The notes under the pieces: model-generated | The model's database searches: none | What the model saw: the letters and a program-made list of their open reading frames with translations, nothing else | Told to the model about the DNA's origin: nothing | In this document: one piece after another, positions 1 through 64,000 of the stretch | How positions within the stretch are numbered: the stretch's first letter is position 1 | Layout: each line of letters starts with the position of its first letter | Translations under genes and position numbers: made by a program | Sequence record: NC_027399.1 | Reading direction: 5' to 3' (one strand) | Length of the DNA: 64,000 bases

Positions 1-13
1 AAGAGACTGAAAA

Positions 14-517
14 ATGGCTAAATTTGATCGACTACCAAAAAAGTATACTTTTATATTACATTTACTAAGAAGAAGTTCAGTACTAAAATCGTTAGTACCT
101 GATGATAAATCAAGAAAAGAACTTATTGAATGCATGTATGATATGTCAAGACATACATTATATAAATTATTAAAGGATTATAGTACTGATCCGTTTAATT
201 CACGCTTTGAACTAAATTCTTCACCGAATTATGTATCATTAGCGTCCATTGAAAAGTTTGAACTAAGAGACAAAACTAACAATATTCTTTTATGTATCAG
301 CAACTATAATGGTAGTACTGAAAAATACAACCCAAAGTATATCAAATGTAATGCATATATCAATGGAAAGTACACAAGTGATGTTTTAACTGAAAATGAA
401 AAATTGTACTTTTTACGCTTACATGAAGATGTACGAGTAATGATCAAAAACTTTGATGAATTGGAAAAATATCAGAAAATCAACGAAGTCAAAGATGAAT
501 TAAAAAGGTTATATTAA
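14..517 (+). CDS. hypothetical protein
   Basis: 167-aa ORF, GAGA-like RBS, overlaps next gene by 1 nt. Confidence 0.7.
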   Translation: MAKFDRLPKKYTFILHLLRRSSVLKSLVPDDKSRKELIECMYDMSRHTLYKLLKDYSTDPFNSRFELNSSPNYVSLASIEKFELRDKTNNILLCISNYNGSTEKYNPKYIKCNAYINGKYTSDVLTENEKLYFLRLHEDVRVMIKNFDELEKYQKINEVKDELKRLY

Positions 518-1005
518 TGGCTATTGCACCCAAGAAACCAAAACAAAACGATAACTCAGTAAAATGCATGTTAGGTGCATTGTTATTATCCAAAAGTTTA
601 ATACTAATGGAGTACAATAACAAAAGAGATATTTTAAATGCGAAGTACTACAATTCAAAAGTCTCACAAGAGGTATATCATTTCTGTAAGTACTGTGTGA
701 ACAATCCATCAGATATAAGTTATTTTAATGAAAGTGGTAATTTAAGATACCAAAATCCTGTTTTTGAATTTTATATCGAACATTATGATATGGGATTCAA
801 ATATTCATCACAATCTGATGTTGTATACTTTAAAGTTCAAAATAATTGGATGGAATTCAGTACTAACAAATATGACAAAATGTTATTGAGTTCAGTATTT
901 TTCTGTTTATCAGAAAGAGAAAGAAATGAAAAAATTCTTTCCAATATACAAAATACAATAGATAGTAAATTGCGTTATCTTGCTATGTATAAGGAGACAA
1001 AATGA
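517..1005 (+). CDS. hypothetical protein
   Basis: 162-aa ORF in tightly coupled operon. Confidence 0.7.
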   Translation: MAIAPKKPKQNDNSVKCMLGALLLSKSLILMEYNNKRDILNAKYYNSKVSQEVYHFCKYCVNNPSDISYFNESGNLRYQNPVFEFYIEHYDMGFKYSSQSDVVYFKVQNNWMEFSTNKYDKMLLSSVFFCLSERERNEKILSNIQNTIDSKLRYLAMYKETK

Positions 1006-1400
1006 CAATTGATGATATTTACAGTACAATAAGGAATTTGGATAAGTACAAAAAAGTTTTTGATTCAATTAACCGTAACATTTTTTATGGTATTGGTACT
1101 TATGATATTATACAACTGGAATACGATCAGGAAGGAAAAAGTGGTATAAATTTCGTGTGTCCACGTGACAGTGAAAACAATTTCATGTATGTTGAAGTGA
1201 ACGAAGATGGCATCAAATTTACAAAAATCTTCAAAGGTGGAATTGATTACGAAGAACTGGATTTGAATGAAGAAGATAGTTTCTTTCAACAAGATACTGT
1301 TATAAATCTTGGTTTTTCATTACAAGAGTACAGAGAAATGCATAAAGATTTTATGCGTTATTACAATGGTTTCCTCAAAGAATTAACGGTACATTTATGA
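1002..1400 (+). CDS. hypothetical protein
   Basis: AGGAG RBS, ATGA overlap. Confidence 0.75.
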   Translation: MTIDDIYSTIRNLDKYKKVFDSINRNIFYGIGTYDIIQLEYDQEGKSGINFVCPRDSENNFMYVEVNEDGIKFTKIFKGGIDYEELDLNEEDSFFQQDTVINLGFSLQEYREMHKDFMRYYNGFLKELTVHL

Positions 1401-1861
1401 ATCTCAATACAAGTGAAATGTTCTTTAACGATGTAAAATCAAAATTTCTAAAAAATGATGGTAGTGGTTTTGATGAAAAAATCAAAGAAGTAGTATTGCG
1501 TTGGAAAAATAGCCCAGTACTGAATAATATATGCCCTCGCTGGTCATGTCAAAGTCATGAATATGATGATTTTAATACTTATTATTACATCATCTTCTGT
1601 ACCCAAAACGATGGTGCGGAATTTCTGTACAATAAAGTATTGAAAAAGCTAATCGAACTCAGTGCAAAGTACGGTGTGATGGATAATTGTTGGGAATACA
1701 AGGTAATCCAGTTAATGAACACAATTGATAACAATCACACACCATTTGAACCACACGTAGAAATTGCATGTAGAGTATTTGGTGATTATAATAAAATTTG
1801 TATTTTAGAAAAAGTATGGTTAGAATTACTAGAAGGTATTGAAAAAGAATATGGGCAATAA
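1397..1861 (+). CDS. hypothetical protein
   Basis: 154-aa ORF, ATGA overlap. Confidence 0.7.
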   Translation: MNLNTSEMFFNDVKSKFLKNDGSGFDEKIKEVVLRWKNSPVLNNICPRWSCQSHEYDDFNTYYYIIFCTQNDGAEFLYNKVLKKLIELSAKYGVMDNCWEYKVIQLMNTIDNNHTPFEPHVEIACRVFGDYNKICILEKVWLELLEGIEKEYGQ

Positions 1862-3095
1862 TAATTTTTTAGAACAAAATATAGTTAAACATCTTGCAGG
1901 TTCAAATGCATATGGTACTAATACCCCTGAAAGTGATGTTGATTACAGGGGTATTTTTTTAGCATCAAAAGAATATATCATGACTCCCTTTTATAATGTA
2001 AAAGAAGTTACTGATTCTTCAGAAGAAGATACAAAATTTTATGAATTGAATCAGTACATGAAATTGTATCTGGACGCCAATCCAAACATTCTCGAAAGTT
2101 TGTGGGTAGATCCTTCGGATATTGTTGATAGTACTGAATTTTATGATTATCTACGCAAACACAATGCTGATTTACTAAGTTCACGAATTGCATTTACTTA
2201 TACTGGTTATGCTTATAATCAGGTAACTCGTATGAAAAATCATCACGGTTGGATGGATAAAGAACGTACAGCAGAAAATAGATTAAATGAAATTATTTCT
2301 TTATATCCATATACTATCACAAAAGAATGGATGTATGATACGTTTCCAGATTATCTGGTTGAACGTGTATTAAAAGATGTAATCTTATCAAACATGAACA
2401 TTTCAATTGATTTTGAAAAATTAATGCGTGATACTTCATTACAACTGGTTTCTATTGTCCCATTGAAGCAATACCATTTTGTCAAATTAGTACATAATTA
2501 CAGTACTGAAAAAGTTCTTGATCGTGATTTCAATTTACTGAATTACAATAATGGTTATGAATTAATTCACTACGGTGAAAATATTTTTGCTCTTGTAAAA
2601 AATAAAAATGAGAGTACAATTAATTCTGATGGTACATTGCGTTATTTCAATAAAGAACGTAGTACTGAAGAATTGAAAACTTATCCTGAACTTATCATCA
2701 AATTCAATAATAAAGAATGGACTGAAAATTCTGATAACAGAAAGAACTATCACAAATGGAAGAAAAATCGTAACACTAAGCGTTCTATTATGGAAATGCA
2801 ATCAGGTTATGATCGAAAATTTGCAATGCATACTATCAGGTTATTGAACACTGCTGAAGAAGCATTGGAAAGTGGTATTATTCATGTCAAACGACCAGAT
2901 GCACAATTTTTATTGGATATCAGAAATGGTAAGTACACCTATGATGAGATCATGGAAATGTATAATACCAAACAACACAATATCCGAGAAGTTCTGTACA
3001 AAAAATCAGTACTACCAAAGAAACCGAATATCAAATTAGCTACCAAGATTTTACTTGATATTCGTGAAATGCAATTTTATGGTAAAAAATCTTAA
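1851..3095 (+). CDS. DNA polymerase beta-superfamily nucleotidyltransferase (RlaP/PF10127-like)
   Basis: GSNAYGTNTPESDVDYRGIF (GS..DxD) motif and C-terminal KFAMHTIRLL...RPDAQFLLDIRNGKY; ATG 1851 preferred over TTG 1839. Confidence 0.8.
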   Translation: MGNNNFLEQNIVKHLAGSNAYGTNTPESDVDYRGIFLASKEYIMTPFYNVKEVTDSSEEDTKFYELNQYMKLYLDANPNILESLWVDPSDIVDSTEFYDYLRKHNADLLSSRIAFTYTGYAYNQVTRMKNHHGWMDKERTAENRLNEIISLYPYTITKEWMYDTFPDYLVERVLKDVILSNMNISIDFEKLMRDTSLQLVSIVPLKQYHFVKLVHNYSTEKVLDRDFNLLNYNNGYELIHYGENIFALVKNKNESTINSDGTLRYFNKERSTEELKTYPELIIKFNNKEWTENSDNRKNYHKWKKNRNTKRSIMEMQSGYDRKFAMHTIRLLNTAEEALESGIIHVKRPDAQFLLDIRNGKYTYDEIMEMYNTKQHNIREVLYKKSVLPKKPNIKLATKILLDIREMQFYGKKS

Positions 3096-3112
3096 CACAA
3101 AGAGGTAATTAT

Positions 3113-3577
3113 ATGAGCAACTATTCAGAGTATAAACAAAAAGAAATTGAATTGAAAGAAATGGTGAAAACCGTTGGTAAAGAACTCATTCAAGAAATGT
3201 ACGAACAGTTCTTTGAAAAGTACCCAGAAGTTAAATTTGTTAGTACCGTTGGTTATATCCCAGGGTTTAACGATGGTGATGCTTGTGAATTCACATCTGA
3301 TACCGAATTTAGTGGAGATTATGTTGAAAATCTTAGCGAAGAAAGTTTAGAAGATATGGTCATTGCATTTGGTGGTGAACCAGGTGAAGATGATTTATTT
3401 GATCTTGATACTGCGGAAAATCCAAACTGGAATTATCAACAATACAACGCCGCCGGGCAAGATGTGGACGTCGACCTGCTGGAAAAAGTATATGGTTATG
3501 ATTGGATTGTTGTTGCTTATAAAGGTATTGATGGAACAGTTTCAATTGTTCAAGAGGATTATGATTGTGGATATTAA
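3113..3577 (+). CDS. hypothetical protein, paralog A (PxFNDGxxC...EDYDCGY)
   Basis: GAGG RBS; motifs shared with the next gene. Confidence 0.8.
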   Translation: MSNYSEYKQKEIELKEMVKTVGKELIQEMYEQFFEKYPEVKFVSTVGYIPGFNDGDACEFTSDTEFSGDYVENLSEESLEDMVIAFGGEPGEDDLFDLDTAENPNWNYQQYNAAGQDVDVDLLEKVYGYDWIVVAYKGIDGTVSIVQEDYDCGY

Positions 3578-4031
3578 TGCTATCGTTGCAAACATGAATG
3601 CAGAAATTGAAGAAGTACGTCAAAAATATGTAACTATATTTAATGATGATTTCAATATTGTATTACAAGCTATTAAAGACAAATATCCTGCACTCGAAGT
3701 TGTTTATATTCGTGCATGGACACCTCATTGGAATGACGGCGAAGAATGTACACACAAAATGTCTGTATATGTAGATAACAATGGTAAGTATACTGATATC
3801 GAAGAGTTTTTTGAATGTACTGAACGTAATTTTGATTGGGATGAAGCACCTGATTGTATTAAGAATGTCAACAAAGGCATAAGTACTAAAATGTCGAACG
3901 AGATTGTTGGTCTATTCGAAGCTTATCAGGATTCATTTGAAAGTATTCTAGGCACGAACTGGAAAATGACAATTGACTTTACACAAGAACGACCCATTAT
4001 GGTTAAAGAAGATTATGAGTGTGGATATTAA
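3567..4031 (+). CDS. hypothetical protein, paralog B (PxWNDGxxC...EDYECGY)
   Basis: GTG at 3567 with AAGAGGA RBS at 3552-3558; ORF-track start 3363 overlaps paralog A and is unlikely. Confidence 0.75.
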   Translation: MDINAIVANMNAEIEEVRQKYVTIFNDDFNIVLQAIKDKYPALEVVYIRAWTPHWNDGEECTHKMSVYVDNNGKYTDIEEFFECTERNFDWDEAPDCIKNVNKGISTKMSNEIVGLFEAYQDSFESILGTNWKMTIDFTQERPIMVKEDYECGY

Positions 4032-4578
4032 TATCCTTAATCCCGTAGGTAGCATTAGTACTGATCTATTTAAGTTTAATGCTCCTACGGGAGTATTGCC
4101 TGATTTAGTACTTAAATATGAAAATCCAAATAAGGTTTTTGATTTAGCTCATCCAGATTTAGTACCTTTGATTGAACGTATGCTCAAAGAAATTAAGAAA
4201 TTTGATTCGAGAGATTGTGTTATTGATTATAAAGTACGTTCATTGAAATCTGGTGATCCTGGTAGTACTATTCCAGGATTTCACATTGATTGTTGTAATG
4301 ATATTCATGATGATTTTGAACCAGAGACTCATTTGATTTATAGTACAGTACAAGGTACATCATTTGCTGTTAATCCAATCGATGTATCTCGTTATAATTC
4401 AGTTCATGAAGTACTTAAAAATGAATCTATAACCGAAGTCATTGGTAGTACTGAATCAGTTCATAGATTTACATCTAAGGTATTACACCGATGCCCAATT
4501 ATTGAACATGATTGTCAACGAATTTTAATTCGTGTAACATCTGGATTTAAAGATAGATTAAAGAGAAACAGAAAATGA
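4015..4578 (+). CDS. 2OG-Fe(II) oxygenase-like protein
   Basis: PGFHID (HxD), distal LHR and RILIRV motifs; start ATG 4015 or GTG 4021. Confidence 0.6.
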   Translation: MSVDINILNPVGSISTDLFKFNAPTGVLPDLVLKYENPNKVFDLAHPDLVPLIERMLKEIKKFDSRDCVIDYKVRSLKSGDPGSTIPGFHIDCCNDIHDDFEPETHLIYSTVQGTSFAVNPIDVSRYNSVHEVLKNESITEVIGSTESVHRFTSKVLHRCPIIEHDCQRILIRVTSGFKDRLKRNRK

Positions 4579-4982
4579 ATAAATCAATTAAAGATGCTCT
4601 TAATATTCTGGAACGAGAGTATTATAAAATCAAAGGTTCAATCAACCAATACAAAGTTCGAGAAGAAATTCTCAATAGAGTAGAGGAAATGAAAAACCGT
4701 TCCATTGAAAAACAAAATATCCAAAATAATACAACAAAAGAAACAGTATTGAATGCTTTTGTCAAAATTATAGAGGATACTGGATATTCAGACACAGATT
4801 ATGAAATCACAGAAAACATGACTGTACTGAATATTAAAGAAAAATTCAATCTGGATACATGGGACTGGTTTGATATCATGGTTGAAGTATCAGAACTTTT
4901 CGATGTACACTTAGATGATGAATTGTATCTGGATGATGTAGTACTGAAAGATATTATTGAAGAAATTTTGAAAGATATTTAA
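4575..4982 (+). CDS. protein with C-terminal acyl carrier protein-like domain
   Basis: NLDTWDWFDIMVEVSELFDVHLDDE aligns by eye with ACP [25 protein letters not shown]. Confidence 0.6.
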   Translation: MNKSIKDALNILEREYYKIKGSINQYKVREEILNRVEEMKNRSIEKQNIQNNTTKETVLNAFVKIIEDTGYSDTDYEITENMTVLNIKEKFNLDTWDWFDIMVEVSELFDVHLDDELYLDDVVLKDIIEEILKDI

Positions 4983-4992
4983 AAATAGACCC

Positions 4993-4998
4993 TAAATA
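4993..4998 (+). promoter_or_regulatory. T4-like late promoter TAAATA (spanin operon)
   Basis: CCTAAATA 23 nt upstream of i-spanin; same motif precedes most structural genes. Confidence 0.55.
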
Positions 4999-5020
4999 TT
5001 CATATATCTTTGAAGGAGAT

Positions 5021-5395
5021 GTGAATATGTTAGAGTTTATAATCAAGGTTGTATCCGACAATTATAAACCCATCCTGATTGTATTGGCGATGGGTTTTTG
5101 TGTTTTCGGAGGATGGAAAGCAAATACTTATTACACCGGTTATCAATTAAGTATTTCCCAAAAAATTGAGAAAAAAGTAGATGATGCTATTGATAAGCTA
5201 CAACAAGAAAGTGCAAAAAATTTAGTTGAAACACAAAAGACAATTAAAGAGAATGCAACTAAAATTGTGGAAACCAAAGTACCAGTTATTATAGAGAAAA
5301 AAGTATACCAAAATGTCTGTTTAGATGAAGATGGTCTTCAGGTACTAAAAGAATTAAAACTTAATTCAACTGAAGGAAGGAGAAAACTACAATGA
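5021..5395 (+). CDS. i-spanin (Rz-like)
   Basis: N-terminal TM helix, coiled coil, C-terminal IIEKKVYQNVCLDEDG typical of Rz; precedes a lipoprotein. Confidence 0.8.
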   Translation: MNMLEFIIKVVSDNYKPILIVLAMGFCVFGGWKANTYYTGYQLSISQKIEKKVDDAIDKLQQESAKNLVETQKTIKENATKIVETKVPVIIEKKVYQNVCLDEDGLQVLKELKLNSTEGRRKLQ

Positions 5396-5709
5396 AATTT
5401 AAATTAAAATATGTTGTACTACTGTTGGTATTATCTTTAATTGGATGCAATAGTACTGCTCCAGTTGAGATGAAACAACAAGTACAACAGGAAGTACTAT
5501 TGGAACGCTGTTCAGAAGACACTCCATTACCAACACAAAAAACTGTTGACAAAGACGGAAATGTTGGATATGATGGTAAAGAAGTCTTTAGGGTATTACG
5601 TGAATGGGATGCAATTTATTTTGATTGTGCGAGCCGTTTAGATGCACTCATTACGTATCTACAAAAAACCCAAGATCCTAATTTTAAGGTAACTATAAAG
5701 GATAAGTAA
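5392..5709 (+). CDS. o-spanin (Rz1-like lipoprotein)
   Basis: Lipobox LIGC, Pro-rich stretch, YFDCASRLDAL. Confidence 0.8.
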   Translation: MKFKLKYVVLLLVLSLIGCNSTAPVEMKQQVQQEVLLERCSEDTPLPTQKTVDKDGNVGYDGKEVFRVLREWDAIYFDCASRLDALITYLQKTQDPNFKVTIKDK

Positions 5710-6293
5710 TGAATAAGTACAAAGTACTAAAAGTATTACCTTTATCATTTCTAAATTCGTTAGATCATAATGATATCAAATCAAAAATAGGACATTGTGG
5801 TGATTCAAATTTTTTATACTATCCACAAAAAGTAAAAACATTTTCCAAGAATCACAAATGTGTAGCATGTGGTATCGAAGCCACTGAAGTACGAATTGAA
5901 TACATGCAAGAGTGTTCTCATGCAATCTATAGCAAACCACACATCAATGTATATGCGGTGCTTGGTAATTATTCAGTACTAATGACAGTTGATCACGATA
6001 TACTTGCATCCGAAGGCGGAAATGATTTAGACAATAATTTTAGTACCATGTGTTCCAAATGTAATAACAAAAGAGGATCAAAGTATAAGACACTCAAATC
6101 ATTCCTCAAATCAATTGAGGGGCGAGATCTCTTAACGGAATACATGTCTGTACCTAAAAAGACAAAAACCAGTCAGAACGTGGCTGAGCAGCGTTTACAT
6201 GATGAATTTTGGGAATTAGGACATAACTGGCATTACAGAGAATATCTTCGTTATCTGAAGGCCAAAAATAAAGCTAAAAAGAAAGGGGCATAA
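5709..6293 (+). CDS. HNH endonuclease
   Basis: CVAC...TVDHDILASEGG..DNNFSTMCSKCNNKRG. Confidence 0.8.
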   Translation: MNKYKVLKVLPLSFLNSLDHNDIKSKIGHCGDSNFLYYPQKVKTFSKNHKCVACGIEATEVRIEYMQECSHAIYSKPHINVYAVLGNYSVLMTVDHDILASEGGNDLDNNFSTMCSKCNNKRGSKYKTLKSFLKSIEGRDLLTEYMSVPKKTKTSQNVAEQRLHDEFWELGHNWHYREYLRYLKAKNKAKKKGA

Positions 6294-6310
6294 GTTGCCC
6301 CTTTACTTTT
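6283..6310 (+). terminator. intrinsic terminator
   Basis: AAGGGGCA-taagt-TGCCCCTT followed by T-rich tract. Confidence 0.75.
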
Positions 6311-6366
6311 ATCCAAATTTTGTTATAATATAAAAATCAAAATTTAATAAAAATGAGAAAAGAGTA

Positions 6367-6762
6367 ATGCTCAAAGAGTTTGATTACAGTACTTTAGAAG
6401 TTATTTCAGCAGTTAAAAATATCAACAATTTAGATGATGAAAAAACAGTACTAATAACAATCACATTTGTAAACAAAGAAGATTCATATAAACATTTATC
6501 TGGTATAGAAGAAATGTTGCATAAACTTCATTTAGAAGAAAATCGGAAATATATTAAACTACAATGTAGTTATACCCAAAATTTGAACAATTTTTTAATT
6601 ATAAATAAAACAATTAAGATTAGTTTCAATGATCCTAAACAAAAATACCGTACTAAATCGTTCAACGAAGATCAGGTTAGTAATGAATTACTAATGGATA
6701 TTGAATTTATCAATGATTTCTTCGATTCATGTGATAATGAATTAAAAAAGGTATACGTGTAA
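6367..6762 (+). CDS. hypothetical protein
   Basis: 131-aa ORF with extended -10 TGtTATAAT at 6321-6329 upstream. Confidence 0.7.
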   Translation: MLKEFDYSTLEVISAVKNINNLDDEKTVLITITFVNKEDSYKHLSGIEEMLHKLHLEENRKYIKLQCSYTQNLNNFLIINKTIKISFNDPKQKYRTKSFNEDQVSNELLMDIEFINDFFDSCDNELKKVYV

Positions 6763-6770
6763 AAATATTT

Positions 6771-6807
6771 TTGAACAATTTTAGTACTATGTAATATAAT
6801 GTAAATA
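6771..6807 (+). promoter_or_regulatory. sigma70-type promoter with adjacent late TAAATA, upstream of the non-coding region
   Basis: TTGAAC(6771-6776)-N18-TATAAT(6795-6800); TAAATA at 6802-6807. Confidence 0.6.
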
Positions 6808-7295
6808 ATATCAATTCGAGGACTGAATTCTGCTGAATATCTATATGTATATGGATATACAAATAAACTTGAACCTATCGAAAACGTAGAGAGGCATTTG
6901 AGTGGTTCAGCNNNATAAAATCCTAAGTGTGAGCTTACAAAGCACAGCCATAATTCCAAAGAGTGCACAGGAGTCATCGCAACACGGCAAGTAAAAGAGA
7001 GCTATAGACATATGCTTTCCATCACTATAATCCTCTGGTGATGATAGATTGAACCTACGGAAAGTATTTTTCATAATTGTTAAGGGAGAATACACCAAAA
7101 TTTTTACAGGAGAGTTGCGTCTAAATTTTGTTGTATTCAAGTACTGAGATTGGTCAAATAGTCTCAGTATTAAGTGTGTGGTATGATACCTACTAAACCA
7201 CATGACCTCTGCATAAGACTGAGATAGGGAGAAACCGGGCAGACCGCTTCCGTTCTTTATAAAAAAAGAAATTCTCAATTTGACAGTTTCGAAGA
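6807..7295 (+). ncRNA. candidate large structured non-coding RNA (~480 nt)
   Basis: No credible CDS, raised GC, many nested stems with G-U pairs, and a long-range closing helix 6815-6829 with 7277-7293. Confidence 0.55.
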
Positions 7296-7301
7296 CTACC
7301 A

Positions 7302-7419
7302 TCTTCAAGAAATAAAAAAACGTTTTTAAGAACGCGTTTCGTTGCGTTATTTTTTTCTTCCCTCCCTGTGGGGGGGGGATATAAAGTTTCTCTTCCAAAC
7401 CTCTTCAAGAAATAAAAAA
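7302..7419. repeat. 18-bp direct repeat TCTTCAAGAAATAAAAAA spaced 100 bp apart, flanking a C-tract/G-tract hairpin
   Basis: Copies at 7302-7319 and 7402-7419; CCCTCCC-TGT-GGGGGGG and AACGC..GCGTT stems between them. Confidence 0.8.
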
Positions 7420-7767
7420 GAAAAACAACAATTACCGATTAAAATCAAACAACACAGAACGAAACGAAGTGAAGTGAATGAGTTGTTTGATTTTATGAGA
7501 GATGTGTTGAACGAAGTGAAATACATCTTGACATGGATAAACAATAAGTACTTAATTAATAAAAACAAATAAATCAAGTACTGAAATAAATTACAAAGGA
7601 ATTATATCTAATGAATACTATAAAAAAAAGAACCAGATATAATTAAGTACCGATTGGTTCTCTTTTTAAATAACCGACTATAAATTAGTCAAATCAAATA
7701 AATTCATTTAATAAAAAGAAATAAATATTTCTATAAATCCCAACCAAAGGGCTTATAGGAGAAATTA

Positions 7768-8217
7768 ATGCAAGAACCACAAGACATAAATCAGTTACGC
7801 AATTTAATGGATTTCATAGTACAATCAGAAGAAGACGAGTCCTATGATCAATTACTGCTTACATTTATTGAAAATAGTTTATTCCTTGAATCAGCAGCAC
7901 ACAACTGGCATTTACAAAGCAAACACTACACAAAGCACTTGCAATTAGATGAGTTATACAAAGAACTACCGGAGTTCATTGATGCATTTATTGAAGGAAT
8001 TATGGAATCAAGAGGGCCATTAATAATTGGTACTGGAAATAGCTACCAATTCACTGAAATAAGTACTTGTATTCCTACTTTAGAAGAGTATCTAAATCAA
8101 TGCGAAGCAATTCACCAGATGCTTGAATCTAATGAGGACTATGGAAGTACTAACACACTTGAAGACATAATGAGTTTTATTGATGGTGTTCTTTATAAAT
8201 TAAAACATTTACAATAA
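7768..8217 (+). CDS. Dps/ferritin-like protein
   Basis: AHNWHLQ..HYTKHLQLDELY...DAFIE ferroxidase-like motif, four-helix-bundle size, AGGAG RBS. Confidence 0.7.
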   Translation: MQEPQDINQLRNLMDFIVQSEEDESYDQLLLTFIENSLFLESAAHNWHLQSKHYTKHLQLDELYKELPEFIDAFIEGIMESRGPLIIGTGNSYQFTEISTCIPTLEEYLNQCEAIHQMLESNEDYGSTNTLEDIMSFIDGVLYKLKHLQ

Positions 8218-8222
8218 TAAAT

Positions 8223-8250
8223 GGAGAGTCAAAAGACTCTCCTTTCTTTT
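8223..8250 (+). terminator. intrinsic terminator
   Basis: GGAGAGTC-aaaa-GACTCTCC + TTTCTTTT. Confidence 0.8.
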
Positions 8251-8263
8251 TGGATAAAATAAT

Positions 8264-8653
8264 ATGAAAATACGAATTCATGAACACACAACTTATAATT
8301 ATTGTGAAGATTGTGGTCTAGAATCTTCATTGATATATTCTGTATCTGGTGATGGAATCTCATTTAAACAGGGAGACCATGCATATTGTTATGGAACTGA
8401 ATCTGGTGATATAGAAAATGTTCTAAAAGAGCTATTTTTACGCTTGCAATCCAAGGGAATTGATGCTAGACTGCCGGTGATGATAGATAATGACATTGAT
8501 TCAGTACTGAATTATGATTCTTTTATCCACTCGGGATATGTTCATTATTTGAACACTTTGGGTGTAAATGTAAAACTAACATATAGTACTGAAGACTATC
8601 CAGATATGGATGGCGGTGATTATATTGATATTGAGGATGATTATGAAAGCTAA
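8264..8653 (+). CDS. hypothetical protein (CxxC...HxxC)
   Basis: 129-aa ORF. Confidence 0.7.
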   Translation: MKIRIHEHTTYNYCEDCGLESSLIYSVSGDGISFKQGDHAYCYGTESGDIENVLKELFLRLQSKGIDARLPVMIDNDIDSVLNYDSFIHSGYVHYLNTLGVNVKLTYSTEDYPDMDGGDYIDIEDDYES

Positions 8654-9203
8654 AGAACTTGCAGAATTACTAATGAAAAATCCAGAACAAGAAGTATACT
8701 TGGAAGAAACACATTTTGATGATTGGGACTGTTCTGTATTTTATACACCATCTGAAGTTGTAGATATTCAAATTACTCCAAGTGGAGTTTTTATTAAACA
8801 CAATCCGATGCATAGTCAGGATACAACTTCATTAAAGATGCCAAGTACTGAACCAGTTGTTGGTTCACTCAACGTGTTGTTAAATTGCCCAATTGGTGAT
8901 CTACGATATTTCAGTAATGATACATCCAATCACGTTCAATCATTTGTTGAAGAATTATTGAATTATGGTTCAATTAGTGATTATGTTTCATTTATGGATG
9001 CACACATTCGTTTTGTGTTACAACAAACTGATGTTGATTACAGTACAGAAGATGGTTATTTTATCGGTCCAGATGATTGCACTTATGAAGTACTAACAAG
9101 TTATGATCCAAACACTTGGGAAACTTTTTATACTGAAATGACCTACCAAGAAGTTTTTGATTATGCACACAAAAACTTTGAAATTAAGAAATACGAGGAA
9201 TAA
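8643..9203 (+). CDS. hypothetical protein
   Basis: ATG 8643 after GAGG RBS. Confidence 0.7.
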   Translation: MKAKELAELLMKNPEQEVYLEETHFDDWDCSVFYTPSEVVDIQITPSGVFIKHNPMHSQDTTSLKMPSTEPVVGSLNVLLNCPIGDLRYFSNDTSNHVQSFVEELLNYGSISDYVSFMDAHIRFVLQQTDVDYSTEDGYFIGPDDCTYEVLTSYDPNTWETFYTEMTYQEVFDYAHKNFEIKKYEE

Positions 9204-9204
9204 A

Positions 9205-9696
9205 ATGTATACTGTCATTTTTGTATCACAGCCATATAATAATGAAGATGATTATTCAAAAAGTACAGATGGTTCTATGACAATCAAGAATTCAAATTCC
9301 AAATTGGAAACAAATAAGATTATCAATGAATTGATCAATGATTATTATCATAAAGATAATAAAAACACAGCATTAAACCGTCTTGATTTTGGTGATTTTG
9401 GGCTTGTTGTATTACTGGATGGTTGTGTACTACAAGAATTTAACATGAATAATATTGATTACAGTGATTTAACATCACCAGTTAAAAGTACTGATTATTT
9501 TGACATTAAATCAATTGATAATAAAGTTTCAAAGAACATTAGTAATATTAACAAATTTGCTCATGATTTCAAACTTGAAGAAGTTAATGCCTTCAGAAAG
9601 TTGAAAACTATGTATCAGGAGATTGAAATGGAGAAACATGAACGTAGACAACTTAGTATTTTATTAGAAAAATATCCAGATATGGGTGGTAGATAA
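9205..9696 (+). CDS. hypothetical protein
   Basis: ATG 9205 after GAGG RBS. Confidence 0.7.
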   Translation: MYTVIFVSQPYNNEDDYSKSTDGSMTIKNSNSKLETNKIINELINDYYHKDNKNTALNRLDFGDFGLVVLLDGCVLQEFNMNNIDYSDLTSPVKSTDYFDIKSIDNKVSKNISNINKFAHDFKLEEVNAFRKLKTMYQEIEMEKHERRQLSILLEKYPDMGGR

Positions 9697-9795
9697 TGGC
9701 ATTGCGTTCAATAAAGAAATATAGTGCAACAACAAAAATAATCAAAAAAGATGGTTATGATTTAGTACTGAAACCTGAATATCAATATATTAAAA

Positions 9796-10023
9796 ATGCT
9801 ATCTTTGAAATGCCAATATGGTGCTAAAAGAAGAAAAATCATTCTTGATATGTTAAGAGAAGGTGTTGAATTTAAAGTTAATGGTATGCATGATATCCAA
9901 ACCAAAAATGATCCAGATATTAAACGATTGTTGAAGTACAAGAAAATAGAGATGTTTAATGTGAGAAGTGGTTCATGGTCAGATCGTAGTAAACATACAT
10001 ACTTGAGGATTAAAAATGGATGA
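9796..10023 (+). CDS. small basic hypothetical protein
   Basis: 75-aa ORF. Confidence 0.55.
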   Translation: MLSLKCQYGAKRRKIILDMLREGVEFKVNGMHDIQTKNDPDIKRLLKYKKIEMFNVRSGSWSDRSKHTYLRIKNG

Positions 10024-10186
10024 AACTGATTTAGAAATTTTATTGACAAATAATCTAAGTATAGAAATTGATACAGTAGATGATGATTACTACAATATGG
10101 ATGGTGATATTGTTAGAAGAAAACATATTACTGTTAGCATTTTATACAAAGGAAAGGTAATAAGCACAGATATTAGTACTGTATAA
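10016..10186 (+). CDS. small acidic hypothetical protein (not in ORF track)
   Basis: GAGG RBS; MDETDLEILL...STDISTV*, 56 aa, fills the gap before tk. Confidence 0.6.
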   Translation: MDETDLEILLTNNLSIEIDTVDDDYYNMDGDIVRRKHITVSILYKGKVISTDISTV

Positions 10187-10197
10187 GGAAATACAAA

Positions 10198-10773
10198 ATG
10201 AGTTTGATTTATACTTTCGCGGTGATGGCCGCAGGGAAAAGTACACAATTATTACAAAATGCATATAATCACAGTAAAAATGGATTAAAAGTACTGTATT
10301 ATACAAGTTCACTGGATAACAGATATGGTGTGGGTAAAATAACATCCAGAATTGGTATTAATGCAAATGCTGAGGTGATTCCAAAAGATGATCTTTCAGT
10401 ACTGCAAAATATCATCGAACTGTTGAAGAAAGACGACTACGTTGCTATTTTTGTTGATGAGTGTCAATTTTTGAATTCAAAACAGGTTGACTTTTTGAGT
10501 GATATCGTTGATAATTACGAAATAGACATTTATTGCTACGGCATTAAAACTGACTTTGAAGGTAAGTTGTTTGAAGGTAGCAAACGATTAATAGAAATTG
10601 CTGATTCCGTTAAAGAACTGGAAAATTTATGTGAAAATCATAAATGTAAAAACTTAGCTATTATGAATGCTCGTATAGTCGATAGTACTGAACAAGTGCT
10701 GATCGGCGGTTCTGAAGCATACAAAAGTTTATGTAGAAAGTGTTATAAAAATCATATTTCTAAAAGAGGTTAA
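10198..10773 (+). CDS. tdk: thymidine kinase
   Basis: AVMAAGKSTQLL P-loop, IFVDECQFL, YGIKTDF, zinc Cys pairs. Confidence 0.95.
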   Translation: MSLIYTFAVMAAGKSTQLLQNAYNHSKNGLKVLYYTSSLDNRYGVGKITSRIGINANAEVIPKDDLSVLQNIIELLKKDDYVAIFVDECQFLNSKQVDFLSDIVDNYEIDIYCYGIKTDFEGKLFEGSKRLIEIADSVKELENLCENHKCKNLAIMNARIVDSTEQVLIGGSEAYKSLCRKCYKNHISKRG

Positions 10774-10777
10774 TGCA

Positions 10778-11005
10778 ATGAAAATCATTAAAAATATTTT
10801 CACTCGCGTTGGGGAAGGTATTGTTGAATCTTTTTCTTTTATGTTTGGCACAGCCTGTAATTTAATTGCAGTACTGTGGTTTTCTTTGGCTTTACATTTT
10901 GTTCCAGTGTGGTTTATTGCTACAGTTATAATTGTGATTCTGTTAGTGGTAATTTATTTTACATATAAAGATGAACTCGATTCAATTAAAGAATCCGATG
11001 ATTAA
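10778..11005 (+). CDS. small membrane protein
   Basis: Two hydrophobic helices. Confidence 0.65.
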   Translation: MKIIKNIFTRVGEGIVESFSFMFGTACNLIAVLWFSLALHFVPVWFIATVIIVILLVVIYFTYKDELDSIKESDD

Positions 11006-11010
11006 TAACA

Positions 11011-11040
11011 AAAACTTCTCCTTTTGGGGAAGTTTTATTT
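11011..11040 (+). terminator. intrinsic terminator
   Basis: AAAACTTCTCC-tttt-GGGGAAGTTTT + T tract. Confidence 0.7.
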
Positions 11041-11053
11041 TTAAGGTACTAAT

Positions 11054-11518
11054 ATGTTAATTGCTTATTTTGTATTAATGCTCTTTACTTTAGTTATTGT
11101 AGTACTGGATGGCTCTTATATTGGTTTATTCGGTAAAACTATCCAGAACTATCGTATCGCAGGAGCAGTAAATGATTCAGAATCAAGACGTGTATCATAT
11201 CTATGTGCGAGAGCATTAAATCATGAAATTGATGTTAAAATAATCGAAGATAAACATGAATCTTATCTGGTATTCAAAGATGAATTAGTATGTCTTGATA
11301 TTACAGACCGATTGAGATGGACGTTCGGTAATAGAATGAAGATGAACAGTGTAACACAGGAAACTTTTATTAAAAAATGTGATAACGGAAGCAATAATTT
11401 GTCTATTAGTACCAAAAAAGATATTGAAGAAGTTATTCAGTACTGTAAAAATAATAATCTAATTGATTCTTATAAGAGTTACGTGTCAATTAGTGATGAC
11501 CATTGGTGGTTTGAATGA
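11054..11518 (+). CDS. hypothetical membrane-anchored protein
   Basis: N-terminal TM helix. Confidence 0.7.
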   Translation: MLIAYFVLMLFTLVIVVLDGSYIGLFGKTIQNYRIAGAVNDSESRRVSYLCARALNHEIDVKIIEDKHESYLVFKDELVCLDITDRLRWTFGNRMKMNSVTQETFIKKCDNGSNNLSISTKKDIEEVIQYCKNNNLIDSYKSYVSISDDHWWFE

Positions 11519-11931
11519 GAGTACGTAAACACAAATTAAAACACTATAACAAAATTATCAAAAAATATTATTTAATTGATGATGATTTTATACGTAAAAT
11601 GTATCGTTCACTACATACCAGAGTATACCCCGACTGTGTATTGAATGATAATAAAAAATACTACAATCCTGGTAAATCCAAGTACAAGAAAAAAGTAAAA
11701 AAAGAAAAATTTAAAACTAAGAATTCTTTTGAAAAATTTATTCCAATGAGTAAAATATATGCATGGATACCAATCACTTATTACAATCCAGTCAAAAGAA
11801 GTAGAGTAAAAGATATATCCAATGGTTATATAATGTGCAGCCGAGTTGACCTGAATGAAATTCTTGGTACTGAATACGATGAAATGGATTTCCAAAATAT
11901 GAATTTAATTTCATATTTTTCAGAGTGGTGA
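11515..11931 (+). CDS. basic hypothetical protein
   Basis: ATGA overlap. Confidence 0.65.
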   Translation: MRVRKHKLKHYNKIIKKYYLIDDDFIRKMYRSLHTRVYPDCVLNDNKKYYNPGKSKYKKKVKKEKFKTKNSFEKFIPMSKIYAWIPITYYNPVKRSRVKDISNGYIMCSRVDLNEILGTEYDEMDFQNMNLISYFSEW

Positions 11932-11969
11932 TTTAATTTTTTTGGATATTTTTTATTAGGTGTGATATA

Positions 11970-12311
11970 ATGTATACAAATAAAGCACAAGTTGACACAA
12001 TGTACTGGAATATTCATATTGCTGGGGATTTAGCAGCAGCGGAACGTTTTTGTACTGAATATGCATTTCAAAAAGGTTGGTGTACTCAGATTTATCCATG
12101 CAAGTACATTTATACTGGTGGTCAAGAGTCTGGTATCGTGGCTCGTATTATTTCTTATCCTCGTTTTGTGAAGAGTTTTGACATTCAGAACGATGAAGTT
12201 ATTGATTTTGCCAAGAAATTAGCAGAACGTCTTTGTCAGAAAAGTTTTACAATTGAAAATAAAGATACCAGTACTTATTACGAAAGTGATAATCCACTAC
12301 ATGGAAAATAA
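11970..12311 (+). CDS. conserved phage hypothetical protein
   Basis: IHIAGD...YIYTGGQESG..ISYPRF; true start may be ATG 12000. Confidence 0.7.
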   Translation: MYTNKAQVDTMYWNIHIAGDLAAAERFCTEYAFQKGWCTQIYPCKYIYTGGQESGIVARIISYPRFVKSFDIQNDEVIDFAKKLAERLCQKSFTIENKDTSTYYESDNPLHGK

Positions 12312-12791
12312 ATGAAAGCTAAAATTACTTATACGTATGAATTTGATCCATCAGAATCTGAGTTTTGGTCACATGAAACTGAACAAGATATGCTTAATGT
12401 ATTAACTAGTAATGCTGAAGCTGGATTTCATAGAGTTCGTTTGAATCATGAATATCAACATAAAGTTTCTGATTTTAGTTATTCTATAAAACATGCTAAA
12501 AATACTTTTGATATAATTATTGAAAGTGAGTATCCGATTCATCGTTGTGAAGAATTTCTTGAAGATTTCAGTGATGATTGTTTTGAAGATCTTATGTCAC
12601 AATTTTCTGTGTATTATTCAAAACATAACGTTGAGATTAAAAATTGGATAGAAATACCTACTAAACCAGGAAAATGTTCTCACATTTATCAACACTTGCA
12701 ATTTATGGCAGTTGGTGATAAAATACAAGAATTGAAGAAATGTGAAAAGTGTGAAGAAGTCTTTACATTTGACGTTAAAAAAGGAAAATAG
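12312..12791 (+). CDS. hypothetical protein with C-terminal Cys/His ribbon
   Basis: CSH...CEKC. Confidence 0.7.
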   Translation: MKAKITYTYEFDPSESEFWSHETEQDMLNVLTSNAEAGFHRVRLNHEYQHKVSDFSYSIKHAKNTFDIIIESEYPIHRCEEFLEDFSDDCFEDLMSQFSVYYSKHNVEIKNWIEIPTKPGKCSHIYQHLQFMAVGDKIQELKKCEKCEEVFTFDVKKGK

Positions 12792-12926
12792 ATGAAAGGA
12801 TTACGAAATTTTACATATGCTACGTACATTGCAATACGTACTAGTTACGAAATGAACCCAGTACTGACTACTGCTCTTGGAACAGTTACGGTACTTTTTG
12901 TTTTGAGTATATTTGGAGTTATTTAA
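12792..12926 (+). CDS. small membrane protein (not in ORF track)
   Basis: AAGGA RBS; 44 aa with C-terminal TM helix. Confidence 0.55.
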   Translation: MKGLRNFTYATYIAIRTSYEMNPVLTTALGTVTVLFVLSIFGVI

Positions 12927-12928
12927 TA

Positions 12929-13135
12929 ATGTCTGTGAAAATCAATGCTGATATTTACTGTAGTGGTGCACCGAACTATTTTATTTTTGCAGTAAGTACA
13001 TCTTATGATAGTAAAGGTGATTCTTATACTTTGATTAATAATACACATTGGGTACGTACAAGTAACCCCATTGATATTTCTGAATTATCAAACTATTATA
13101 GCATTGGAAAAGACAGCATTTTTGTAAACAATTGA
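12929..13135 (+). CDS. hypothetical protein
   Basis: GGAG RBS, 68 aa. Confidence 0.6.
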   Translation: MSVKINADIYCSGAPNYFIFAVSTSYDSKGDSYTLINNTHWVRTSNPIDISELSNYYSIGKDSIFVNN

Positions 13136-13145
13136 GGAATATTAC

Positions 13146-13553
13146 GTGATTTCATTGGAAGGTACATTGCAATATGATCCGCCAAGGACTATTAAAATCA
13201 ATGAACCTTATTGGTTAGTACTAAACCTACCAGATGAAATTATTAAGTACTACCAATGGTTTGTTCGTAAAGAATTATTCATTGATATTAAAGATCCTCC
13301 ACACAGTGCTCATGTGAGCATAGTTCGTGGTGAAGTTCCTCCTAATATTGATATGTGGAAAAAATATGATGGGATGGAATTACATTTCGAATATTATCCA
13401 TATATTACAATTAAAAAGGATGAGAAAAATCCAGGAAATTTTTTCTTTATTAACTTTTATTCTGATGAAATATTGAGCATTAGGGAAGAACTGGGATTAT
13501 ATTCCAAATATTCCGAGTGGCATTTTACGATTGGTAGAACACACTACGACTAA
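13146..13553 (+). CDS. 2H phosphoesterase-superfamily protein
   Basis: Two Hx(S/T) motifs, AHVSIV and WHFTIG, about 75 aa apart; GAGG RBS, GTG start. Confidence 0.7.
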   Translation: MISLEGTLQYDPPRTIKINEPYWLVLNLPDEIIKYYQWFVRKELFIDIKDPPHSAHVSIVRGEVPPNIDMWKKYDGMELHFEYYPYITIKKDEKNPGNFFFINFYSDEILSIREELGLYSKYSEWHFTIGRTHYD

Positions 13554-13652
13554 ATATAATTTGACATTAAATGAAATCAGTATTAAAATACTGAGATTGT
13601 TAAGTCCATAGTGGCTTGATGCGGAAAAGCCACTTTCTGTATCAAGCCTTTT
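13551..13652 (+). promoter_or_regulatory. endolysin promoter(s) and structured leader
   Basis: TAAATA 13551-13556; TTGACA-N17-TAAAAT 13561-13589; palindrome 13577-13594; 15-bp hairpin 13613-13648 + TTTT. Confidence 0.65.
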
Positions 13653-13680
13653 ATTAAACAAAAAAGGAGAAATACAGAAC

Positions 13681-14583
13681 ATGGCGAAACATAACAGAAA
13701 AACCATCAAAAAGCTTATTCTTTTAAGTGGTTTAACTGTTCTTGCTGCCGCTACATTTGAATTTAACGCTTTTTCTAATAACGATCACTTATCATCGCAA
13801 AAGGTAAGTATACAGGAACCGCATATTCAGCAAATTCAAAAGCAAGTACTTAACATTACAGTACTTAACAGCGAGAATGAAAAATACACGGTACAGGCTG
13901 GTGATACATATAAAAGTATTTCCGTTAAATATAAGCCAAAAAACGTGAAACTATCCGAGTATATCACATTAATAAAAAATATTAATTTGAATTCTCCTAT
14001 TAGAACTTCTCAAGTTATCCTCTTACCTAATAAAGAGGATTTGCAGAGCATTATGACTGATGAGGTTATAAAATTCGATTATACAAACCCAAATTTTATT
14101 TCTCACTTAAAAGAACAAGAGGGATCAAAAAAATATCAAAGTACTACTAAACGTAGATTGTTAAATGGTACTTATGGTTATTCTTACAAAAACTCTAAGT
14201 TCTATCCATACAGAGATAGCTATGGTAATTACACCATAGGCTTCGGTCATTATATTTCTCGTAATGAATCAGTTGCAATGAAGTACAAAAATGGCATCAG
14301 TACTAAGGAAGCACATGATTTATTACTTGAAGATCTTAAAGTTACTGATTTACAATTAACCAAATTATTACAAGAAAAGAATGTTAAAAATTTGAGTCCA
14401 TACCAAGAGAGGGTATTATTTGAAATGACATTTATGTTAGGTTCAGATAAATTGTCAAAATTCCATACAATGTGGAGTGGTATTAAAACTGGAAATCATA
14501 AAAAGGTTAAACAGGCGATTGTCAATTCATTGTGGTATCGTCAGGTACCAAATCGTGCTGAATTGCTCGTAAACAATCTTTAA
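13681..14583 (+). CDS. endolysin: N-terminal signal/SAR-like helix, LysM domain, T4-lysozyme-like (GH24) domain
   Basis: YTVQAGDTYKSI LysM; EQEG...YRDSYGNYTIGFGH; SLWYRQVPNRA. Confidence 0.85.
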   Translation: MAKHNRKTIKKLILLSGLTVLAAATFEFNAFSNNDHLSSQKVSIQEPHIQQIQKQVLNITVLNSENEKYTVQAGDTYKSISVKYKPKNVKLSEYITLIKNINLNSPIRTSQVILLPNKEDLQSIMTDEVIKFDYTNPNFISHLKEQEGSKKYQSTTKRRLLNGTYGYSYKNSKFYPYRDSYGNYTIGFGHYISRNESVAMKYKNGISTKEAHDLLLEDLKVTDLQLTKLLQEKNVKNLSPYQERVLFEMTFMLGSDKLSKFHTMWSGIKTGNHKKVKQAIVNSLWYRQVPNRAELLVNNL

Positions 14584-14598
14584 AACATTTTTTTGGCA

Positions 14599-14628
14599 TT
14601 GACAACATTACAGATTGTGTGTTATAAT
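14599..14628 (+). promoter_or_regulatory. sigma70 early promoter
   Basis: TTGACA-N18-TATAAT with extended TG. Confidence 0.75.
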
Positions 14629-14655
14629 AAAGGGACTTTAAGAGTCCCTTTTTCT
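14629..14655 (+). terminator. intrinsic terminator for endolysin
   Basis: AAAGGGACT...AGTCCCTTTTT. Confidence 0.7.
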
Positions 14656-14668
14656 ATTTGGAAAATGT

Positions 14669-15121
14669 ATGCAAGAAACAATCAAATCTATTTCATTAAA
14701 AAATGAATTACAATCTGTACTTGATATTAAAGATATTCATTACTATAGAAAAAGAGATAAAAATAATAAATTTAGTGCAGGATGGTTTAAAATAACAAAA
14801 AATACAAGTATTTGTCAGGCACGTTGTGGTGTGAATTATGCTTCGTATCTTTGTATTGAAGTACGTTATCCAAACAGAGATGAATTAAAATTTAAGTTAT
14901 ACAATGATGCAATTGTATTGGAAGTGAGAAACGGGTTTATTAATATTTTTACGTTTAAACATGTACAACATTGTAGATTTACACCTGATTTATCTTATGA
15001 TATGTACCATCAATATATGTTCATTGAAGACCATTGGAATTTATCATATGATGAGTATTCAGTACTGAACAAGATTTATAATAAATGTAAAGATCATTTA
15101 TTGAAAGAAGAAAAAAGATGA
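14669..15121 (+). CDS. hypothetical protein
   Basis: 150-aa ORF. Confidence 0.7.
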   Translation: MQETIKSISLKNELQSVLDIKDIHYYRKRDKNNKFSAGWFKITKNTSICQARCGVNYASYLCIEVRYPNRDELKFKLYNDAIVLEVRNGFINIFTFKHVQHCRFTPDLSYDMYHQYMFIEDHWNLSYDEYSVLNKIYNKCKDHLLKEEKR

Positions 15122-15132
15122 AGGGTTAAAAT

Positions 15133-16239
15133 ATGAAAAAATATCTGGTAGGTGGTTATTGTCGTGACCGTCTTATGGGGTTAAAACCAAAAGACAAAGA
15201 TTATGTTATTGTTGGTGCTAATGAATCAGATATAAAATATCTGGAAAGTGCTGGATACAAACAGGTTGGTGTTGATTTCCCTGTGTATTTGAGTCCAAAG
15301 GGTAATGAATTTGCATTAGCTCGTGTAGAAAGAAAAACAGGGAATGGTTATGGTGGTTTTACCGTTGAAACAAAAGGTGTCACTCTTGAAGAAGACTTAT
15401 CTCGTCGAGATTTGACAATTAATAGTATTGCATATGAACCACTAATGGGGATCCACATTGACCCGTTTAAAGGAAGAGATGATATTAAAAATAAAATCTT
15501 GCGTCATACAAGTTCAGCTTTTAGTGAAGATCCACTCCGTGTTCTAAGGCTTGCTCGTTTTGCTACACGTTTTCAGGATTTTACTATTCATTCTGATACT
15601 GAACAAATGGTAATTGATATGGTACAAAGTGGTGAAACTGATTACTTGGTACCTGACCGAGTTTATGTTGAATTTAAAAAAGCATTTTCAGAAGAAAAAC
15701 CAGGTCGATTTATTAAAGTATTAAATGATATTGGATATATTCCCAAAGTACTACCTAAGTTTAAATGTACTAAAAAGAACATCGAATTGATTGATTATAT
15801 TTCGATGAATTGTACTGAACAATGGAAAGATTATTTCATTTGGAGTGTATTACTACAGGATGAAATTACTAATATTGAATCTAAAATCCGTGTACCACAA
15901 AAATACATTAAATTTAGTTCTTTTGTAGACCGTATGAAGGAAAATATTAAAACGTTTCGTAAAAAATCAGTAGAGGAAATGTGTGATATTCTCTTTGATA
16001 TGAATATCAAAAATAACGGTGGTGAAGAGTTTTTATATAAAGTACTGGAGTATTTTATTCTACGAAAAGAAATTGATGTAGACTTAGAAGACTTGATTAT
16101 TAAAGTATATGACAGATATGATAGTACTGTCATTCCTGATATTCAGGAAATGGTAAAAACTGGGGAACTTGATCCAAAAGACATTCGTGATTTTGTTCAA
16201 AATACACGCTATCATGAAATTAAAAAAATGTTTATCTGA
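15133..16239 (+). CDS. cca: tRNA nucleotidyltransferase (CCA-adding enzyme, class II)
   Basis: YLVGGYCRDRL..KDKDYV, RRDLTINSIA, FSEDPLRVLRLARFA. Confidence 0.92.
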   Translation: MKKYLVGGYCRDRLMGLKPKDKDYVIVGANESDIKYLESAGYKQVGVDFPVYLSPKGNEFALARVERKTGNGYGGFTVETKGVTLEEDLSRRDLTINSIAYEPLMGIHIDPFKGRDDIKNKILRHTSSAFSEDPLRVLRLARFATRFQDFTIHSDTEQMVIDMVQSGETDYLVPDRVYVEFKKAFSEEKPGRFIKVLNDIGYIPKVLPKFKCTKKNIELIDYISMNCTEQWKDYFIWSVLLQDEITNIESKIRVPQKYIKFSSFVDRMKENIKTFRKKSVEEMCDILFDMNIKNNGGEEFLYKVLEYFILRKEIDVDLEDLIIKVYDRYDSTVIPDIQEMVKTGELDPKDIRDFVQNTRYHEIKKMFI

Positions 16240-16299
16240 ACGTAAGACCAAAAAAACGATATAATAAATACCACAACAGCAAGCAAAAAGGAACGTCTT

Positions 16300-16734
16300 A
16301 TGCTTTATAGTTGTGGTATTATATTTTACCAAAATGGACAAATATTATTGGGTCATTGTACTGGTCAAAAACATTGGGATTTACCAAAAGGTAAAGCTGA
16401 AAACAATGAATCATTTGTTGAAGCAGCCATAAGAGAATGCAAAGAAGAAACTGGATTTATTGTAAAAGAAAATGAATTAATTCTATTAGGAGAAGTATCC
16501 TACCGTAAAGGAAAAAGATTAGTATTATTTTTTTGTACGTCAAAAATTAAACCAAATCCAGATGAGCTTCGATGTAGTACTACATATGTTAACAAACATG
16601 GTAAGAGAAGACCTGATATAGATTCGTACAAATATGTAGATCTAAAAGATTGTCCAAAATATTTAACACAAAGAATGTCTAAAAGTATTTTAAAATGTAC
16701 AGAGATTTATAAGAAGAAAAGGGAATCGAAATGA
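16300..16734 (+). CDS. NUDIX hydrolase
   Basis: GKAENNESFVEAAIRECKEETG Nudix box. Confidence 0.9.
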   Translation: MLYSCGIIFYQNGQILLGHCTGQKHWDLPKGKAENNESFVEAAIRECKEETGFIVKENELILLGEVSYRKGKRLVLFFCTSKIKPNPDELRCSTTYVNKHGKRRPDIDSYKYVDLKDCPKYLTQRMSKSILKCTEIYKKKRESK

Positions 16735-16979
16735 AAGTAACTATCTATGGTCGTAGTAGTGGTTGTAAGTGGTGCGATACCGCCAAAGCAGTATGTGAAA
16801 CCAATGGTTTTGATATGACATTTATTGATATCGATAGTGAAGGTATTGATGCCAATAAACTTGCTGAAATCTGTGGTGAACCAGTACGCTCAGTTCCACA
16901 AATTTTTGTGAATGGTGAATTCGTGAAAGGTGGTTGTACTGGTTTTGTTGAAGGTCTGAAAGAAGGTAAATTCATTTGA
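16731..16979 (+). CDS. glutaredoxin
   Basis: CKWC, SVPQIFVNGEFVKGG. Confidence 0.9.
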   Translation: MKVTIYGRSSGCKWCDTAKAVCETNGFDMTFIDIDSEGIDANKLAEICGEPVRSVPQIFVNGEFVKGGCTGFVEGLKEGKFI

Positions 16980-17206
16980 ATATTGAAGAAATCTCTAAAC
17001 GTGCAAAAGAAGTTGCAGAACAATTAGGAACTGATTTCGTTATTCCAGATTATAATGCATCTAAAGAAAAAGCCGAACGTAATATTAAAATGCGTATGGA
17101 ATACTTGTCACGCAAAGAAGAATACGATAATGTAATTGAAATGATTTTTGAAAAATACAGTCCAGAAGTCATTAATTGTTTTATTAATGATATCAAGAAA
17201 TCCTAA
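16976..17206 (+). CDS. hypothetical protein
   Basis: 76-aa ORF, TTG start. Confidence 0.6.
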   Translation: MNIEEISKRAKEVAEQLGTDFVIPDYNASKEKAERNIKMRMEYLSRKEEYDNVIEMIFEKYSPEVINCFINDIKKS

Positions 17207-17254
17207 ATAATATTGAAGGAACATGATTCCTTTGTACAATAAGAGGATATTACT

Positions 17255-17494
17255 ATGCTTAGTTTCCGTGAAAAATTAGCTAAAGGTATTTTTGAACACT
17301 CTACTCCTGCTACTTTTATTCCTAAAAAATCAAAATTCTTAGGAACAATTACAGAAGATGGTTATTGTGATTTTGAAGCACCAGAGAGTGATTGGTATCT
17401 TACTAAGGATTCAACACGAAGTAATAGACTTTATAAAAGTACACTAGCACGACAACATCGTAAAGAAGTGAAACGTATACGTTTCAAAGAATAA
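17255..17494 (+). CDS. hypothetical protein
   Basis: GAGG RBS; TAAATA at 17204-17209 upstream. Confidence 0.7.
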   Translation: MLSFREKLAKGIFEHSTPATFIPKKSKFLGTITEDGYCDFEAPESDWYLTKDSTRSNRLYKSTLARQHRKEVKRIRFKE

Positions 17495-17499
17495 ATCAA

Positions 17500-17535
17500 A
17501 AAAGGACTTCAAATATTTGAAGTCCTTTTCTTTTC
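17500..17535 (+). terminator. terminator formed by a perfect 30-bp palindrome
   Basis: AAAAGGACTTCAAAT|ATTTGAAGTCCTTTT + CTTTT. Confidence 0.7.
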
Positions 17536-17545
17536 AGGAAAATAT

Positions 17546-18025
17546 ATGATTCAGATACACAATGGTAATCTGTTTGAAAAATACATCACACTAAACACCC
17601 CACCAGACGCTCTACACATCATTGTACACGGTTGTAACGCACAGGGTAAGATGGGATCAGGGTTTGCTAAAGAACTACGCACACGCTTTCCAGTGGCTTA
17701 TACGGAGTATTCAGAACACATATCAATGATTGGTACGGATAATGTATTAGGTACTGTATCATATGTTGCCATTGATGAAAAGTTGATTATTGCAAATGCC
17801 ATTACACAGCAGTACTATGGATATGATTCCAAAAAATATGTAAGTTATGATGCAGTTGACACTGCTTTTAAAAATTTGAATGCATTTTGTGATTGTGATA
17901 AAATAATACATGTGCATTTCCCTAAGATTGGAGCCGATTTAGGCGGAGGTAACTGGAACGTTATCAAGGAAATCATTGATGGTTCACTCATCAATGCACA
18001 CAAACATTTATATATTCTAAACTAA
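17546..18025 (+). CDS. macrodomain (ADP-ribose processing) protein
   Basis: HGCNAQGKMGSGFA and FPKIGADLGGGNW. Confidence 0.85.
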   Translation: MIQIHNGNLFEKYITLNTPPDALHIIVHGCNAQGKMGSGFAKELRTRFPVAYTEYSEHISMIGTDNVLGTVSYVAIDEKLIIANAITQQYYGYDSKKYVSYDAVDTAFKNLNAFCDCDKIIHVHFPKIGADLGGGNWNVIKEIIDGSLINAHKHLYILN

Positions 18026-18041
18026 AAAAGGACTTGACACT

Positions 18042-18356
18042 ATGACTAAAAATGTTAAACTATTCCATGTAAATTCAGTTGGTCCAGTACTGGCAATCAT
18101 CCAACAAGAAACCGCCGAGGCTATTGTTGTGAATGACCCACTACAATTGGGTACAGATGAAAAAGGTGAACTAATGATGATGGATTATCTTGATATGATT
18201 ACTGAACACAAAGCAGTTGTATTTTACAAAAACAACATCATTAGTGTGAGTACTCCAGTACCACAACTGGCTAAACTTTATGTTGAAGCAGTCAAGGGTG
18301 AAGAAGATTCTGCTCCTAAGCTAATCGTCCCTGACAATAAAATTATCACACGTTAA
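18042..18356 (+). CDS. conserved phage protein, possibly Sm-like beta fold
   Basis: Beta-rich 104 aa ending PKLIVP; fold is a guess. Confidence 0.6.
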   Translation: MTKNVKLFHVNSVGPVLAIIQQETAEAIVVNDPLQLGTDEKGELMMMDYLDMITEHKAVVFYKNNIISVSTPVPQLAKLYVEAVKGEEDSAPKLIVPDNKIITR

Positions 18357-18376
18357 TATACTAAAAAGGTACAGTT

Positions 18377-18757
18377 ATGTCCAATAAAGAAGCAGTAAAC
18401 ACTATTCAAGCTATTCTGATTATGGCAAATGATCAACCAAACCCAAAAGAACTTGTTATGGCTGGCATGACTGTACTACACCAGTACAACCCAGCTTCAC
18501 CTAATTTTGTAGGTCAAGCAGAAGCAGAAGAATTTAAAAAGCATTGGGACTCGTGGATTAAAAATAATATGGAACAAGTGGTATACGTATGTAACTCAGA
18601 AGAAGACATGGAACAAATCGAGTACCAGGCTAATATGGAATCTATTCCTCTTAGTATTTTCGGTAATGGTGAAAAATGTCTTGTACTTGGACCATTCAGT
18701 GCTGAAGATATTGAACGAGTGACACATGAACTCGTTGAAGGAAGTATTCAGTACTAA
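18377..18757 (+). CDS. peptidyl-tRNA hydrolase 2 (Pth2)-like protein, degenerate
   Basis: W..NNMEQVVYVCNSEEDM...A....IP...CLVLGPFSAEDIERVTHEL follows the Pth2 C-terminal pattern. Confidence 0.5.
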   Translation: MSNKEAVNTIQAILIMANDQPNPKELVMAGMTVLHQYNPASPNFVGQAEAEEFKKHWDSWIKNNMEQVVYVCNSEEDMEQIEYQANMESIPLSIFGNGEKCLVLGPFSAEDIERVTHELVEGSIQY

Positions 18758-18802
18758 TACAATTATAATATAGCACCTCTAAATAATGTATATAACATTA
18801 AA

Positions 18803-19603
18803 ATGAGGTGCTATATGTACGATTATATGGCTGGCAATCCAGATGCTCCAAATTTTGATCACAGAGAGAAAATTAAAGATACTATTACACAAATGCTTGG
18901 TGCAGGTGCTGTAAATGTAGAACTCACTGATGGTCAACTTGAAATTGCAATAGATAATGCAGTGAGTAATTACAGAGCATGGAGTTCTGCATCAAAAGAA
19001 GAAGCATTTTTACATTTAAAAATGTTCGATTCACAGAGTGTTTATGTACTTCCTACTGAAGTTGAAATAGTACATAAAATTTATCGCTACGGAAATGGAT
19101 ATTTAAGTTCTGGACAAGGTTCAGCAACTGACCCTTTTAGTTTAGCATTCACCAATAGTTATGTCCTCCAATCTGCACGAAATGCAGGTGGTTATGATTT
19201 AGCTACTTATGATTTTTCATTCCAATATCAAGAACTTGTCGCCAGAATGTTTGGAAGAGATATTATTTTTCAATTCAATCCAGTAACAAAGAAATTAGTA
19301 CTTGATCGTGATATTCGAGGAAATGAAGAAGTATTAATTCATGTTTTTCAAAACTTACCAGAACCGATGTTATTCCAGAAACAACAATCGTATCCATGGT
19401 TGCGTGATTGGGCTTTATCAGAAGCCATGATCATGTTAGGTAGAAACCGTAATAAATTTGCCACTCTACCCGGTCCACAAGGTACATTTTCAATGGATGG
19501 ACAACAGATGCTCGCAGATGGTCAACAATTGCAACAAGAATTAAAAGAACGATTAAGAAAATACGAAGATGGTTCTCAACCACTTGGTATGATTATTGGA
19601 TAA
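18803..19603 (+). CDS. neck protein (T4 gp13-like)
   Basis: VELTDGQLEIAID; WLRDWAL..LGRNRNKFATLPGPQG; TAAATA at 18780; start may be ATG 18815. Confidence 0.85.
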   Translation: MRCYMYDYMAGNPDAPNFDHREKIKDTITQMLGAGAVNVELTDGQLEIAIDNAVSNYRAWSSASKEEAFLHLKMFDSQSVYVLPTEVEIVHKIYRYGNGYLSSGQGSATDPFSLAFTNSYVLQSARNAGGYDLATYDFSFQYQELVARMFGRDIIFQFNPVTKKLVLDRDIRGNEEVLIHVFQNLPEPMLFQKQQSYPWLRDWALSEAMIMLGRNRNKFATLPGPQGTFSMDGQQMLADGQQLQQELKERLRKYEDGSQPLGMIIG

Positions 19604-19610
19604 TTAAAAA

Positions 19611-19657
19611 AATAAAAAAGTACTAATATGGGTTTCTGTATTAGTACTTTTATTTTA
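19611..19657 (+). terminator. AT-rich hairpin terminator with AGTACT in both arms
   Basis: AAAAGTACTAATA...TATTAGTACTTTT. Confidence 0.55.
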
Positions 19658-19669
19658 TGGTACTAACAA

Positions 19670-21673
19670 ATGACAAATGCAGAATTAAAAGAATTATTAA
19701 ATTGTAAGAACATAAATTCATGGCCTTACTTGTATAAACATGATATTGAAATACGTGATATTCTTTCAATATATAATATAATCCCAAAAACCAATAAAGA
19801 TATTTTTAAATTATTTTACCTATTCATGAATTCATATTCTGAAGAACCAAAAGCTTATTGTGGAAAACCAGCAGTGTATGTTAATTATAAGAATGGGTTT
19901 TATAAAGTATGTTCTGATTTTAATGCAAAAGATAAAAATTCTTGTAAAATTTGTACTGAAATGCGTTACAAATCAAGGACTGAAAATACAAAGAAAAGTA
20001 ATTTGGAAAAATATGGAGTTGAAAATATTTCACAGGTTCAATCCATAAAAGATAAAAAAGAAAAAACATGTATTGAAAAATTTGGTGCAAGTACTAATTT
20101 AAAGACTAAAGAAACCAAAGACAAAATAAAAAATACCAACAGAAAGAAATTCGGTACTGATCATCCTTTGCAAAATACTGATATTTTATTAAAACAGCAA
20201 AATACAAATATAAAACGTTATGGGGTAAAATATCAAGGACAACGTGAAGAAGTAAAGAATAAGATTAAAGAAACAAATTTGAAAATTCGTGGAGTTCCTT
20301 ATGTATTACAGGATGAAAACATTAGGTCAAAGATCAAAGATACTAATATGAAAAAATATGGTGCTTCTTGTATTTTTTCAACACAATATTATAAAGAAAT
20401 AATAATTAATACTAATATTAAAAAATACAATGCATTATATCCAATGCAGAATTCTGATATTCTTAATAAAAGATGTATGACAAATAATAAATTATATGGT
20501 GGTAATTCACCAAGTTGTGATTCTTCAGTACTGAATAAAATGAAGAACACTACACTAGAAAGATATGGTGTTGAATATTATTCCCAAAGCGACGAATATA
20601 AAATTTATATTCAAGATTCATTGTATATGGATAGATATGATATAATTTCAACGAATATTGATTATAATTATATTCCTCTTTTTGATGAAGATGATTTGAT
20701 ATTCAGAACCAACATGGATTTATTACCATTTTGGTGTAATTATTGTGATGATTTATTCTATTCTAAACACAAACAAAATAATATCAAATGTAATTGTCAA
20801 ATAAAACATGGAGTATCTATTAAAGAATTAGAGTTAAGAAATTATATAGTATCGTTAATTCCAGATGAAGATATCATTTTCAATGATCGTACTATTCTTA
20901 ATGGGAAGGAACTTGACATTTATATACCTAATTTGAATTTAGCATTTGAATTTAATGGTATGTATTGGCACAGTAATAATATTATAGACAAAAATATGCA
21001 CCAAAACAAAGTACTACAATGTAAAGAACAAGGTATTAATTTAATTCATGTTTTTGAAGATGAGTGGGATTCCAAAAATGAATTAATTAAAAATCGCATT
21101 AAAAGTAAATTAAATAAATCTCCAAAAATTTATGCAAGAAAATGCACAGTTGGTAATGTCGATAATACTACATACAAAGATTTTTGTAATTTATTTCATA
21201 TTCAGGGTTACACTGAAGCAAAAATCAAAATTGGATTGTATTATGATTATGAACTGGTTGCTGTAATGTCATTTGGAGCACCGAGAAACAAAAGTGATAA
21301 AATTAAATATGAATATGAATTAATTCGTTACTGTTCAGATGGTTCAGTTATTGGTGGTGCTTCAAAAATACTCAAATATTTTGAAAAGAAATATAAACCA
21401 AAATCACTAATGTCATATGCAGATATGAACTGGAGTAATGGAAACTTATATTCAGTACTGGGATTCACTGAAGAGTCATATACCAAACCTGGGTATTTTT
21501 ATTATAACAAAGAAACCAACGAACGAATTTCCAGACAACGTTGTCAAAAACATAAACTGGTTAAATTGGGATATGATAGTAATTTAACTGAAACTACAAT
21601 CTGTTGTGATATTATTGGATATCTAAAAATTTACGATAGTGGTAATTTAAAATACGTTAAAAAATATCAATAA
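19670..21673 (+). mobile_element. free-standing homing endonuclease-like gene (KYG repeats, PD-(D/E)xK domain, C-terminal GNAT-like domain)
   Basis: Repeated (K/R)YG modules; ELDIYIP..LAFEFNGMYWH; C-terminal HIQG..VMSFG..YELIRYC..SYAD. Confidence 0.7.
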
Positions 21674-21697
21674 CTCTTTTCTTAAAAGGATAATTAT

Positions 21698-22324
21698 GTG
21701 AAAAGAAATATAGTTGCAATCAATGGAACAATAGGGAGTGGGAAAGATACTTTTGCACAAGCATTTATTGACAATGGATACACGAGATTATCTTTTGCCA
21801 AAAATCTAAAAGATACTGTATCAGCAATATTTGGATGGGATCGTGAAATGCTCGAAGGTACAACACCAGAAAGTAGAAAAATTCGTGAAATGGTTGATCC
21901 CTACTGGTGTGAAAAATTAGGACGAAATGATGTTTCTCCGAGATGGGTGCTGCAAAATTTTGGTACAAATGTACTTCGTAAGCATTTCCATGATAACATT
22001 TGGGTTTTTAGTTTAGAAAAAACAATGAACCAAATAGAAGGTAACATTATTATTACTGATTGTAGATTTCCTAATGAACTTGAAATGATTCGTAAAAATA
22101 ATGGAATAGTTATTGAAGTACAAAGAACAATTCCATATTGGTATGGTTTGGCATCAGAATACAATAAAGGATTTATTAATATGCTACCAGTTGAACTGGA
22201 AGATATTCATGAATCAGAATGGAAATGGATTGGTGTAAACGAACCAGATTATGTTGTAAAAAATACAGAAACCCTTCAATCTCTTCAGGATAAAGCATTA
22301 AAAATTATTTCATTAATGAAATAA
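21698..22324 (+). CDS. deoxynucleoside monophosphate kinase (T4 gp1-like)
   Basis: GTIGSGKDT, SFAKNLKD, PRWVLQNFGT, ITDCRFPNE. Confidence 0.88.
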   Translation: MKRNIVAINGTIGSGKDTFAQAFIDNGYTRLSFAKNLKDTVSAIFGWDREMLEGTTPESRKIREMVDPYWCEKLGRNDVSPRWVLQNFGTNVLRKHFHDNIWVFSLEKTMNQIEGNIIITDCRFPNELEMIRKNNGIVIEVQRTIPYWYGLASEYNKGFINMLPVELEDIHESEWKWIGVNEPDYVVKNTETLQSLQDKALKIISLMK

Positions 22325-22360
22325 TTTTCTCATTTCTAACATCCCTCATTAATCCTCCAA

Positions 22361-22366
22361 TAAATA
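22361..22366 (+). promoter_or_regulatory. late promoter TAAATA (sheath)
   Basis: CTCCAATAAATA, identical 12-mer also upstream of the tube gene (25151-25162). Confidence 0.65.
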
Positions 22367-22419
22367 ATACTATACGAGAATAATCGAATAGAACCAAATT
22401 ATTTTTGGAGGATTTTTTT

Positions 22420-25086
22420 ATGGCAGATTTAATCAGCCCAGGAGTTGACGTACAGATTACTGATGAAAGCATTAGTACTGCATCCACTCCAGGAACTGTA
22501 CCCCTATTTGTTTTAGCCACTGCTCAAGATAAATTAGTACCGGGATCAACTTCAATTGCATCCGCTACAACTCAAGCGAATGCTAATACACTACAACTAG
22601 TAACATCACAGAAAAATGTACTTGATCTGTTTGGTACTCCAGTTTTTCAGGTTGACAGCACCGGAAGCGTAGTTCAGGGTGATGAACTAAATGAATATGG
22701 TTTACATGCAGTATATTCCTATATGGGAATTTCTAACCGTGCATATGTTGTACGTGCAGATCTCGATCTAGCACAACTATCACCAAGATCAACTGCTCCA
22801 ACTGGCCCAGTTTCTAACGGTACCCTTTGGTTAGATATGACTTCTTCTCAAGTAGAAGCTTATATTGCTAAAGTGGAAAACCCATCAAGTTTCCATGACT
22901 GGGAATTAAAAACAGTACATATGGTAACTGCTGAGGATGTTGATGATGTTGATACTACAGAATATAATATTGACGATTTGGTATTGCGTTTTAAACCAAG
23001 TAATGGTCAATTTTTAATGTATAAACTGGAAGTACAAGGTCTGGTGCAACCAAACACCATTCTTTCACTAATCAATAAAGTACCTACTGGTGCAAATATT
23101 TCTGTTGGTGATGTGTGGATCCGTGATGGTTATACACAAAATGGTTCCAATTATTTTGGTACTCGTTTTGTAATTAAACGTTATATGTCACTTACTGGTG
23201 TATGGACTGTAGTACCAACTTATACAGGTAACAACTTCGCTGAAATCGAATCTAAGAGTGGTGTTTTCAATACAAGTTATATTGCATCTCGATTTGATTT
23301 AGATAGTAATAGTTTTTCTTTTTATCTACAGAGTGGAAAAACAGTATCACAAAATAGTCCTGCTGTTCCAGTCGGTGAACTAACTCCGACCACTGCTACT
23401 CAAATTTCATATTTAACTTTCTCTTATCTGGATAAAGTTACAAAACTTGTAGCAGTTAAACAAGGTGAAACAATTAATACCGCAACAATAATTAGTAATA
23501 TTTCTTCAAGTAAAGATATGGCTAATGCAGGTTTTAGTTTTGTCCGAGATTCAAATGGTGCTCTGGTTGTTAGCAACAAAAATGGCTATAGTTTCAAGAC
23601 TACTCAAACTGGTGATGTACTATTCAGTAATACTGAATTTGCTAAACTATCAGTTGTTGAAAGTTCAAACTATTCTATTCTGAATCCTAATAATTTCAAA
23701 GGCAACACTGATACCCCAACCAGTATTGCTAAAGATGGTACTTATTGGTATGATTTTTCCAATAGTGATAACTTGACTGTTACTATGTATACCGCTGATT
23801 ATGCAACTGATTCATGGAAACTTGTTGACAGTTCTAATCAATATGTACAAGTCGATGAACCCACTGCTGATCGTGAATTCTGGGTACTACCACTTTCACA
23901 AGGCGTTGATGGTTATGTTTTCTATCGTAACATCAACGGTTCATGGGTTAAACTTGATACTACGGATCAAAGTACCCTTAACGGCATGATTTTCGAAGAT
24001 TTTAACTTCCCTGATACTGTACCAGCACCAGAATTATATCAAAACTCTATGCTCGCTATCGACATGGGTAATACTGAAGGTGTTGTAAAGAAAATGGAAG
24101 ATGGCGAATGGCACGTAGTTAGTGGTACTAACCTAAGTGGTAGTGGTCTTTTCGGTCGTGCCGCACAACGTCAAATTGTTGTACAAGCACTTCAAGCAGT
24201 ACTGGTAGGTAATGAAGATATTCGTTCTGAATGGATTAGCTATAACCTAATCTGTGTTCCTGGATATGTTGAAACACTGGATGAATGCGTGACTCTTAAC
24301 GTAGATCGTAAAGAAACTGCGTTCATTATTACTGATGTTCCAGCACGATTAGATCCAACTGGTAATGGTAATGATGTACAAGCATGGGCCAGCAATGCAA
24401 ATAATGCGGCTAGTAATGGTGACGTTGGTCGTACAACCACTTATGACTATGCTGCTGAATACATGGGATGGTGCCTGAGTACTAACGTTGACGGTACTGA
24501 AATTGCAGTTCCTGGTAGTACAATAGCAATGCGTACTATTGCTTATAGTGATAGCATCAGTCATGTTTGGAACCCACCTGCGGGTACTTCAAACGGGGTT
24601 GTTACCAATGCAAGTTCTGTTGGTTTTATTAACTCAGAAGGTGAATATCAATCCGTTCAGTACTCTGAAGGACAACGTGATGTGATGTACTCAAACAATA
24701 TTAACCCTATTGCTATGCGTCCAACTCGCGGTCTTCTAATTTGGGGTCAAAAAACACTAAGTGCTGACAGTACTTCTGCACTAAGTCGTGTTAATGTCGC
24801 TCGTCTGATGTGTTATATTCGCAAACAAGTTGCTATCATTGCTGAACCATTCCTATTCCGACTGAATACACCAAGTACTCGTCAGGAATTCACTGGTGTG
24901 ATGAATGCATTCTTCAGTGAATTAGTGCAAAATAATGCACTATATGATTTTACTGTAGTGTGTGATGAGAGTAATAACACCTCCGCCCGTATCGACCGTA
25001 ACGAACTGTGGTGTGATATTGCAGTACAACCAGTGCGAGCAATTGAATTCATCTATATTCCAATTCGTATTGAAAACACTCAATAA
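22420..25086 (+). CDS. tail sheath protein (gp18-like) with large insertion
   Basis: LISPGVDVQITDES; NELNEYGLHA-like motif; C-terminal RVNVARL, VVCDESNNT..IDRNELWCDIAVQP. Confidence 0.92.
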   Translation: MADLISPGVDVQITDESISTASTPGTVPLFVLATAQDKLVPGSTSIASATTQANANTLQLVTSQKNVLDLFGTPVFQVDSTGSVVQGDELNEYGLHAVYSYMGISNRAYVVRADLDLAQLSPRSTAPTGPVSNGTLWLDMTSSQVEAYIAKVENPSSFHDWELKTVHMVTAEDVDDVDTTEYNIDDLVLRFKPSNGQFLMYKLEVQGLVQPNTILSLINKVPTGANISVGDVWIRDGYTQNGSNYFGTRFVIKRYMSLTGVWTVVPTYTGNNFAEIESKSGVFNTSYIASRFDLDSNSFSFYLQSGKTVSQNSPAVPVGELTPTTATQISYLTFSYLDKVTKLVAVKQGETINTATIISNISSSKDMANAGFSFVRDSNGALVVSNKNGYSFKTTQTGDVLFSNTEFAKLSVVESSNYSILNPNNFKGNTDTPTSIAKDGTYWYDFSNSDNLTVTMYTADYATDSWKLVDSSNQYVQVDEPTADREFWVLPLSQGVDGYVFYRNINGSWVKLDTTDQSTLNGMIFEDFNFPDTVPAPELYQNSMLAIDMGNTEGVVKKMEDGEWHVVSGTNLSGSGLFGRAAQRQIVVQALQAVLVGNEDIRSEWISYNLICVPGYVETLDECVTLNVDRKETAFIITDVPARLDPTGNGNDVQAWASNANNAASNGDVGRTTTYDYAAEYMGWCLSTNVDGTEIAVPGSTIAMRTIAYSDSISHVWNPPAGTSNGVVTNASSVGFINSEGEYQSVQYSEGQRDVMYSNNINPIAMRPTRGLLIWGQKTLSADSTSALSRVNVARLMCYIRKQVAIIAEPFLFRLNTPSTRQEFTGVMNAFFSELVQNNALYDFTVVCDESNNTSARIDRNELWCDIAVQPVRAIEFIYIPIRIENTQ

Positions 25087-25090
25087 TACA

Positions 25091-25123
25091 AAAAAGGGAA
25101 CTTTCGAGTTCCCTTTTTATTTT
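25091..25123 (+). terminator. intrinsic terminator with UUCG loop
   Basis: GGGAACT-TTCG-AGTTCCC + T tract. Confidence 0.85.
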
Positions 25124-25205
25124 ATAAGTTAGTACAGGTTGTGGTTATTTCTCCAATAAATAAATATAAAGAGAATTATATATTCCTTAGTGGAGAAATT
25201 ATAAT

Positions 25206-25889
25206 ATGGCGACAATGCTTGATAAGTATGGCGTACCCATTAGTGGTGGCGGCAATATGATGAAAAGCCCTAAACCAAAATATCGATACAGAGTTATCTT
25301 TTTTGGTTTTGGTGCAAACGACGATGGTAACATGATTACCCTTGATACCAATACCGTCGGTGCAGTTAGTGTATCACATGAAAATGTAACTGTTCATAGT
25401 TATAACTCAAGTGCACATTACAAAGGGAAATATTCATGGAACACAATTGAAGTTGCATTTCGTGATTCTGTTGGTAATGACAGTGCTAAAGCAGTTTATA
25501 ACCAAATGCGTAAAGAGTTTAACTATTATACTCAGGAATCACGCACTTCTGATTCACAATTTAAATTCGAAATGTGGATTCAGGAACTGGATGGTAGTAA
25601 CTCATCTGAACGTACCAATTTATTTCAGGGTACTCTGAGTACTTGGGTTTGTCAGGGTTGTTTTATTACTGAAACCAACTTTGGTGAATGGGATTATTCC
25701 AGTTCTGATCCACAAGTTATTACCATGACAGTTCAACCAGATGGTTGTGCTAAACTTGGGCCTACTGGTCTTCCATTCGGTGATGAAGTTTCCGGTAATG
25801 GTACTCCAGAAGGTGCTTCTTCTATTAGTGGTGCACAAACAGTCATTAATGAAACATCTATAACTGATAGTAACTTCTATACTTCATAA
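25206..25889 (+). CDS. tail tube protein (gp19-like)
   Basis: Follows sheath; PKPKYRYRV, WNTIEVAFRD, QGCFITETNFGEWDYSSSD. Confidence 0.85.
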   Translation: MATMLDKYGVPISGGGNMMKSPKPKYRYRVIFFGFGANDDGNMITLDTNTVGAVSVSHENVTVHSYNSSAHYKGKYSWNTIEVAFRDSVGNDSAKAVYNQMRKEFNYYTQESRTSDSQFKFEMWIQELDGSNSSERTNLFQGTLSTWVCQGCFITETNFGEWDYSSSDPQVITMTVQPDGCAKLGPTGLPFGDEVSGNGTPEGASSISGAQTVINETSITDSNFYTS

Positions 25890-25937
25890 TTTATTTGATA
25901 AATAATAAAGTATGTTTCATATAACTTCCTTGTAAAC

Positions 25938-25973
25938 AAAAGCTCCGATGCTAAAAACGTCGGAGCTTTTTTT
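25938..25973 (+). terminator. intrinsic terminator
   Basis: AAAGCTCCGA...TCGGAGCTTTTTTT. Confidence 0.8.
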
Positions 25974-26029
25974 GTTTATTATATTCGCTAAATAATAGAT
26001 AAAACCTAATATAATACAGAGGTTAAAGT

Positions 26030-26803
26030 ATGGCTGATATGCTATCCAAATACGGTGTACCTATGCCGAGTGGTAAAAACAAAACTATGCTACAACCTAA
26101 AGCACAATATAAATTCAGAGTTATTGTATACAATTTCGGTACAGAAATTGATGAACGAGATCATATTGCTTTAGATGTTGACAAAGTTGACAGACCAAGT
26201 ATTTCATTTTCAACACATAAATTATATCAGTTCACGACTAACACATCCTATATCGGTAGTTATGACTGGAAAGAAATTAAATTAACAATCAGGGATTCGA
26301 TTGGTAATGACAGTGCTAAAGCAGTATCAAGACAATTACAAAAACAAAAAGATTTTCAACGAAGAATTACTTCTAAATCAGAACAGGATTATGCTGGATA
26401 TAAATTCGGTATGATTATTCAGATGCTAAATGGGCGAAACTACGATGATAGTCTAGAATCATTGGGTAGGAATACTGCCACCAGTGTAGCTAGTGCAGTT
26501 ACAAATAATACTGGACTGGTTAATGCAATTGATAAATTTATCGGTGGTTCTACTTATAACACATCAGGTGTAATGGAATATTTTGTATGCACTGGGTGTA
26601 TTATCACTGATATAAGTTATGACTCACTTGATTATGGGTCAAGTTCACCAGTTACTATGCAACTTACTATTAAACCAGATAGCTGTCTACAATTCGATGA
26701 TATAGAAGAAATGTATAAAGTTAGAATTAGTTCACTTCTCCCAGATAGTGTTAATCAGGGTCTTGATATTTTAGATCGTGTACTCGGTAGTACTGGAATT
26801 TAA
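26030..26803 (+). CDS. tail tube paralog
   Basis: Same motif order as 25206 gene (DKYGVP, QPKAQYKFRV, WKEI.LTIRD, GCIITDISYDSLDY). Confidence 0.8.
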   Translation: MADMLSKYGVPMPSGKNKTMLQPKAQYKFRVIVYNFGTEIDERDHIALDVDKVDRPSISFSTHKLYQFTTNTSYIGSYDWKEIKLTIRDSIGNDSAKAVSRQLQKQKDFQRRITSKSEQDYAGYKFGMIIQMLNGRNYDDSLESLGRNTATSVASAVTNNTGLVNAIDKFIGGSTYNTSGVMEYFVCTGCIITDISYDSLDYGSSSPVTMQLTIKPDSCLQFDDIEEMYKVRISSLLPDSVNQGLDILDRVLGSTGI

Positions 26804-26812
26804 GGAGAATAT

Positions 26813-28972
<2,160 letters not shown>

Positions 28973-29009
28973 ATTAAACGACAACTTTATATTAATTTTG
29001 GAGTTATTA

Positions 29010-29558
29010 ATGATTAATTTACAAAAAATTCTCACCGATAATAAGCCTGTATATGAATACAGGATTAAATTTGCAACTGAACCGAGTACTGAAGACTTGA
29101 GTAAAATTACTCAACGACTTACAGATCGTTATGATGCATTTGAAATTGGTGCAGTTAAGAAAACTATTTTTATGGATAAACCACTTGATTTTTATGATAT
29201 GGATTGTGGTGAAATCTGGATGTTTGATTTTAAATGTAATCGTGGAGTACAAACCAATGTTCTTACTTATGAAATTGGTAATCTTCTGAGTATGAGTGAA
29301 GCACTAATTCGAGTGCGTAGTAAAGATTCACCAACTCAAATTGAAATGTCAATTAGTGAAGATGACATTGATTTTGATACAGTAGAAGTAATTGGCGTTG
29401 ATGTAGGTGCGGCTGTTGATAGTACTGGAATTGCTGGTCAGGAACGTGCAGATCAAGCAGTGAAAGATTCACTTAAAGCATCTGAAGAAGTAAGGGGAGC
29501 ACACAAAAAAGATAAGTACACTCACTATATGAGTGCGGCTTTTGGTAATAAGGAATAA
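29010..29558 (+). CDS. putative virion protein
   Basis: GGAG RBS, within structural operon. Confidence 0.7.
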   Translation: MINLQKILTDNKPVYEYRIKFATEPSTEDLSKITQRLTDRYDAFEIGAVKKTIFMDKPLDFYDMDCGEIWMFDFKCNRGVQTNVLTYEIGNLLSMSEALIRVRSKDSPTQIEMSISEDDIDFDTVEVIGVDVGAAVDSTGIAGQERADQAVKDSLKASEEVRGAHKKDKYTHYMSAAFGNKE

Positions 29559-29562
29559 TAAT

Positions 29563-30108
29563 ATGAGTTTATTTGATGAAGTAATTACACATAATACCGA
29601 ACTTCAAGAAGACCGTCCATATAGCCGCACACAGGGTGCTATTGATGCTGCTAAAGGTAAAGTCAAAGGTATGTTTGGCTCGGGTCAGGTAGAGCAAGGT
29701 GCACAAGAAGTTGGTGCAGAAGCTAACAAGTACTGGAACGAATTTAAACGCTATATTGGTAGAAAATATGGTAAATCCCAAAGTACGGTTCCATATAGTG
29801 ATGTTGAAGAGTTCTTTAAAGGGAATAATCTTGATACTAAGTTTCTTGGTAACAACAATCGTCGTTCATTTACTCCCAAAGATGTAGGTAATGCACTATT
29901 ACAGGCAGTTCGTCAGGAAATGAATGATTATAAAAAACAGGAAGAACCAAAACAAGAACAACCAAAACAACAGGATGACACTACTACACAAGAACGTCCT
30001 TCTACTGGTTCAGATCAGGGACAACCGGGTTCGTCTGATTCTCTAAATAATGAAATACAGAGACTTACGCCAGCAGAACGCAGTCAATTACTTTCCCTGC
30101 TGGCATAA
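29563..30108 (+). CDS. putative virion protein
   Basis: AAGGA RBS; low-complexity C-terminus. Confidence 0.7.
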   Translation: MSLFDEVITHNTELQEDRPYSRTQGAIDAAKGKVKGMFGSGQVEQGAQEVGAEANKYWNEFKRYIGRKYGKSQSTVPYSDVEEFFKGNNLDTKFLGNNNRRSFTPKDVGNALLQAVRQEMNDYKKQEEPKQEQPKQQDDTTTQERPSTGSDQGQPGSSDSLNNEIQRLTPAERSQLLSLLA

Positions 30109-30119
30109 GAGGTGATTGA

Positions 30120-31106
30120 ATGTTAAATGAATTCAAAAATGGTGTGACCGTGCCAAATGGGTATGTTTACACCAGTAAAACAGGTGCACGTTATGTTTTT
30201 CTGGAGTGTATGTGGTTTAATGAAAGTAATATGATGCTTGTTGATCCTCAAAAATATGGTAATATGTATTTGAGTGCAGTTGCACAGATCAATGAATACA
30301 ATTCATCTTCTAATGAATACAAAATTGGTAATACATATAACAAAGATAACAAAACTTGTGTTTTTCTTGGTGAATCACGATTTATTACTGAAAATGGTAT
30401 TATCATCAACGAAGATGATGAAAATACCATTCAGGTACCAAATGGTATCAGAATCACATCAAAGAATGGTAATGTTTACCAGAAAAAAGATGGTACATGG
30501 TTTGACATTAAAACCAAAAAAGCACTGAATAGTTCAGCAGCACAAAGTGTAGAACGTAGTGCACAAAAAATGATTCAAACCCATAATTCAAATGAAGATA
30601 ACATAAAAATTGGTAGTACTGTTACTTCTAAATCAAACAAAACCTATACTTATCTTGGTGGTGATCGTTTTATGGATGCTGATGGTAGATTATTACCAAA
30701 AAGTACTGCACAATCTTTAATTCAAAAACACAAAGATGAAAAAAGTTCTGGGAAAGCAGAAGATGAACAGGAATCTGGCTCATCCGATGATACCAGTACT
30801 GATACATCTACAACCACAGACACAAATACCACTGATAATACAAATAGTTCAGGTGATACTTCTGGTGGTACTGGTGATACAGATAATCAAAGTTCTGGTG
30901 GTACTGGTGATACAGATAATCAAAGTTCTGATAATCCAATGCAAGAACTTGCTAATAAAATTAATGCATCTCCATATGCACGTAAAATTAAAGTTCTATT
31001 AACTCGTGCTGATAAAGTATCTTTGTTAGCCGCTGATATTTTTCTTAGTGGGAAACGAGAAGAAGTTACACAATTTATCAAATCATTAAATAATAATAAT
31101 GAATAA
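30120..31106 (+). CDS. putative virion protein with three internal repeats and a Thr/Ser/Asp/Gly linker
   Basis: YTSKTGARY / ITSKNGNVY / VTSKSNKTY modules. Confidence 0.75.
   Translation: MLNEFKNGVTVPNGYVYTSKTGARYVFLECMWFNESNMMLVDPQKYGNMYLSAVAQINEYNSSSNEYKIGNTYNKDNKTCVFLGESRFITENGIIINEDDENTIQVPNGIRITSKNGNVYQKKDGTWFDIKTKKALNSSAAQSVERSAQKMIQTHNSNEDNIKIGSTVTSKSNKTYTYLGGDRFMDADGRLLPKSTAQSLIQKHKDEKSSGKAEDEQESGSSDDTSTDTSTTTDTNTTDNTNSSGDTSGGTGDTDNQSSGGTGDTDNQSSDNPMQELANKINASPYARKIKVLLTRADKVSLLAADIFLSGKREEVTQFIKSLNNNNE
30861..30930 (+). repeat. 33-bp tandem repeat x2 (SGGTGDTDNQS)
   Basis: TCTGGTGGTACTGGTGATACAGATAATCAAAGT at 30861 and 30894. Confidence 0.9.
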
Positions 31107-31124
31107 TTAAAAGGATTTATTGAA

Positions 31125-32039
31125 ATGTCTAAAAAAATTAACGAAGCACAAGTTAAGATTGATATCATGAACTTAAATAGTTCAGATCTATCAACACTTG
31201 CTCGAATGATGGAACTTGCTGGACAAGCCGAACAAGGTGCAGTGCAAAGTACATCTAGTTCTATTGGTGTACCAGGTAGTATTGCAGGTGCAGTCGATTC
31301 TATGGGTAATACTGAACCATCTGAAGTTGAAGTAGGTTATGATGTTGATTCTGAACCAGATGTAAGTTCTTCTCTGGAAGTTGGATCTGAACCAGATGTT
31401 GATCCATTACAAAGTTCAATTGAAGAACTTGGTGGTATGACTGATTTTGGTGCACAAGATGATGAACTAACTGATATCGACGTGGTAGAATCAGAAGAAA
31501 TTGAAGACGAAGATGCTATGATTGAAGAAGAGTTAAAACGTATGACTCATTTATCTGGTATTGTCACTGAAGATGAAGATGTTGAAGTCGATTCCGATGA
31601 TGATGATGACAAAGATGAATCAGATGATGATGTAGATCTAGATGAATCTCGCATTATTCCAGATCTAAGTCTAGAAGAAGATACCAGTGATGTTACTGAG
31701 TATGGTCCTTTTGATTCTGAACAAGATGCTATCCGTGATGCAAAATGGAAGACTAATGGAGAACTGGGTGATAACTTCAACGTAGATCAAAAAGAAGATG
31801 GTCATTTCTACTGGAGTCGTGTGATGCAAGAACAAGCGTTTAGTACTGAAGCAGATCCTGAATTAGTAGATACAGATGGTATTCAGTATTCACGTCACCG
31901 TATGAAACCAAAATTTAATGGTGCTGCTCTCGGTGATAACCCACTTCGTGAAGAAGAGCAAGAAGACGAAGAAACCGTTGATGATATCTTTGAAAGTCTA
32001 CAAAAACGCTACACTGCTTTTGTTGGAGGTAAAAAATAA
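31125..32039 (+). CDS. highly acidic protein (scaffold/internal-protein-like)
   Basis: Asp/Glu-rich, in head gene block. Confidence 0.7.
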   Translation: MSKKINEAQVKIDIMNLNSSDLSTLARMMELAGQAEQGAVQSTSSSIGVPGSIAGAVDSMGNTEPSEVEVGYDVDSEPDVSSSLEVGSEPDVDPLQSSIEELGGMTDFGAQDDELTDIDVVESEEIEDEDAMIEEELKRMTHLSGIVTEDEDVEVDSDDDDDKDESDDDVDLDESRIIPDLSLEEDTSDVTEYGPFDSEQDAIRDAKWKTNGELGDNFNVDQKEDGHFYWSRVMQEQAFSTEADPELVDTDGIQYSRHRMKPKFNGAALGDNPLREEEQEDEETVDDIFESLQKRYTAFVGGKK

Positions 32040-32443
32040 TGTTTGATTATCGTAAACTAATGGAAGCACTTGATGCTATTGAAAATGGTGAAGACGTGCA
32101 ACAGGACAGTGCTCCAGCAGCAAAAGAGGATGTGGTGGGGCATCTCAAGGATATCACCAATTCAATTATCGACATTCTTGATAAACTACAAAGTGGTGAT
32201 GCCGATATGAATGAGGTTTGTAAAGATTTGCAAAAAACTAGTGACATTCTGTCAGCATTGGCATATAATGATTCTACTGATTCATATGAAGAATCTGATA
32301 CAACTGATGATACCAGTACTGATGAAGTAACAGAAGATGTTGGTGTCGATGGTTATGAACCAACAGTGGATAATCAAGAACACCGTTCTTATAAAGAGAA
32401 AAGTGCACCATCATATAGTTCTCGCCAAGGCTTTACTGGTTAA
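32039..32443 (+). CDS. acidic hypothetical virion protein
   Basis: GGAGG RBS, TAATG overlap. Confidence 0.75.
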   Translation: MFDYRKLMEALDAIENGEDVQQDSAPAAKEDVVGHLKDITNSIIDILDKLQSGDADMNEVCKDLQKTSDILSALAYNDSTDSYEESDTTDDTSTDEVTEDVGVDGYEPTVDNQEHRSYKEKSAPSYSSRQGFTG

Positions 32444-32455
32444 GTGATATGATGT

Positions 32456-32833
32456 ATGATGCCACGAGTTACCGACAGTACAAATTATCAGCTTGATGTA
32501 CTTAATAAAGTTAAAGATGTTCATGAGTTAGAAGCTGATATCACTGATAGAATGCTACTAAGAAGCATATTTAACAATTACAGAAGTGGTGCTGGGTTAA
32601 GATTAAGCAAGTTTGGATATGAAATTTGTACAGAAAATAATCTTTACGAATTTACAAAAATCCCCTTGCAACGAGAAATAAAAAGCTCTATAATCTTTAC
32701 TGCGTTGGACAGAATATGTGTTAGTCCTTATTACTCTGATGGATGTTACATTTATTTGTCTGATGGTATGGTAGTTACTGAATTGACTTTTTGCTGTGAT
32801 GATTTTAAAATACTTTTTGAAATGCACATGTAA
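32456..32833 (+). CDS. hypothetical protein
   Basis: 125-aa ORF. Confidence 0.7.
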   Translation: MMPRVTDSTNYQLDVLNKVKDVHELEADITDRMLLRSIFNNYRSGAGLRLSKFGYEICTENNLYEFTKIPLQREIKSSIIFTALDRICVSPYYSDGCYIYLSDGMVVTELTFCCDDFKILFEMHM

Positions 32834-32864
32834 AAAACACTTCGAAAAAAAATTAAAAAAATGT

Positions 32865-32892
32865 TTGACAAAGCTGATTAATGTGATATAAT
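32865..32892 (+). promoter_or_regulatory. sigma70 early promoter
   Basis: TTGACA-N16-TATAAT with extended TG. Confidence 0.75.
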
Positions 32893-33104
32893 GCTCAGCA
32901 TAAAGACAAACAACATCAACGAATTTAATGATTGAATAGTTGATGAAATGTCATCATAATTAATGATGTACATTTTAAGTACCAAGGATGAATTACTAAG
33001 TTAGGACTGCTAAGTTAAAAATAAAAACTTTCAGTCCTTTACTTTTGCTTACGGAAAAGCTATCATATAAACGTAACGATTTCTTAAACCAAAAGGAAAA
33101 TACA

Positions 33105-34439
33105 ATGTCTAAAGCTGATCAAAACGATATCCTGAACGTAACTCTGACCCCAAAGAAAGCAAAAATGGCAATTGCTATTGCTGATAAAATCCAAGATTCT
33201 CTGATGATTTGGGGTTCCCCTGGTATCGGTAAATCTGCTATCGCACGTCAGTACGCTGATGAACAGTACCCGCTGCGTAAGGATAATGTTGGTAAACTCG
33301 AATTCATGCGTCAACAAGTTGAAGTTGCCGATGATTCCGAAAAAGCACAACTGCAACGCGAACTGGAAGCATTTGAAGCCAAACTGATTGACCAGGATTC
33401 AAACTTCATCGACTTCCGCCTGTCGCAAATTGAACCATCTGATCTCCGTGGTATTCCAGTACCAGAGAAAGTATATAAAGATGATAAAGGTAATATTCTG
33501 GCTGAATCTGACCTGGATCAAGTTAATAACTACATCGCAGAAACTGCTGTTGTGTGGGCTGCACCAAAAGTACTGAAACTTCCAGAAGACTGGAAAGGTG
33601 TTATCCTGTTTGATGAGATTAACTCTGCTATGCCAATTGTACAGGCTGCGTCTTATCAGCTAATTCTCGACCGCTGTGTTGGCGAAATGAAACTGCCGAA
33701 GACCGCTATGGTACTTGCAGCAGGGAACCGCGAAACTGATGGTGGTGTAACATTCGCACTGGCGACCCCACTGCGTGACCGTATGACCCATATTGAGATG
33801 GTACCATATCATCAGGATTGGATTGACGATTACGCAATTAGTAAGCGTGTTAACCCAGCAACCGTTGCGTTTATCAATAACACTGGTGCTAAGTACTTTA
33901 ACACACTGTCACCAAATGATCCGTCTCATAGCGGTGGTACCTCTCCACGTTCATGGGAAACCGTAGCTCGCTACGAAGATCTGAAAAAACAGGGTGCGAT
34001 TGATAAAGAAGTTTTCCGTGCACTGATTGCTGGTCGTGTTGGTGATGGTATTGCAACCGAGTACATCGAATATGTCGAAAACGTATCTAAACTACCAGAT
34101 ACCATGGCTATTCTGAATGGTGAGATTACCGAAATGGACTCTTCACTGGATATTTCAGCGAACTACTTTGTTTCACTGAACCTGGTGTATAAGATCATCG
34201 ATCTGTACTCAGAAAAACAGGCTAAACGCCTATCTGACAAAGAGTGGGGTCGTCTGGTGAACAATTTCATCCTGTTCCTGGATCACAACTTCAGTAACTG
34301 TCAAGATGAACTGTCTGTAATGGCGATTCGTACAATCACCAAAGCAAACGTCACTGTGAAATTTGCTGATGCTCCAGCGTTCCGTGACTTTGTTAAGAAG
34401 TATGAACAACTGGTTCGTGCAGCACGCTCTCTTGGTTAA
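33105..34439 (+). CDS. MoxR-type AAA+ ATPase
   Basis: GSPGIGKS Walker A, ILFDEINSA Walker B, AAGNR, LRDR; ATG 33105 after AAGGA. Confidence 0.85.
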   Translation: MSKADQNDILNVTLTPKKAKMAIAIADKIQDSLMIWGSPGIGKSAIARQYADEQYPLRKDNVGKLEFMRQQVEVADDSEKAQLQRELEAFEAKLIDQDSNFIDFRLSQIEPSDLRGIPVPEKVYKDDKGNILAESDLDQVNNYIAETAVVWAAPKVLKLPEDWKGVILFDEINSAMPIVQAASYQLILDRCVGEMKLPKTAMVLAAGNRETDGGVTFALATPLRDRMTHIEMVPYHQDWIDDYAISKRVNPATVAFINNTGAKYFNTLSPNDPSHSGGTSPRSWETVARYEDLKKQGAIDKEVFRALIAGRVGDGIATEYIEYVENVSKLPDTMAILNGEITEMDSSLDISANYFVSLNLVYKIIDLYSEKQAKRLSDKEWGRLVNNFILFLDHNFSNCQDELSVMAIRTITKANVTVKFADAPAFRDFVKKYEQLVRAARSLG

Positions 34440-34466
34440 TAAAAAGTTGAAATAGTACTTTACAAT

Positions 34467-34496
34467 AAGGATACCATTTGGTATCCTTATTTTTAT
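34467..34496 (+). terminator. intrinsic terminator
   Basis: AAGGATACC-attt-GGTATCCTT + ATTTTT. Confidence 0.7.
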
Positions 34497-34532
34497 CAAG
34501 AGGAAAGTGTTTTAATATACAAAGGGGTAATT

Positions 34533-35918
34533 ATGTCTGATTTTAAATTTGAAGAACCGAGTGTAGAATTGCAACGAGAGTGTCAGAACCGTATGATCAT
34601 TGCTCGTACTGCACTGATGTTGACTCATCCGTTTTTCGGTGTTCTTGCATCCCGCCTTCGTCCGGTAGCCAATAATACATGGTGCCGCACTATGGCTGTT
34701 GATGGTAAACATCTTTTCTATAACGTTGAATTCGTTATGGGTGTTCAAGATCCAGCAAAAAAAGATATGTACAAAGAAGCAATTCGTGAAAAACTACCAG
34801 ATGTTACAGAAGAGCAACTGGAAGCAATGACGAATGGACTAACGAATGAAAACATCATTGCAGTTATTTGTCATGAAATTCTGCACTGTGCATATGATCA
34901 TTTCCTGCGTCGAGGTATGCGTGATCCAAGACGTTTTAACCGTGCTGCTGACTATGCAATCAACCAAATCATTGATCGTGATGGTATTGGTAAACTACCT
35001 GATGGTTGTCTGCTGGATAAGAAGTTTGAAAACATGACCGCTGAAGAAATCTATCTTCTACTGGAAGAAGAAGAGCAGCAGGGGCAAGGTCAACAACAAA
35101 AACAGCAGGGTGGTTCAGGGGATGGTCAGGGTCAATCCAGGGGTACTATGGGTGATTTGGCTAATGGTAGTCCAAAGGGTTCTACTATTGACCAGCACGA
35201 CGTACCACAAGATGGTGAGAATGGTTCTGATGAAGAAACTCGTAAAGGTTATATGGATGATTTCAAACAAGCAATGATGAATGCTGCTCGTGCTGGTGGT
35301 ACACCCGCTGAAATCGCTCGTATGATTAAGAACTTCAAAGAACCAAAAATTGACTGGCGTTCTAAACTACAGCGTACTCTGCGTAGCTGGCTGAAATCCG
35401 ATGCTACTTATCAGACTCCTTCTCGTCGTTCGTGGAGTACTGGTTTTGGTGCCAAGGGTTCATTCTATGGTTCTCCTATCTATCCGGGTATGAAACCAGA
35501 TGAAGATATTGATATCGCAATTGCACTAGATGCATCCGGTTCAATTTCTGAAGATATGCTACGTGATTTCATCGGGGAAGTACTTGGTATTACCAAACAG
35601 TTTAAACAATTCAAAATTCGTATCATGACTTTTGATACCCAAGTTTATACGGTTAAAGACTATAAAACTGGAGAAGAGAAAAAAATTCTTGAATATCCAA
35701 TTTATGGTGGTGGTGGTACTGATTTCGATGCAGTTTGGGAACATATGAAACAAGACAATTATGTTCCTAAACAACTGATCATGTTTACCGATGGTGAACC
35801 ATGGCAATCATGGGGTGATCCAAACTATTGCAAAACTCTGTTTGTGATTCATAGTAATCCTAACAAAGAAGCACCATTTGGTGAAACAGTACATTACGAG
35901 TACGAGAAAAAACGTTAA
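34533..35918 (+). CDS. DUF2201-like metallopeptidase-vWA protein
   Basis: HEILH (HExxH), Q/G-rich linker, vWA MIDAS DASGS, GGGGTDF, MFTDG. Confidence 0.85.
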   Translation: MSDFKFEEPSVELQRECQNRMIIARTALMLTHPFFGVLASRLRPVANNTWCRTMAVDGKHLFYNVEFVMGVQDPAKKDMYKEAIREKLPDVTEEQLEAMTNGLTNENIIAVICHEILHCAYDHFLRRGMRDPRRFNRAADYAINQIIDRDGIGKLPDGCLLDKKFENMTAEEIYLLLEEEEQQGQGQQQKQQGGSGDGQGQSRGTMGDLANGSPKGSTIDQHDVPQDGENGSDEETRKGYMDDFKQAMMNAARAGGTPAEIARMIKNFKEPKIDWRSKLQRTLRSWLKSDATYQTPSRRSWSTGFGAKGSFYGSPIYPGMKPDEDIDIAIALDASGSISEDMLRDFIGEVLGITKQFKQFKIRIMTFDTQVYTVKDYKTGEEKKILEYPIYGGGGTDFDAVWEHMKQDNYVPKQLIMFTDGEPWQSWGDPNYCKTLFVIHSNPNKEAPFGETVHYEYEKKR

Positions 35919-35923
35919 TAAAC

Positions 35924-35989
35924 AAAAAGACGGACTTTTTAATGTCCGTCTTTGTTTTTTTTGAACAAAATAAATATTCCTGATATAAT
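35924..35989 (+). promoter_or_regulatory. terminator directly followed by sigma70 promoter
   Basis: AAAGACGGAC...GTCCGTCTTT + T tract; TTGAAC(35961)-N17-TATAAT(35984-35989) with extended TG. Confidence 0.7.
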
Positions 35990-36025
35990 TATTATGGAAA
36001 ATCACATTTACAAGGAAAGTGTATT

Positions 36026-36247
36026 ATGGAAAATGAAAATGTCCAACTTGAACTAGTTGATCTAATCAATGCAGCAAAAATTATGGAACACGCAATTAAA
36101 CTAAATGTCTTCACCGTAGAAGAACTGGTTTCTGTTGCTCCAGTAGTATCTAAATTTATCAAATTCGCTAATAATGCATTACAAGACTCTCAGAACCAGG
36201 ATTCTGAAAATTCAGAAACCACAGAAAGTGGTGACGTAAATGAGTAA
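36026..36247 (+). CDS. small acidic hypothetical protein
   Basis: AAGGA RBS. Confidence 0.75.
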   Translation: MENENVQLELVDLINAAKIMEHAIKLNVFTVEELVSVAPVVSKFIKFANNALQDSQNQDSENSETTESGDVNE

Positions 36248-36890
36248 TGTAGTACGTCATAAAGGCGTGATGCGAAATACTGGTTCACGTGTGTTCGTTG
36301 TTTTTCGTGAACTACCGGGTGAACCAGAATATTGTCTGGTTGTATTTCAAGATTCTCTACCAGAAGTATATACTTGGGCCGTTCGTGATCTAGTTTCAGG
36401 CCCAGGACAAAATAGTACTGAATTACATGAAATCATGAATGCAGTTGGTGTTCTTGATGGTCGTAAAATGCTGAATGTATTACATGAAGGTAAGTACTTA
36501 CGTAAAGTTCGTACTGCTGATGTGGACATGCATACTGGCGGAAATAACATTATTCCTCTTAATGTTCTTAATGAACGATTCAGTGCTAATCTTACCGAAG
36601 AATCAAAAATCAAAGATTACAACCCCTTTAATCCTGAAATGCAGGATACCAAAATCGAGGAAATGACTATTGTTTCTGAACTGATTAAAGAAGCTCAGAA
36701 ATATGAAAAACTTTCTAAAGATTACTACGAGCGTCTTTATAACCTTGAACCTTCTATGCGTCCACAGGGTGAAGTTAAAGAAAGTGAAGGTTTCTTTAGT
36801 ATCGAATTTCCTAACGATATTTCACAAACTAAAGCAATTGAAAAACTGAAAAAAGTATTCTTGGAGCGTAAAAATAATGCCAACGATTAG
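36240..36890 (+). CDS. hypothetical protein
   Basis: 216-aa ORF, coupled to upstream gene. Confidence 0.75.
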   Translation: MSNVVRHKGVMRNTGSRVFVVFRELPGEPEYCLVVFQDSLPEVYTWAVRDLVSGPGQNSTELHEIMNAVGVLDGRKMLNVLHEGKYLRKVRTADVDMHTGGNNIIPLNVLNERFSANLTEESKIKDYNPFNPEMQDTKIEEMTIVSELIKEAQKYEKLSKDYYERLYNLEPSMRPQGEVKESEGFFSIEFPNDISQTKAIEKLKKVFLERKNNAND

Positions 36891-37182
36891 TATAGAAGAA
36901 ATTATTCTTATGCTAAAAGAAGAAAGGCAAAAACAAATTCATAGTCCAAATACTTTAGGTGATACAAATAAAACAAAAAATGACTGGACTGCATTATGTG
37001 CTTACTATTTGTTTGAAGGAGCAAGTAGACCAGATAAACATGTATCATTTGATGAATTCAGAACATCATTGATTAAAGCAGGTGCTGTTATTATTGCAGC
37101 ACTTGAAACGAGTTTCGCTTTAGAAGATGAAAAACTAAAAGACTTGATGAATAAGCTTGAGAATAATCATGACGAAGAATGA
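36877..37182 (+). CDS. hypothetical protein
   Basis: GGAG RBS. Confidence 0.7.
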   Translation: MPTISIEEIILMLKEERQKQIHSPNTLGDTNKTKNDWTALCAYYLFEGASRPDKHVSFDEFRTSLIKAGAVIIAALETSFALEDEKLKDLMNKLENNHDEE

Positions 37183-37759
37183 ACTTGATTCTTGGATCAG
37201 GTGTCAGACTAATACATTTTATAGTGGCGGAGCAGCAGGTGCTGACCGCCTTTTTACTTTATATGCAATTGAAAACGGTTTTGAATGTATCAATTTCTCT
37301 TTCAGTAAACATGTACATTATGTATCAGAAGAAACTGTACTGAGAATACCAGCAGATATATTAGGTGACAATGAAATATATAATGAATTAGTTAGAGCAT
37401 CCAGAAATTTATCGAAGAAAGTCCCACAAAAAAATACATACGTATATAACTTATTAGCTCGCAATAGCTATCAAATATTCAATACTGAACGTATATATTG
37501 TATTTCTACTTTAGTTTCTCCTAATACAGTTAGTGGTGGTACATCATGGGCTGTACAAATGTTGATTAATAAAGAAGAACACCCAGAAATATATTTGTAC
37601 GACTATTATGATAAATGCGTATATTCATACGATTCAGTACTAAAACAATTCACTGAAGTATTTTTTGTTCCCACCCCTCATGGAAACTGGACTGGAATAG
37701 GGTCAAGAAATGCCGAACCAAAACATTTAGAACATTTTAAAACATTTTTCAAGGATTAA
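37169..37759 (+). CDS. SLOG/DprA-like Rossmannoid protein
   Basis: SGGAAGAD, RNSYQI, SGGTSWAV, GIGSR. Confidence 0.55.
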   Translation: MTKNELDSWIRCQTNTFYSGGAAGADRLFTLYAIENGFECINFSFSKHVHYVSEETVLRIPADILGDNEIYNELVRASRNLSKKVPQKNTYVYNLLARNSYQIFNTERIYCISTLVSPNTVSGGTSWAVQMLINKEEHPEIYLYDYYDKCVYSYDSVLKQFTEVFFVPTPHGNWTGIGSRNAEPKHLEHFKTFFKD

Positions 37760-37761
37760 AA

Positions 37762-38691
37762 ATGAAACAACTATTAGACTTATATGATAAAATCTTGAAA
37801 GAAGGAGTGAAAAGTACAGACCGAACTGGGGTTGGTACTATTAAACTCGTAGGTCAACAAATGCGATTTGATCTAAATGAAGGCTTTCCAGCCGTAACAA
37901 CTAAACGTCTTGCGTGGAAGGCGATGTTATCAGAACTACTGTGGTTCATTGAAGGTTCCCATGATGAACGTCGTTTGTGTGAAATTCTTCATGGTACTCG
38001 TGACTGGAGTAAAAAAACAATCTGGACAGATAATTATCTCAAACAAGGTGTAGATCTTGGATATAGTGACGGTAATCTTGGTCCAGTATATGGTAAACAA
38101 TGGCGAGATTGGGTAGATTATAAATTTAGTTCTGATCCAAATGAAATTCAATTATTAAAAGATAAAGGTTATAAAGTATTAGATTATACCGGCTCGCATG
38201 GTGTTGTAATGCGTCGCAGTACTGATCAACTCATGAAAGTTATTGATGGTCTAAAAAATGATCCATATGGACGCCGACATATTCTAAGTGCATGGAATGT
38301 TGGTGAGCTTGATGATATGGCTCTTCAACCATGTCATAGTTTTGTTCAATGGGTAGTTAGTGATAATAAACTAAGTTGTATTCTGACCCAACGCTCAGCA
38401 GATACATTCTTGGGAGTTCCACTGAATATCACATCATATTCAGTACTCACCCATATGATAGCACAAATTACTGGATTAGAAGTTGGTGAATTTATCTGGA
38501 ACGGTGGAGATTGTCATATTTACTTGAATCATATCGAACAAGTAAAAGAACAATTATCACGAGATACAAAAGAATTACCAAAATTGTGGATAGACCCAAC
38601 AGTTACAGATATTACAAAATTTACAATGGATTCTGTTAAATTGATTGGATATGATCCACACCCGGTAATCAAAGCACCAATGGCAGTATAA
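37762..38691 (+). CDS. thyA: thymidylate synthase
   Basis: DRTGVGT, LGPVYGKQWR, MALQPCH, QRSADTFLGVPLN, GDCHIYLNH. Confidence 0.97.
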   Translation: MKQLLDLYDKILKEGVKSTDRTGVGTIKLVGQQMRFDLNEGFPAVTTKRLAWKAMLSELLWFIEGSHDERRLCEILHGTRDWSKKTIWTDNYLKQGVDLGYSDGNLGPVYGKQWRDWVDYKFSSDPNEIQLLKDKGYKVLDYTGSHGVVMRRSTDQLMKVIDGLKNDPYGRRHILSAWNVGELDDMALQPCHSFVQWVVSDNKLSCILTQRSADTFLGVPLNITSYSVLTHMIAQITGLEVGEFIWNGGDCHIYLNHIEQVKEQLSRDTKELPKLWIDPTVTDITKFTMDSVKLIGYDPHPVIKAPMAV

Positions 38692-38694
38692 TAT

Positions 38695-38724
38695 AAAAGG
38701 GAGACATTAAGTCTCCCTTTTTTT
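38695..38724. terminator. bidirectional terminator
   Basis: AAAAGGGAGAC-attaa-GTCTCCCTTTT between convergent genes. Confidence 0.8.
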
Positions 38725-40255
38725 ATACACCTACAACACAACGACCGAGGAATCTCATATCAGGTTCCATCGGAACTTGTAGTTTTACTTTATCCAGTTC
38801 AATTGACATATTCTCTACTGCAACATTTTCATAAAACCCATTTGACATAAGTTCTTGTACCTGTACTGACTTTGGTTCATCTACGGTAATGACCAATTCA
38901 TAGTTGATACCATCACTTGAAGGTACCCATGAAGACATATCAGAAATGTTTATTGTTTCGGAACCACTGATGCGTTTCCATTTACCACTGATTTTTTGAA
39001 TTAATGTATTAAAGCTAGGAGAAAAAGCTAACATACCATTTTCACCTAAAGTATTATTGGATGCATCAATAAATGGTGGTCTAAACCCGATCTCTGTTAA
39101 TTTAGTTTCCCCATTATAGCCATCAACCGTCGGATTTTGTGGGAAAAATAAAATTTCAGTATTTTTCCAACGCTGAACTTCTTTCGATGAGGCAGTTGCA
39201 GAAAACTCACCAGTTACCGAACCCCTGTGATATAAACCAGTACTACTATCAGACCATTTACTTGGGTCAATTCCGGGGTTTTCAGTTGGATCATAGGTCT
39301 TGTTGTTAAATGTAATCGCTGGTTTATCAACAGTACCATATGTTGCTGCAAAACGTCCCTCAGCTTCTGAAATACCATCATCATACATTGCATCACCGGT
39401 TCTACGTAAACCATCTAAACCATATAAATCAAGTACGGATTGTACATCGGAAACTGATGTTGGGAATTGTCGTCCATATGAATTTACTAGTTTATTATCA
39501 AATGTAACACTTGTGGCTGCAATACGGGTAGCATATTGACGAAGACTTTGCCATTTAGTACCAGTACTGATGATCCAGTCACTATCACGTAAGCCTGGGT
39601 CATAACTAGCATTACCAACCTCGAATTGTTCTGTTAGATCTGGGTCTGATGTTAATGATATAAGACCTTCATGACCAGTAGTTGGGATTTGATCTACATT
39701 AAATCTTGCATAAGCAGAGGTAACTGATTTAGAACCATTACCATCTGTGGTAAAATAATATTTAATTTCCAACCAGTCACCCTCACCTGATGGGTTGGTT
39801 GGTGTGAATATAACTGGTGATGTTGAAGGATTTGTAGTACTCATGTGAGTAGTAGCTAGATCAACAATACCACGAGTTACGTAATAATGACCTGAATTGG
39901 TTGAGTCCGTTGGTGGTAGATTATCGTAAACCGAAATTTCTGATGGTGGATCTACATCATCGGTATTTGGATTAAAAGTACCTTTATATGTCATACCATT
40001 CAATAATGTATCTGGTAAATTTGCAATTGAAATTTTACCATTAGCATCTAATTGAACAAAACGTCGATATTCTACTGTATCATCTAATAATTGTAATGTA
40101 CCTTCAAAAGCTTCCCATTCACTATTATAACGAATCATTCCCGGACGTTTAATGTCATTTGGTGGATTTTTCAATAGTGCTTTTGGTAATTCCAAGAAGC
40201 CATTAGTACTATCGATAATAACACCAGAATCACCACGTATTCTATATATACTCAT
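38723..40255 (-). CDS. putative tail fibre/virion structural protein
   Basis: GMIRYN, YKGTFNP, GLRRTGDAM fibre-type motifs; TAAATA on - strand at 40291-40296. Confidence 0.65.
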   Translation of the reverse strand: MSIYRIRGDSGVIIDSTNGFLELPKALLKNPPNDIKRPGMIRYNSEWEAFEGTLQLLDDTVEYRRFVQLDANGKISIANLPDTLLNGMTYKGTFNPNTDDVDPPSEISVYDNLPPTDSTNSGHYYVTRGIVDLATTHMSTTNPSTSPVIFTPTNPSGEGDWLEIKYYFTTDGNGSKSVTSAYARFNVDQIPTTGHEGLISLTSDPDLTEQFEVGNASYDPGLRDSDWIISTGTKWQSLRQYATRIAATSVTFDNKLVNSYGRQFPTSVSDVQSVLDLYGLDGLRRTGDAMYDDGISEAEGRFAATYGTVDKPAITFNNKTYDPTENPGIDPSKWSDSSTGLYHRGSVTGEFSATASSKEVQRWKNTEILFFPQNPTVDGYNGETKLTEIGFRPPFIDASNNTLGENGMLAFSPSFNTLIQKISGKWKRISGSETINISDMSSWVPSSDGINYELVITVDEPKSVQVQELMSNGFYENVAVENMSIELDKVKLQVPMEPDMRFLGRCVVGV

Positions 40256-40419
40256 TTATATATTTCCTCAATAAGTAATATTGTATATGGTATTTATTTT
40301 TCGATAATAAAAAAAGTTATTCTTGGAATTATATGTTTACACACAAACTACGGTACTTTTTCCATGAAAAATATATTCTTTATTTTTAATAAATTATTAT
40401 ATCAAAATCTTGAACCGTA

Positions 40420-40767
40420 TTATACAGATGGTATACTAATAAGGGGTTTCCATATACCGTTGTCTTTGATAAAAATATTAACGATGTTGGTTGTATCAAT
40501 TTGGTAATATACATTACCATCTTCACCTGTACTGGAATCTGGAATATCTGTTCCTCGTAATATAGTACTGTTTAATTTAGTATTAAGATGGTTTAATGTA
40601 ACCAGATGTTGATCTTTGGTAGGTTCACCAGCTTCCACTGGCAATAATAGTGTGCCTTCGTAATTATAAATTTTTACATCGGTACCATCTGTGCTTAATT
40701 TTGCACCATTTTTACCAAGAACAAAATCCTTCTTCATAGTCCCTTCTAAGTTAGAAAAAATTGCCAT
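40420..40767 (-). CDS. short tail-fibre-like protein
   Basis: GTDIPDSSTGEDGNVYYQ motif. Confidence 0.6.
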   Translation of the reverse strand: MAIFSNLEGTMKKDFVLGKNGAKLSTDGTDVKIYNYEGTLLLPVEAGEPTKDQHLVTLNHLNTKLNSTILRGTDIPDSSTGEDGNVYYQIDTTNIVNIFIKDNGIWKPLISIPSV

Positions 40768-40779
40768 TATATCATCTCC

Positions 40780-41895
40780 TTAGATATTGTCGCTAATAGG
40801 CAGAGTTGGTGCTTGCCATGATAGTGTACAAATAATTGTCATATTACCATATGAACTTAAATTAACTGATTCATTAAAAATACAAGAAATTATTTCGTCT
40901 TTATCAGAAACAATGTGATTTGTTTCATTGATTACATATCTACTTTGCATTGATATATCAAAATAATCATAACCAGCAATAACAGTACCACCAATATCCT
41001 CATTTGCTTCCCCACTGAAACGAATTTTCATATCAGTTACTGGTGGTTCATACCCCTGTGTTACATTTACTTCGATATTAGTGACAAGATATCCAGCAGG
41101 ACAAGTACCAATAACCAGTACTGTATTAGTGTATGAATGATCGATAGTGTTCACTATAACAACTATATCCTTACCGGCATCTCCTTTATCACCCTTCTCA
41201 CCTTGCAAGCCTTCTTTACCACGAAATTCAATGCCAGTGCTCCATTCTTTTTGTACTGGATCTGTATTTTCCACAATATCTACATAATATAATTTACCAT
41301 CACTTGTGTTATAGAAACAATAATCTTCTGGAAGATTAGTAATATCAGGGAAAGTGCTTCCGGTACTATCAATGTGGAATCTACCGCGTGGACCTACTTC
41401 ACCCCTGAAGCTAATACCGCTCGACCACGTTTGAGTACTGGAATCATAAAAATAAAGTTTTCCATCATTGGTATTATAGAAAGTATAACCATCAAATAAA
41501 CCCGAAGTAGGGAATACCGTACCAGAACTATCTATATGGAATGGTTTACCCTGTTCACCTTGCTCACCTTTTCCAAATTCAACCGAATTCCATGTGCTTG
41601 ACTCACCTGGATTTGAAGTTTTAAAATACAAAACACTTGTGGAATTTGCTAAGCTCAGATAGCTCCACCCAATAGTTTTATCTGTATTAAAATCACTGTC
41701 AGGTATTTCAAAACCAATTTCGTTTGGATAAAAATTACTTCCATCAGAACCGTCATGACCGACAACCAGACCTAAATCTTCAATGGTATTATCTGCATAA
41801 GTTACAATCAAATGACCATCTGTGCTGATTTTCATACTTTTAATACCAGAATTATTACATGAGCAATTGGACCCATTATTAAATGAAATTGTCAT
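40780..41895 (-). CDS. collagen-like repeat fibre protein
   Basis: Gly-X-Y runs plus duplicated FHIDS.G..FP...FYNT.DGKLY...WS.GI.FRG module. Confidence 0.7.
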   Translation of the reverse strand: MTISFNNGSNCSCNNSGIKSMKISTDGHLIVTYADNTIEDLGLVVGHDGSDGSNFYPNEIGFEIPDSDFNTDKTIGWSYLSLANSTSVLYFKTSNPGESSTWNSVEFGKGEQGEQGKPFHIDSSGTVFPTSGLFDGYTFYNTNDGKLYFYDSSTQTWSSGISFRGEVGPRGRFHIDSTGSTFPDITNLPEDYCFYNTSDGKLYYVDIVENTDPVQKEWSTGIEFRGKEGLQGEKGDKGDAGKDIVVIVNTIDHSYTNTVLVIGTCPAGYLVTNIEVNVTQGYEPPVTDMKIRFSGEANEDIGGTVIAGYDYFDISMQSRYVINETNHIVSDKDEIISCIFNESVNLSSYGNMTIICTLSWQAPTLPISDNI

Positions 41896-42012
41896 ATTTA
41901 TATCCTTTAATGAATATCATCTAGAAATATTTATCCAGTACTATACTCTTTTGGTTAGTATATAAAGCACAATAAATAAGTTAAAGTTCATAATAAAAAG
42001 GGCTTAACGATT

Positions 42013-42510
42013 ATGGCATTACGTTCAAAAAATTTTCTATTCAACAGAAAAGACAGAGATGGAGAATATAAAGATTTTCCAAATAGTGATGTGTGGTATC
42101 CAAACAATGTAGATTATTACTGGGATGAGCAATCAACTCCAATGGCAAGTGGTGGATATTATGGAAGTACTACAGGTTTGCACACAATTTCTTTTACACT
42201 ACGCGAATTTACTGGAAGAATTTATGTACTTGCTACACTAGCAAGCAACCCAACAGATCAAGACTGGTTTCCAATTAAATTTAAAGAAAGTTGTAAATAT
42301 TATCTTGAATTTACGGATATGTCGGTTTATAACCCAATTACCGCAGAAATAAACCGCGAACGTGGTACAACTGGTACTTTTGCTGAAACATTAACTGGTA
42401 ATTTTACATACATTAAAATTGGTATCGATAGAGATTATATCAGTGAAAATCCAAGTGATATACAAAAAGGTGCAGTAGGGTACTTAGAATCTATATTAAT
42501 TAATTTTTAA
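42013..42510 (+). CDS. putative virion protein
   Basis: TAAATA at 41973-41978; divergent from fibre genes. Confidence 0.7.
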   Translation: MALRSKNFLFNRKDRDGEYKDFPNSDVWYPNNVDYYWDEQSTPMASGGYYGSTTGLHTISFTLREFTGRIYVLATLASNPTDQDWFPIKFKESCKYYLEFTDMSVYNPITAEINRERGTTGTFAETLTGNFTYIKIGIDRDYISENPSDIQKGAVGYLESILINF

Positions 42511-42520
42511 GGAATAAGAA

Positions 42521-43126
42521 ATGCTACACAAAGAACAACCAAAATTATTTGTAAAAGGACATGTATTAATAACTGATATCACGGATCCAAATAATGTTAT
42601 TACAGTTTTAGATCGTAGTAATGCGATTCACAGTGAAAATATGTCATATGCAATAGCGAATTCATTATCATATGTTCAAGATAGTACTGGGGTTCCTATT
42701 GGATCTATTAGTTCTATGCATTTTGGTAACGGTGGTAGTACTATCATCGGTACTGGACGTATTTTATATAAGCAGCCAAGAGTAACATCTTTTGGTGGAT
42801 TATATTCAGAAACTTATAAAAAAAATATTAATGCCAGAATTAATCCTGGAATTGATGAACAATACAACTATATTAGTACTGTTCATATCCCAGGTCAATC
42901 ATACTCAGATGTTGTATGTATTTGTACTCTAGGTTTAGGTGAACCAGTTGATCAAAACGCAAGTAGTAGTAATGATTTAGATGGTACCTATGTGTTTGAT
43001 GAATTAGGTCTGTATACTGATGGTGATAGTGGTTCACCACTGTCTCATATTATTTTCCACCCAGTGGAAAAATCAGCCAACCGTGTTTTGCAAATTAAAT
43101 ACACTGTACGCATTCAATTACAATAA
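42521..43126 (+). CDS. putative baseplate/tail structural protein
   Basis: VFDELGL...HIIFHPVEKSANRVLQIKYTVRI. Confidence 0.65.
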   Translation: MLHKEQPKLFVKGHVLITDITDPNNVITVLDRSNAIHSENMSYAIANSLSYVQDSTGVPIGSISSMHFGNGGSTIIGTGRILYKQPRVTSFGGLYSETYKKNINARINPGIDEQYNYISTVHIPGQSYSDVVCICTLGLGEPVDQNASSSNDLDGTYVFDELGLYTDGDSGSPLSHIIFHPVEKSANRVLQIKYTVRIQLQ

Positions 43127-43139
43127 TAAGAGGTATATA

Positions 43140-44252
43140 ATGGCAACGGTTAATTATGTAATCAAAAGAAGTGATGGTACTACATATGCTACCATCCCCA
43201 ACGATGTTATACTAGGTCCAAATCAACCTGGTAGCAACCCAGTACCTCTTAATTTTGTAGGAAGGAATAAGGTTGGATATGGTCAGGCATCAAACGAAAA
43301 CTTTCTACACTTAGTTGAAAACTTCACAAGTTCAAATGCACCTTATGGTAACGTTAAAGGGCAATTATGGTATAAAGCCACTGGTAGTACACCTGGTGAA
43401 TTTCTTTTAGCATTACAGGATAATGCTCAACAACCCGTAGATACTGCAACAGAAGGACAATGGGCTTCTATACCAATGATTACATTGTTTAATACCATAC
43501 CAGATGGTACTAACAGTGTGATGGGTAGAATGATCCTCACCAATAATGGTGATACTCTTCGTGTTCTTATGAAAAATAAAGAATGGAGGGAAGTTTTAAC
43601 TCGTAAACCACAAGCAAAAGAATATGAAGCACTGCTTGATATTAATTATGATAGTTCAGTAAATTATATTGAATTCACACAAACTAACAGTACTAAACCT
43701 ATTGCTTATTTTAATACTGGTGGTGATATGAGCATTGACTCAAATGGTTGGGCTAGTTTTGAAACAGGCAATGGTGTGTTCCAATTTGGAACTAACTATT
43801 TTTATGAAATGAAAATAATGTTCAGGGAAGTTTCGATGGATAGTGGATCATTATTATCTGTCCCTTCTAACTACAAAACGTGGAAAATTAATGGTAGCTT
43901 TTATGTTGATAATAAAGGAACCATTACACCGGGTTCTGTTCCGTGCAGTGATTTACCAGATCCACGTCGTATTGCAAGTTTGGAAACTATTAAAGATGTA
44001 ATCACCAGTGCTACGCTACAAAATGACTGGGACGTTAGTATGGTAATTAATGATATAGATTCATCCATTCCTAACCCTACTGGGGTTACTAAAGCAGCAT
44101 ATGAACAATGGGTTATTAATTCACTTAATAGTAGTAAAACGCTAGGTTTTAGAGTAGATGGTACTGTATCAGGATTAAGTACCGGACAAACTGTAAAAAT
44201 TCAACCTAACATTTCAATTAAAATTCTTGGGATCCCGGCACTCGGTGTATAA
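43140..44252 (+). CDS. putative tail fibre-associated protein
   Basis: GAGG RBS; N-terminal GYGQASNENFLHLVENF..GQLWY motif. Confidence 0.65.
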   Translation: MATVNYVIKRSDGTTYATIPNDVILGPNQPGSNPVPLNFVGRNKVGYGQASNENFLHLVENFTSSNAPYGNVKGQLWYKATGSTPGEFLLALQDNAQQPVDTATEGQWASIPMITLFNTIPDGTNSVMGRMILTNNGDTLRVLMKNKEWREVLTRKPQAKEYEALLDINYDSSVNYIEFTQTNSTKPIAYFNTGGDMSIDSNGWASFETGNGVFQFGTNYFYEMKIMFREVSMDSGSLLSVPSNYKTWKINGSFYVDNKGTITPGSVPCSDLPDPRRIASLETIKDVITSATLQNDWDVSMVINDIDSSIPNPTGVTKAAYEQWVINSLNSSKTLGFRVDGTVSGLSTGQTVKIQPNISIKILGIPALGV

Positions 44253-44259
44253 CAAAAAT

Positions 44260-44287
44260 AAAAAAGGAGCCGATTGGCTCCTTTTTT
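44260..44287. terminator. bidirectional terminator
   Basis: AAAAAAGGAGCC-gatt-GGCTCCTTTTTT. Confidence 0.85.
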
Positions 44288-44288
44288 G

Positions 44289-44762
44289 TTAAAAATATGG
44301 TTCACTATTTAAACTGTTGACAAACACAGTCCCTTTCTTTATACTTTCATACAGAGATTTAAAATCCTTCATTAAATTTTCATTAAGTAGTGTGCTTTTA
44401 GCACCCGGATGTAATCTTAGACTTTTATACGAACCAATTTCTACCCAAGAATATCCAGAGCTTTCGTGATTCAGTACAGGAATAAATTCATTTTCAACTA
44501 CTATAACAAATGAATAATATTTGAATTTACCATTTTTAGTACTGAATACATCAAAAGGTATAATATCTTCAATATCGGGAACAGAATTACCTAATTCTTC
44601 TTGTATTTCTCTGTACAATGCTTGTAATGGTGTTTCATTATTTTGAAGTTTTCCTCCTACAAATCCCCAGTTATTACTATAGGTAGCACTTTCCGAACGT
44701 AAATTGAGCATCATTCTTCCTGTATTCTTGGATAGGAATATAGCACCAACTGCTTCATTCAT
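44289..44762 (-). CDS. NUDIX hydrolase
   Basis: WGFVGGKLQNNETPLQALYREIQEELG. Confidence 0.88.
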   Translation of the reverse strand: MNEAVGAIFLSKNTGRMMLNLRSESATYSNNWGFVGGKLQNNETPLQALYREIQEELGNSVPDIEDIIPFDVFSTKNGKFKYYSFVIVVENEFIPVLNHESSGYSWVEIGSYKSLRLHPGAKSTLLNENLMKDFKSLYESIKKGTVFVNSLNSEPYF

Positions 44763-44774
44763 AGAAACTCCTTG

Positions 44775-46100
44775 TTAGTTTTTATCACGAAATGTAATAC
44801 GCCAATAACCAGCAGTGTATTTTGGTTTAACCGATCTAGACCAACCCAAACGCTTATTATATTTGTAATAATGAGTATCATCTCTGTTATAGATATAATT
44901 TGATACAGTTTCTGGATCAATCAAATCTGCACCTGTGTTGGTTATTTTAAATAGCATATTAGGTTCAATTGATGTATCTTTGTATTGAATAGAACATTTT
45001 GAATTATTAACATAATATTGTTCTGGTATAGCATTATTTAGTTCAGAAATTTTAGATACTAATTTGATAATATTAAAATTCGTACTATACTGCAAAGGAT
45101 CAATTTCAACTGTTAACTTATTTGCATCATCACCACTACCAATAGATGTTACTATCCCCTTTAATGGGTTAGTTTCTTCGATTGCAGTTTGGAATCTTAT
45201 GGTGATTTCTTTATCTTCATAATCTGGATCTAAATACTGGAAATATTTTTTCCATGAATAAATCCCACCAGTATCTGCTTTTGGACTTCCTGATTGAGAG
45301 ATTAAAGTAATTTCAAAAATATTATCCGTTTGTTCTTCAGTACCTATACCCAAATTCTTTGGTGTAAAAACATCAACGATTGGATCTTCAAAATCAAAGT
45401 TCATATCCTTTTCAGGAACATACGTTGTCATATTAGTGTTTATTTGGTTAATTAGTTTTGGTTTTTCAACCCTAGCAGGTAAAGAAAACCATATAGTAGT
45501 TTCGAATTTAAATACTGCAATATCCAAATCAGTATCATTACCCTGTGGTACACCCCTTGTACTAAATGTTGTATCTACCAATTCCACATTTTCAATACTA
45601 GTCCAATCAAGTGGGTTATTGGACATTTGCATTTGTACGCTTGGTGCAAAGAGTGTACAAATTTGTTCCCACAATTCCATTTTAGCTTGCAATTGTGTAG
45701 TCCATATGTTAAGATTGAATACAAATTTATATGGTACTGGATTGTGTCGTGTAACTTTGTACATTTTATCGATTTCGTGTATATAATTACCATTATCATC
45801 AGTTTTATTAGTTGCGAATACAGAAATATCATCTGCATTAGAACGCGTTGATTTTCTATCAACATTTAAGCTTTCTACACTGATAGTCATGATAGGTGCT
45901 GAATTTATGATATTTTCACTACCACTATTAATAATATAAGCAGCCATTTTTGAAATATCTGCATAACGCACCGGAACTTCTCTGTATCGTGGTTTGCCTT
46001 CATCATCAACACCATTTTGTACAGTAAAACCACTGAATAAACGAATAAGATGAGTTAATTCTCTATGAAATTGTCCATCATAATAATAATCTAGTTTCAT
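44775..46100 (-). CDS. tail sheath stabiliser/terminator (T4 gp15-like)
   Basis: YYDGQF, VPVRYAD, PVPYKFVFNLNIWT, WEQICTLFAPS. Confidence 0.8.
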   Translation of the reverse strand: MKLDYYYDGQFHRELTHLIRLFSGFTVQNGVDDEGKPRYREVPVRYADISKMAAYIINSGSENIINSAPIMTISVESLNVDRKSTRSNADDISVFATNKTDDNGNYIHEIDKMYKVTRHNPVPYKFVFNLNIWTTQLQAKMELWEQICTLFAPSVQMQMSNNPLDWTSIENVELVDTTFSTRGVPQGNDTDLDIAVFKFETTIWFSLPARVEKPKLINQINTNMTTYVPEKDMNFDFEDPIVDVFTPKNLGIGTEEQTDNIFEITLISQSGSPKADTGGIYSWKKYFQYLDPDYEDKEITIRFQTAIEETNPLKGIVTSIGSGDDANKLTVEIDPLQYSTNFNIIKLVSKISELNNAIPEQYYVNNSKCSIQYKDTSIEPNMLFKITNTGADLIDPETVSNYIYNRDDTHYYKYNKRLGWSRSVKPKYTAGYWRITFRDKN

Positions 46101-46102
46101 TG

Positions 46103-47566
46103 TTATTCTTTCCTATATTTTGGTGTACTTGCAATATCATGCAATGGCATTCTATCTGAACTGTTGACGAAATTTACAAGTTCTGGGTCTGAACCTAACC
46201 ATGGAATTCTGTTACCATAATCGAATACTACCCATGATTGACTGTCGGCATTGTATTTCCAACATGTGACAGGATTATAGTCAGTTCTGAAAAAATATTC
46301 TCCATCAGTTGGTGTAGATGGAAACTCGGTACCTTCTGGTACTGAACCCCTTTGTGGTGGAATTTCCGGTCTGTAGTTATTAGGATCATCAATAATATCA
46401 TTAATATTAGAAGTATTGAAATTAAATTTTCCTGGGAAATTAGATGGAATAATCCACGAATCATCTTTGTATTGATATACTTGTGAATCACTATATTTTA
46501 CATAAAACTCTATGTTGTTCTTAGGTTGTTTATCTTCCTTACTATATTCAACATCACATAGCAACCAACTATTACTTGAGTTATCGTACTGGTACAATGA
46601 AAAACCACTTACATTAGTACTATCTTCTTTAAAGAAGAAATCACCATCAGTTGGATTGGATGGGAAGTTAATATCATACCCAGTACTGACAACATTCCAC
46701 ACATCATCAACATTCTCTTTAAGTACAGGTTTAGTCTTTTTAAGATATAGCATATTATTAGCTGGTTCTTCTGGGAAGTCATATCCATTTAGCATACTTT
46801 TAGATAGGTCTACATAGTCAATTCGTGGATCATAAAACTGTTCATTATCAAAATTGAGATAAGGTACATCATTTTCAGCTATTGTGATTATTTTATTCAT
46901 TATATCCATTTCATTTTGATAATTACTGTTGTTATTACCATTACCGTTGCCATTATTTGGATCATCTGGGTTATCTGGATAACTATTGTTTTGTAGTAAA
47001 TCTGAGTATTCAGGTGAATCAGTAATGGGTTTGACTCGAATTTTCCATATATGAGCTTGCCACGTAGCAGAATATCCTTCATATGTTTTAAAAGCATCCT
47101 GAACTACATAAAAACGGTTTATACCACTATCTTTACCAATAACATCGAAATCACGTAAATTTGGTAGTTCAATAACATCACCCGGAAGAATCTTTCTTCC
47201 TAAACGTTTCATCATATCGTTATAATGAACAGTTATATCCATTGTATTAAAATCAAAAAACAGGCCAGGGAGTTTCATGTCGGGAGTTGCTTCTTGCACT
47301 TGATAGACACATGAAAATGTGATAGCCTCTAGATTATATTTTCTATTCGAGGTGTCACCAAAAACCCAATCGCTAACACTGTTGATATCAAAACTTGACT
47401 CTGAACTGGAAGTTGTTGTATAATCACCAGTACTGGACGTTGGTTTTTCACCACAGTACGCGTAAAGCCACATGTCAACGCCACCTATGTTGTATTGTTC
47501 GGCAATGGCAGAATCAATAAAAGAGTAATCATTCGTTCTGCCTTTTTTCCACATCTTATAAGCCAT
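46103..47566 (-). CDS. neck/head closure protein (T4 gp14-like)
   Basis: IGGVDMWLY, ITVHYNDM..LGRKILPGDVIELP; TAAATA on - strand at 47597-47602. Confidence 0.75.
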   Translation of the reverse strand: MAYKMWKKGRTNDYSFIDSAIAEQYNIGGVDMWLYAYCGEKPTSSTGDYTTTSSSESSFDINSVSDWVFGDTSNRKYNLEAITFSCVYQVQEATPDMKLPGLFFDFNTMDITVHYNDMMKRLGRKILPGDVIELPNLRDFDVIGKDSGINRFYVVQDAFKTYEGYSATWQAHIWKIRVKPITDSPEYSDLLQNNSYPDNPDDPNNGNGNGNNNSNYQNEMDIMNKIITIAENDVPYLNFDNEQFYDPRIDYVDLSKSMLNGYDFPEEPANNMLYLKKTKPVLKENVDDVWNVVSTGYDINFPSNPTDGDFFFKEDSTNVSGFSLYQYDNSSNSWLLCDVEYSKEDKQPKNNIEFYVKYSDSQVYQYKDDSWIIPSNFPGKFNFNTSNINDIIDDPNNYRPEIPPQRGSVPEGTEFPSTPTDGEYFFRTDYNPVTCWKYNADSQSWVVFDYGNRIPWLGSDPELVNFVNSSDRMPLHDIASTPKYRKE

Positions 47567-47620
47567 TTGAATTCTCCAAATGCATTTTTTATATAGTATT
47601 TAGAGAAGATAAAAAAAGAG

Positions 47621-47650
47621 TTGACATTGCAATTTAATTTCTGATATAAT
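47621..47650 (+). promoter_or_regulatory. sigma70 early promoter
   Basis: TTGACA-N18-TATAAT with extended TG. Confidence 0.75.
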
Positions 47651-47697
47651 GTAATCATAGTTCAATACAAAAGAGACATTTTACAAAAGGAAAATCA

Positions 47698-49985
47698 ATG
47701 AATCTACAAAAACTATTTAAAGTAAGCGATGATCTGGCAACTTCTCTTGGTCATACATATCTTACTATTGACCATATTAGTGCTACACTTCTTGAAGTTG
47801 ATAGTATTGTAGAACTATTCAATACCATGAATATTGATACAAATAAACTTCACAGTCGTGTGATGAATTTTCTGAAAAGTACTGAATATCCAAATCAACC
47901 GGCTAGTATGTCAGCTAATGGGACTAACAGTAGTTCTTTGTTGGTAAATCGCGTATTCAATGAACTGTCAAAAAAATCAGTTATTGAACAACTTAAACGT
48001 GATGATTTTACAATTGATTCATACTTTGTACTATTTGAATGCTTGTCTTTCCCAAATACAGCANAGGCGTGTCTCGCACTGAAGCAGCACGTGCATTACA
48101 AAAACATGTGGCGAAAATCGATAGTTCCATCAATCTACAAAGTATTGCTGAAGATCCTAATTCATCAGATAAGAAAGCGACGGCGGGACAAATGAATGCA
48201 ATTAAACAAAAAACTCTAGAAGATTTTACTGTAAACCTGACTAAACTTGCACAGGAAGGTAAACTTGACCCAATGATCGGTCGCCAAAAAGAACTTCAAT
48301 CACTAATTGAAGTAATGGCACGTAAAAACAAAAAGAATGCTATTCTTACTGGTGATGCAGGAGTCGGTAAAACTCAGATCGTCGATGGTTTTGCACAAGC
48401 CATTGCTGATGGTGACGTACCTGACTATCTGAAAGGTGTTGAGGTATTATCTCTTAACGTTTCTGCTGTAACTGCTGGTACAAAATACCGTGGTGAATTC
48501 GAAGAACGTATGGAAGGTATTATTAAAGAACTTAAAAAACGAGAAAATGTAATTTTGTTCATTGATGAAGTACATATTATGATGGGTGCTGGTGGTAGCA
48601 GCACTGGATCTATGGATATGAGCAATATCATGAAACCTGCACTTTCACGTGGTGATATTCGTGTTATCGGTGCAACAACTTATGAGGAATATCGCCAGAA
48701 CATTGAAAAAGATGCTGCATTTTCCCGCCGCTTCACTAAAATTGATGTAGTTGAACCTAGTATTAACGAAACACGTGAAATTATTAATGGTCTGAAAGGT
48801 ACTTATGAAAAATATCATAACGTAACATTCAGTACTGAAACAATTAACTCAATTATTAATCTGAGTTCTAAATTTTTACAAAATAAAAAGTTTCCAGATA
48901 AAGCAATTGATCTGATGGATAGTGCTGCTGCTAAAATTCGTTCAGAAAAACGTTCAGATCTAAAAGTGACGGTACGTGATATTGAAGAAGTTGTGTCCAG
49001 AATCACAAACCTTGATATTAGTGTTATTTCTTGTACTGAAAGTGAACGCATGAATAATCTACCAGATGTTCTACGTTCGCGTGTATTTGGTCAAGATGAA
49101 GCAATCGAAAAATTGGTCGATAACGTTATGGTTGCACGTGCTGGGCTACGTGATAAATCAAGTGTTCAGGGTGCTTTCATGTTTGTTGGACCATCTGGTA
49201 CTGGTAAAACTGAAATCACAAAAGCACTTGCTGAAGCAATGGGTTCTGAGCTAATTCGTTTTGATATGTCAGAGTTTTCGCAAGACCACACTGTATCTAA
49301 ACTTATTGGTTCACCTCCTGGATATGTAGGACATGAAACAGGAAATGGTCAGCTTCTTGATAAAGTTGAACAATTCCCTAATGCAGTACTTCTACTGGAT
49401 GAAATTGAAAAAGCACATCCAAAAGTACTGCTGACATTCCTACAAGTATTGGATGAAGGGCGTTTGACTGGTTCACAAGGAAAAACAGTTTACTTTAATA
49501 ATATTACTGTTATTATGACTACAAACCTTGGAGCAGCAGATTCCAATAAACGTAGTATCGGTGTAAGTACAGTGGATTCTGCACAAGAAAAAGCTATTAA
49601 AGCATTTTTACCACCAGAATTCATCAATCGCATTGATAGTATTGTTAAATTCAATGAACTATCATCAGAAGCAATTGATAGTGTAATTGACAAGTTTATG
49701 GGGGCATTGCGTGAACAAGTTAAAGAACGTGGAATTGAAGTGGTACTGACCAAACGTGCACGAGAATATCTTGCAGAGAATGGTGTTCAGAACGGCATGG
49801 GTGCTCGTCCAATGAAACGTTTGATTGAACAATGCATTCGTGTACCTTTGGCAAAAGAAATGCTTCTAGGCTCTCTGGTGAACGGTGGTAAGGTAACGTT
49901 TGATGTGATTGATGGTAAGATTGCAATTAAACAAAAAGTTAAAAAATCCACAAAGGAAATTGATTCAGCAGAATTAGAGGCGTAA
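47698..49985 (+). CDS. clpA: ClpA-like Hsp100 ATPase (single gene split by ambiguous base N at 48064)
   Basis: Clp N-domain, GDAGVGKT, LFIDEVH, GPSGTGKT, LLLDEIEKAH, GARPMKR; no ClpB M-domain. Confidence 0.85.
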
Positions 49986-49989
49986 AAAC

Positions 49990-50021
49990 AAAAGGAGAGC
50001 ATAAAAGCTCTCCTTTTTTTT
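49990..50021. terminator. bidirectional terminator
   Basis: AAAAGGAGAGC-ataaaa-GCTCTCCTTTT. Confidence 0.85.
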
Positions 50022-50022
50022 A

Positions 50023-53000
50023 TTATATAACATTTAACAAGTTATTGAGTACCAAACCGTCAATTTTCAATGAATTAGCATACACACTTACATCAATTGG
50101 TTTGTAATAATTTTTATAAACACTAAAATTAAGTTCAACACCAAGATTGATACCAGTGAATGTATATGTTTCACCTTTAGCAAAATAGTGTTCAGCACTA
50201 TACATATCTGAACGAAGGATATTGTTATTATTTCGCACATGAACTTTTTCATATCCAAGTACGATAATATCATCATAACTAGTACTACCAGTAATGATAT
50301 TATCCTTAACACTATATGTACCAACTGAAACTGGCTCCACCACATAAGTGGTATTTTCATTCTCAACTTTAGTAACACTGGTTACTGTACAAGTTGTATC
50401 ACCGATATACACTTTATCTGTTAAATCATATGAGTAAGTCCATCTTACACCATCGAACACAGGTTTAATATCATCGACGTCATATTCATATACAGTAAAC
50501 TCTAAACTTTCTGGAGTTCCAATACGAACCAGTTCATCTAATGTACCAACACCGGTATTTGGCATGAAATATCCACTATCAACCACACCATCAGAAGTTT
50601 CAACTAACTCATTAGAGATTAGCCAAACATCCAAATCTAATGGATCTATTTCATCCGTGTAATCACCATTATTCAAAGAAATATCATAGAATACATCATA
50701 GTCCATAACATCAACTCTGTAATTTCTTATACTTTCATACAACAAATCACCATTGTTATTGAACTCATGGTCTGCAAAACTTCTAATACGAATAACATTT
50801 ATACTTGTTTTTGTATAAGGTTCACCAGTATTATTAGTGGTTAAATTATTAAACTCAAGTTTATTTCCATTTAAATCAACCAAAGAATAAACTCCGTTGT
50901 TAAGCTCAACTTCAAACATAATAGGTCGATCATTCTCTTTGATTTTATCAGTACTGAGAATAAGTTCATGAGTAAAGTTCTGGTATCTGTAATAATCATC
51001 ACCATCTGGGGTAAACACCATAACTTTATCACCACTATTGAGATTACTATTTTTCATCAAGAATTCAGTACTGCTTATAATACTATCAATAGTACTGATA
51101 TAATTATAAGAGTCTTTCTTAATTACTGTGCGGTTTACATAGTTTTGTACCAGACTATATGGAGGAATGCTCACAATAGCTTCTGTACGCTTGTATGGAT
51201 TGAGAACAACAAAACCCTCTATCTGGAATCGACTAAAGTCTTTAATCTGCTGTAGAGATGTAGAATCGTTACTATAACCATCTACTGTAAAACGCATTTG
51301 TGAAATAGCATTAGCACTTGGGTTCAACTCGGAAATATCAATGAAAACTGATTCAGTCAAATCACCTTCGTAGCTCAGTGCGACAGTTTTATATTGAGAT
51401 TCCAAACCTAAATTATCATAAGCATTCATATCATTATAATACTTCTGCCCCTTGATTCCCTCAAGTACAACCATGTAGTCACTGTACATTGGATTATTAT
51501 CATCCATTTCCAGATCATCCATATCAATCTCAACTGCTGTAACTACTGAACCATCAGTAATGAAAAGATCTTCCATATATTCATCAATGCTACGATCATC
51601 AGGAATACTAACATAACTACCGTTAATATTGAATCTAATATATTTTCTCGGGATCATTACAAATGCCTGAATATCCATTGATTTACGATTACTATTCAGA
51701 ATATCCTCTGCATATGCATAAGGATCATCACTGTCTTTATCAAACGTGTTACGAATAGCAGTTAGTACATGGATAGCATCTTTGTAATAACGACCCTGAG
51801 AATCAATATCATATTTGAAACAATAGATACCGTATTCAATTTCCATTACGCTTCTGATGGTTTCTTCATCAGCATCTGGTGTTTCTTCCAAAATAAGTTC
51901 TCTATAATGGGCGAATAAATCCTCACTAATTTCAAAATATCCCATGTTGAAGTCAGAACTTGAACTAAAACCAAAAGGTAATCTCGTATTCGGATTATCA
52001 TTGTAAATTTCACCACTCAGACCACAACCAATGGTATCATGGATTACATCTGAACTCATTGAACTATAAAGTTTTAATCTATTACTCAATGTATTATATT
52101 GTGAATACATTCTAACATCTTGTGTTAAGTTAGAAGTACTATACAATTCAGAAGTGATTCTGTCTAAATCAGAAGTGAAACTTTCAGTTCTTTCAGCATC
52201 ATCAACGTTCAATTTATACCATGCATTGATAGCATCAACTAAATCCAGACTTGTATCAAAATCAGAATATAGTTCAAACATATCAACAGAAATCTGAGTA
52301 TAAATTTCATCTACCTCAACAACTGGTAGTGTATACTTGAAACGCTGGATTTCATAGTACTGTACATTATCATCAGAATTACTTACATACTTAGCATTGT
52401 TCTCTTCCAGACTTGTAACATCATATAAATCACTATCAGGCTGGCATTGAACATTATCAAATTGCATTGAGATATCAATTTCCTGGAATTTTCTATCTGG
52501 GTAAACGAAGTCGTTTGGTATTGAACCAACTACCACCCATTGTCCAGTACTTTCATTATATTCAGCATATTCATGATCCCAAATATCAGATTGTGTTTTA
52601 ACCCAAATTGTACCGTTATATTCATAACCATTTGGATCTAAATCATTACAAACACCATAAACATAATCAGTGTCGGATGTTTTCTGTTCAATTTGAGAAC
52701 GAATTTTAGTCCTGTACGGTTTAACTTCATTGAAATATTCAATAATCTGATTAATCAATTCGTCATTAGTGTAATTTTGTTTAAGTGATTGTTCTAACCC
52801 AACAATATAAATGTATGAAGTTTTGAATACCCAATCAACCACACCCTGTTCAACGTGTACGTATTTAACCATGTCAAATACAATATTACTTTGAGCTAAA
52901 TCGAATGTATTTTTGATTAAATCTAATGCACTTCTTACATTAATTTCCTTGTTGCTTAAAGAACCATCACTGTTATAAACTTCATACCCATCATATAAAG

Positions 53001-56000
53001 ATGAATTAAGAGCGATTGTGCTGTTTTGACGCCCAATAGCATTCCAGAATACAGTATTACGTGATGATGTTTTCACATACATTGTCCATCCATCTGAATC
53101 AGTGATTCGAATAACATCACCAACTTGATAGTTTTTGGTATTAGCTATATCCAGGCTGGCTTCCTGAGTATAATCAGTATTTTCATCATACCCATCACTA
53201 TACCAGTCAGCATATTCCCAGTACTGGGTCATGTCAAGAGAAGTACCAAGTGATTCAACATAATCACTCTGTTTAATCATACTATGTTGTCCTTCACCTA
53301 GACCTTCCAGTGTGATTGTTGATGGATTAGCATCAATACTCTTTGTAGTCATGAATCTTATATAACCATTACTATCGTAGTGGACGAAATATACTGAAGT
53401 TGTATCTAGCGGGGATGGTAATACACCAGTACTACTCAAAATTACTGCATCGTTTTCATCGAATTTATCAAAATCAGTTGAGACAACAAATTCGTTATTG
53501 TATGCCAGAACCCTGAATGTAACTGAATTTTCATTCACCTCAGTAGTTTTAACATTGAAAACTTCACTCATTAATACCGTATCAGTTATGATATTTTGTG
53601 TTTTGTAATAATTATTTGCACTATCTACAAACGTTCTGCGAGCTTCAATCAAATCCATAAACCAGGTTTTAGATGAACCCAACCCTAATTCTACATCAGG
53701 ATAAACAATTTCATTTACTACACCACTCTTCGTGGTTTCGTGTCCTTTCAGAGAATTCCACAGAGAATTCCATATATCTGAATTGAAATTATAGCTATCT
53801 CCTTCTTTACATAGCTGATATTGTTCATGTTTAATAATATCAACACTATCTTCATGATAAGAAACTGTCAAAATGCTGGTATCATCAGTAATTTCATATT
53901 GCATATTACTAAGAATGAATGAATTCTCGTTAATTGGTGCAAACCAAGGAACGTCCAGTAAATGTGGATCTTTAATAATACGTGCAATATCAGTACATGA
54001 TTTACTTCTGGTGTTAATTGGTGGTACATAAATTGTATCTCTTACCCAGAAATAATAATACGTAACATATGAATCAGTTGTTTCATCATACTCAATGAAT
54101 GAAGTATAATTATCCATGATTGCAGTACCAGAAGGTATATACATAGTGTTATTTTTATTATTTTTAGTTTGTTCCTGACAGTATTTGTCCCAATTATATG
54201 GCTGTACTGGAGATTTAACCCACTCAAGAACATTAATATCACTATGTGGTAGCAATCTACCCCAGTTATAACGACGATATTCATTTGTAGCATCTTCATC
54301 AATGTCACCATTCTCATCCAGTACTGGGCGAGTGTAATCCAAATAAAATGCAGTACTGGTGTCCCACCATACTTGACCAACTTTCTCAGAACCCCATGCT
54401 TGAAGAGTTTCTCCATTGCTATTGTACTGAGCAGGGTCTACTGGAGAGATATAAGATACATCTTTCATTGCAGTCCCAGGTAAAACACCATTAATTGGGT
54501 CAAATATATTAAGATATAATTCAGTAATGTTTGTTTTTGAATTATAAGTAGATGGTCTATCAAATAAAGTACTATCTGGAACATCAAAACTGTATTTTTT
54601 ATCAATATATGCCTGACGTTCGGTTGTATCACTGAATCTGGATGTATATTTGTACAGTTTTGGTCTTGTATCTGGATCAGTGAAATTAATTGTGATACTT
54701 GTATCAAACGGAACAACAATTTTAGTTTTATCATCCCCTGCCGTGAAATATTGACTTTCTACTGTTAATGCATCTGGCATAAAATATGTATCATCAACAA
54801 AATAATAATAATCACCATCATCTAATGGAGCTTCGGCATCTAATTGAACAGTACAGTACTGTTCAGCATAAGTATCAGTATTTTCAATTGGAGTAATTGA
54901 TAACATAGATACACCAGTATCAACTAAATCAAAAATGTTCCATTCCTGATTCATATCAACGAACATCCACACTGAATCTGGATTTTCACCATTATTTTTA
55001 ATATAATTCATGCGGTCTTCATATGAATCCTGATAAGTCCATGTAGTATAAGATACTTCATTTAAATTAACTGGGCCAATATCAGGTAAATGGATATTAT
55101 CACTCTTTCNGCGGAATTTACCTTTAGGACGAGTAATCCATCTGGAATCTTCACCTTGTGAACCATAATAAACTATTTCAGTACTACTTGTACTTGTATT
55201 AACATCTTTATTAAACGTAACCAGTTGTGGTTCTTGTTTAAAATCACTGTTAATTAATTGAAATTGTAAATTTTTCTTGGCATTAACGTTTCCATAAGTA
55301 CCAACTTTAAAAGCCCACTCTTGTAGTGCTTTATATTCATCAGTATTATATGATTTAGATACACGAAGAACGCGTTCCATTACCAAATTAGAGCCTTTAT
55401 CTCTAATAAAACCACGATAAAAATCAACACGGTTGGGATTATTAGTGATCATTTGCTGTAAGTAATCACGAGTTTGATATCCAATAACATGAGTACTTAG
55501 ATCATACAGTTGAACATCAGAAACAGGATCATTTGAATCATAATAATGTTGGAAATTAGTAACTAATGTTTCAAATGATGGTAATGTACCAGCTTCAAGA
55601 ATTATAAATCCGGGTGCTTGTAGGCGACCAACCCAGTTATCAGTGATATAACCGTACATTTTCACCAATTCCTGAATAGAACCGAATGTAGGTTGATAAA
55701 TGCTATCACCAAAAATAGTTTTATCATCAAATACCACTGCATGTTCCCATGAACATACACCTAAACGAACCAACGCCATGCGTTTATCGGCATCTTCATT
55801 AACTCTAACAGTGAAAACATTACCAATTCTTGATGTTTCAACTTCATATGGGTAGATACCACTGTTATCATCGTCCAACAGACTCCAGACACCACCATTT
55901 GTTTCACTAATACTTTGTACTGAGCCAAAATAAGTTCCGAATTTGGCATTTTTAGAGCTTGGTGTACATGAAATGTAATCACCAATGGTTAAATCTGTGG

Positions 56001-59000
56001 TACTCCATTGTAAAAAGTACTTAGCAATAGTAGACCAGTCCTGTTGTACCCCAGTGTCATCAACATCTTCAAAAATCCATCCATGTTCAACAAGATATTG
56101 ACCATATCCACACAGGAATGTATAAACATCCTGGAATGTGTTAAGAATAGATCCATATTCAAGCGTATCATCTTCTTTCCATTCCATATAATGAACAACA
56201 GTGCGATTTCCTTCAGTTACGGTTACTTTTTTACCATTTTTAACTGGTAATTTATAAGTAAACGTAGCATTAACCAAATCATAACCTTTAATAATATAAT
56301 TACTACCATTGAAAGTGATTTTAACTGCACTAAGAACTTCATTTTTGATATTATTAGAGCGTACCAGTCCGATTGTTTGGTTTTCTTGTGAAATTAAACC
56401 AAACGATTCAGATGTAAATGTTAATTCATTGCTCTTTGTAAATCCACCAAGCTTGTGTGCAATACTGATGTATGAAGTTCTAACTAAATCACCATATTTT
56501 GAAGTAATATTCTTACTTTGATAGGTTAAGTAGTTACTAACAGCCATTTGATAACCAAGAACACGAGTATTATTTTCACCATGAACCACCGTATCTGAAT
56601 TAAAATTCAGTCGAGTTCTGGTTTCTTTGTACTGCAATTGTAAACCACCATTTTTTACAGTTTTTAGTGTATCATTTAGTGTATCCCAGAAATAATTACA
56701 GAATTGTGCTGGTTTTGCACGATATATCTGCATCATTACATCATAACTAAACATTGCGTTATTCATATAGGTGAATTCGTTGTCACCCATATCACCATAA
56801 GACCATGGTGCACTGCGTTCTTTGATCGTACCTTTTACTAAACCAAGAACGTCAGGTTGAATATAATCAACGGTACAAATTTCTTTACCATTAGTTGAAT
56901 ATTCACCTGTTTTAGTAATTACAAATGGTTGAGTACCAAAACGCTTGTACTTATCATGCTGTCCCTTACGATCTCCATATAAAATGGTACCAGTACTGGC
57001 ATCACCTTTAACACCATTAACATCCCAAAGACCACTTGGTACTAATTCACCACTTTCATTAACAACCAATGCTTCATATACATATAAAATGTCATCTTCA
57101 TTTGTGCCTACCTGAACTTCAGTTGGTTCATATTCCTGATTCCACCAGGTTGGACGAACACCAAAGCCAAACATTTCCCATGGATGAGTTGCAGGGCGAT
57201 AAGTCCCGAACTGATCAGTATATATGGCACGCCAAGAACCACGTGCAGGAAAATCGGTAATTACACCATTAACTGTATAATAGGTACCACTATAATTCCA
57301 CGTCATCCAGTTTTGTTGGTCATAATTATGAGTAGTACTGTCAATTCCGTTGGTTGCAATGAAGTTAATATACCCACGTAGTAATAATTCATCACGTTCT
57401 TCTGCACTATACTCAGTATCCCTGTAATATGGTGTTGGAAACAGATCTGAACTATCAAGTTCAGGTTGATAATCTTCATCTTTGAAAGTATTATCAATAC
57501 TGTTATAAATTCTATTCTCAAGTTCATAGATAACATCATCCATTTTATCTACACCGTTAATAACACGATAAGATTTGGTAATTTCACCAGTATGACGAAT
57601 ATTATACGGTACTTGTTTGGATGCAGCAGTCAGGTATACAGTTTTTTCTGGCTTATGTACTTTAAGAACACCCATAAATTGTGGTGTAGGTGGAATAAAA
57701 GTACGAATTGTAGTTGTAGTACTCCCTACGCCATCGTAATAGAACGCAAAAGTAGAATCTTTACCAACATTAATGTTACTCAAAATAGTATCACAAATAT
57801 CACTACTTGAAGTGCTTAAAAATTTACTTGGGTCTTCTTTATACATATTAAGCATGTAGTTTTCAAATCTGTTATTAAAACGAAGATATTCACCTTGTAA
57901 AAACATTAATGCTTCAAAAAGATCAATATCACTATTAGCAGTATGTGCCATTAGTGGAAGTAGTGATCCTTCGTTTTGAATAATTTTAGTACCAACAGCA
58001 TTATCAACTAACCCTTGTTCAAGACGTTCTTCATAATCATTGATATTATCCACGGCACCAGATGTGATATTTTTTTGTACAATTTCCTGAAAATGTAAAG
58101 TATAATTACTTTGATCAATATAAGAAATATTATCACTATATGGGTTATTTTGTAAATTTACTGGAATTTCATAACTACCAAGATCGGTATCTGGTACTTC
58201 AGTACTACTATAAGTTCTGATTTGAATCACACTTTCAGAGTCCAAATCAACAGAGTCACCAATGGTGATGCTTTGTACTTTACCATTAGACACATTTCTT
58301 GTATAATCTTCAACTACAACACCATTGACCTGAATTTCAATGATATCTGAACTTCCATCAATGACTTTTTGTGCCAGTTCATAACTGCGGTTATACAATT
58401 CACTCTGAATACCTTCAGTGTTTACCATATGCCAGTCATAATAAGTTTCAGATTCTTCTTTGTAGTATTGATAGGTTGCATTGGTTTCAATAACATATGC
58501 ATACATACCATCAATGGCTTGACTGGAAAAGCTTTCCATTTCATATACAGTACTGAACACTCTGTACATATCAGTGCGTTCAACTTGAGGTGTTTGTTTT
58601 ACAAATTGTTTAGAAAATTCAGTACTACGAACCCAGTCAGTTTTTAATACACTATCTTCATCACCAATGATATTGTAATAATAAAATCCAGGGATTTCTT
58701 TAGTTTCACCAGAACTGATGTATTCATAACGAGTACTTTCAATAAAATTTTCGTATATATAATAATTATAATCACCCAATTCTACATTATATCCATAATA
58801 ACTATCAACTTTGTAGTTGTAGTTAATTTTTAGTCCAAACAGAGAAGAACCACTGAAGGTACTTGACGGATATACAGTACTATCTTGTAATTTTACACCA
58901 TTTCGATCATATAACTGGAAAAGAGGGAATGCATTTGTTCCATTCTTTTTCTGAGTTGCAATCCAGTTATGCCCATTCCAGTACATAGTGGTATTTCCAT

Positions 59001-59976
59001 AAACTTTACCACTTTTAATTAATACAACATCACCATCAAGTGGTTCACCACTTACACGTTCTGGTGTTTCTTCATCTGGGTCTAATGCTAAACCATAAAC
59101 GCGAGTACCATCCTGCATTTGGTTGATGTATACTTTATAAATTCTGTTATTTTCACCACTGTTACCAATGCTGGTAAAAAGAATACGCATTCCGTCTAAT
59201 GGGATTTGTCCATCAATACGAATACCCTGATTAATATCTTTTTGTACGATATCTTCTGGTTTTAATGAATCACTTAGTAGATCCACCACACCACGGAACT
59301 GTGTACCAAAATTGATTAGTTCGATATCTTTGTTATATTCAATAATTGGTACTTGTGCACGTACAAAACGATTATCATATGATAATTCATCATTCAGTAC
59401 TGAACCATCTGGTAAAGTATCACCAATGGTATACCAGAAGTTTTGTAATGACCATAAGTTTCCGTTTTTAGCATTACGTTGCATTACAACATAATCAGGA
59501 CTAGCGATACCATATTCATTTTCAGTATCCCAAAGATATGAACTAAAATTAATCATTTTATTTGGATTAATTGGTGGAGTCCATGAATAAATTCTTGAAT
59601 TAAACAGTCGGCTTTGATTATCAGTAATTGCACCATAATGATTCATATAAGAAACCAGATCATCATAGAATTCAATACTACGAATACTTTGATCTACATT
59701 ACGGGAGACATAAGCTGGAGATAACTGATATGCTTGGCGTGGTTGTGTTGATTCATTAACGAAAATCTTACCACTCGCTGCTGGAGAACCCATATCACCA
59801 AGATACCCATCAACGATTTTTTGTTCAGTGGGATTAAAGAATTGTTGAATAACATCATCACATACCTTTTGGATATCTTCCAAGCCTTGCATCCATTCTG
59901 GTAATCTCTTAATGAACAACTTTTGTTGTACTGCTTCAGCCGTTTTTGTTGGTTGAAACTTAAAATCATTAGCCAT
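50023..59976 (-). CDS. giant (~3.3k aa) baseplate/virion structural protein
   Basis: Uninterrupted ORF downstream of gp6-like gene; GGAG RBS before MANDF; YFNEVKPYRTKIR motif; TAAATA at 60015-60020. Confidence 0.8.
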   Translation of the reverse strand: MANDFKFQPTKTAEAVQQKLFIKRLPEWMQGLEDIQKVCDDVIQQFFNPTEQKIVDGYLGDMGSPAASGKIFVNESTQPRQAYQLSPAYVSRNVDQSIRSIEFYDDLVSYMNHYGAITDNQSRLFNSRIYSWTPPINPNKMINFSSYLWDTENEYGIASPDYVVMQRNAKNGNLWSLQNFWYTIGDTLPDGSVLNDELSYDNRFVRAQVPIIEYNKDIELINFGTQFRGVVDLLSDSLKPEDIVQKDINQGIRIDGQIPLDGMRILFTSIGNSGENNRIYKVYINQMQDGTRVYGLALDPDEETPERVSGEPLDGDVVLIKSGKVYGNTTMYWNGHNWIATQKKNGTNAFPLFQLYDRNGVKLQDSTVYPSSTFSGSSLFGLKINYNYKVDSYYGYNVELGDYNYYIYENFIESTRYEYISSGETKEIPGFYYYNIIGDEDSVLKTDWVRSTEFSKQFVKQTPQVERTDMYRVFSTVYEMESFSSQAIDGMYAYVIETNATYQYYKEESETYYDWHMVNTEGIQSELYNRSYELAQKVIDGSSDIIEIQVNGVVVEDYTRNVSNGKVQSITIGDSVDLDSESVIQIRTYSSTEVPDTDLGSYEIPVNLQNNPYSDNISYIDQSNYTLHFQEIVQKNITSGAVDNINDYEERLEQGLVDNAVGTKIIQNEGSLLPLMAHTANSDIDLFEALMFLQGEYLRFNNRFENYMLNMYKEDPSKFLSTSSSDICDTILSNINVGKDSTFAFYYDGVGSTTTTIRTFIPPTPQFMGVLKVHKPEKTVYLTAASKQVPYNIRHTGEITKSYRVINGVDKMDDVIYELENRIYNSIDNTFKDEDYQPELDSSDLFPTPYYRDTEYSAEERDELLLRGYINFIATNGIDSTTHNYDQQNWMTWNYSGTYYTVNGVITDFPARGSWRAIYTDQFGTYRPATHPWEMFGFGVRPTWWNQEYEPTEVQVGTNEDDILYVYEALVVNESGELVPSGLWDVNGVKGDASTGTILYGDRKGQHDKYKRFGTQPFVITKTGEYSTNGKEICTVDYIQPDVLGLVKGTIKERSAPWSYGDMGDNEFTYMNNAMFSYDVMMQIYRAKPAQFCNYFWDTLNDTLKTVKNGGLQLQYKETRTRLNFNSDTVVHGENNTRVLGYQMAVSNYLTYQSKNITSKYGDLVRTSYISIAHKLGGFTKSNELTFTSESFGLISQENQTIGLVRSNNIKNEVLSAVKITFNGSNYIIKGYDLVNATFTYKLPVKNGKKVTVTEGNRTVVHYMEWKEDDTLEYGSILNTFQDVYTFLCGYGQYLVEHGWIFEDVDDTGVQQDWSTIAKYFLQWSTTDLTIGDYISCTPSSKNAKFGTYFGSVQSISETNGGVWSLLDDDNSGIYPYEVETSRIGNVFTVRVNEDADKRMALVRLGVCSWEHAVVFDDKTIFGDSIYQPTFGSIQELVKMYGYITDNWVGRLQAPGFIILEAGTLPSFETLVTNFQHYYDSNDPVSDVQLYDLSTHVIGYQTRDYLQQMITNNPNRVDFYRGFIRDKGSNLVMERVLRVSKSYNTDEYKALQEWAFKVGTYGNVNAKKNLQFQLINSDFKQEPQLVTFNKDVNTSTSSTEIVYYGSQGEDSRWITRPKGKFRXKSDNIHLPDIGPVNLNEVSYTTWTYQDSYEDRMNYIKNNGENPDSVWMFVDMNQEWNIFDLVDTGVSMLSITPIENTDTYAEQYCTVQLDAEAPLDDGDYYYFVDDTYFMPDALTVESQYFTAGDDKTKIVVPFDTSITINFTDPDTRPKLYKYTSRFSDTTERQAYIDKKYSFDVPDSTLFDRPSTYNSKTNITELYLNIFDPINGVLPGTAMKDVSYISPVDPAQYNSNGETLQAWGSEKVGQVWWDTSTAFYLDYTRPVLDENGDIDEDATNEYRRYNWGRLLPHSDINVLEWVKSPVQPYNWDKYCQEQTKNNKNNTMYIPSGTAIMDNYTSFIEYDETTDSYVTYYYFWVRDTIYVPPINTRSKSCTDIARIIKDPHLLDVPWFAPINENSFILSNMQYEITDDTSILTVSYHEDSVDIIKHEQYQLCKEGDSYNFNSDIWNSLWNSLKGHETTKSGVVNEIVYPDVELGLGSSKTWFMDLIEARRTFVDSANNYYKTQNIITDTVLMSEVFNVKTTEVNENSVTFRVLAYNNEFVVSTDFDKFDENDAVILSSTGVLPSPLDTTSVYFVHYDSNGYIRFMTTKSIDANPSTITLEGLGEGQHSMIKQSDYVESLGTSLDMTQYWEYADWYSDGYDENTDYTQEASLDIANTKNYQVGDVIRITDSDGWTMYVKTSSRNTVFWNAIGRQNSTIALNSSLYDGYEVYNSDGSLSNKEINVRSALDLIKNTFDLAQSNIVFDMVKYVHVEQGVVDWVFKTSYIYIVGLEQSLKQNYTNDELINQIIEYFNEVKPYRTKIRSQIEQKTSDTDYVYGVCNDLDPNGYEYNGTIWVKTQSDIWDHEYAEYNESTGQWVVVGSIPNDFVYPDRKFQEIDISMQFDNVQCQPDSDLYDVTSLEENNAKYVSNSDDNVQYYEIQRFKYTLPVVEVDEIYTQISVDMFELYSDFDTSLDLVDAINAWYKLNVDDAERTESFTSDLDRITSELYSTSNLTQDVRMYSQYNTLSNRLKLYSSMSSDVIHDTIGCGLSGEIYNDNPNTRLPFGFSSSSDFNMGYFEISEDLFAHYRELILEETPDADEETIRSVMEIEYGIYCFKYDIDSQGRYYKDAIHVLTAIRNTFDKDSDDPYAYAEDILNSNRKSMDIQAFVMIPRKYIRFNINGSYVSIPDDRSIDEYMEDLFITDGSVVTAVEIDMDDLEMDDNNPMYSDYMVVLEGIKGQKYYNDMNAYDNLGLESQYKTVALSYEGDLTESVFIDISELNPSANAISQMRFTVDGYSNDSTSLQQIKDFSRFQIEGFVVLNPYKRTEAIVSIPPYSLVQNYVNRTVIKKDSYNYISTIDSIISSTEFLMKNSNLNSGDKVMVFTPDGDDYYRYQNFTHELILSTDKIKENDRPIMFEVELNNGVYSLVDLNGNKLEFNNLTTNNTGEPYTKTSINVIRIRSFADHEFNNNGDLLYESIRNYRVDVMDYDVFYDISLNNGDYTDEIDPLDLDVWLISNELVETSDGVVDSGYFMPNTGVGTLDELVRIGTPESLEFTVYEYDVDDIKPVFDGVRWTYSYDLTDKVYIGDTTCTVTSVTKVENENTTYVVEPVSVGTYSVKDNIITGSTSYDDIIVLGYEKVHVRNNNNILRSDMYSAEHYFAKGETYTFTGINLGVELNFSVYKNYYKPIDVSVYANSLKIDGLVLNNLLNVI

Positions 59977-60026
59977 GTTTAGCTCCATAAATTCTTTCTT
60001 ATATCATATGTTTTTATTTATTACAT

Positions 60027-60052
60027 AAAAAGGCGTCCACAGTGGACGCCTT
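60027..60052 (-). terminator. intrinsic terminator
   Basis: AAGGCGTCCAC-a-GTGGACGCCTT, T tract on - strand. Confidence 0.75.
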
Positions 60053-60055
60053 AAA

Positions 60056-63000
60056 TTATGAACCAATATTGATATTAGTCTTAGCAAGGGATTTGACAAT
60101 TTGTACATTATCAACTGTTGCAGTACTAATAAAAATCTGATCACTTTGAGATGGTATTTCAAATAAAGAACCAAATTTAGAATCTGGATTTTGTGATACA
60201 ATAACGATTGTACTAATATACCTACCTAAATTACTTTGAATATAAGTACACAAATCAGTATAATAAAAACTTTCACCAAAGTCCCAGTTATCTATACTGA
60301 AGTATTCATTACAAAGAGAAATAACATTTTGTCTTATTTCATCATCACTCATAGTAGTATTTGGTAGTGGTACCACTTTGAAATCAGCCCTGTATGATTC
60401 ATCTGCACTATCACCAAATAAAGGAAGATATCTTGCACTGTGCCAAATTAAACTATCACTGATTACACTCCTTAACTCAACATCGCTAAATGTTTGTTTA
60501 AGTTCAACTGAAGTTGGTGGTTTAGGAATAGTACCACTTGCACCATTCTTAATCCACAATTGTACTTCATCATGATAAGATGTTGTTAATACATACATAT
60601 CAATTAGGTTAGTTTTACTTGGATCTATGCGATTATCATCTGGTGCATAATGTTTCCAGTGGAAATATACCCCGCTTCTTGCACCAACTTTAACATCGTA
60701 TTGAGTACTTACATCATCATATCCATAATAACTGAGTTTTTGGTTTTCATCAACATCGGATGAACCGTTATTCATAATAGCTCTATAAAACGCAGTTTCT
60801 GGTGTAATAGCCGAAGTATCATCAGATGAAGTCATATTTGTAATTAAATTATTAAGACGATCATTGTTATTTCCCACATTTTGTTCAATGAAGTAATAAT
60901 TATCATTGTACGCAAATCCAATAACAAAACCTGAACCTTTATTGAACAAATCACTCAATAAGGTACTTCTGATTTCCACGTTTCTGGTAAATTCTTTTCG
61001 TTTATATGCATTGGTTTCTGCTAATGCATCAGAATTAGTATATTTCCATGAAGAATCTAATAAAGTAAAATCATCATCTGGTAAATTTAATGCTTCTACC
61101 GTGAAATCTTCATTTTGCTGGAATATCAAAATTGCACCATATTTTTTGAGATCAGTTGATTCCCAGTCCGGTACTATATTACTGAATTGATTTGGCTCAA
61201 GTGGGATACCATTGGTATCTATTTTAGTACTACTGATAACTACACGAGAACCATCTATATAACCATTATCCTGTTCAATATTATCAATAATCTGGAACTG
61301 GATATCACTAGACAGACCCAAATTACTGGTATCAGTAGTATTTGAACTTAAAATTGTTATTTTATCGTTCTGTACTGTACCACTGTTGATATCATTAATT
61401 TTATTTGGGTTAACAAAATAAAAACGAACTTTAGAACCACCAACGAAGATATATTCAATACCATTTGATTCAAAACTCCATGATTCAGATGTGTACTTGA
61501 TATTAACCATTACTGGAACAGTAATACCCTGATATGAGATTTCTTCTTCATCAGTACTGATTTCAACTGGAACCCAGCGTGAAATAGATGTATCATAAAT
61601 GAGTACAAAATCCGTTTTTTTATCCAGTTCAGCGGAAATAGATTGAATTTCGACTGAATTGAAACTAATTCGGTAAGGTTTGATATATTCCTGAATATAC
61701 ATAGATGTAGGAACAGTAGTACTTAAAATATAATATCCATTCTCAAGGACATTAGTGATACTACTCCATATCGTCGTGTTTCCATCAGTGAATAAAATTA
61801 AAGTACCAACTTGGTAATCATACAAGGTCTTTCCTGTACTATCAAGTATTTTACCATATGTATTGTTTGTATAATTTGAATTATATTCAGGAGTCCAGAT
61901 ATTTCTCAATTCAAGTGTGACAGTATTACTTGGATATGATTGATATTTCTGTATAACTGCATTTTCACCAATTAATGGTTGGATACTATCAACTACTATA
62001 CTTGCATTTGGTTTAGATGTTGGCAATGATACTGTATTTTTATAAGTAACTTTATCTTTATACATACTACCATCATCACTGAATACATCAGTGTTTTGAT
62101 ATTTCCCGGTTGGGTCATTAATGTCAATGAATCGTGACTGACCACTATATATTCGGTTAATAGCTTTTGCTTTTTGAACCAAATTACCCTGACTTAATGG
62201 TGCAATATCATAATCCTCACCATTGACAAATCGGTTTTGGGTGTAATATAATTGTGGAGCACGAGCTTTAATCTGTTCCAGAGTTTCAGCACTTTGTGCA
62301 CGACTACTTTCGTACTGTAATGTAAATTTAACTTCAAGGATACTCTGTTCGTAGTTTGATTGTGCATTAGTTCTGTACTGATATTTTATACTTTTATTTT
62401 GGATATCAGTTGTTTTAATACTGTATGTCATCCCATTACTAACACGATACCACGTTCTGAATGTTCCACGTGGAACAACACCACTTCTTGAATCAGGAAA
62501 CTTAATACTAATTTGATCATTATCACGCGTGGTTACAGCGAAAATAGTTTGTTTTTTTCTGTCTACACTGTTATAAGCAACACTTTCCATTGCAGGAACT
62601 TTAGTCCATTTGGTTCTTACTAAACCGTCCTGATTAATTTCTTGTACCCAAACATCTGTTTCATTAATATTATTAACATTAATATCCTGTAAACGATTTT
62701 CAATACTCACACTATAATCGAAGTCTTGTTTAGAAAGTGTGCCTTGTTTGAAATAAACGAAAAATCCAGTATTGATTGAATTAAAACCATTACCATCATT
62801 CTGATAAATGATATATTTTTGTTCTTGTGGTTCAGGATGGCGTTCATCGACACCAGAAGAGCTAATATCAGGGTTTACTACTTCAAATTTCATACTTTCA
62901 CCATTTACGTTTGCACTAAATGGGATAGCTGGTGATTGCATTTGATTAGTATTCATTTTATACAAATGAGTACTCAACCCATTCACATTAGTTTTCTTAA

Positions 63001-63520
63001 CTGGATTGCCAAACTGGTTGGTACTCACAAAAACATTGTTCATAACCAGAATAAAGTTCTCGTACCAGTTAGGATCAGTAGGGTCATTCCATCTAATCGT
63101 TTTATCTTTAAGTGATTTATTAAAACTATTTCGTACATCCTGGTTTGTTTTTATTTCAGTGACTTTAGCTAATGCACGACCTGGATATGAACGCCTTGGA
63201 GCATAAGAGATCATTTTAGCAAGTTTAAGTACCGAAGCCCTGCGGGTTGCAGTATCCATAAAGTTTTCACGAGTGTTCATGTCCATACGAAATGCAAGGT
63301 TTTGACCAAGCATGGCAATCGTGTCCAGAATGAATAAAAATTCATCATTTGCAATCCAGTCATTGAATGTATCAGGATAGTTAGTACTAAGATAGTCAAC
63401 CATACTTTGACGTATACTATCGAAATCATATGAATTCAATGAAATTTGATAAAAACTTTCATATATTTGCGACCAGTCTTCACCAGCGTATAAATTAGAT
63501 TGTCTTCTTTGCTGAGACAT
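60056..63520 (-). CDS. baseplate wedge protein (T4 gp6-like)
   Basis: DFDSIRQSMVDYL, FNDW, RENFMDTATRRASVLKLAKMISY, QNRFVNGEDY. Confidence 0.88.
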   Translation of the reverse strand: MSQQRRQSNLYAGEDWSQIYESFYQISLNSYDFDSIRQSMVDYLSTNYPDTFNDWIANDEFLFILDTIAMLGQNLAFRMDMNTRENFMDTATRRASVLKLAKMISYAPRRSYPGRALAKVTEIKTNQDVRNSFNKSLKDKTIRWNDPTDPNWYENFILVMNNVFVSTNQFGNPVKKTNVNGLSTHLYKMNTNQMQSPAIPFSANVNGESMKFEVVNPDISSSGVDERHPEPQEQKYIIYQNDGNGFNSINTGFFVYFKQGTLSKQDFDYSVSIENRLQDINVNNINETDVWVQEINQDGLVRTKWTKVPAMESVAYNSVDRKKQTIFAVTTRDNDQISIKFPDSRSGVVPRGTFRTWYRVSNGMTYSIKTTDIQNKSIKYQYRTNAQSNYEQSILEVKFTLQYESSRAQSAETLEQIKARAPQLYYTQNRFVNGEDYDIAPLSQGNLVQKAKAINRIYSGQSRFIDINDPTGKYQNTDVFSDDGSMYKDKVTYKNTVSLPTSKPNASIVVDSIQPLIGENAVIQKYQSYPSNTVTLELRNIWTPEYNSNYTNNTYGKILDSTGKTLYDYQVGTLILFTDGNTTIWSSITNVLENGYYILSTTVPTSMYIQEYIKPYRISFNSVEIQSISAELDKKTDFVLIYDTSISRWVPVEISTDEEEISYQGITVPVMVNIKYTSESWSFESNGIEYIFVGGSKVRFYFVNPNKINDINSGTVQNDKITILSSNTTDTSNLGLSSDIQFQIIDNIEQDNGYIDGSRVVISSTKIDTNGIPLEPNQFSNIVPDWESTDLKKYGAILIFQQNEDFTVEALNLPDDDFTLLDSSWKYTNSDALAETNAYKRKEFTRNVEIRSTLLSDLFNKGSGFVIGFAYNDNYYFIEQNVGNNNDRLNNLITNMTSSDDTSAITPETAFYRAIMNNGSSDVDENQKLSYYGYDDVSTQYDVKVGARSGVYFHWKHYAPDDNRIDPSKTNLIDMYVLTTSYHDEVQLWIKNGASGTIPKPPTSVELKQTFSDVELRSVISDSLIWHSARYLPLFGDSADESYRADFKVVPLPNTTMSDDEIRQNVISLCNEYFSIDNWDFGESFYYTDLCTYIQSNLGRYISTIVIVSQNPDSKFGSLFEIPSQSDQIFISTATVDNVQIVKSLAKTNINIGS

Positions 63521-63738
63521 ATATGTTATTCCTTTAAAATTATGTTGAATGTATTTTTAAAGTGCTGTATAAGTACTGAAATATGATTTTCATCATATCT
63601 AATTCTCAATAGTCATTCTTTATACACGTAATTATGTTTTCTAATGATTCATTATTACTTTGGTATTGTAAATTGATTCATTTAACCATATAAAATACTA
63701 TCCAGTACTATATTCTATGAAGATATTTATAAAATAAT

Positions 63739-63761
63739 AAAGGCTCCATATCGGAGCCTTT
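63739..63761 (-). terminator. intrinsic terminator
   Basis: AAAGGCTCC-atatc-GGAGCCTTT. Confidence 0.75.
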
Positions 63762-63768
63762 AATGTTA

Positions 63769-64000
63769 TTATGAAACAACATAAGATGACATTTTATCAG
63801 TGTTTCTGTTATCAAATACCATACGAAGAGTTTCAACTGAATTTAGAATTACATACTTCAGTTGTAATTCAACTACATAACCGTAATCAATTTTTTCGGC
63901 CGCAATATTCAATAGTTCAACTCTTGGTTCTTCATACACAATTCTCCTACAGTCAGCTTCAATAAGATTGAGTGTGTTGTAGCTATCCAGTGAGAAGATT
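63769..64000 (-). CDS. baseplate gp25-like protein, 3' part (truncated by window edge)
   Basis: Own translation: IFSLDSYNTLNLIEADCRRIVYEEPRVELL...GYVVELQLKY..VETLRMVFDNRN..*. Confidence 0.75.
   Translation of the reverse strand, partial: IFSLDSYNTLNLIEADCRRIVYEEPRVELLNIAAEKIDYGYVVELQLKYVILNSVETLRMVFDNRNTDKMSSYVVS

Follow-up and report, generated by a model that had tools for sequence, protein, structure and literature searches.

The stretch of DNA analysed here, referred to as the window, comprises bases 1-64000 of the Klebsiella jumbo phage K64-1. It contains 153 exact matches to the hexamer AGTACT (2.39/kb; a mean of one per 418 bp), which start at the following positions:

1-10 kb: 79, 182, 314, 644, 689, 859, 1516, 2130, 2502, 2661, 3008, 3882, 4057, 4107, 4264, 4410, 4447, 4940, 5452, 5493, 5723, 5975, 6388, 6447, 6783, 7140, 7547, 7577, 8062, 8146, 8503, 8585, 8844, 9089, 9487, 9764
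10-20 kb: 10175, 10290, 10398, 10684, 10870, 11101, 11439, 12270, 12860, 13217, 13246, 13845, 13860, 14140, 14299, 15061, 15747, 16041, 16123, 16576, 17811, 18086, 18249, 18750, 19297, 19619, 19643
20-32 kb: 20090, 20527, 21010, 21454, 22474, 24198, 24478, 24659, 24769, 24874, 25638, 26789, 27106, 27194, 27364, 28121, 28502, 29085, 29421, 29729, 30615, 30702, 30795, 31842
32-50 kb: 32315, 33569, 33892, 34454, 35436, 35579, 36414, 36493, 37636, 38218, 38442, 39239, 39563, 39836, 40205, 40564, 41117, 41434, 41937, 42166, 42683, 42737, 42875, 43689, 44538, 46616, 46682, 47429, 47878, 48831, 49385, 49424
50-64 kb: 50281, 50950, 51067, 51091, 52135, 52356, 52546, 53220, 53428, 54320, 54352, 54568, 54855, 55180, 55492, 56016, 56992, 57334, 57718, 58201, 58549, 58621, 58732, 58876, 59396, 60122, 60704, 61226, 61553, 61718, 62969, 63383, 63572, 63704

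Four features of the window that carry the hexamer are:

6768..6812, + strand: putative sigma-70-like promoter read from the sequence (TTGAAC, 18-bp spacer, TATAAT), with AGTACT at 6783-6788 in the spacer
19608..19662, + strand: intrinsic-terminator-like hairpin with a 3' T-run, found by folding, after the head-to-tail connector gene
19670..21673, + strand: homing-endonuclease gene gp045, with AGTACT at 20090, 20527, 21010 and 21454
50023..59988, - strand: giant virion-protein ORF of 3321 aa, found as a single ORF, with 24 copies of AGTACT

Copies in the promoter spacer, the terminator arms and the homing-endonuclease gene had been pointed out in a preliminary description of this DNA, and all are present. 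The arms of the hairpin are 14 bp each and exact reverse complements, with AGTACT at 19619-19624 and 19643-19648; its minimum folding energy, -17.2 kcal/mol (z = -6.2), is lower than that of any of 200 shuffled sequences. The presumably mobile gene gp045 also carries the motif at genome-average density. In RefSeq the giant ORF is truncated at 54144 and its remainder is given as tiny ORFs; the interval 54145-59988, almost gene-free in that annotation, is coding and lies inside the 3321-aa ORF, to which ORF070w of phage RaK2 corresponds at 50037-60017. An N is present in this ORF at 55110.

The excess of AGTACT is large under every null applied. Dinucleotide-preserving shuffles of the window gave 16.7 ± 4.2 copies with a maximum of 25, base composition predicts 21.8 and a first-order Markov model 15.7, so that the excess is 7- to 10-fold; AGTACT ranks first among the hexamers of the window, above all words made of A and T only. 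In the whole K64-1 genome it is again the top hexamer, with 940 copies where 79 are expected (twelve-fold), and the 8-mer CAGTACTG, which accounts for 30 of the 153 window copies, occurs 242 times in the genome against 3.0 expected (80-fold). The roughly ten-fold enrichment claimed previously is thus borne out and was understated (153 copies versus about 17 in the window, 940 versus 79 in the genome), all 19 of the positions listed at that time are exact matches, and the term highly iterated palindrome is apt in the statistical sense in which it is used for HIP1. Near-variants, which had been called common, are so: the window holds 49 GGTACT versus 9.7 expected and 51 AGTACA versus 23. The motif was not mentioned in the literature searched.

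Such an excess could be a by-product of a codon, dipeptide or RNA-level preference, for example for Ser-Thr encoded as AGT-ACT or for an mRNA signal AGUACU. AGT-ACT is indeed the commonest frame, with 86 of the 143 coding copies of the window, and a frame-bound AGT-ACT excess exists in one unrelated metagenomic locus. Against this, the 75 genes of the window hold their 143 copies where 48.8 ± 5.6 are expected from a synonymous-codon shuffle in which the protein and the per-gene codon usage are fixed, and 27.7 ± 4.9 under codon permutation; genome-wide, 789 coding copies compare with 247.9 ± 12 under the synonymous shuffle. A threefold excess therefore survives the codon-controlled comparison proposed in the preliminary description, and comparable non-palindromic hexamers are not equally enriched, the only words outstanding under both nulls being AGTACT and the overlapping CAGTAC and GTACTG. 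All reading frames are occupied, as had been claimed (xxA-GTA-CTx with 42 and xAG-TAC-Txx with 15 copies besides AGT-ACT), and non-coding DNA is equally affected: the window has 10 non-coding copies in 4.06 kb, or 2.46/kb, versus 2.39/kb in coding DNA, and the corresponding genomic values outside the early region are 2.36 and 2.40/kb. Outside that region no preference for the vicinity of gene starts or stops was observed. Moreover, promoter copies sit upstream of transcription starts, and the flanks of the motif are mirror-symmetric even in DNA coding on one strand, as described below. Codon bias as the cause is contradicted by the symmetry, the non-coding density and the synonymous shuffles, which leaves this explanation extremely improbable and supports the conclusion that AGTACT acts at the DNA level, not via codons or dipeptides.

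The consensus around AGTACT is a two-fold symmetric 12-bp sequence, ttCAGTACTGaa. At the 940 genomic copies, C is found at -1 with a frequency of 0.46 and G at +1 with 0.51, G at -1 (0.07) and C at +1 (0.04) are depleted, and T at -2 and -3 is mirrored by A at +2 and +3. This symmetry is also seen outside the promoter zone, where one strand carries nearly all genes, which argues for recognition of double-stranded DNA. One-mismatch variants are enriched in mirror-matched pairs (observed/expected: GGTACT 4.3 and AGTACC 3.4; TGTACT 2.3 and AGTACA 2.9), and the only drained neighbours are AGGACT (0.53) and AGTCCT (0.52). Graded, mirror-matched enrichment of this kind is the shape that a binding-energy landscape would have. 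A symmetric logo is equally expected from a monomeric enzyme working on each strand in turn, and the sequence alone, being compatible with either binding or modification, does not settle between them.

The excess extends throughout the RaK2-like clade, that is, phages of Klebsiella, E. coli and Cronobacter; all cultured clade phages examined have Enterobacterales as hosts. AGTACT was counted 93 times in E. coli phage CMSTMSU (13.6 expected) and 253 times in Cronobacter phage GAP32 (13.8 expected), and among IMG/VR loci with a tail sheath at least 62% identical it is enriched 5- to 8-fold and is the top or second hexamer in 19 of 19 (top in 17). No enrichment was found in loci with a tail sheath of at most 47% identity, in Stenotrophomonas phage RAS14 or in a T4-like coliphage (4 copies versus 8.3 expected). 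AGTACT is likewise not enriched in one 50-kb sample of E. coli K-12, and the three copies of this single sample are the basis of the estimate that the word is about 45-fold more frequent in phage than in host DNA.

Within the genome, the sites are spaced slightly more evenly than random (variance/mean 0.74 versus 1.14 for control hexamers) and gaps below 30 bp are deficient (27 versus 51 expected). Gaps above 1500 bp number 23 where 21.3 are expected; long gaps are thus not depleted, which argues against a strict spacing requirement. This pattern bears on the idea that a DNA-transaction enzyme acts preferentially at AGTACT and that the phage needs such a site no more than a few hundred bp from any position, candidates being a nicking or recombination-initiating endonuclease, the phage's own type II topoisomerase (GTAC would span its 4-bp stagger), a primase, or an orientation-free, Chi-like exonuclease stop. 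The uniform, coding-independent density, the deficit of very close pairs and a palindrome usable in both orientations would suit such an enzyme. Among the phage gene products are recombination and replication proteins of T4 type, a topoisomerase II in split form and numerous endonucleases (HNH, CapR-domain and Hef-like), and the host/phage contrast would permit selective treatment of each DNA. However, besides the undepleted long gaps, a fixed two-site promoter layout (see below) is left unexplained, and primases and type II topoisomerases are normally far less specific; we regard this possibility as unlikely.

Gains and losses of sites were analysed in a three-genome alignment (235 kb, 1-2% divergence scale, 1107 hexamers). 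AGTACT was gained 26 times versus 12.2 expected (P = 4e-4), and GTACTG, CAGTAC and AGTACT have the top three gain ratios among the 1107 hexamers. The gains hit all motif positions through at least nine substitution types, transversions included, with 10 outer-position transversions versus 2.1 expected. Losses numbered 48 versus 69.4 expected, a ratio of 0.69 that equals the hexamer median of 0.70, and exceed the gains; this ordinary loss rate implies that per-site purifying selection is weak or invisible. In a separate comparison of K64-1 with CMSTMSU, the aligned columns contain 45 and 43 sites, respectively, of which 15 are common, and the shared fraction of 33% compares with 17% for the average hexamer, so that site density is kept while positions turn over. 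The earlier proposal of a selected DNA signal fits a directional force that is still creating sites.

Such a force might also be a non-adaptive molecular drive, in which biased repair, gene conversion or recombination favours AGTACT alleles and most positions are functionless, as has been proposed for DNA uptake sequences or Vsr-type repair. Excess gains combined with losses at the neutral rate, equal coding and non-coding densities and the turnover of positions between genera are all in keeping with a drive. On the other hand, the variety of the gain substitutions speaks against a single mutational channel, and no neighbour is drained in Vsr's manner. The effect of Vsr on word frequency is modest, and a twelve-fold hexamer excess with an 80-fold octamer excess goes far beyond it. 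The clustering in the early region and the retention of the promoter layout in GAP32 suggest that the sites are used, and long-range positional retention is double that of the average hexamer. Drive is accordingly quite unlikely. The repair-driven mutational sink created by a methylase, offered as an alternative in the preliminary description, is disfavoured: the only drained neighbours, AGGACT and AGTCCT, are not a deamination product, C>T changes at the motif C number 8 versus 10.1 expected, and gains arise by many substitution types. Vsr/Dcm-type repair was rejected, its deamination-product neighbours being undepleted (AGTATT 1.62 and AATACT 1.14 observed/expected) and a C>T hotspot being absent.

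The excess of AGTACT is accompanied by avoidance of other restriction-type palindromes, in line with the depletion that had been described as usual for phages. GCGC is absent from the 346.6 kb genome and from the RaK2-like clade, GACATC is totally lost alongside it, and the window has no CTTAAG (14.6 expected) and four GTTAAC (21.7 expected). A type II restriction-modification target (ScaI-type AGTACT or RsaI-type GTAC) was rejected, the site being enriched rather than avoided, and the RefSeq annotation names no gene pair of the ScaI type.

Alternatively, AGTACT or its GTAC core may be the target of a phage DNA-modifying enzyme, with selection maintaining the density of modified sites. The most likely enzyme would be the clade-conserved Dam-family N6-adenine methyltransferase gp580, and its marks could separate parental from newly replicated DNA, acting as an early-promoter methylation timer or in strand discrimination or sequestration of the Dam/SeqA/MutH kind; this would be the closest parallel to HIP1 with its methyltransferases. 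K64-1 encodes both a Dam-family methyltransferase (PF05869, 2.8e-27) and a C5 methyltransferase, homologues of which with 60-80% identity occur in 37 and 39 phage records, most likely other clade members. A pair of sites covering the -35 flank and the spacer would be apt for promoters that respond to methylation, and an enzyme reading each strand gives an equally symmetric logo. However, GATC is the target of the characterised methyltransferases in gp580's family, the C5 enzyme resembles DNMT3 (E = 2e-22), the motif C is not a C>T hotspot, and enrichment is not normal for the targets of orphan methyltransferases. The Mom-type adenine modification of phage Mu was also considered and rejected: its target context is (C/G)-A-(G/C)-N-(C/T), which CAGTA fails at the last position; Escherichia is outside the ten organism names most often seen among the 299 records with a Mom match, which means fewer than 9 records, yet there are at least 25 Escherichia clade records; and the Mom gene is truncated in OU509535, which retains 2.71 AGTACT/kb. 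RaK2 DNA is reported to resist many restriction enzymes, in favour of modification, and to carry methylated CpG (PMC3622015), a context that AGTACT lacks. Against modification, ten enzymes digest the DNA of fEgEco12, a related phage, normally (PMC13070987). On balance, modification is rather unlikely to be the explanation.

In the early region at 224-244 kb, where pairs of sites lie inside sigma-70-type promoters, AGTACT reaches 12.3/kb in non-coding DNA. The genome contains 20 pairs of AGTACT exactly 20 bp apart, of which 19 are promoter-like and 18 lie at 224-244 kb. The 19 pairs have the form AAAAAGTACTTGACA-N10-yCAGTACTGtATAAT, also written AGTACTTGACA-N10-CAGTACTGTATAAT, and the putative promoter at 6768..6812 shows the same site-in-spacer arrangement. 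The two-site layout is kept in GAP32 at 20-21 bp with different flanks. In sequence layout this matches an operator of sigma-70-type promoters, a fixed palindromic site over the core elements of many promoters that is conserved in GAP32, with binding and regulation predicted. In the early region a single DNA-binding protein is annotated, the H-NS-like gp430, which a word-based search found only in Alcyoneusvirus.

The analysis establishes the excess and its coding independence, the symmetry, the distribution across phages, the ongoing surplus of newly gained sites and the layout in promoters; we infer the binding of a protein to AGTACT, the phage origin of the binder and the effect of binding. 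As the best joint reading, held tentatively and at somewhat less than even probability, AGTACT would be a selected recognition site for a predicted clade-specific protein that controls early promoters and marks, coats or organises phage DNA. AGTACT, the core of the symmetric 12-bp site, would be read on double-stranded DNA by a sequence-specific protein of the RaK2-like clade, most probably a product of the phage itself that either forms a dimer or treats both strands alike. Selection would hold the density at about one site per 400 bp genome-wide, regardless of coding, and the richness in AGTACT relative to the host could serve as a positive 'self' tag. Early host-type promoters have the site twice, 20-21 bp apart, with one copy abutting the -35 element and the other in the spacer beside the -10, and the bound protein would control early transcription there, most simply by shut-off. 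If so, a protein should be retained on TTCAGTACTGAA DNA over scrambled DNA. A promoter regulator has no obvious need for about 800 more sites within genes, and the ordinary loss rate and undepleted long gaps also stand against this reading.

A recognition protein might instead be supplied by the Enterobacterales host, the obvious candidate being SlmA, which replicating phage DNA would activate or titrate, leading to a division block; SlmA would then bind phage-type TTCAGTACTGAA. The SlmA-binding sequence GTGAGTACTCAC is a 12-bp palindrome whose AGTACT centre is identical to that of the phage motif, and SlmA sits on it as a dimeric helix-turn-helix protein (PMC3020112). The hosts of the cultured clade phages agree with this idea. 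However, SlmA requires GT followed by a purine at the first three positions (GTRAGT/ACTYAC; PMC3020112), and in the phage sites no base is more depleted than G at the third of these. The flanks GTR and YAC occur at 12 and 10 of the 940 copies versus 27.8 expected, and only two full SlmA-type sites are present in the genome. The T4-like coliphage has no AGTACT enrichment, and E. coli has about 50 SlmA sites, none in promoters, as compared with 940 phage copies that include promoter copies. With its required flanks depleted at the phage sites, the SlmA-binding sequence was rejected as the identity of the motif, and a role of SlmA is very unlikely.

Among known systems, the regulatory part of the favoured recognition-site reading recalls the stoperators of cluster A mycobacteriophages, which are protein-binding sites scattered over a phage genome beyond the promoter operators, binding being predicted for AGTACT. 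Stoperators are asymmetric 13-mers, about 25-35 per genome, that occupy short gaps between genes and follow the direction of transcription, whereas the 940 copies of AGTACT are palindromic and mostly within genes. Like the uptake sequences (USS/DUS) of Pasteurellaceae and Neisseriaceae, AGTACT is spread over genic and intergenic DNA at a density of one copy or more in each kb or so, with inverted pairs in terminators, a possible role as a self-tag against foreign DNA, and possible maintenance by drive or selection; unlike these asymmetric 9-12-mers read by a cell's competence receptor, it is palindromic and belongs to a lytic phage, which has no uptake step. Chi (GCTGGTGG) is similarly an over-represented word that marks own versus incoming DNA and could limit degradation, but it has an asymmetric sequence and an orientation bias, and RecBCD recognises it on single-stranded DNA. 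With AGTACT and its flanks palindromic, assignment to uptake- or Chi-type words was rejected, and the likeness is functional (self-tag) only. A parallel is also seen with HIP1 of cyanobacteria (GCGATCGC): both are short palindromes, many-fold above expectation genome-wide (for AGTACT with Markov and codon-aware models alike), present in coding DNA in all frames and in non-coding DNA, clade-shared and spread by point substitutions, with no agreed function and with methyltransferases in the same genomes. AGTACT differs in sequence, in the extent of the site (6-12 bp versus 8) and in belonging to a virus rather than a cell; it is built into promoters and coexists with the complete loss of GCGC, and the phage methyltransferases are candidates only. 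In an Enterobacterales phage and with a different word, AGTACT is not HIP1 itself but an analogue of it.

The sequence analyzed here matches the first 64 kb of its record with zero mismatches and derives from Klebsiella phage K64-1 (AB897757.1; NC_027399.1), a jumbo myovirus of the genus Alcyoneusvirus with a genome of 346,602 bp and with RaK2, Muenster and RCIP0023 among its close relatives (95-98% identity). The window encodes tail, baseplate and nucleotide-metabolism proteins, mostly on the + strand, and contains 153 copies of AGTACT. The preliminary description of this hexamer as a highly iterated, HIP1-like palindrome at about ten times random expectation was borne out, all 19 positions that it listed being exact. 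Expected numbers were 21.8 from base composition, 15.7 from a first-order Markov model and 16.7 ± 4.2 (maximum 25) from dinucleotide-preserving shuffles, and AGTACT is the top hexamer of the window (33% G+C), with AAAAAT behind it. A fourth-order Markov model, with an expectation of 138, accounts for the count only because AGTAC and GTACT, the pentamers it builds on, are inflated as well. Enrichment grows outward from the core, from GTAC (2.5-fold over composition) through RGTACY to AGTACT, where it is highest, and CAGTACTG occurs 30 times in the window. No tRNA genes are present in the window, and tRNA genes or repeats were rejected as the source of AGTACT on that ground.

A codon or dipeptide artefact was ruled out by synonymous and codon-permutation shuffles. 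The window genes hold 143 copies, against 48.8 ± 5.6 when protein and per-gene codon usage were fixed and 27.7 ± 4.9 when codons were permuted, so that the ratio does not fall to about 1 under either control. Using a giant open reading frame in its RefSeq-truncated form gave 127 copies versus 42.9 and 25.3 under the two codon-aware nulls, and in that run AGTACT and CAGTAC/GTACTG alone stood out under either null, with no equal enrichment of non-palindromic hexamers. The reading frame concerned is:

Window 50023-59988, - strand: giant ORF of 3321 aa, which reads as a single ORF and matches RaK2 ORF070w (50037-60017).

In RefSeq NC_027399.1, gp079 ends at 54144 and 54.1-60.0 kb holds 18 tiny 'hypothetical' ORFs instead; the likely cause of the broken gene call is an N at 55110, and a non-coding island at 54-60 kb was dismissed as an annotation artefact. 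All reading frames are used by the window sites (86, 42 and 15 copies), and the 4.06 kb of non-coding DNA carries 10 copies, a density equal to that of the genes.

Genome-wide, AGTACT is again the top hexamer, with 940 copies (2.71/kb) versus 79 expected, and CAGTACTG is found 242 times versus 3.0 expected. The ORFs of the whole genome contain 789 copies of AGTACT, compared with 247.9 ± 12 and 126 ± 11 under the two codon-aware nulls, and 189 copies of CAGTACTG compared with 21. Outside one dense zone, ORFs (2.40/kb) and the DNA between them (2.36/kb) carry AGTACT at an even density, the sites favor neither the starts nor the ends of genes, and counts are among the lowest in the exchange-prone tail-fibre/depolymerase block. 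Spacing is slightly more even than random (variance/mean 0.74 versus a mean of 1.14 for 39 control hexamers; coefficient of variation of the gaps 0.94, P = 0.04), and gaps below 30 bp number 27 versus 51 expected. Strict spacing or periodicity was rejected, since long gaps are Poisson-like and the lone peak is a 20-bp pair found in promoters.

The flanks of the 940 sites are mirror images of each other: C at -1 (0.46) and G at +1 (0.51) are favored, G at -1 (0.07) and C at +1 (0.04) are depleted, and T at -2/-3 (0.43/0.47) is answered by A at +2/+3 (0.44/0.53). The same flanks are seen at the 773 sites beyond the promoter zone, in DNA whose genes lie almost entirely on one strand. Coding bias cannot yield a mirror image and is therefore not their origin. 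Single-mismatch variants of AGTACT likewise show a graded enrichment in which mirror positions behave alike. This defines a 12-bp palindrome, ttCAGTACTGaa, on duplex DNA as the unit, and a putative protein reading it would be two-fold symmetric or would treat both strands alike.

The dense zone is the early region at 220-250 kb of the genome, outside the window, where AGTACT reaches 52-71 copies per 10 kb and, in non-coding DNA, 12.3/kb. Twenty pairs of sites lie exactly 20 bp apart, 19 of which belong to sigma-70-type promoters with the layout AAAAAGTACTTGACA-N10-yCAGTACTGtATAAT; one site adjoins the -35 element and its partner occupies the spacer beside the -10. Early promoters of Cronobacter phage GAP32, which belongs to another genus and has a tail sheath about 65% identical, also carry two copies 20-21 bp apart (AAAAAGTACTTGCA-N10-11-gAGTACTtTATAAT), with different flanks. 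Within the window, AGTACT occurs in two comparable elements:

Window 6783: AGTACT in the spacer of a promoter-like TTGAAC-N18-TATAAT.
Window 19619 and 19643: AGTACT in both arms of a terminator-like hairpin.

Furthermore, 12 sites, mostly in the early region, are centers of perfect palindromes of 16-24 bp, whose stems vary around the constant AGTACT. Several lie directly upstream of ribosome-binding sites (about 10 nt in the two cases where these are clear); examples upstream of early genes are GGGAATCAGTACTGATTCCC and GAGATTCCAGTACTGGAATCTC, with sites at genome 226161, 228031, 234309 and 239217 (224-240 kb). As RNA, the palindromes would form hairpins of -8.5 to -14.2 kcal/mol with a GUAC loop. 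A signal acting at the RNA level was ruled out by the mirror-symmetric flanks together with the promoter copies upstream of transcription starts. The record has a low-quality stretch with 26 Ns at genome 242804-242997, and two of these occupy position 4 of sites that are otherwise perfect (242885 and 242941; AAAAAGTNCTGG and CCAGTNCTGG), a coincidence that is probably due to chance.

Gain and loss of sites were compared with expectations modelled by codon position and substitution type. The window alone yielded 7 gains versus 3.3 (P = 0.05); this test was underpowered and was therefore extended to 235 kb, using an alignment of K64-1, RaK2 (bases 1-264300) and the unannotated OU509535 with 235,335 well-aligned columns and 4443 singleton substitutions. 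AGTACT was gained 26 times versus 12.2 expected (P = 4e-4). Among the 1107 hexamers with at least 8 expected gains (median ratio 0.72), the three highest ratios belonged to GTACTG (28 versus 9.9), CAGTAC (20 versus 8.3) and AGTACT. The gains are spread over all positions and many substitution routes, including transversions at the outer positions (10 versus 2.1 expected) and C>T at position 3 with its mirror (6 versus 1.9), and 19 of the 26 lie at third codon positions. Vsr-type repair or m5C decay was rejected, as there is no drained neighbor and, in the three-genome alignment, no C>T hotspot at the C of the motif (8 versus 10.1 expected). Losses numbered 48 versus 69.4 expected, and this ratio (0.69) is the same as for the median hexamer (0.70). 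This neutral-looking short-term loss rate is evidence against strong site-by-site constraint and fits weak selection per site. Over a longer distance, between genera, K64-1 and the E. coli phage CMSTMSU (66% nucleotide identity) have 45 and 43 sites in aligned columns and share 15, or 33% versus 17% for an average hexamer. Taken together, the number of sites per kb is maintained, their positions shift, and sites are created at two to three times the neutral rate.

All 19 IMG/VR loci with a tail sheath at least 62% identical to the K64-1 protein have AGTACT as their first or second hexamer (first in 17), at a 5- to 8-fold excess. CMSTMSU has 93 copies versus 13.6 expected, and the first 50 kb of GAP32 have 253 versus 13.8. 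No enrichment was found in loci with a tail sheath at or below 47% identity (0- to 2.3-fold), in Stenotrophomonas phage RAS14 (8 versus 11.5) or in one T4-like coliphage (4 versus 8.3), and one 50-kb sample of E. coli K-12 held 3 copies (0.06/kb). A distant metagenomic locus (L033) has a 5-fold excess, with T at -1 in most copies, a normal GCGC content and sites that by eye seem bound to one frame (AGT-ACT, Ser-Thr); this is taken to be a separate codon-level effect. The excess is therefore a trait of one clade of Enterobacterales jumbo phages, the RaK2-like clade, and is not imposed on all phages of these hosts.

AGTACT is most likely a selected recognition site for a putative clade-specific protein that reads duplex DNA, and the site would have two uses, as operator-like pairs in early promoters and as a genome-wide tag at a set density. 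K64-1 codes for an H-NS-like protein and for three enzymes, of the Mom family, the Dam family (N6-adenine methyltransferase) and the C5 methyltransferases, that bear on AGTACT being instead the target of a phage DNA-modifying enzyme. Two of them are located as follows:

Genome 135456-136040: gp190, Mom-family adenine-modification gene, 66-68% identical to the version in Vibrio phage ICP1.
Genome 166664-167557: gp237, C5 cytosine methyltransferase with full-length similarity to DNMT3A/3B catalytic domains (E = 2e-22).

The Mom gene seems rare or absent among the E. coli/Escherichia members of the clade, and the close relative OU509535 retains no more than 34 aa of it; its enzyme was therefore excluded, the sequence context being a misfit as well. 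gp190 is probably a mobile accessory gene. The Dam-family enzyme, with homologues of 60-80% identity in 37 records, is a candidate for a modification role. Among possible readers, the early H-NS-like gp430 was rejected, having homologues in Alcyoneusvirus only (word-based search) and no PDB relative. TrpR was likewise rejected: its target is ACTAGT/CTAG, a word depleted in the phage. In one paper, TTCAGTACTGAA appears among the results of a motif finder run on TrpR promoters. GTGAGTACTCAC, the sequence bound by the host protein SlmA (PMC3020112), has an identical center; a hijack of SlmA was rejected because the flanks it requires are depleted in the phage, which has two full sites only. As for gp237, it is far closer to the eukaryotic DNMT3A/3B catalytic domains than to M.HhaI or M.HaeIII, which fits the CpG methylation reported for RaK2 (PMC3622015); AGTACT contains no CpG.

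Other words are missing from these genomes. GCGC is absent from the 346.6 kb of K64-1 (124-216 expected), from RaK2, OU509535, GAP32 and CMSTMSU and from 19 of 19 clade loci (loci without it, besides K64-1, RaK2 and OU509535: L009, L011, L016-L030, L034, L035, L040 and L042), and its frequency is normal in every locus outside the clade as well as in the T4-like phage and E. coli (342 per 50 kb, about 7/kb). This suggests a clade-intrinsic activity directed at GCGC, for example a phage nuclease for host DNA. The non-palindromic GACATC/GATGTC, of which the window has none, occurs once in K64-1 versus 142 expected:

Genome 333155: sole GACATC/GATGTC copy, in the tail-fibre block.

It is also depleted in GAP32, CMSTMSU and the IMG/VR clade loci checked, with zero copies in most, and is absent from RAS14 (0 versus 23); we know of no enzyme with this specificity. 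In the samples examined, the three words AGTACT, GCGC and GACATC separate phage from host DNA nearly perfectly. Restriction-type palindromes are scarce too: in the window, CTTAAG (0 versus 14.6), GTTAAC (4 versus 21.7) and CAGCTG, CTGCAG, GCATGC and TGGCCA (all 0), and in the whole genome CTAG (0.30 of composition), AGCT (0.49) and GGCC (0.41). This scarcity is classical restriction avoidance beside the AGTACT excess. The most depleted hexamer of the whole genome is TAAATA/TATTTA (315 versus 870), and the T4-type late-promoter word TATAAATA has 13 + 16 copies versus about 89 expected, both in line with an avoidance of spurious late promoters. Of the E. coli Chi octamer GCTGGTGG there are 13 copies on the + strand and 3 on the - strand, versus a total expectation of about 1.7. 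CTGG, TGGT and GGTG, which are contained in it, rank with the most over-represented tetramers, and the excess may be codon-driven (GCT-GGT-GG).

It is conceivable, if rather unlikely, that RaK2-like phages tell self from host DNA by a two-sided vocabulary barcode rather than through modified bases or a phage nucleus. On the positive side, AGTACT-centered ttCAGTACTGaa would be kept at about 2.7/kb versus about 0.06/kb in the one E. coli sample, and a phage protein reading it would combine early-promoter control with marking, coating or protecting phage DNA. On the negative side, GCGC and GACATC, scarce in the phage, could be cut freely in host DNA by phage nucleases. The clade-wide absence of GCGC and near-absence of GACATC strengthen the self-tag reading, and we infer that phage nucleases may exploit the missing words and a phage protein AGTACT. 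If true, such a barcode would be a two-sided sequence discrimination of self and non-self in a virus.

Avoidance of restriction-type palindromes is a well-known feature of phage genomes. In K64-1, by contrast, one such palindrome is the commonest hexamer of a 346-kb virus, extends over at least three genera and is created faster than chance. The motif is strong, clade-wide and apparently unreported: the RaK2, CBB, PA5oct and fEgEco12 papers do not mention it, and full-text literature searches (AGTACT with 'phage', CAGTACTG, clade names) found no report. AGTACT density and GCGC absence together offer a simple metagenomic signature for the clade. If the recognition protein exists, it would represent a novel type of system that binds or marks phage DNA across the genome, and a handle on the timing of early transcription and on the separation of self and host DNA in jumbo phages lacking a nucleus. 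For highly iterated palindromes, a long-standing puzzle, it would also supply a tractable model, testable in the E. coli phages of the clade, which are experimentally easier than cyanobacteria. The closest analogue, cyanobacterial HIP1, behaves alike statistically and differs in its word, its host and its context. The logic of an 'own-DNA word' is found in DNA uptake sequences and Chi too, yet both are asymmetric and read by cellular machines. AGTACT is a highly iterated palindrome in a virus, wired into its promoters.

Follow-up and report, generated by a model that had tools for sequence, protein, structure and literature searches.

A large structured RNA of Rak2-like jumbo phages with copies in small integrative islands of Enterobacterales

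The gap between gp014 and gp018 and its promoter

The DNA analysed here comprises bases 1-64000 of the genome of the Klebsiella jumbo phage K64-1 (64,000 nucleotides, matched at 100% identity; hereafter the window), whose dense coding sequence is interrupted by a gap of ~1 kb without coding (6763-7767), bounded by gp014 (DUF7325) and gp018. What does this gap specify? The initial annotation of the window had noticed both the interruption and its higher GC content, and had proposed that a large, highly structured non-coding RNA of ~480 nt (6807-7295) is read from its + strand. The interruption is genuine, and the GC content is 0.34-0.40 in the interior of the gap versus 0.23-0.25 in its flanks. 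Covariation in 52 copies and a sigma-70-type promoter of its own argue for such an RNA at this locus, but its size had been set too low: the units measure ~0.5-0.65 kb, and the conserved part extends to ~7412.

The promoter that had been read in front of the gap (TTGAAC-N18-TATAAT, 6771-6800, + strand) was recovered in a promoter scan and is conserved; its -10 box surpasses all other 5' features of the family in conservation, with T7, A8, T9, A10 and T12 invariant in the 52 copies, and most other copies have the extended form TGnTATAAT. The neighboring TAAATA, which had been taken for a late promoter, is conserved in no other copy. Opposite the 5' end, where a ColE1-type antisense regulator (RNA I) would have its promoter, weak promoter-like sites are present on the - strand (6805-6778 and 6814-6786), in a scan that returned 7 sites for the region when chance alone would give 9.2. 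Setting the start of the RNA ~7 nt past the -10 box, as we infer it, and the end of its body at box 1 (see below), we place the structured RNA body at ~6807-7313 on the + strand, as supported by the profile match, by covariation and by the ratio of G.U to A.C pairs.

We looked for this RNA among the known classes. When the window was searched against Rfam 15 at the gathering score, no family matched at the RNA; the region 6600-7800 gave no ROOL, GOLLD, tmRNA, RNase P or intron match at E<=10, and nine other copies of the RNA gave no family match at E<=5. The permissive searches returned chance matches only, all of them in the flanks (miRNA, XIST and sRNA models), and ARAGORN found neither a tRNA nor a tmRNA in the 64-kb window. 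These searches agree with the initial annotation, in which no hallmarks of tmRNA, RNase P, tRNA or introns had been seen and an undescribed family had been considered. Three specific candidates were rejected: tmRNA (nothing by ARAGORN or Rfam), RNase P RNA (type A and type B models without match at E<=10) and a group I or II intron (no model match; a promoter of its own serves the RNA, and the genes on either side are complete and unrelated). The resemblance to GOLLD and ROOL that had been suggested stands as a loose analogy between large, ornate phage RNAs but not as homology, with no Rfam hit at E<=10, and the contemplated link to an HNH gene dissolved, since there is no consistent association. 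A search of the literature yielded no description of this RNA. The csRNAs reported previously have a mean length of 67 nt, and Rak2-like phages are not mentioned in that study (PMC10690425); ncRNA001 and ncRNA002 of the distantly related phage PA5oct, which were defined by RNA-seq (PMC7318152), do not match the family profile. A loose DNA pattern run on IMG/VR produced mostly chance matches among the matches listed. Taken together with the structural data that follow, the locus almost certainly represents a real and previously undescribed family of structured RNAs.

Covariation and architecture

The three ambiguous bases within the RNA (NNN, 6912-6914), whose resolution had been recommended, are a gap in the K64-1 record rather than a three-base ambiguity; comparison with the other Alcyoneusvirus genomes revealed ~26 nt there in all of them. 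The hidden bases supply the elements PK1 and Pb with their 3' strands, and Pc and Pd with their 5' strands. Because the K64-1 record lacks these ~26 nt of structure, the window copy is not fully foldable, and we folded its orthologue from phage RaK2 instead. In the comparison with shuffled controls that had likewise been advised, the fold of the RaK2 orthologue had a z-score of -3.29, and none of 100 shuffled sequences was as stable.

Covariation among homologues, another check proposed at the outset, is extensive. Across 52 distinct copies, we defined 90 base pairs in 17 helices, and 93.2% of the 4549 cells are paired, as compared with 39-43% when the partners were slid. Compensatory (double) changes occur in 69 of the 90 pairs, a value equalled in none of 500 shuffles, both the sliding and the shuffling control leaving part of the phylogenetic signal in place. 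RNAalifold independently recovered 10 of the helices. Three pseudoknots (PK1, PK2 and PK3) are supported, the last of which was exposed by an all-against-all column covariation screen that was otherwise too noisy, and unpaired junction nucleotides are invariant across the copies. Within the pairs of the aligned copies, G.U combinations exceed A.C combinations by 349 to 60. The RNA therefore resides on the + strand, as had been surmised from the prevalence of G-U-compatible mismatches.

These data also bear on the notion that there is no RNA at all and that the locus is a DNA repeat or else a protein gene that is decayed or unannotated. It can draw on the ORFs that database annotations put on the RNA locus (ORF014w in RaK2, gp015-gp017 in K64-1) and on an open frame of 163 aa on the - strand. 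However, the frame and the length of such open stretches vary even between phages that are ~95% identical, and elsewhere the frames are missing; the longest open stretch has a median of 75 aa across copies, in inconsistent frames, and no conserved ORF was found across the family copies. With compensatory pair changes and the G.U excess indicating a + strand RNA, this notion is scarcely credible. ORF014w, gp015-gp017 and the many "hypothetical proteins" of related genomes that overlap the RNA are probably not genes, and their annotation calls for correction. A short peptide encoded after the G-run of the unit was considered as well and rejected, given that its frame varies between copies and its ATG is absent in K64-1 and in 121Q_L032.

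From 5' to 3', the family is made up of the -10 box, PK1, Pa, Pb, Pc/Pd, GATAGACATA-Pg, TAAGGGAG, Pi with PK3, and Pj, followed in its 3' part by a core of PK2, Pk, Pl and Pm, by box 1, a C/G hairpin and box 2. Over 6790-7411, the family profile fits the copy in the window with E = 7e-87, and every family element maps onto this copy except Pf, which it lacks, and those that fall into the NNN gap. All features described in the following are on the + strand.

The 5' strand of PK1 (CTGCTGAAT, 6830-6838) has its partner in the loop of hairpin Pb (6905-6911) and in bases lost at the NNN. The stem between GCTGAAT and GGTTCAGC that had been marked by eye is this very pseudoknot; own-copy complementarity of 8-9 bp is maintained in many sequence variants. 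PK1 comprises 9 bp in RaK2, its variants covary in other copies, and its complementarity averages 7.6 bp within a copy versus 5.3 bp between mismatched copies. A variable hairpin (H1, 6837-6859) seen in the minimum free energy (MFE) structure is replaced in other copies by a hairpin of different sequence in the same place. Hairpin Pa (6869-6897; helix 1 of the covariation analysis) carries the conserved loop GAAAAYGTA and has double changes in 7 of its 8 pairs; behind it lie the 5' strand and the loop of Pb (6902-6914), the latter providing the 3' strand of PK1 and being interrupted by the NNN. The 3' strands of two long-range helices supported by covariation, Pd (6976-6979) and Pc (6987-6991), occupy 6976-6991; these helices (3 and 4, Pc/Pd) are 100% and 99.5% paired in the family, and their 5' partners fall inside the unsequenced gap of the K64-1 record.

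At 7003-7067, the conserved motif ATAGACATAT is followed by an Alcyoneusvirus-specific form of hairpin Pg, in which ATGCTTTCC (7012-7020) pairs with GGAAAGTAT (7059-7067) around an inserted hairpin (7021-7046). The family hairpin Pg has covariation support (helix 7), while the Alcyoneusvirus version is without variation; the stem 7012/7059 and the hairpin inside it, both specific to Alcyoneusvirus, are plausible. The nearly invariant, single-stranded TAAGGGAG (7081-7088) leads into domain Ph (7088-7138; helix 8), which bears a swappable peripheral module of ~30 nt whose position shifts between copies; the closing pairs of Ph are 97.8% paired, with double changes in 3 out of 3. Two further hairpins follow: the long hairpin Pi (7140-7171; helices 9 and 10), which contributes its loop GTCAAAT (7153-7159) to PK3 as the 5' strand, and Pj (7175-7204; helix 11). 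The three stems that had been seen at 7088/7138, 7140/7171 and 7176/7203 correspond to Ph, Pi and Pj, and compensatory changes corroborate them all. The 3' core (7208-7284; helices 10 and 12-15) consists of PK2 (7208-7212/7239-7243), Pk (7220-7224/7273-7277), Pl (7227-7231/7247-7251), Pm (7254-7269) and the 3' strand of PK3 (ATTTGAC, 7278-7284), and these helices are 97-100% paired with double changes in 22 of 25 pairs. A helix that had been thought to close the whole RNA (6815-6829 with 7277-7293) fared less well: it appears in the MFE structure of the RaK2 orthologue, but it is not conserved elsewhere, it overlaps the 3' strand of PK3 (7278-7284), and a G-to-T change in the phage Muenster is uncompensated.

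The body ends with box 1 (CTTCAAGAAAT) and the terminal hairpin Pn (GAAGA/TCTTC) at 7291-7313, the hairpin (helix 16) being merely 75% paired family-wide. A single intrinsic terminator was found by scanning (7331-7357), and it is present in about half of the family copies. It is followed by a C-run/G-run hairpin (7358-7378; paired columns 7361-7366/7370-7375; helix 17), a sequence unique within the 64-kb window, which is 96.7% paired across the family; the frequent U.G pairs of this hairpin point to a constraint at the level of RNA. Box 2 (7397-7419), a direct repeat of box 1, marks the 3' end of the conserved unit, which reaches from the body (to ~7313) over the terminator (to 7357), the C/G hairpin and box 2 to ~7412. 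Within one copy, box 1 and box 2 are the same variant. No RNA segment was found to covary with the boxes, the 5' CUGAU and the Pa/Pb junction being among the candidates examined, and the pairing that RNAalifold gives for them consists of invariant UGA/UCA only. Downstream of the unit, an A-tract, a hairpin with a GAACGAA..GTGA loop and a T-tract (7441-7496), the site of a chance match to a miRNA model, may end read-through transcripts; a similar hairpin is also found 3' of the unit in related phages.

Copies in jumbo phages and in bacterial islands

The RNA is present in all genera of the Rak2-like phages, with 2-5 copies per related jumbo phage (two in K64-1, four in 121Q, five in the BF-like phages). 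The second K64-1 copy, at ~279.5 kb, adjoins a Dam methyltransferase gene. Protein genes flank the other copies too, and those located downstream encode a Dps-like protein at some loci, a protein of 175-203 aa followed by Dam, or others. Since the flanking genes vary by locus, the RNA constitutes a gene in its own right rather than a leader. In a tree of the copies, those of K64-1 group together, as do those of 121Q; the clustering within genomes would fit either gene conversion or co-evolution with a partner encoded in the genome, and gene conversion alone can explain it. Loci differ between genomes by the presence or absence of the RNA: the EndoVII locus is occupied in 121Q and empty in K64-1, and a comparison of the empty site with 121Q revealed no box or scar, the flanks being too diverged to define the ends.

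Copies also occur in small integrative islands (5-15 kb) of Enterobacterales chromosomes, some of which consist of little beyond an integrase and the RNA. The gene content of the islands amounts to an integrase, a CI/Ner switch and cargo; next to full-length copies lie an integrase, of the serine or the tyrosine type, and a CI-like/Ner-like pair, with the RNA convergent with the cI-like gene. No replication protein was detected among nine island proteins scanned, and the scanned island ORFs include no capsid or transfer genes. When the island proteins were compared with proteins flanking the phage copies, no homologue emerged, the hits being spurious antisense ORFs inside the RNA, so that the RNA is the sole sequence common to islands and phages. 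The island copies form a clade of their own in the tree, except for one E. coli island copy that falls inside a phage paralogue clade. Of 5426 complete E. coli genomes, only 2 carry the RNA, and a search of plasmids gave no match.

Like the phage satellites P4, PICI and PICMI, these islands are small, bear an integrase, lack transfer genes, reside in phage hosts and have one element in common with a phage. Known satellites differ in that their link to the helper consists of cos/pac sites or proteins; we know of none that shares a large structured RNA with its helper. We tentatively consider that the island copies may reflect a relationship of the satellite or interference type. Islands transduced by jumbo phages have been described in Pseudomonas, where they adjoin the tmRNA gene (PMC12595487); they belong to a different family from the RNA-carrying islands of Enterobacterales.

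Possible functions of the RNA

Among the possible explanations, we lean, with some reserve, towards an RNA that acts in trans as a folded RNA or ribonucleoprotein (RNP). Host RNA polymerase would transcribe it early in infection, and the transcript would adopt a compact tertiary fold and end either at box 1 and the terminator or, upon read-through past the C/G hairpin, at box 2. The folded RNA would then work in a phage process, either as a ribozyme or as the RNA subunit of an RNP whose partner is encoded by the phage, and the islands' own copy would tap this process upon infection, by satellite hijack or interference. The prohead RNA of phage phi29 (pRNA) offers a partial parallel: it is phage-encoded and structured, has covarying loop-loop pairings, and acts as the RNP part of a phage machine, a role that for the new RNA is a proposal. 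However, pRNA measures 174 nt, is single-copy, occurs in small Bacillus phages and has no homology to the RNA described here.

A replicator that works in cis, as DNA or RNA, would account equally well for the G-run, the multi-copy layout and the repeats of box 1 and box 2. The main rival is a replication-origin or primer RNA acting in cis, of the type of ColE1 RNA II or the T4 origins oriF and oriG, in which the G-run region of a structured transcript made by the host polymerase would form a persistent R-loop downstream that primes DNA synthesis. The several copies per 350-kb genome would then be several origins, comparable to those of T4, and islands carrying an origin would be replicated, and subsequently packaged by the headful, upon jumbo-phage infection; Kreuzer and Alberts reportedly observed that plasmids with T4 origins are replicated and packaged when T4 infects. 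The multiple, dispersed copies, a strong sigma-70 promoter, the invariant G-run/C-run element with AT-rich sequence directly downstream, boxes that could be protein sites, and an RNA that is all that phage and island share, in islands whose nine scanned proteins include no replication protein, are in keeping with this. ColE1 RNA II and the T4 origin transcripts resemble the new RNA as structured transcripts of ~550 nt with a host-type promoter and a G-rich segment near the 3' end, yet the likeness is one of promoter, G-run and multi-copy layout only. The conserved tertiary structure is far more elaborate, three pseudoknots and invariant junctions being more than known primer RNAs need; in half of the copies, a strong intrinsic terminator separates the RNA body from the G-run; an origin on an integrated island, being driven by a constitutive promoter, would be active in uninfected cells; and GC skew does not change at the locus, which for phages is weak evidence. 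We judge an origin function unlikely. Less probable still is a self-processing ribozyme whose core cleaves or ligates at the repeat boxes, generating its own 3' end, releasing the C/G hairpin RNA or mobilising the unit. Size, a pseudoknotted core, invariant unpaired junction nucleotides and peripheral modules that are swapped and shift position are shared with large ribozymes (group I and II introns, RNase P RNA), both boxes of a copy are the same variant, and presence varies by locus. However, no ribozyme or intron model of Rfam matches; neither RNase P conserved regions, nor a group II domain V, nor a group I P7/G-binding signature was recognised; the boxes lack a covarying partner within the RNA; the empty EndoVII site of K64-1 has neither box nor scar; and there are no flanking exons or splice sites, the neighboring genes being complete.

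ROOL and GOLLD, which are reported to form RNA-only cages (bioRxiv 10.1101/2024.12.08.627333), are likewise stand-alone, phage-borne genes for RNAs of several hundred nucleotides with many helices and pseudoknots. A homo-oligomeric assembly of this kind, with PK1 and PK3 as intermolecular contacts, would accommodate the size of the RNA, its phage association, the 7-9 bp loop-to-strand pairings and the different sequence "code" of each paralogue, and it has these two classes as precedent. Yet homology of sequence or structure to ROOL and GOLLD is absent (Rfam, E<=10), the PK1 and PK3 pairings may equally well be intramolecular, and ROOL and GOLLD are found in Lactobacillales or the rumen and often beside tRNA genes, whereas the new RNA belongs to Enterobacterales jumbo phages, has no tRNA gene nearby (ARAGORN; 64-kb window), is multi-copy within one genome and extends to integrative islands; a cage is thus a remote prospect. 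Even more improbable is a cis-regulatory leader, resembling a riboswitch or attenuator, that would control a downstream gene through the box 1 terminator: about half of the copies do have a terminator behind the body, and alternative pairings are possible around the boxes, but the downstream genes are unrelated at different loci and have their own promoters, and in the islands the RNA converges with the cI-like gene.

Few non-coding RNAs are both large and highly structured, and nearly all of the classes that have been studied turned out to be a ribozyme, the core of an RNP or an unexpected architecture (RNase P, group I and II introns, tmRNA, OLE, ROOL/GOLLD). For the RNA reported here, the comparative support is unusually clean, with three pseudoknots and 69 covarying pairs. 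Its presence in culturable jumbo phages of E. coli, Klebsiella, Serratia and Erwinia makes it genetically testable at once, and its occurrence both in virulent jumbo phages, in 2-5 copies, and in islands of their hosts ties it to satellite or defence biology. The phage would need the multi-copy RNA, be it an RNP, a ribozyme or an origin RNA, for replication or packaging, and the islands would carry a mimic that is either replicated and packaged by the infecting jumbo phage or titrates its partner. That the RNA is the interface by which minimal satellites exploit or block jumbo phages is a doubtful conjecture at present; if true, it would be an RNA-based interface between helper and satellite without precedent. 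The RNA in any case provides a concrete handle on a possible interaction of mobile islands with jumbo phages.

The gp014-gp018 gap of phage K64-1

The window, which corresponds to bases 1-64000 of the Klebsiella jumbo phage K64-1 (Alcyoneusvirus; 100% identical to AB897757/NC_027399), contains about 1 kb without a credible gene (6763-7767), flanked by gp014 (6367-6762; a DUF7325 protein) and gp018 (a DUF5856/Dps-like protein). The GC content within this gap is 0.34-0.40, as compared with 0.23-0.25 in its immediate flanks. The initial annotation had proposed a possibly novel + strand structured RNA of about 480 nt at 6807-7295, with early and late promoters and a closing helix. A TTGAAC-N18-TATAAT promoter is found at 6771-6800, the single terminator-like site between 6300 and 8000 lies at 7331-7357, and a structured RNA does occupy the gap; however, the unit (6771-7412) continues 3' through this terminator, a C-run/G-run (C/G) hairpin and a repeat termed box 2, and neither the late promoter nor the closing helix was upheld.

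Three RefSeq 'hypothetical proteins' of 21-76 aa, gp015-gp017 (6929-6994, 7128-7196 and 7342-7572), overlap the RNA, the terminator or the 3' elements, and a 217-aa ORF (ORF014w) is annotated on the opposite strand at the same locus in the RaK2 record. Judged by their non-conserved reading frames, these are probably annotation artefacts, as probably are numerous small ORFs of the phages Hallingskeid, Muenster and fHe-Yen9-04 and of the SD-series Salmonella phages. The NNN at 6912-6914, which had been flagged for resolution, turned out to be a record gap and not three ambiguous bases: RaK2 and all other Alcyoneusvirus genomes carry about 26 nt here (AGCACGCCTTGCAGGTAGTACCGGTG), and these hold four helix strands. 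Because NNN replaces about 26 bases, K64-1 coordinates downstream of it are offset relative to those of its relatives.

Downstream of the unit, at 7441-7560, there are two further hairpins with GAACGAA..GTGA-type loops, one formed by AAAATCAAACAAC...GTTGTTTGATTTT and the other by AGATGT...ACATCT, which directly precedes a TTGACA. Hairpins of this kind are also seen after the unit in EJP2, Munch, BF and 121Q; they may act as a read-through terminator or as a regulatory site for the next promoter.

No match to Rfam 15 was found in the window at the gathering score, and no meaningful match at E<=10 for the locus or at E<=5 for nine other copies; these negatives include GOLLD, ROOL, group I/II introns, RNase P, tmRNA, 6S, OLE, HEARO and raiA. 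ARAGORN detected neither a tRNA nor a tmRNA. The initial view that tmRNA, RNase P, tRNA and intron hallmarks are missing is thus borne out. No homology links the family to ncRNAs 001 and 002, which RNA-seq defined in the distant relative PA5oct. No conserved reading frame exists among the copies compared: a long antisense open stretch in the Alcyoneusvirus genomes varies in frame and length (213, 164, 116, 187 and 216 aa), and the longest stop-free stretch in other copies has a median of 75 aa. Readings of the locus as a protein gene or as nothing more than a DNA repeat are effectively ruled out.

Conserved fold and anatomy of the RNA

Since the window copy with its NNN is not foldable, we folded the complete RaK2 orthologue (96.7% identical) in its place. 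Its minimum free energy of -135.4 kcal/mol compares with -115.0 +/- 6.2 for shuffled sequences (z = -3.29; 0/100 shuffles as good). Helices were drawn with the help of a column screen and of the compensatory changes visible in an alignment of 52 distinct copies, and 90 pairs in 17 helices were counted against 500 shuffles and slid partners, controls that leave some phylogenetic signal. Standard pairs occur in 93.2% of 4549 cells (74.8% shuffled, 39-43% slid), 69 of the 90 pairs changed on both sides (50.4 +/- 2.3 shuffled, 28-33 slid), double-change cells number 830 (238 and 71-132, respectively), and the covariation score is 0.517 (0.196 and 0.08-0.11); none of the 500 shuffles reached any observed value. 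Despite this residual signal, sliding the partners, a control that preserves relatedness, is decisive for covariation. G.U/U.G cells outnumber A.C/C.A cells by 349 to 60, and the structure is therefore read on the + strand, as originally proposed. Run blind on the same alignment, RNAalifold recovered Pb, Pc, Pd, Pf, Pi, Pj, Pk, Pl, Pm and the C/G hairpin, with 42 of 62 predicted pairs compensated.

From 5' to 3', the unit begins with the promoter (an invariant -10 box, TGnTATAAT in most copies; 121Q paralogues share a GGGACA/GAGACA -35), a variable leader, the 5' strand of pseudoknot PK1 and the variable hairpin H1. There follow helix Pa with its loop GAAAAYGTA, the junction GATGAG, Pb, with the PK1 3' strand as its loop, and Pc and Pd, which enclose a variable hairpin. 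ATAAAG precedes Pf, GATAGACATA precedes Pg, and the conserved segment TAAGGGAG leads to Ph, to Pi, whose loop forms the PK3 5' strand, and to Pj. After GACC come the PK2/Pk/Pl/Pm core with GATAGGGAGAAAC...CCGCTTCC, the PK3 3' strand, Pn with box 1, an optional terminator, the invariant C/G hairpin and box 2. The window copy is without Pf, and its enlarged, lineage-specific Pg corresponds to the 7012/7059 stem initially noticed by eye. A module of about 30 nt (TTTGTACAATATAGATCCGTCCAAAATTTG) resides within Ph in most copies and within Pm where Ph has none.

In Pb, Pc, Pd, PK2, Pk, Pl and PK3, pairing reaches 99-100% and each position shows 3-4 pair types. Both PK2 (7208-7212 with 7239-7243), which crosses Pk and Pl, and PK3 (Pi loop 7153-7159 with 7278-7284; 7/7 pairs covary, 99.2% of cells paired) are part of the 90-pair count. 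PK1 (6830-6838 with the Pb loop) was tested separately because the 5' leaders are not alignable; the longest complementarity within a copy averages 7.6 bp (>=7 bp in 81%) versus 5.3 bp (14%) for mismatched copies, and at least 10 distinct sequence variants occur.

The direct repeats box 1 and box 2 read CTTCAAG(AAAT) in K64-1 and CGTCAG or CGTCAA in other phages. The variant is nearly always identical within one copy, even where copies of one genome differ; a covarying partner for the boxes was looked for and not found. Many U.G pairs are kept in the C/G hairpin, which is therefore constrained at the RNA level although it lies 3' of the terminator. In K64-1, an exact 17-nt direct repeat, CTTCAAGAAATAAAAAA (7303-7319 and 7403-7419; 2 occurrences in 64 kb versus 0.18 expected), flanks the terminator and the C/G hairpin.

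Copies in jumbo phages and bacterial islands

With the K64-1 sequence as query, only Alcyoneusvirus genomes (92-100% identity) and an 82-nt core match in E. coli phage EJP2 were retrieved. The EJP2 non-coding gap, in turn, matched 71 records at 4-5 places per record and covered all Rak2-like genera: Asteriusvirus (121Q, PBECO4), Munch-like phages, Eneladusvirus (BF, fHe-Yen9-04, Erwinia phages), Mimasvirus (GAP32, CBB, XbC2), and Hallingskeid and Kaldavass. Exact-word scans of IMG/VR confirmed several distinct loci per genome.

A profile search of the 64-kb window yielded the single copy and no further one. A second, diverged K64-1 copy, found with a 121Q paralogue as query, lies outside it at about 279.4-280.1 kb (L165:2194-2707; L-numbers denote stretches outside the window, with local positions), between gp574 and gp579 and followed by Dam methyltransferase and nucleotidyltransferase genes; this is the position of the EJP2/BF/CBB copy. 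RefSeq draws four tiny ORFs, gp575-578, over it. The EndoVII locus (77.7-78.6 kb; L304:2137-2500), where 121Q, CBB and GAP32 each have a copy, has none in K64-1 and no RNA remnant either; its EndoVII-baseplate intergenic region is just about 360 nt long there and contains a bidirectional terminator. By position, the 121Q orthologue of the window copy is the one located after spanin, HNH and DUF7325 genes; the HNH endonuclease gp012 (5709-6293), two genes upstream, and the DUF7325 gene are conserved neighbours of both. The neighbours of other copies are unrelated, so that the suggested functional link to the HNH gene falls away.

In UE-S1, the Dam-adjacent copy has a tandem duplication of 54 nt within its Pc/Pd region (L017 ~1060-1115; AGAAGAAACCCGTCAGATGTGGGCATAGTTTGAACCCCTCACGGCAATGCGGCTC), and a repeat_region of its authors (L166:1534-1691) covers the first ~160 nt of another copy. 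In Dam-adjacent copies (for example L014:1434-1465, L019:935-970, L013:1440-1469), a GC-rich hairpin and a T7 run directly follow the -10 box, at the expected RNA start; in Munch this hairpin is annotated as the upstream gene's terminator.

Copies are also found in bacteria, a distribution that, like the several copies per related phage, the initial annotation had not covered. One conserved-core pattern, searched in one genome per bacterial species, hit 32 loci; at eight of them the family member is full-length (E = 1e-86 to 1e-94), namely in Serratia fonticola GTA-SR07 (a complete chromosome), Serratia sp. 2723, Enterobacter chinensis, Silvania hatchlandensis, Enterobacteriaceae RIT714, a Buttiauxella MAG, an Enterobacteriaceae MAG and a 2.8-kb contig labelled Clostridium, which is probably mis-binned. 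A metagenome scan added dozens of jumbo-phage-like and island-like copies. No copy was found on plasmids; among 5426 complete E. coli genomes, two carry the RNA; there it lies in an island that has a tyrosine integrase and is located downstream of ffs.

The chromosomal copies lie within small integrated elements. Their integrase, placed directly upstream of the RNA in most islands, is of one of three types: a ~560-aa large serine recombinase (Resolvase, Recombinase, Zn-ribbon), a tyrosine integrase of ~423 aa or a protein of ~700 aa. Other genes encode a CI-like repressor (HTH and Peptidase_S24) convergent with the RNA, a Ner-like HTH_35 protein, a 286-aa membrane protein, an LprI-family protein and a small resolvase. 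The cargo varies, as does the site of insertion, which may be a truncated pilin gene, the rof/tilS region or a position downstream of ffs. The Serratia fonticola element seemingly holds little beyond the RNA, two proteins of 293 and 299 aa and a serine recombinase. Beside it are two nearly identical 87-aa genes (L193:4775-5490), which we take to be Rof-like, with a presumably TilS-like neighbour; the pair looks like a target duplication from integration of a very small island. In the island of E. coli LR-29-1 (L303:4753-15303), downstream of ffs, an IS3 element splits the tyrosine integrase, the RNA sits in a 1.4-kb unannotated gap, and the cargo comprises DUF4326, DUF488 and dual-OB protein genes; a small recombinase is also present.

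No island protein is homologous to products of genes flanking phage copies; the RNA is therefore the sole shared element. In a tree built from conserved alignment columns, island copies group in a clade of their own that also includes a 15.7-kb IMG/VR contig. The E. coli island copy, by contrast, is nested in a phage paralogue clade, so that phage-island exchange took place more than once. Copies cluster by genome in K64-1 and 121Q and by locus in BF, GAP32, CBB and Yen9-04.

Possible function of the RNA family

Collectively, these data establish a family of stand-alone, promoter-driven, multi-pseudoknotted + strand RNA genes, with several copies per jumbo phage and further members in host islands. 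The literature searched holds no description of it, and we rate it a new RNA class, without precedent for its three-pseudoknot architecture or its jumbo-phage-plus-island distribution; large structured phage RNAs as a general category have precedents. ROOL and GOLLD are likewise large, ornate phage RNAs, but the family differs from them in having no model match and no tRNA neighbourhood, and a ROOL/GOLLD-like multimer is a less likely reading, as is a self-processing ribozyme. A cis-acting leader is also less likely, and was rejected because neighbours vary by locus, downstream genes have their own promoters and a strong terminator ends about half of the copies.

That same terminator bears on the main rival, an origin or primer RNA of the ColE1 RNA II or T4 R-loop type. 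Such an RNA would explain the multi-copy layout, the sigma-70 promoter, the G-run and the repeat boxes, and would fit the islands, among whose scanned proteins no replication genes were seen; however, the terminator precedes the G-run in half of the copies, and the structure is more complex than any known primer RNA. We favor a folded RNA acting in trans because its conserved tertiary structure, invariant unpaired junction nucleotides and module swapping resemble ribozymes and RNP cores; such features are typical of these and not of DNA sites or simple regulators. Host RNA polymerase would make the RNA early, and the folded molecule would then act with a phage-encoded partner or catalytically. 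More speculatively, and with less than even likelihood in our estimation, the island copies are best read as mimics of this phage component, which could serve satellite-type hijacking or interference.

Follow-up and report, generated by a model that had tools for sequence, protein, structure and literature searches.

What does the short gap ahead of a jumbo phage lysozyme gene control: the end of one transcript, the start of another, the release of a small RNA, or the translation of the lysozyme itself? The window analysed here, a stretch of 64,000 nucleotides, matches bases 1-64000 of the Klebsiella jumbo phage K64-1 (Alcyoneusvirus, RaK2-like) at 100% identity and with the same coordinates, and the gap in question, 13554-13680 (127 nt), is the 5' leader of gp034. 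An earlier note on this DNA had described the gap as an attenuator-like bistable leader with an operator-like palindrome.

The lysozyme gene and the elements ahead of it

The elements discussed below, in the order in which they occur, are:

13550..13557, plus strand: late-promoter-like motif CTAAATAT, with a predicted late start at about 13562-13564
13561..13589, plus strand: sigma70-like promoter (TTGACA, 17 nt, TAAAAT), with a predicted start at about 13595-13597
13577..13594, plus strand: hp1, a palindrome that as RNA makes a 7-bp hairpin with a 4-nt loop and ends 3 nt before the conserved motif
13597..13607, plus strand: seg1, TTGTTAAGTCC, the K64-1 form of the family motif GTAGAAAGTCC
13611..13633, plus strand: hp2, small hairpin, GTGGCTT (13611-13617) with AAGCCAC (13627-13633)
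13613..13655, plus strand: hpL, long hairpin and U-tract, terminator-like, which sequesters the anti-Shine-Dalgarno (anti-SD) strand
13635..13685, plus strand: hp3, hairpin sequestering the SD and start codon, 13635-42/13672-79 plus 13647-52/13662-67
13681..14583, plus strand: gp034, the regulated gene, encoding a lysozyme whose T4-type domain is accompanied by a LysM-like region and an N-terminal transmembrane segment

The product of gp034 is predicted to be the endolysin of K64-1. A domain search matched Pfam PF00959 at 3e-8 (the LysM match was weak), the protein falls into PHROG 15410, and the columns of catalytic-type glutamate, aspartate and threonine are invariant in an alignment of gp034 orthologues. 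The orthologue in Pectobacterium phage CBB, CBB_187, has been named a likely endolysin, is described as having a signal-arrest-release-like anchor, and proved toxic when cloned (PMC5259590). Spanin genes lie 8 kb upstream of gp034, and the immediate 5' neighbour of the leader, gp033, encodes a small protein that weakly matches 2H-phosphoesterases.

Both promoter motifs reported by the earlier note can be read directly in the DNA, and both credibly fit this genome on sequence grounds. The TAAATA at 13551-13556 overlaps the gp033 stop codon. This hexamer is 13-fold enriched in intergenic over coding DNA of K64-1 (4.08 vs 0.32 per kb), its intergenic copies lie mostly 34-59 nt ahead of start codons, and the 8-mer CTAAATAT is found identically ahead of the i-spanin gene; ATAAATA is the late consensus given for CBB and GAP32 (PMC5259590). 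The sigma70-like promoter, with TTGACA at 13561-13566, a 17-nt spacer and TAAAAT at 13584-13589, is an 11/12 match. Sites matching at least 11 of 12 positions number nine on the coding strand and two on the other, where 5.6 would be expected for both strands together. Most relatives also carry sigma70-like promoters upstream of the leader. That of K64-1 overlaps hp1, whereas comparable promoters in other genera lie 27-90 nt further upstream, and in the CBB group the promoter is fixed at synonymous sites within the upstream gene. We saw no promoter between 13655 and the gp034 start codon, so every lysozyme transcript would cross the terminator-like hairpin.

Predicted competing folds in the K64-1 leader

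The long hairpin is present as the earlier note had drawn it, with 15 bp (13613-13627/13634-13648), exactly two G-U pairs and the loop AGCCAC, followed by TTTTATT at 13649-13655. It has a predicted energy of -22.8 kcal/mol, six G-C pairs in its stem, a 6-nt loop and then 6 U in 8 nt. This is a stable GC-containing stem-loop directly followed by a U-rich tract, the configuration of an intrinsic terminator, and it ranks first among the 12 terminator-like sites found in the stretch from 8 to 20 kb, where 3.4 would be expected. For an RNA that ends at 13655, hpL is the sole predicted fold. The alternative pairing that the note had pointed out, of GTGGCTT with AAGCCAC, is likewise present and is conserved and covarying in relatives; as hp2 it folds at -10.1 kcal/mol.

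A third partner had been overlooked. The 3' arm of the long hairpin, 13635-13652, can also pair with the SD and pre-start region at 13662-13679, which gives the predicted switch a translational output. The resulting duplex of hp3 stands out from shuffled sequences (p = 0.018), four U of the K64-1 tail double as anti-SD bases, and the start codon has 13629-32 as its partner in one fold and 13606-09 in another. Further upstream, seg1 can pair with 13613-13620 to give a helix (hpX) that is present in the minimum free energy (MFE) fold. The cells of this helix are 95% paired in the alignment but nearly invariant, so that the alignment is compatible with hpX and leaves it unproven.

Folding of 13596-13685 gives as MFE structure the SD-sequestering one, with a paired start codon, and not the terminator. 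When 13596-13695 is folded, the best structure with hpL reaches -26.4 kcal/mol vs -27.8 kcal/mol for hp2 plus the SD-sequestering hairpin. The two folds thus lie within 1.4 kcal/mol of each other and take up about 31% (hpL) and 60% (hp2 and SD-sequestering hairpin) of the predicted ensemble. The bistability claimed by the earlier note is therefore borne out in silico, as two mutually exclusive and nearly iso-energetic predicted folds. The 5' region of gp034 has the lowest MFE among 65 K64-1 genes but comes only 24th in the cost of opening the SD, a result to be expected if the alternative fold compensates.

A leader family in RaK2-like phages

We compared the K64-1 leader with 22 orthologous loci, giving 23 orthologues in all. 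The relatives came from Asteriusvirus (121Q, TH47, SP27, Turkey3 and a Salmonella phage), Eneladusvirus (Yersinia phage fHe-Yen9-03 and Serratia phage BF) and Mimasvirus (Pectobacterium phage CBB), and further included Erwinia phage Hallingskeid, Xanthomonas phage XaC1 and uncultured contigs. Every relative fetched has a gap of 110-199 nt ahead of the orthologue, and a common order of elements runs through it: hp1, the motif GTAGAAAGTCC, a small hairpin (mostly with a GCAA loop in the relatives), a strand complementary to both the hairpin and the SD, and a strong SD. The start codon is UUG or GUG in all 20 of the orthologues outside the K64-1 group. The gene upstream varies between clades while the leader remains with the lysozyme gene.

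The motif and its pairing partner are nearly invariant across genera between which the lysozymes are only 37-50% identical. Each genome has a single exact copy of GTAGAAAGTCC, which rules it out as a general promoter; on this ground, and because one-mismatch counts equalled those of controls, we rejected the idea of a phage promoter. The K64-1 form, TTGTTAAGTCC, was not enriched within the window.

A covariance model built solely from CBB-, Yersinia- and Erwinia-type leaders, and thus containing no K64-1-type sequence, ranked 13574-13680 first in the 64-kb window, aligned end to end at 29.4 bits (E = 4e-4). The same model also recovered the Asteriusvirus and uncultured types and, in each genome, gave a single significant match, which lay at the lysozyme locus; in G001, the nearest record, there was no match among the candidates listed, which is uninformative. 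The Xanthomonas-type leaders (XaC1, L133 and L134) are too divergent for the model and were judged only by eye and by folding, which indicated that a long hairpin, hp1 and GUCCA are all retained. When viral contigs were scanned for the pattern, the only matches beyond those due to chance were family members known from the protein search. In Rfam scans of the region the best scores were far from the gathering thresholds (preQ1-II at 18.5 bits vs 47, IS605-orfB-II at 21 vs 88), and a scan of the leaders of seven relatives gave no match. Judged by sequence comparison and predicted structure, the leader belongs to an undescribed family of structured leader RNAs that occurs in single copy upstream of the lysozyme gene in RaK2-like phages. 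Conservation in relatives had been proposed as a check by the earlier note; when run, it found the leader structure to be common to RaK2-like phages and the U-tract not.

Several comparisons support the pairings. The structure of the sequestered state (hp1, hp2 and the SD hairpin) is 87% paired with compensatory changes in 24 of 35 pairs, a level that 0 of 500 shuffles reach, though these figures are inflated since the model-based alignment was itself fitted to that structure. Within the same fitted alignment, orthologous hp3 hairpins have compensatory changes in 17 of 19 pairs. In hp2, the second pair is C-G in 11 leaders, A-U in eight and U-A in one (K64-1), and the fourth is G-C in nine, A-U in six and G-U in two. 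The long hairpin, to which the alignment was not fitted, is 82% paired vs 46-60% in slid controls. An alignment-free measure of long-range complementarity exceeded shuffles in 21 of 22 leaders and was higher for cognate than for cross-clade combinations.

The order of folding predicted for K64-1 recurs in the family. When the leader is cut just before the SD to mimic nascent RNA, the long hairpin is the predicted fold for 19 of the 23 orthologues. At full length, at most three long-range pairs remain in the MFE fold of 21 of 23, with 8-17 of the 17 bases of the SD stretch then paired, and pairing of that stretch (again 8-17 of 17 bases) is seen in the MFE fold of all 23. The predicted barrier to refolding between the two structures is 9.5-26 kcal/mol. 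Taking the cost of opening the SD as significant when no more than 5% of shuffled upstream sequences reached it, we found significance in 11 of 23 leaders, most of them from the group of CBB, Yersinia, Serratia and Erwinia phages. For K64-1 and for the 121Q and L013-L123 groups, this test found SD occlusion no higher than with shuffled upstream sequence.

Within Alcyoneusvirus, the gap is identical in seven genomes except for one extra A in a loop, and an isolate that carries 16 differences within the preceding 157 nt has the leader itself unchanged. Since the unchanged block extends into the gene for about 170 nt, and could stem from a recent recombination block and not from selection, this invariance is weak evidence.

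The family also bears on the palindrome. The inverted repeat TCAGTATT-aa-AATACTGA is present at 13577-13594, and the earlier note had called it operator-like. A DNA operator at which a dimeric repressor shuts the overlapping sigma70 promoter would account for a perfect 8-bp inverted repeat that spans the -10 hexamer. Such palindromes are, however, expected about 16 times by chance in the window (48 were observed), which leaves this one unremarkable by itself, and the relatives have at the same position, 0-3 nt before the motif, hairpins with at least eight different and unrelated stems, one of them GC-rich and most without an overlapping promoter. That the structure is kept while the stem sequence varies argues for an RNA hairpin rather than an operator, and we consider the operator highly improbable. 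As RNA, hp1 folds at -6.1 kcal/mol (shuffle p = 0.003) and has compensatory pairs in the model-based alignment; its significance lies in its positional conservation in relatives and not in the palindrome as such.

Translation, termination or sensing

We suggest, with a confidence modestly on the favourable side of even, that the leader is a bistable 5' UTR of a conserved and previously undescribed family that restricts endolysin translation. Its conserved output is most likely translation initiation, that is, access of ribosomes to the endolysin start site. In the mechanism we propose, the strand 13634-13652 carries anti-SD bases and would have two exclusive partners. Pairing upstream, with 13613-13627, would make the long hairpin and leave the SD and AUG free, whereas pairing downstream, with 13662-13679, would bury both the pre-start region and the SD, with 13611-13633 closing as the small hairpin. 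During synthesis the long hairpin could form before the SD exists, and in the complete leader the sequestered fold is predicted to be more stable. A toxic lysis enzyme would then be translated only in an interval after synthesis, or where a factor holds the open fold. The analysis shows the sequence features, their conservation and covariation, and the predicted energetics; we infer that either fold would form in vivo and that translation or termination would be affected.

In the K64-1 group only, hpL ends in GCC followed by UUUUAUU, and part of the RNA polymerases should stop there, which would add transcriptional attenuation of early sigma70 and read-through transcripts. The tract after the long hairpin has 6 U in 8 nt in this group only and 0-3 in 8 in other genera. 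Since those genera keep the long hairpin without the U-tract, termination cannot be the conserved role; it may be a lineage-specific layer in the K64-1 group. The terminator/anti-terminator switch that the earlier note had proposed thus holds in its exclusive folds and terminator-like hairpin and gives way in the restriction of the U-tract to the K64-1 group and in a main output that appears to be translational. As the SD-free fold of K64-1 is also the terminator-like fold, productive expression there would need partial read-through or a factor.

A simpler account treats the gap as an ordinary intergenic region, in which hpL and the U-tract are the intrinsic terminator of the gp027-gp033 unit, the promoter motifs and the pairing of the SD are incidental or amount to no more than a constant damping, and nothing switches. 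Similar long AT-rich hairpins with T-runs do occur soon after other K64-1 genes (at 8223, 11011, 14629 and 19616), and in K64-1 the opening-cost test detected no SD occlusion above the shuffled background. Against this, both promoter motifs precede hpL, which comes only 25 nt before the SD region and would be crossed by all lysozyme transcripts; genera that have no U-tract also conserve the hairpin; the leader stays with the lysozyme gene while the upstream gene changes by clade; and the account offers no explanation for the covarying small hairpin or the conserved motif. We regard this account as unlikely. The same promoter and hairpin could instead release a small RNA, which the earlier note had put at about 55 nt and which here would span 13596 to about 13655 (55-60 nt) and act in trans through the conserved motif. 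K64-1 does have the parts for it: a promoter matching at 11 of 12 positions, a 5' segment of 17 single-stranded nt that includes the family-conserved GUCCA, and a stable hairpin with a U-tail. Other genera, however, have no terminator after the hairpin and promoters 27-90 nt further upstream, so beyond Alcyoneusvirus there is no conserved discrete small RNA; moreover, no complementary target stood out, counts of the motif complement equalled control counts, and Rfam gave no match. This makes the small RNA very unlikely in our judgement. In the published literature we found no transcriptome of any RaK2-like phage, and a chimeric 151-nt RNA contig overlapping 13556-13594, from contigs of metagenomic and isolate runs, is uninformative.

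The bistable leader could also be a sensor, in which the single-stranded motif and the hairpin with the GCAA-type loop bind a late protein, an RNA or a small molecule and so set the time of lysis. The motif GTAGAAAGTCC and its partner are more conserved than base pairing alone requires, and the clade of CBB, Yersinia and Serratia phages has no late-promoter motif near the leader and a sigma70-type promoter within the upstream gene, so that timing there would have to be post-transcriptional. On the other side, the Rfam scans matched no known aptamer, no candidate factor emerged, and the invariance of the motif can also be explained by its having several alternative pairing partners; a sensor of this kind seems to us distinctly unlikely. 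In its broader form the idea would be a new class of factor- or ligand-responsive switch, with an mRNA from a host-type promoter kept silent until a late product or metabolic signal engages the GUAGAAAGUCC/GCAA-loop module, which we put forward as a speculative and rather unlikely possibility. A leader-peptide attenuator was rejected for want of a conserved short open reading frame: the only short frame in the K64-1 leader is GTG-GCT-TGA, which has no SD; short frames do occur in 121Q, CBB and Hallingskeid but show no conservation, and in the Yersinia phage a start codon is missing there.

If the bistable leader does restrict translation as proposed, it would matter most for the kind of enzyme that it precedes. 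Endolysins with an N-terminal membrane anchor can bring about lysis without a classical holin gate, and their dosage and timing therefore need tight control. The leader would be that control for the endolysin across jumbo phages that are therapeutic candidates, whose hosts include Klebsiella, E. coli, Salmonella, Yersinia, Erwinia and Pectobacterium, and it would account for the difficulty in cloning the orthologue. It would also be a compact RNA suited to studies of co-transcriptional folding.

Several known systems resemble parts of this design. In the maturation-gene leader of MS2 and in hok mRNA, a transient SD-free fold is followed by a stable one that hides the SD, so that only young transcripts are expressed. 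The order of synthesis is predicted to give the same sequence in RaK2-like leaders, with the SD-free fold first and the sequestered fold later, although the sequences are unrelated and the architecture differs. Like the trp and pyrBI attenuators and riboswitch platforms, K64-1 has a 15-bp stem with UUUUAUU that competes with hp2 for the same 5' strand. Unlike them, the family has no conserved leader peptide or known aptamer, the U-tract is missing in other genera, and the K64-1 fold that would avoid termination hides the SD.

The closest parallel by function is lysozyme gene e of T4, whose ribosome binding site is occluded in early transcripts (McPheeters et al. 1986; reviewed in PMC3014915) and to which the earlier note had likened the K64-1 leader. 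Both concern a lysis enzyme of a T4-superfamily phage, with SD and start codon paired with an upstream strand, so that transcripts from upstream should be poorly translated. In T4, however, the late promoter lies within the 5' arm and late transcripts are made without the inhibitory strand, whereas the late motif of the K64-1 lysozyme (13550-57) lies upstream of the whole leader, 53 nt upstream of GUCC, and TAAATA is absent between 13557 and 13680. The K64-1 inhibitory strand also differs in having a second conserved partner, the long hairpin, in addition to hp1 and the GUCC motif. The analogy therefore does not fit the lysozyme leader, which, if it works as proposed, would extend the gene e paradigm to a design that is independent of promoter position. 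It does fit other late genes of K64-1. The SDs of gp010 (i-spanin), gp044 (connector), gp047 (tail sheath) and gp048 (tail tube) are strongly occluded, with predicted opening costs of 12-21 kcal/mol, and TAAATA lies inside or at the 5' arm of each occluding hairpin, which is the arrangement of T4 gene e (PMC3014915).

Hairpins around late genes and the lysozyme gene

The Shine-Dalgarno (SD) sequences of four late genes in the window lie within predicted hairpins:

4990-5040, hairpin with the SD of the i-spanin gene gp010
18765-18830, hairpin with the SD of the connector gene gp044
22350-22425, hairpin with the SD of the tail sheath gene gp047
25145-25210, hairpin with the SD of the tail tube gene gp048

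The cost of opening these four SDs was 12-21 kcal/mol, the top values among the 65 genes compared, and each hairpin carries the late-promoter motif TAAATA inside it or at its 5' arm. This is the device of T4 gene e, in which the late promoter lies inside the 5' arm and the SD is hidden, and it is apparently in wide use across the jumbo phage K64-1. The window contains short stretches of N at 6912-6914, 48064, and 55110; they have no bearing on the leader finding.

A further hairpin lies 3' of the lysozyme gene:

14599-14651, sigma70-like promoter with a 12/12 match (TTGACA, 18 nt, TATAAT), followed directly by a 10-bp hairpin and a T-run

Because the predicted start of this promoter (~14635) falls within the 5' arm of the hairpin, the hairpin would stop transcription running on from the lysozyme gene but would be bypassed by transcripts initiated at this promoter.

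Sequences upstream of the leader in relatives

In the clade of CBB, Yersinia, and Serratia phages, we detected a promoter-like sequence within the 3'-terminal part of the open reading frame that precedes the leader:

~73-78 nt upstream of the conserved GUCC leader motif, TTGACA-N17-TAnnAT (L004, L005, L011, L024, L030-L034, L126, and L127)

The Leu and Thr codons spelling TTGACA are invariant while third codon positions nearby vary, and the -10 element stays TAnnAT despite a change in the encoded residue, a pattern suggesting that a promoter embedded in this reading frame drives transcription of the leader in this clade. Additionally, TTTCGAA(G) is conserved immediately 5' of hp1, the variable-stem hairpin that comes first among the leader elements, in several clades (L013, L014, L016, L123, L125, and CBB-type loci), in both coding and non-coding settings; in L125 it comes after ATAAATAAATA, a late-promoter-like run.

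Start codons of lysozyme orthologues

Beyond the K64-1 group, each of the 20 orthologues sampled has a TTG or GTG start codon after a strong SD. Among the orthologous loci, ATG starts were found only in the K64-1 group, where the SD-to-start spacing is unusually long at 11 nt. In Xanthomonas phage XaC1 (L006), the true start of the orthologue probably lies 54 nt upstream of its annotated ATG (907), at a GTG at 853 that is preceded by GGAGG and whose start context agrees with the related contigs L133 and L134.
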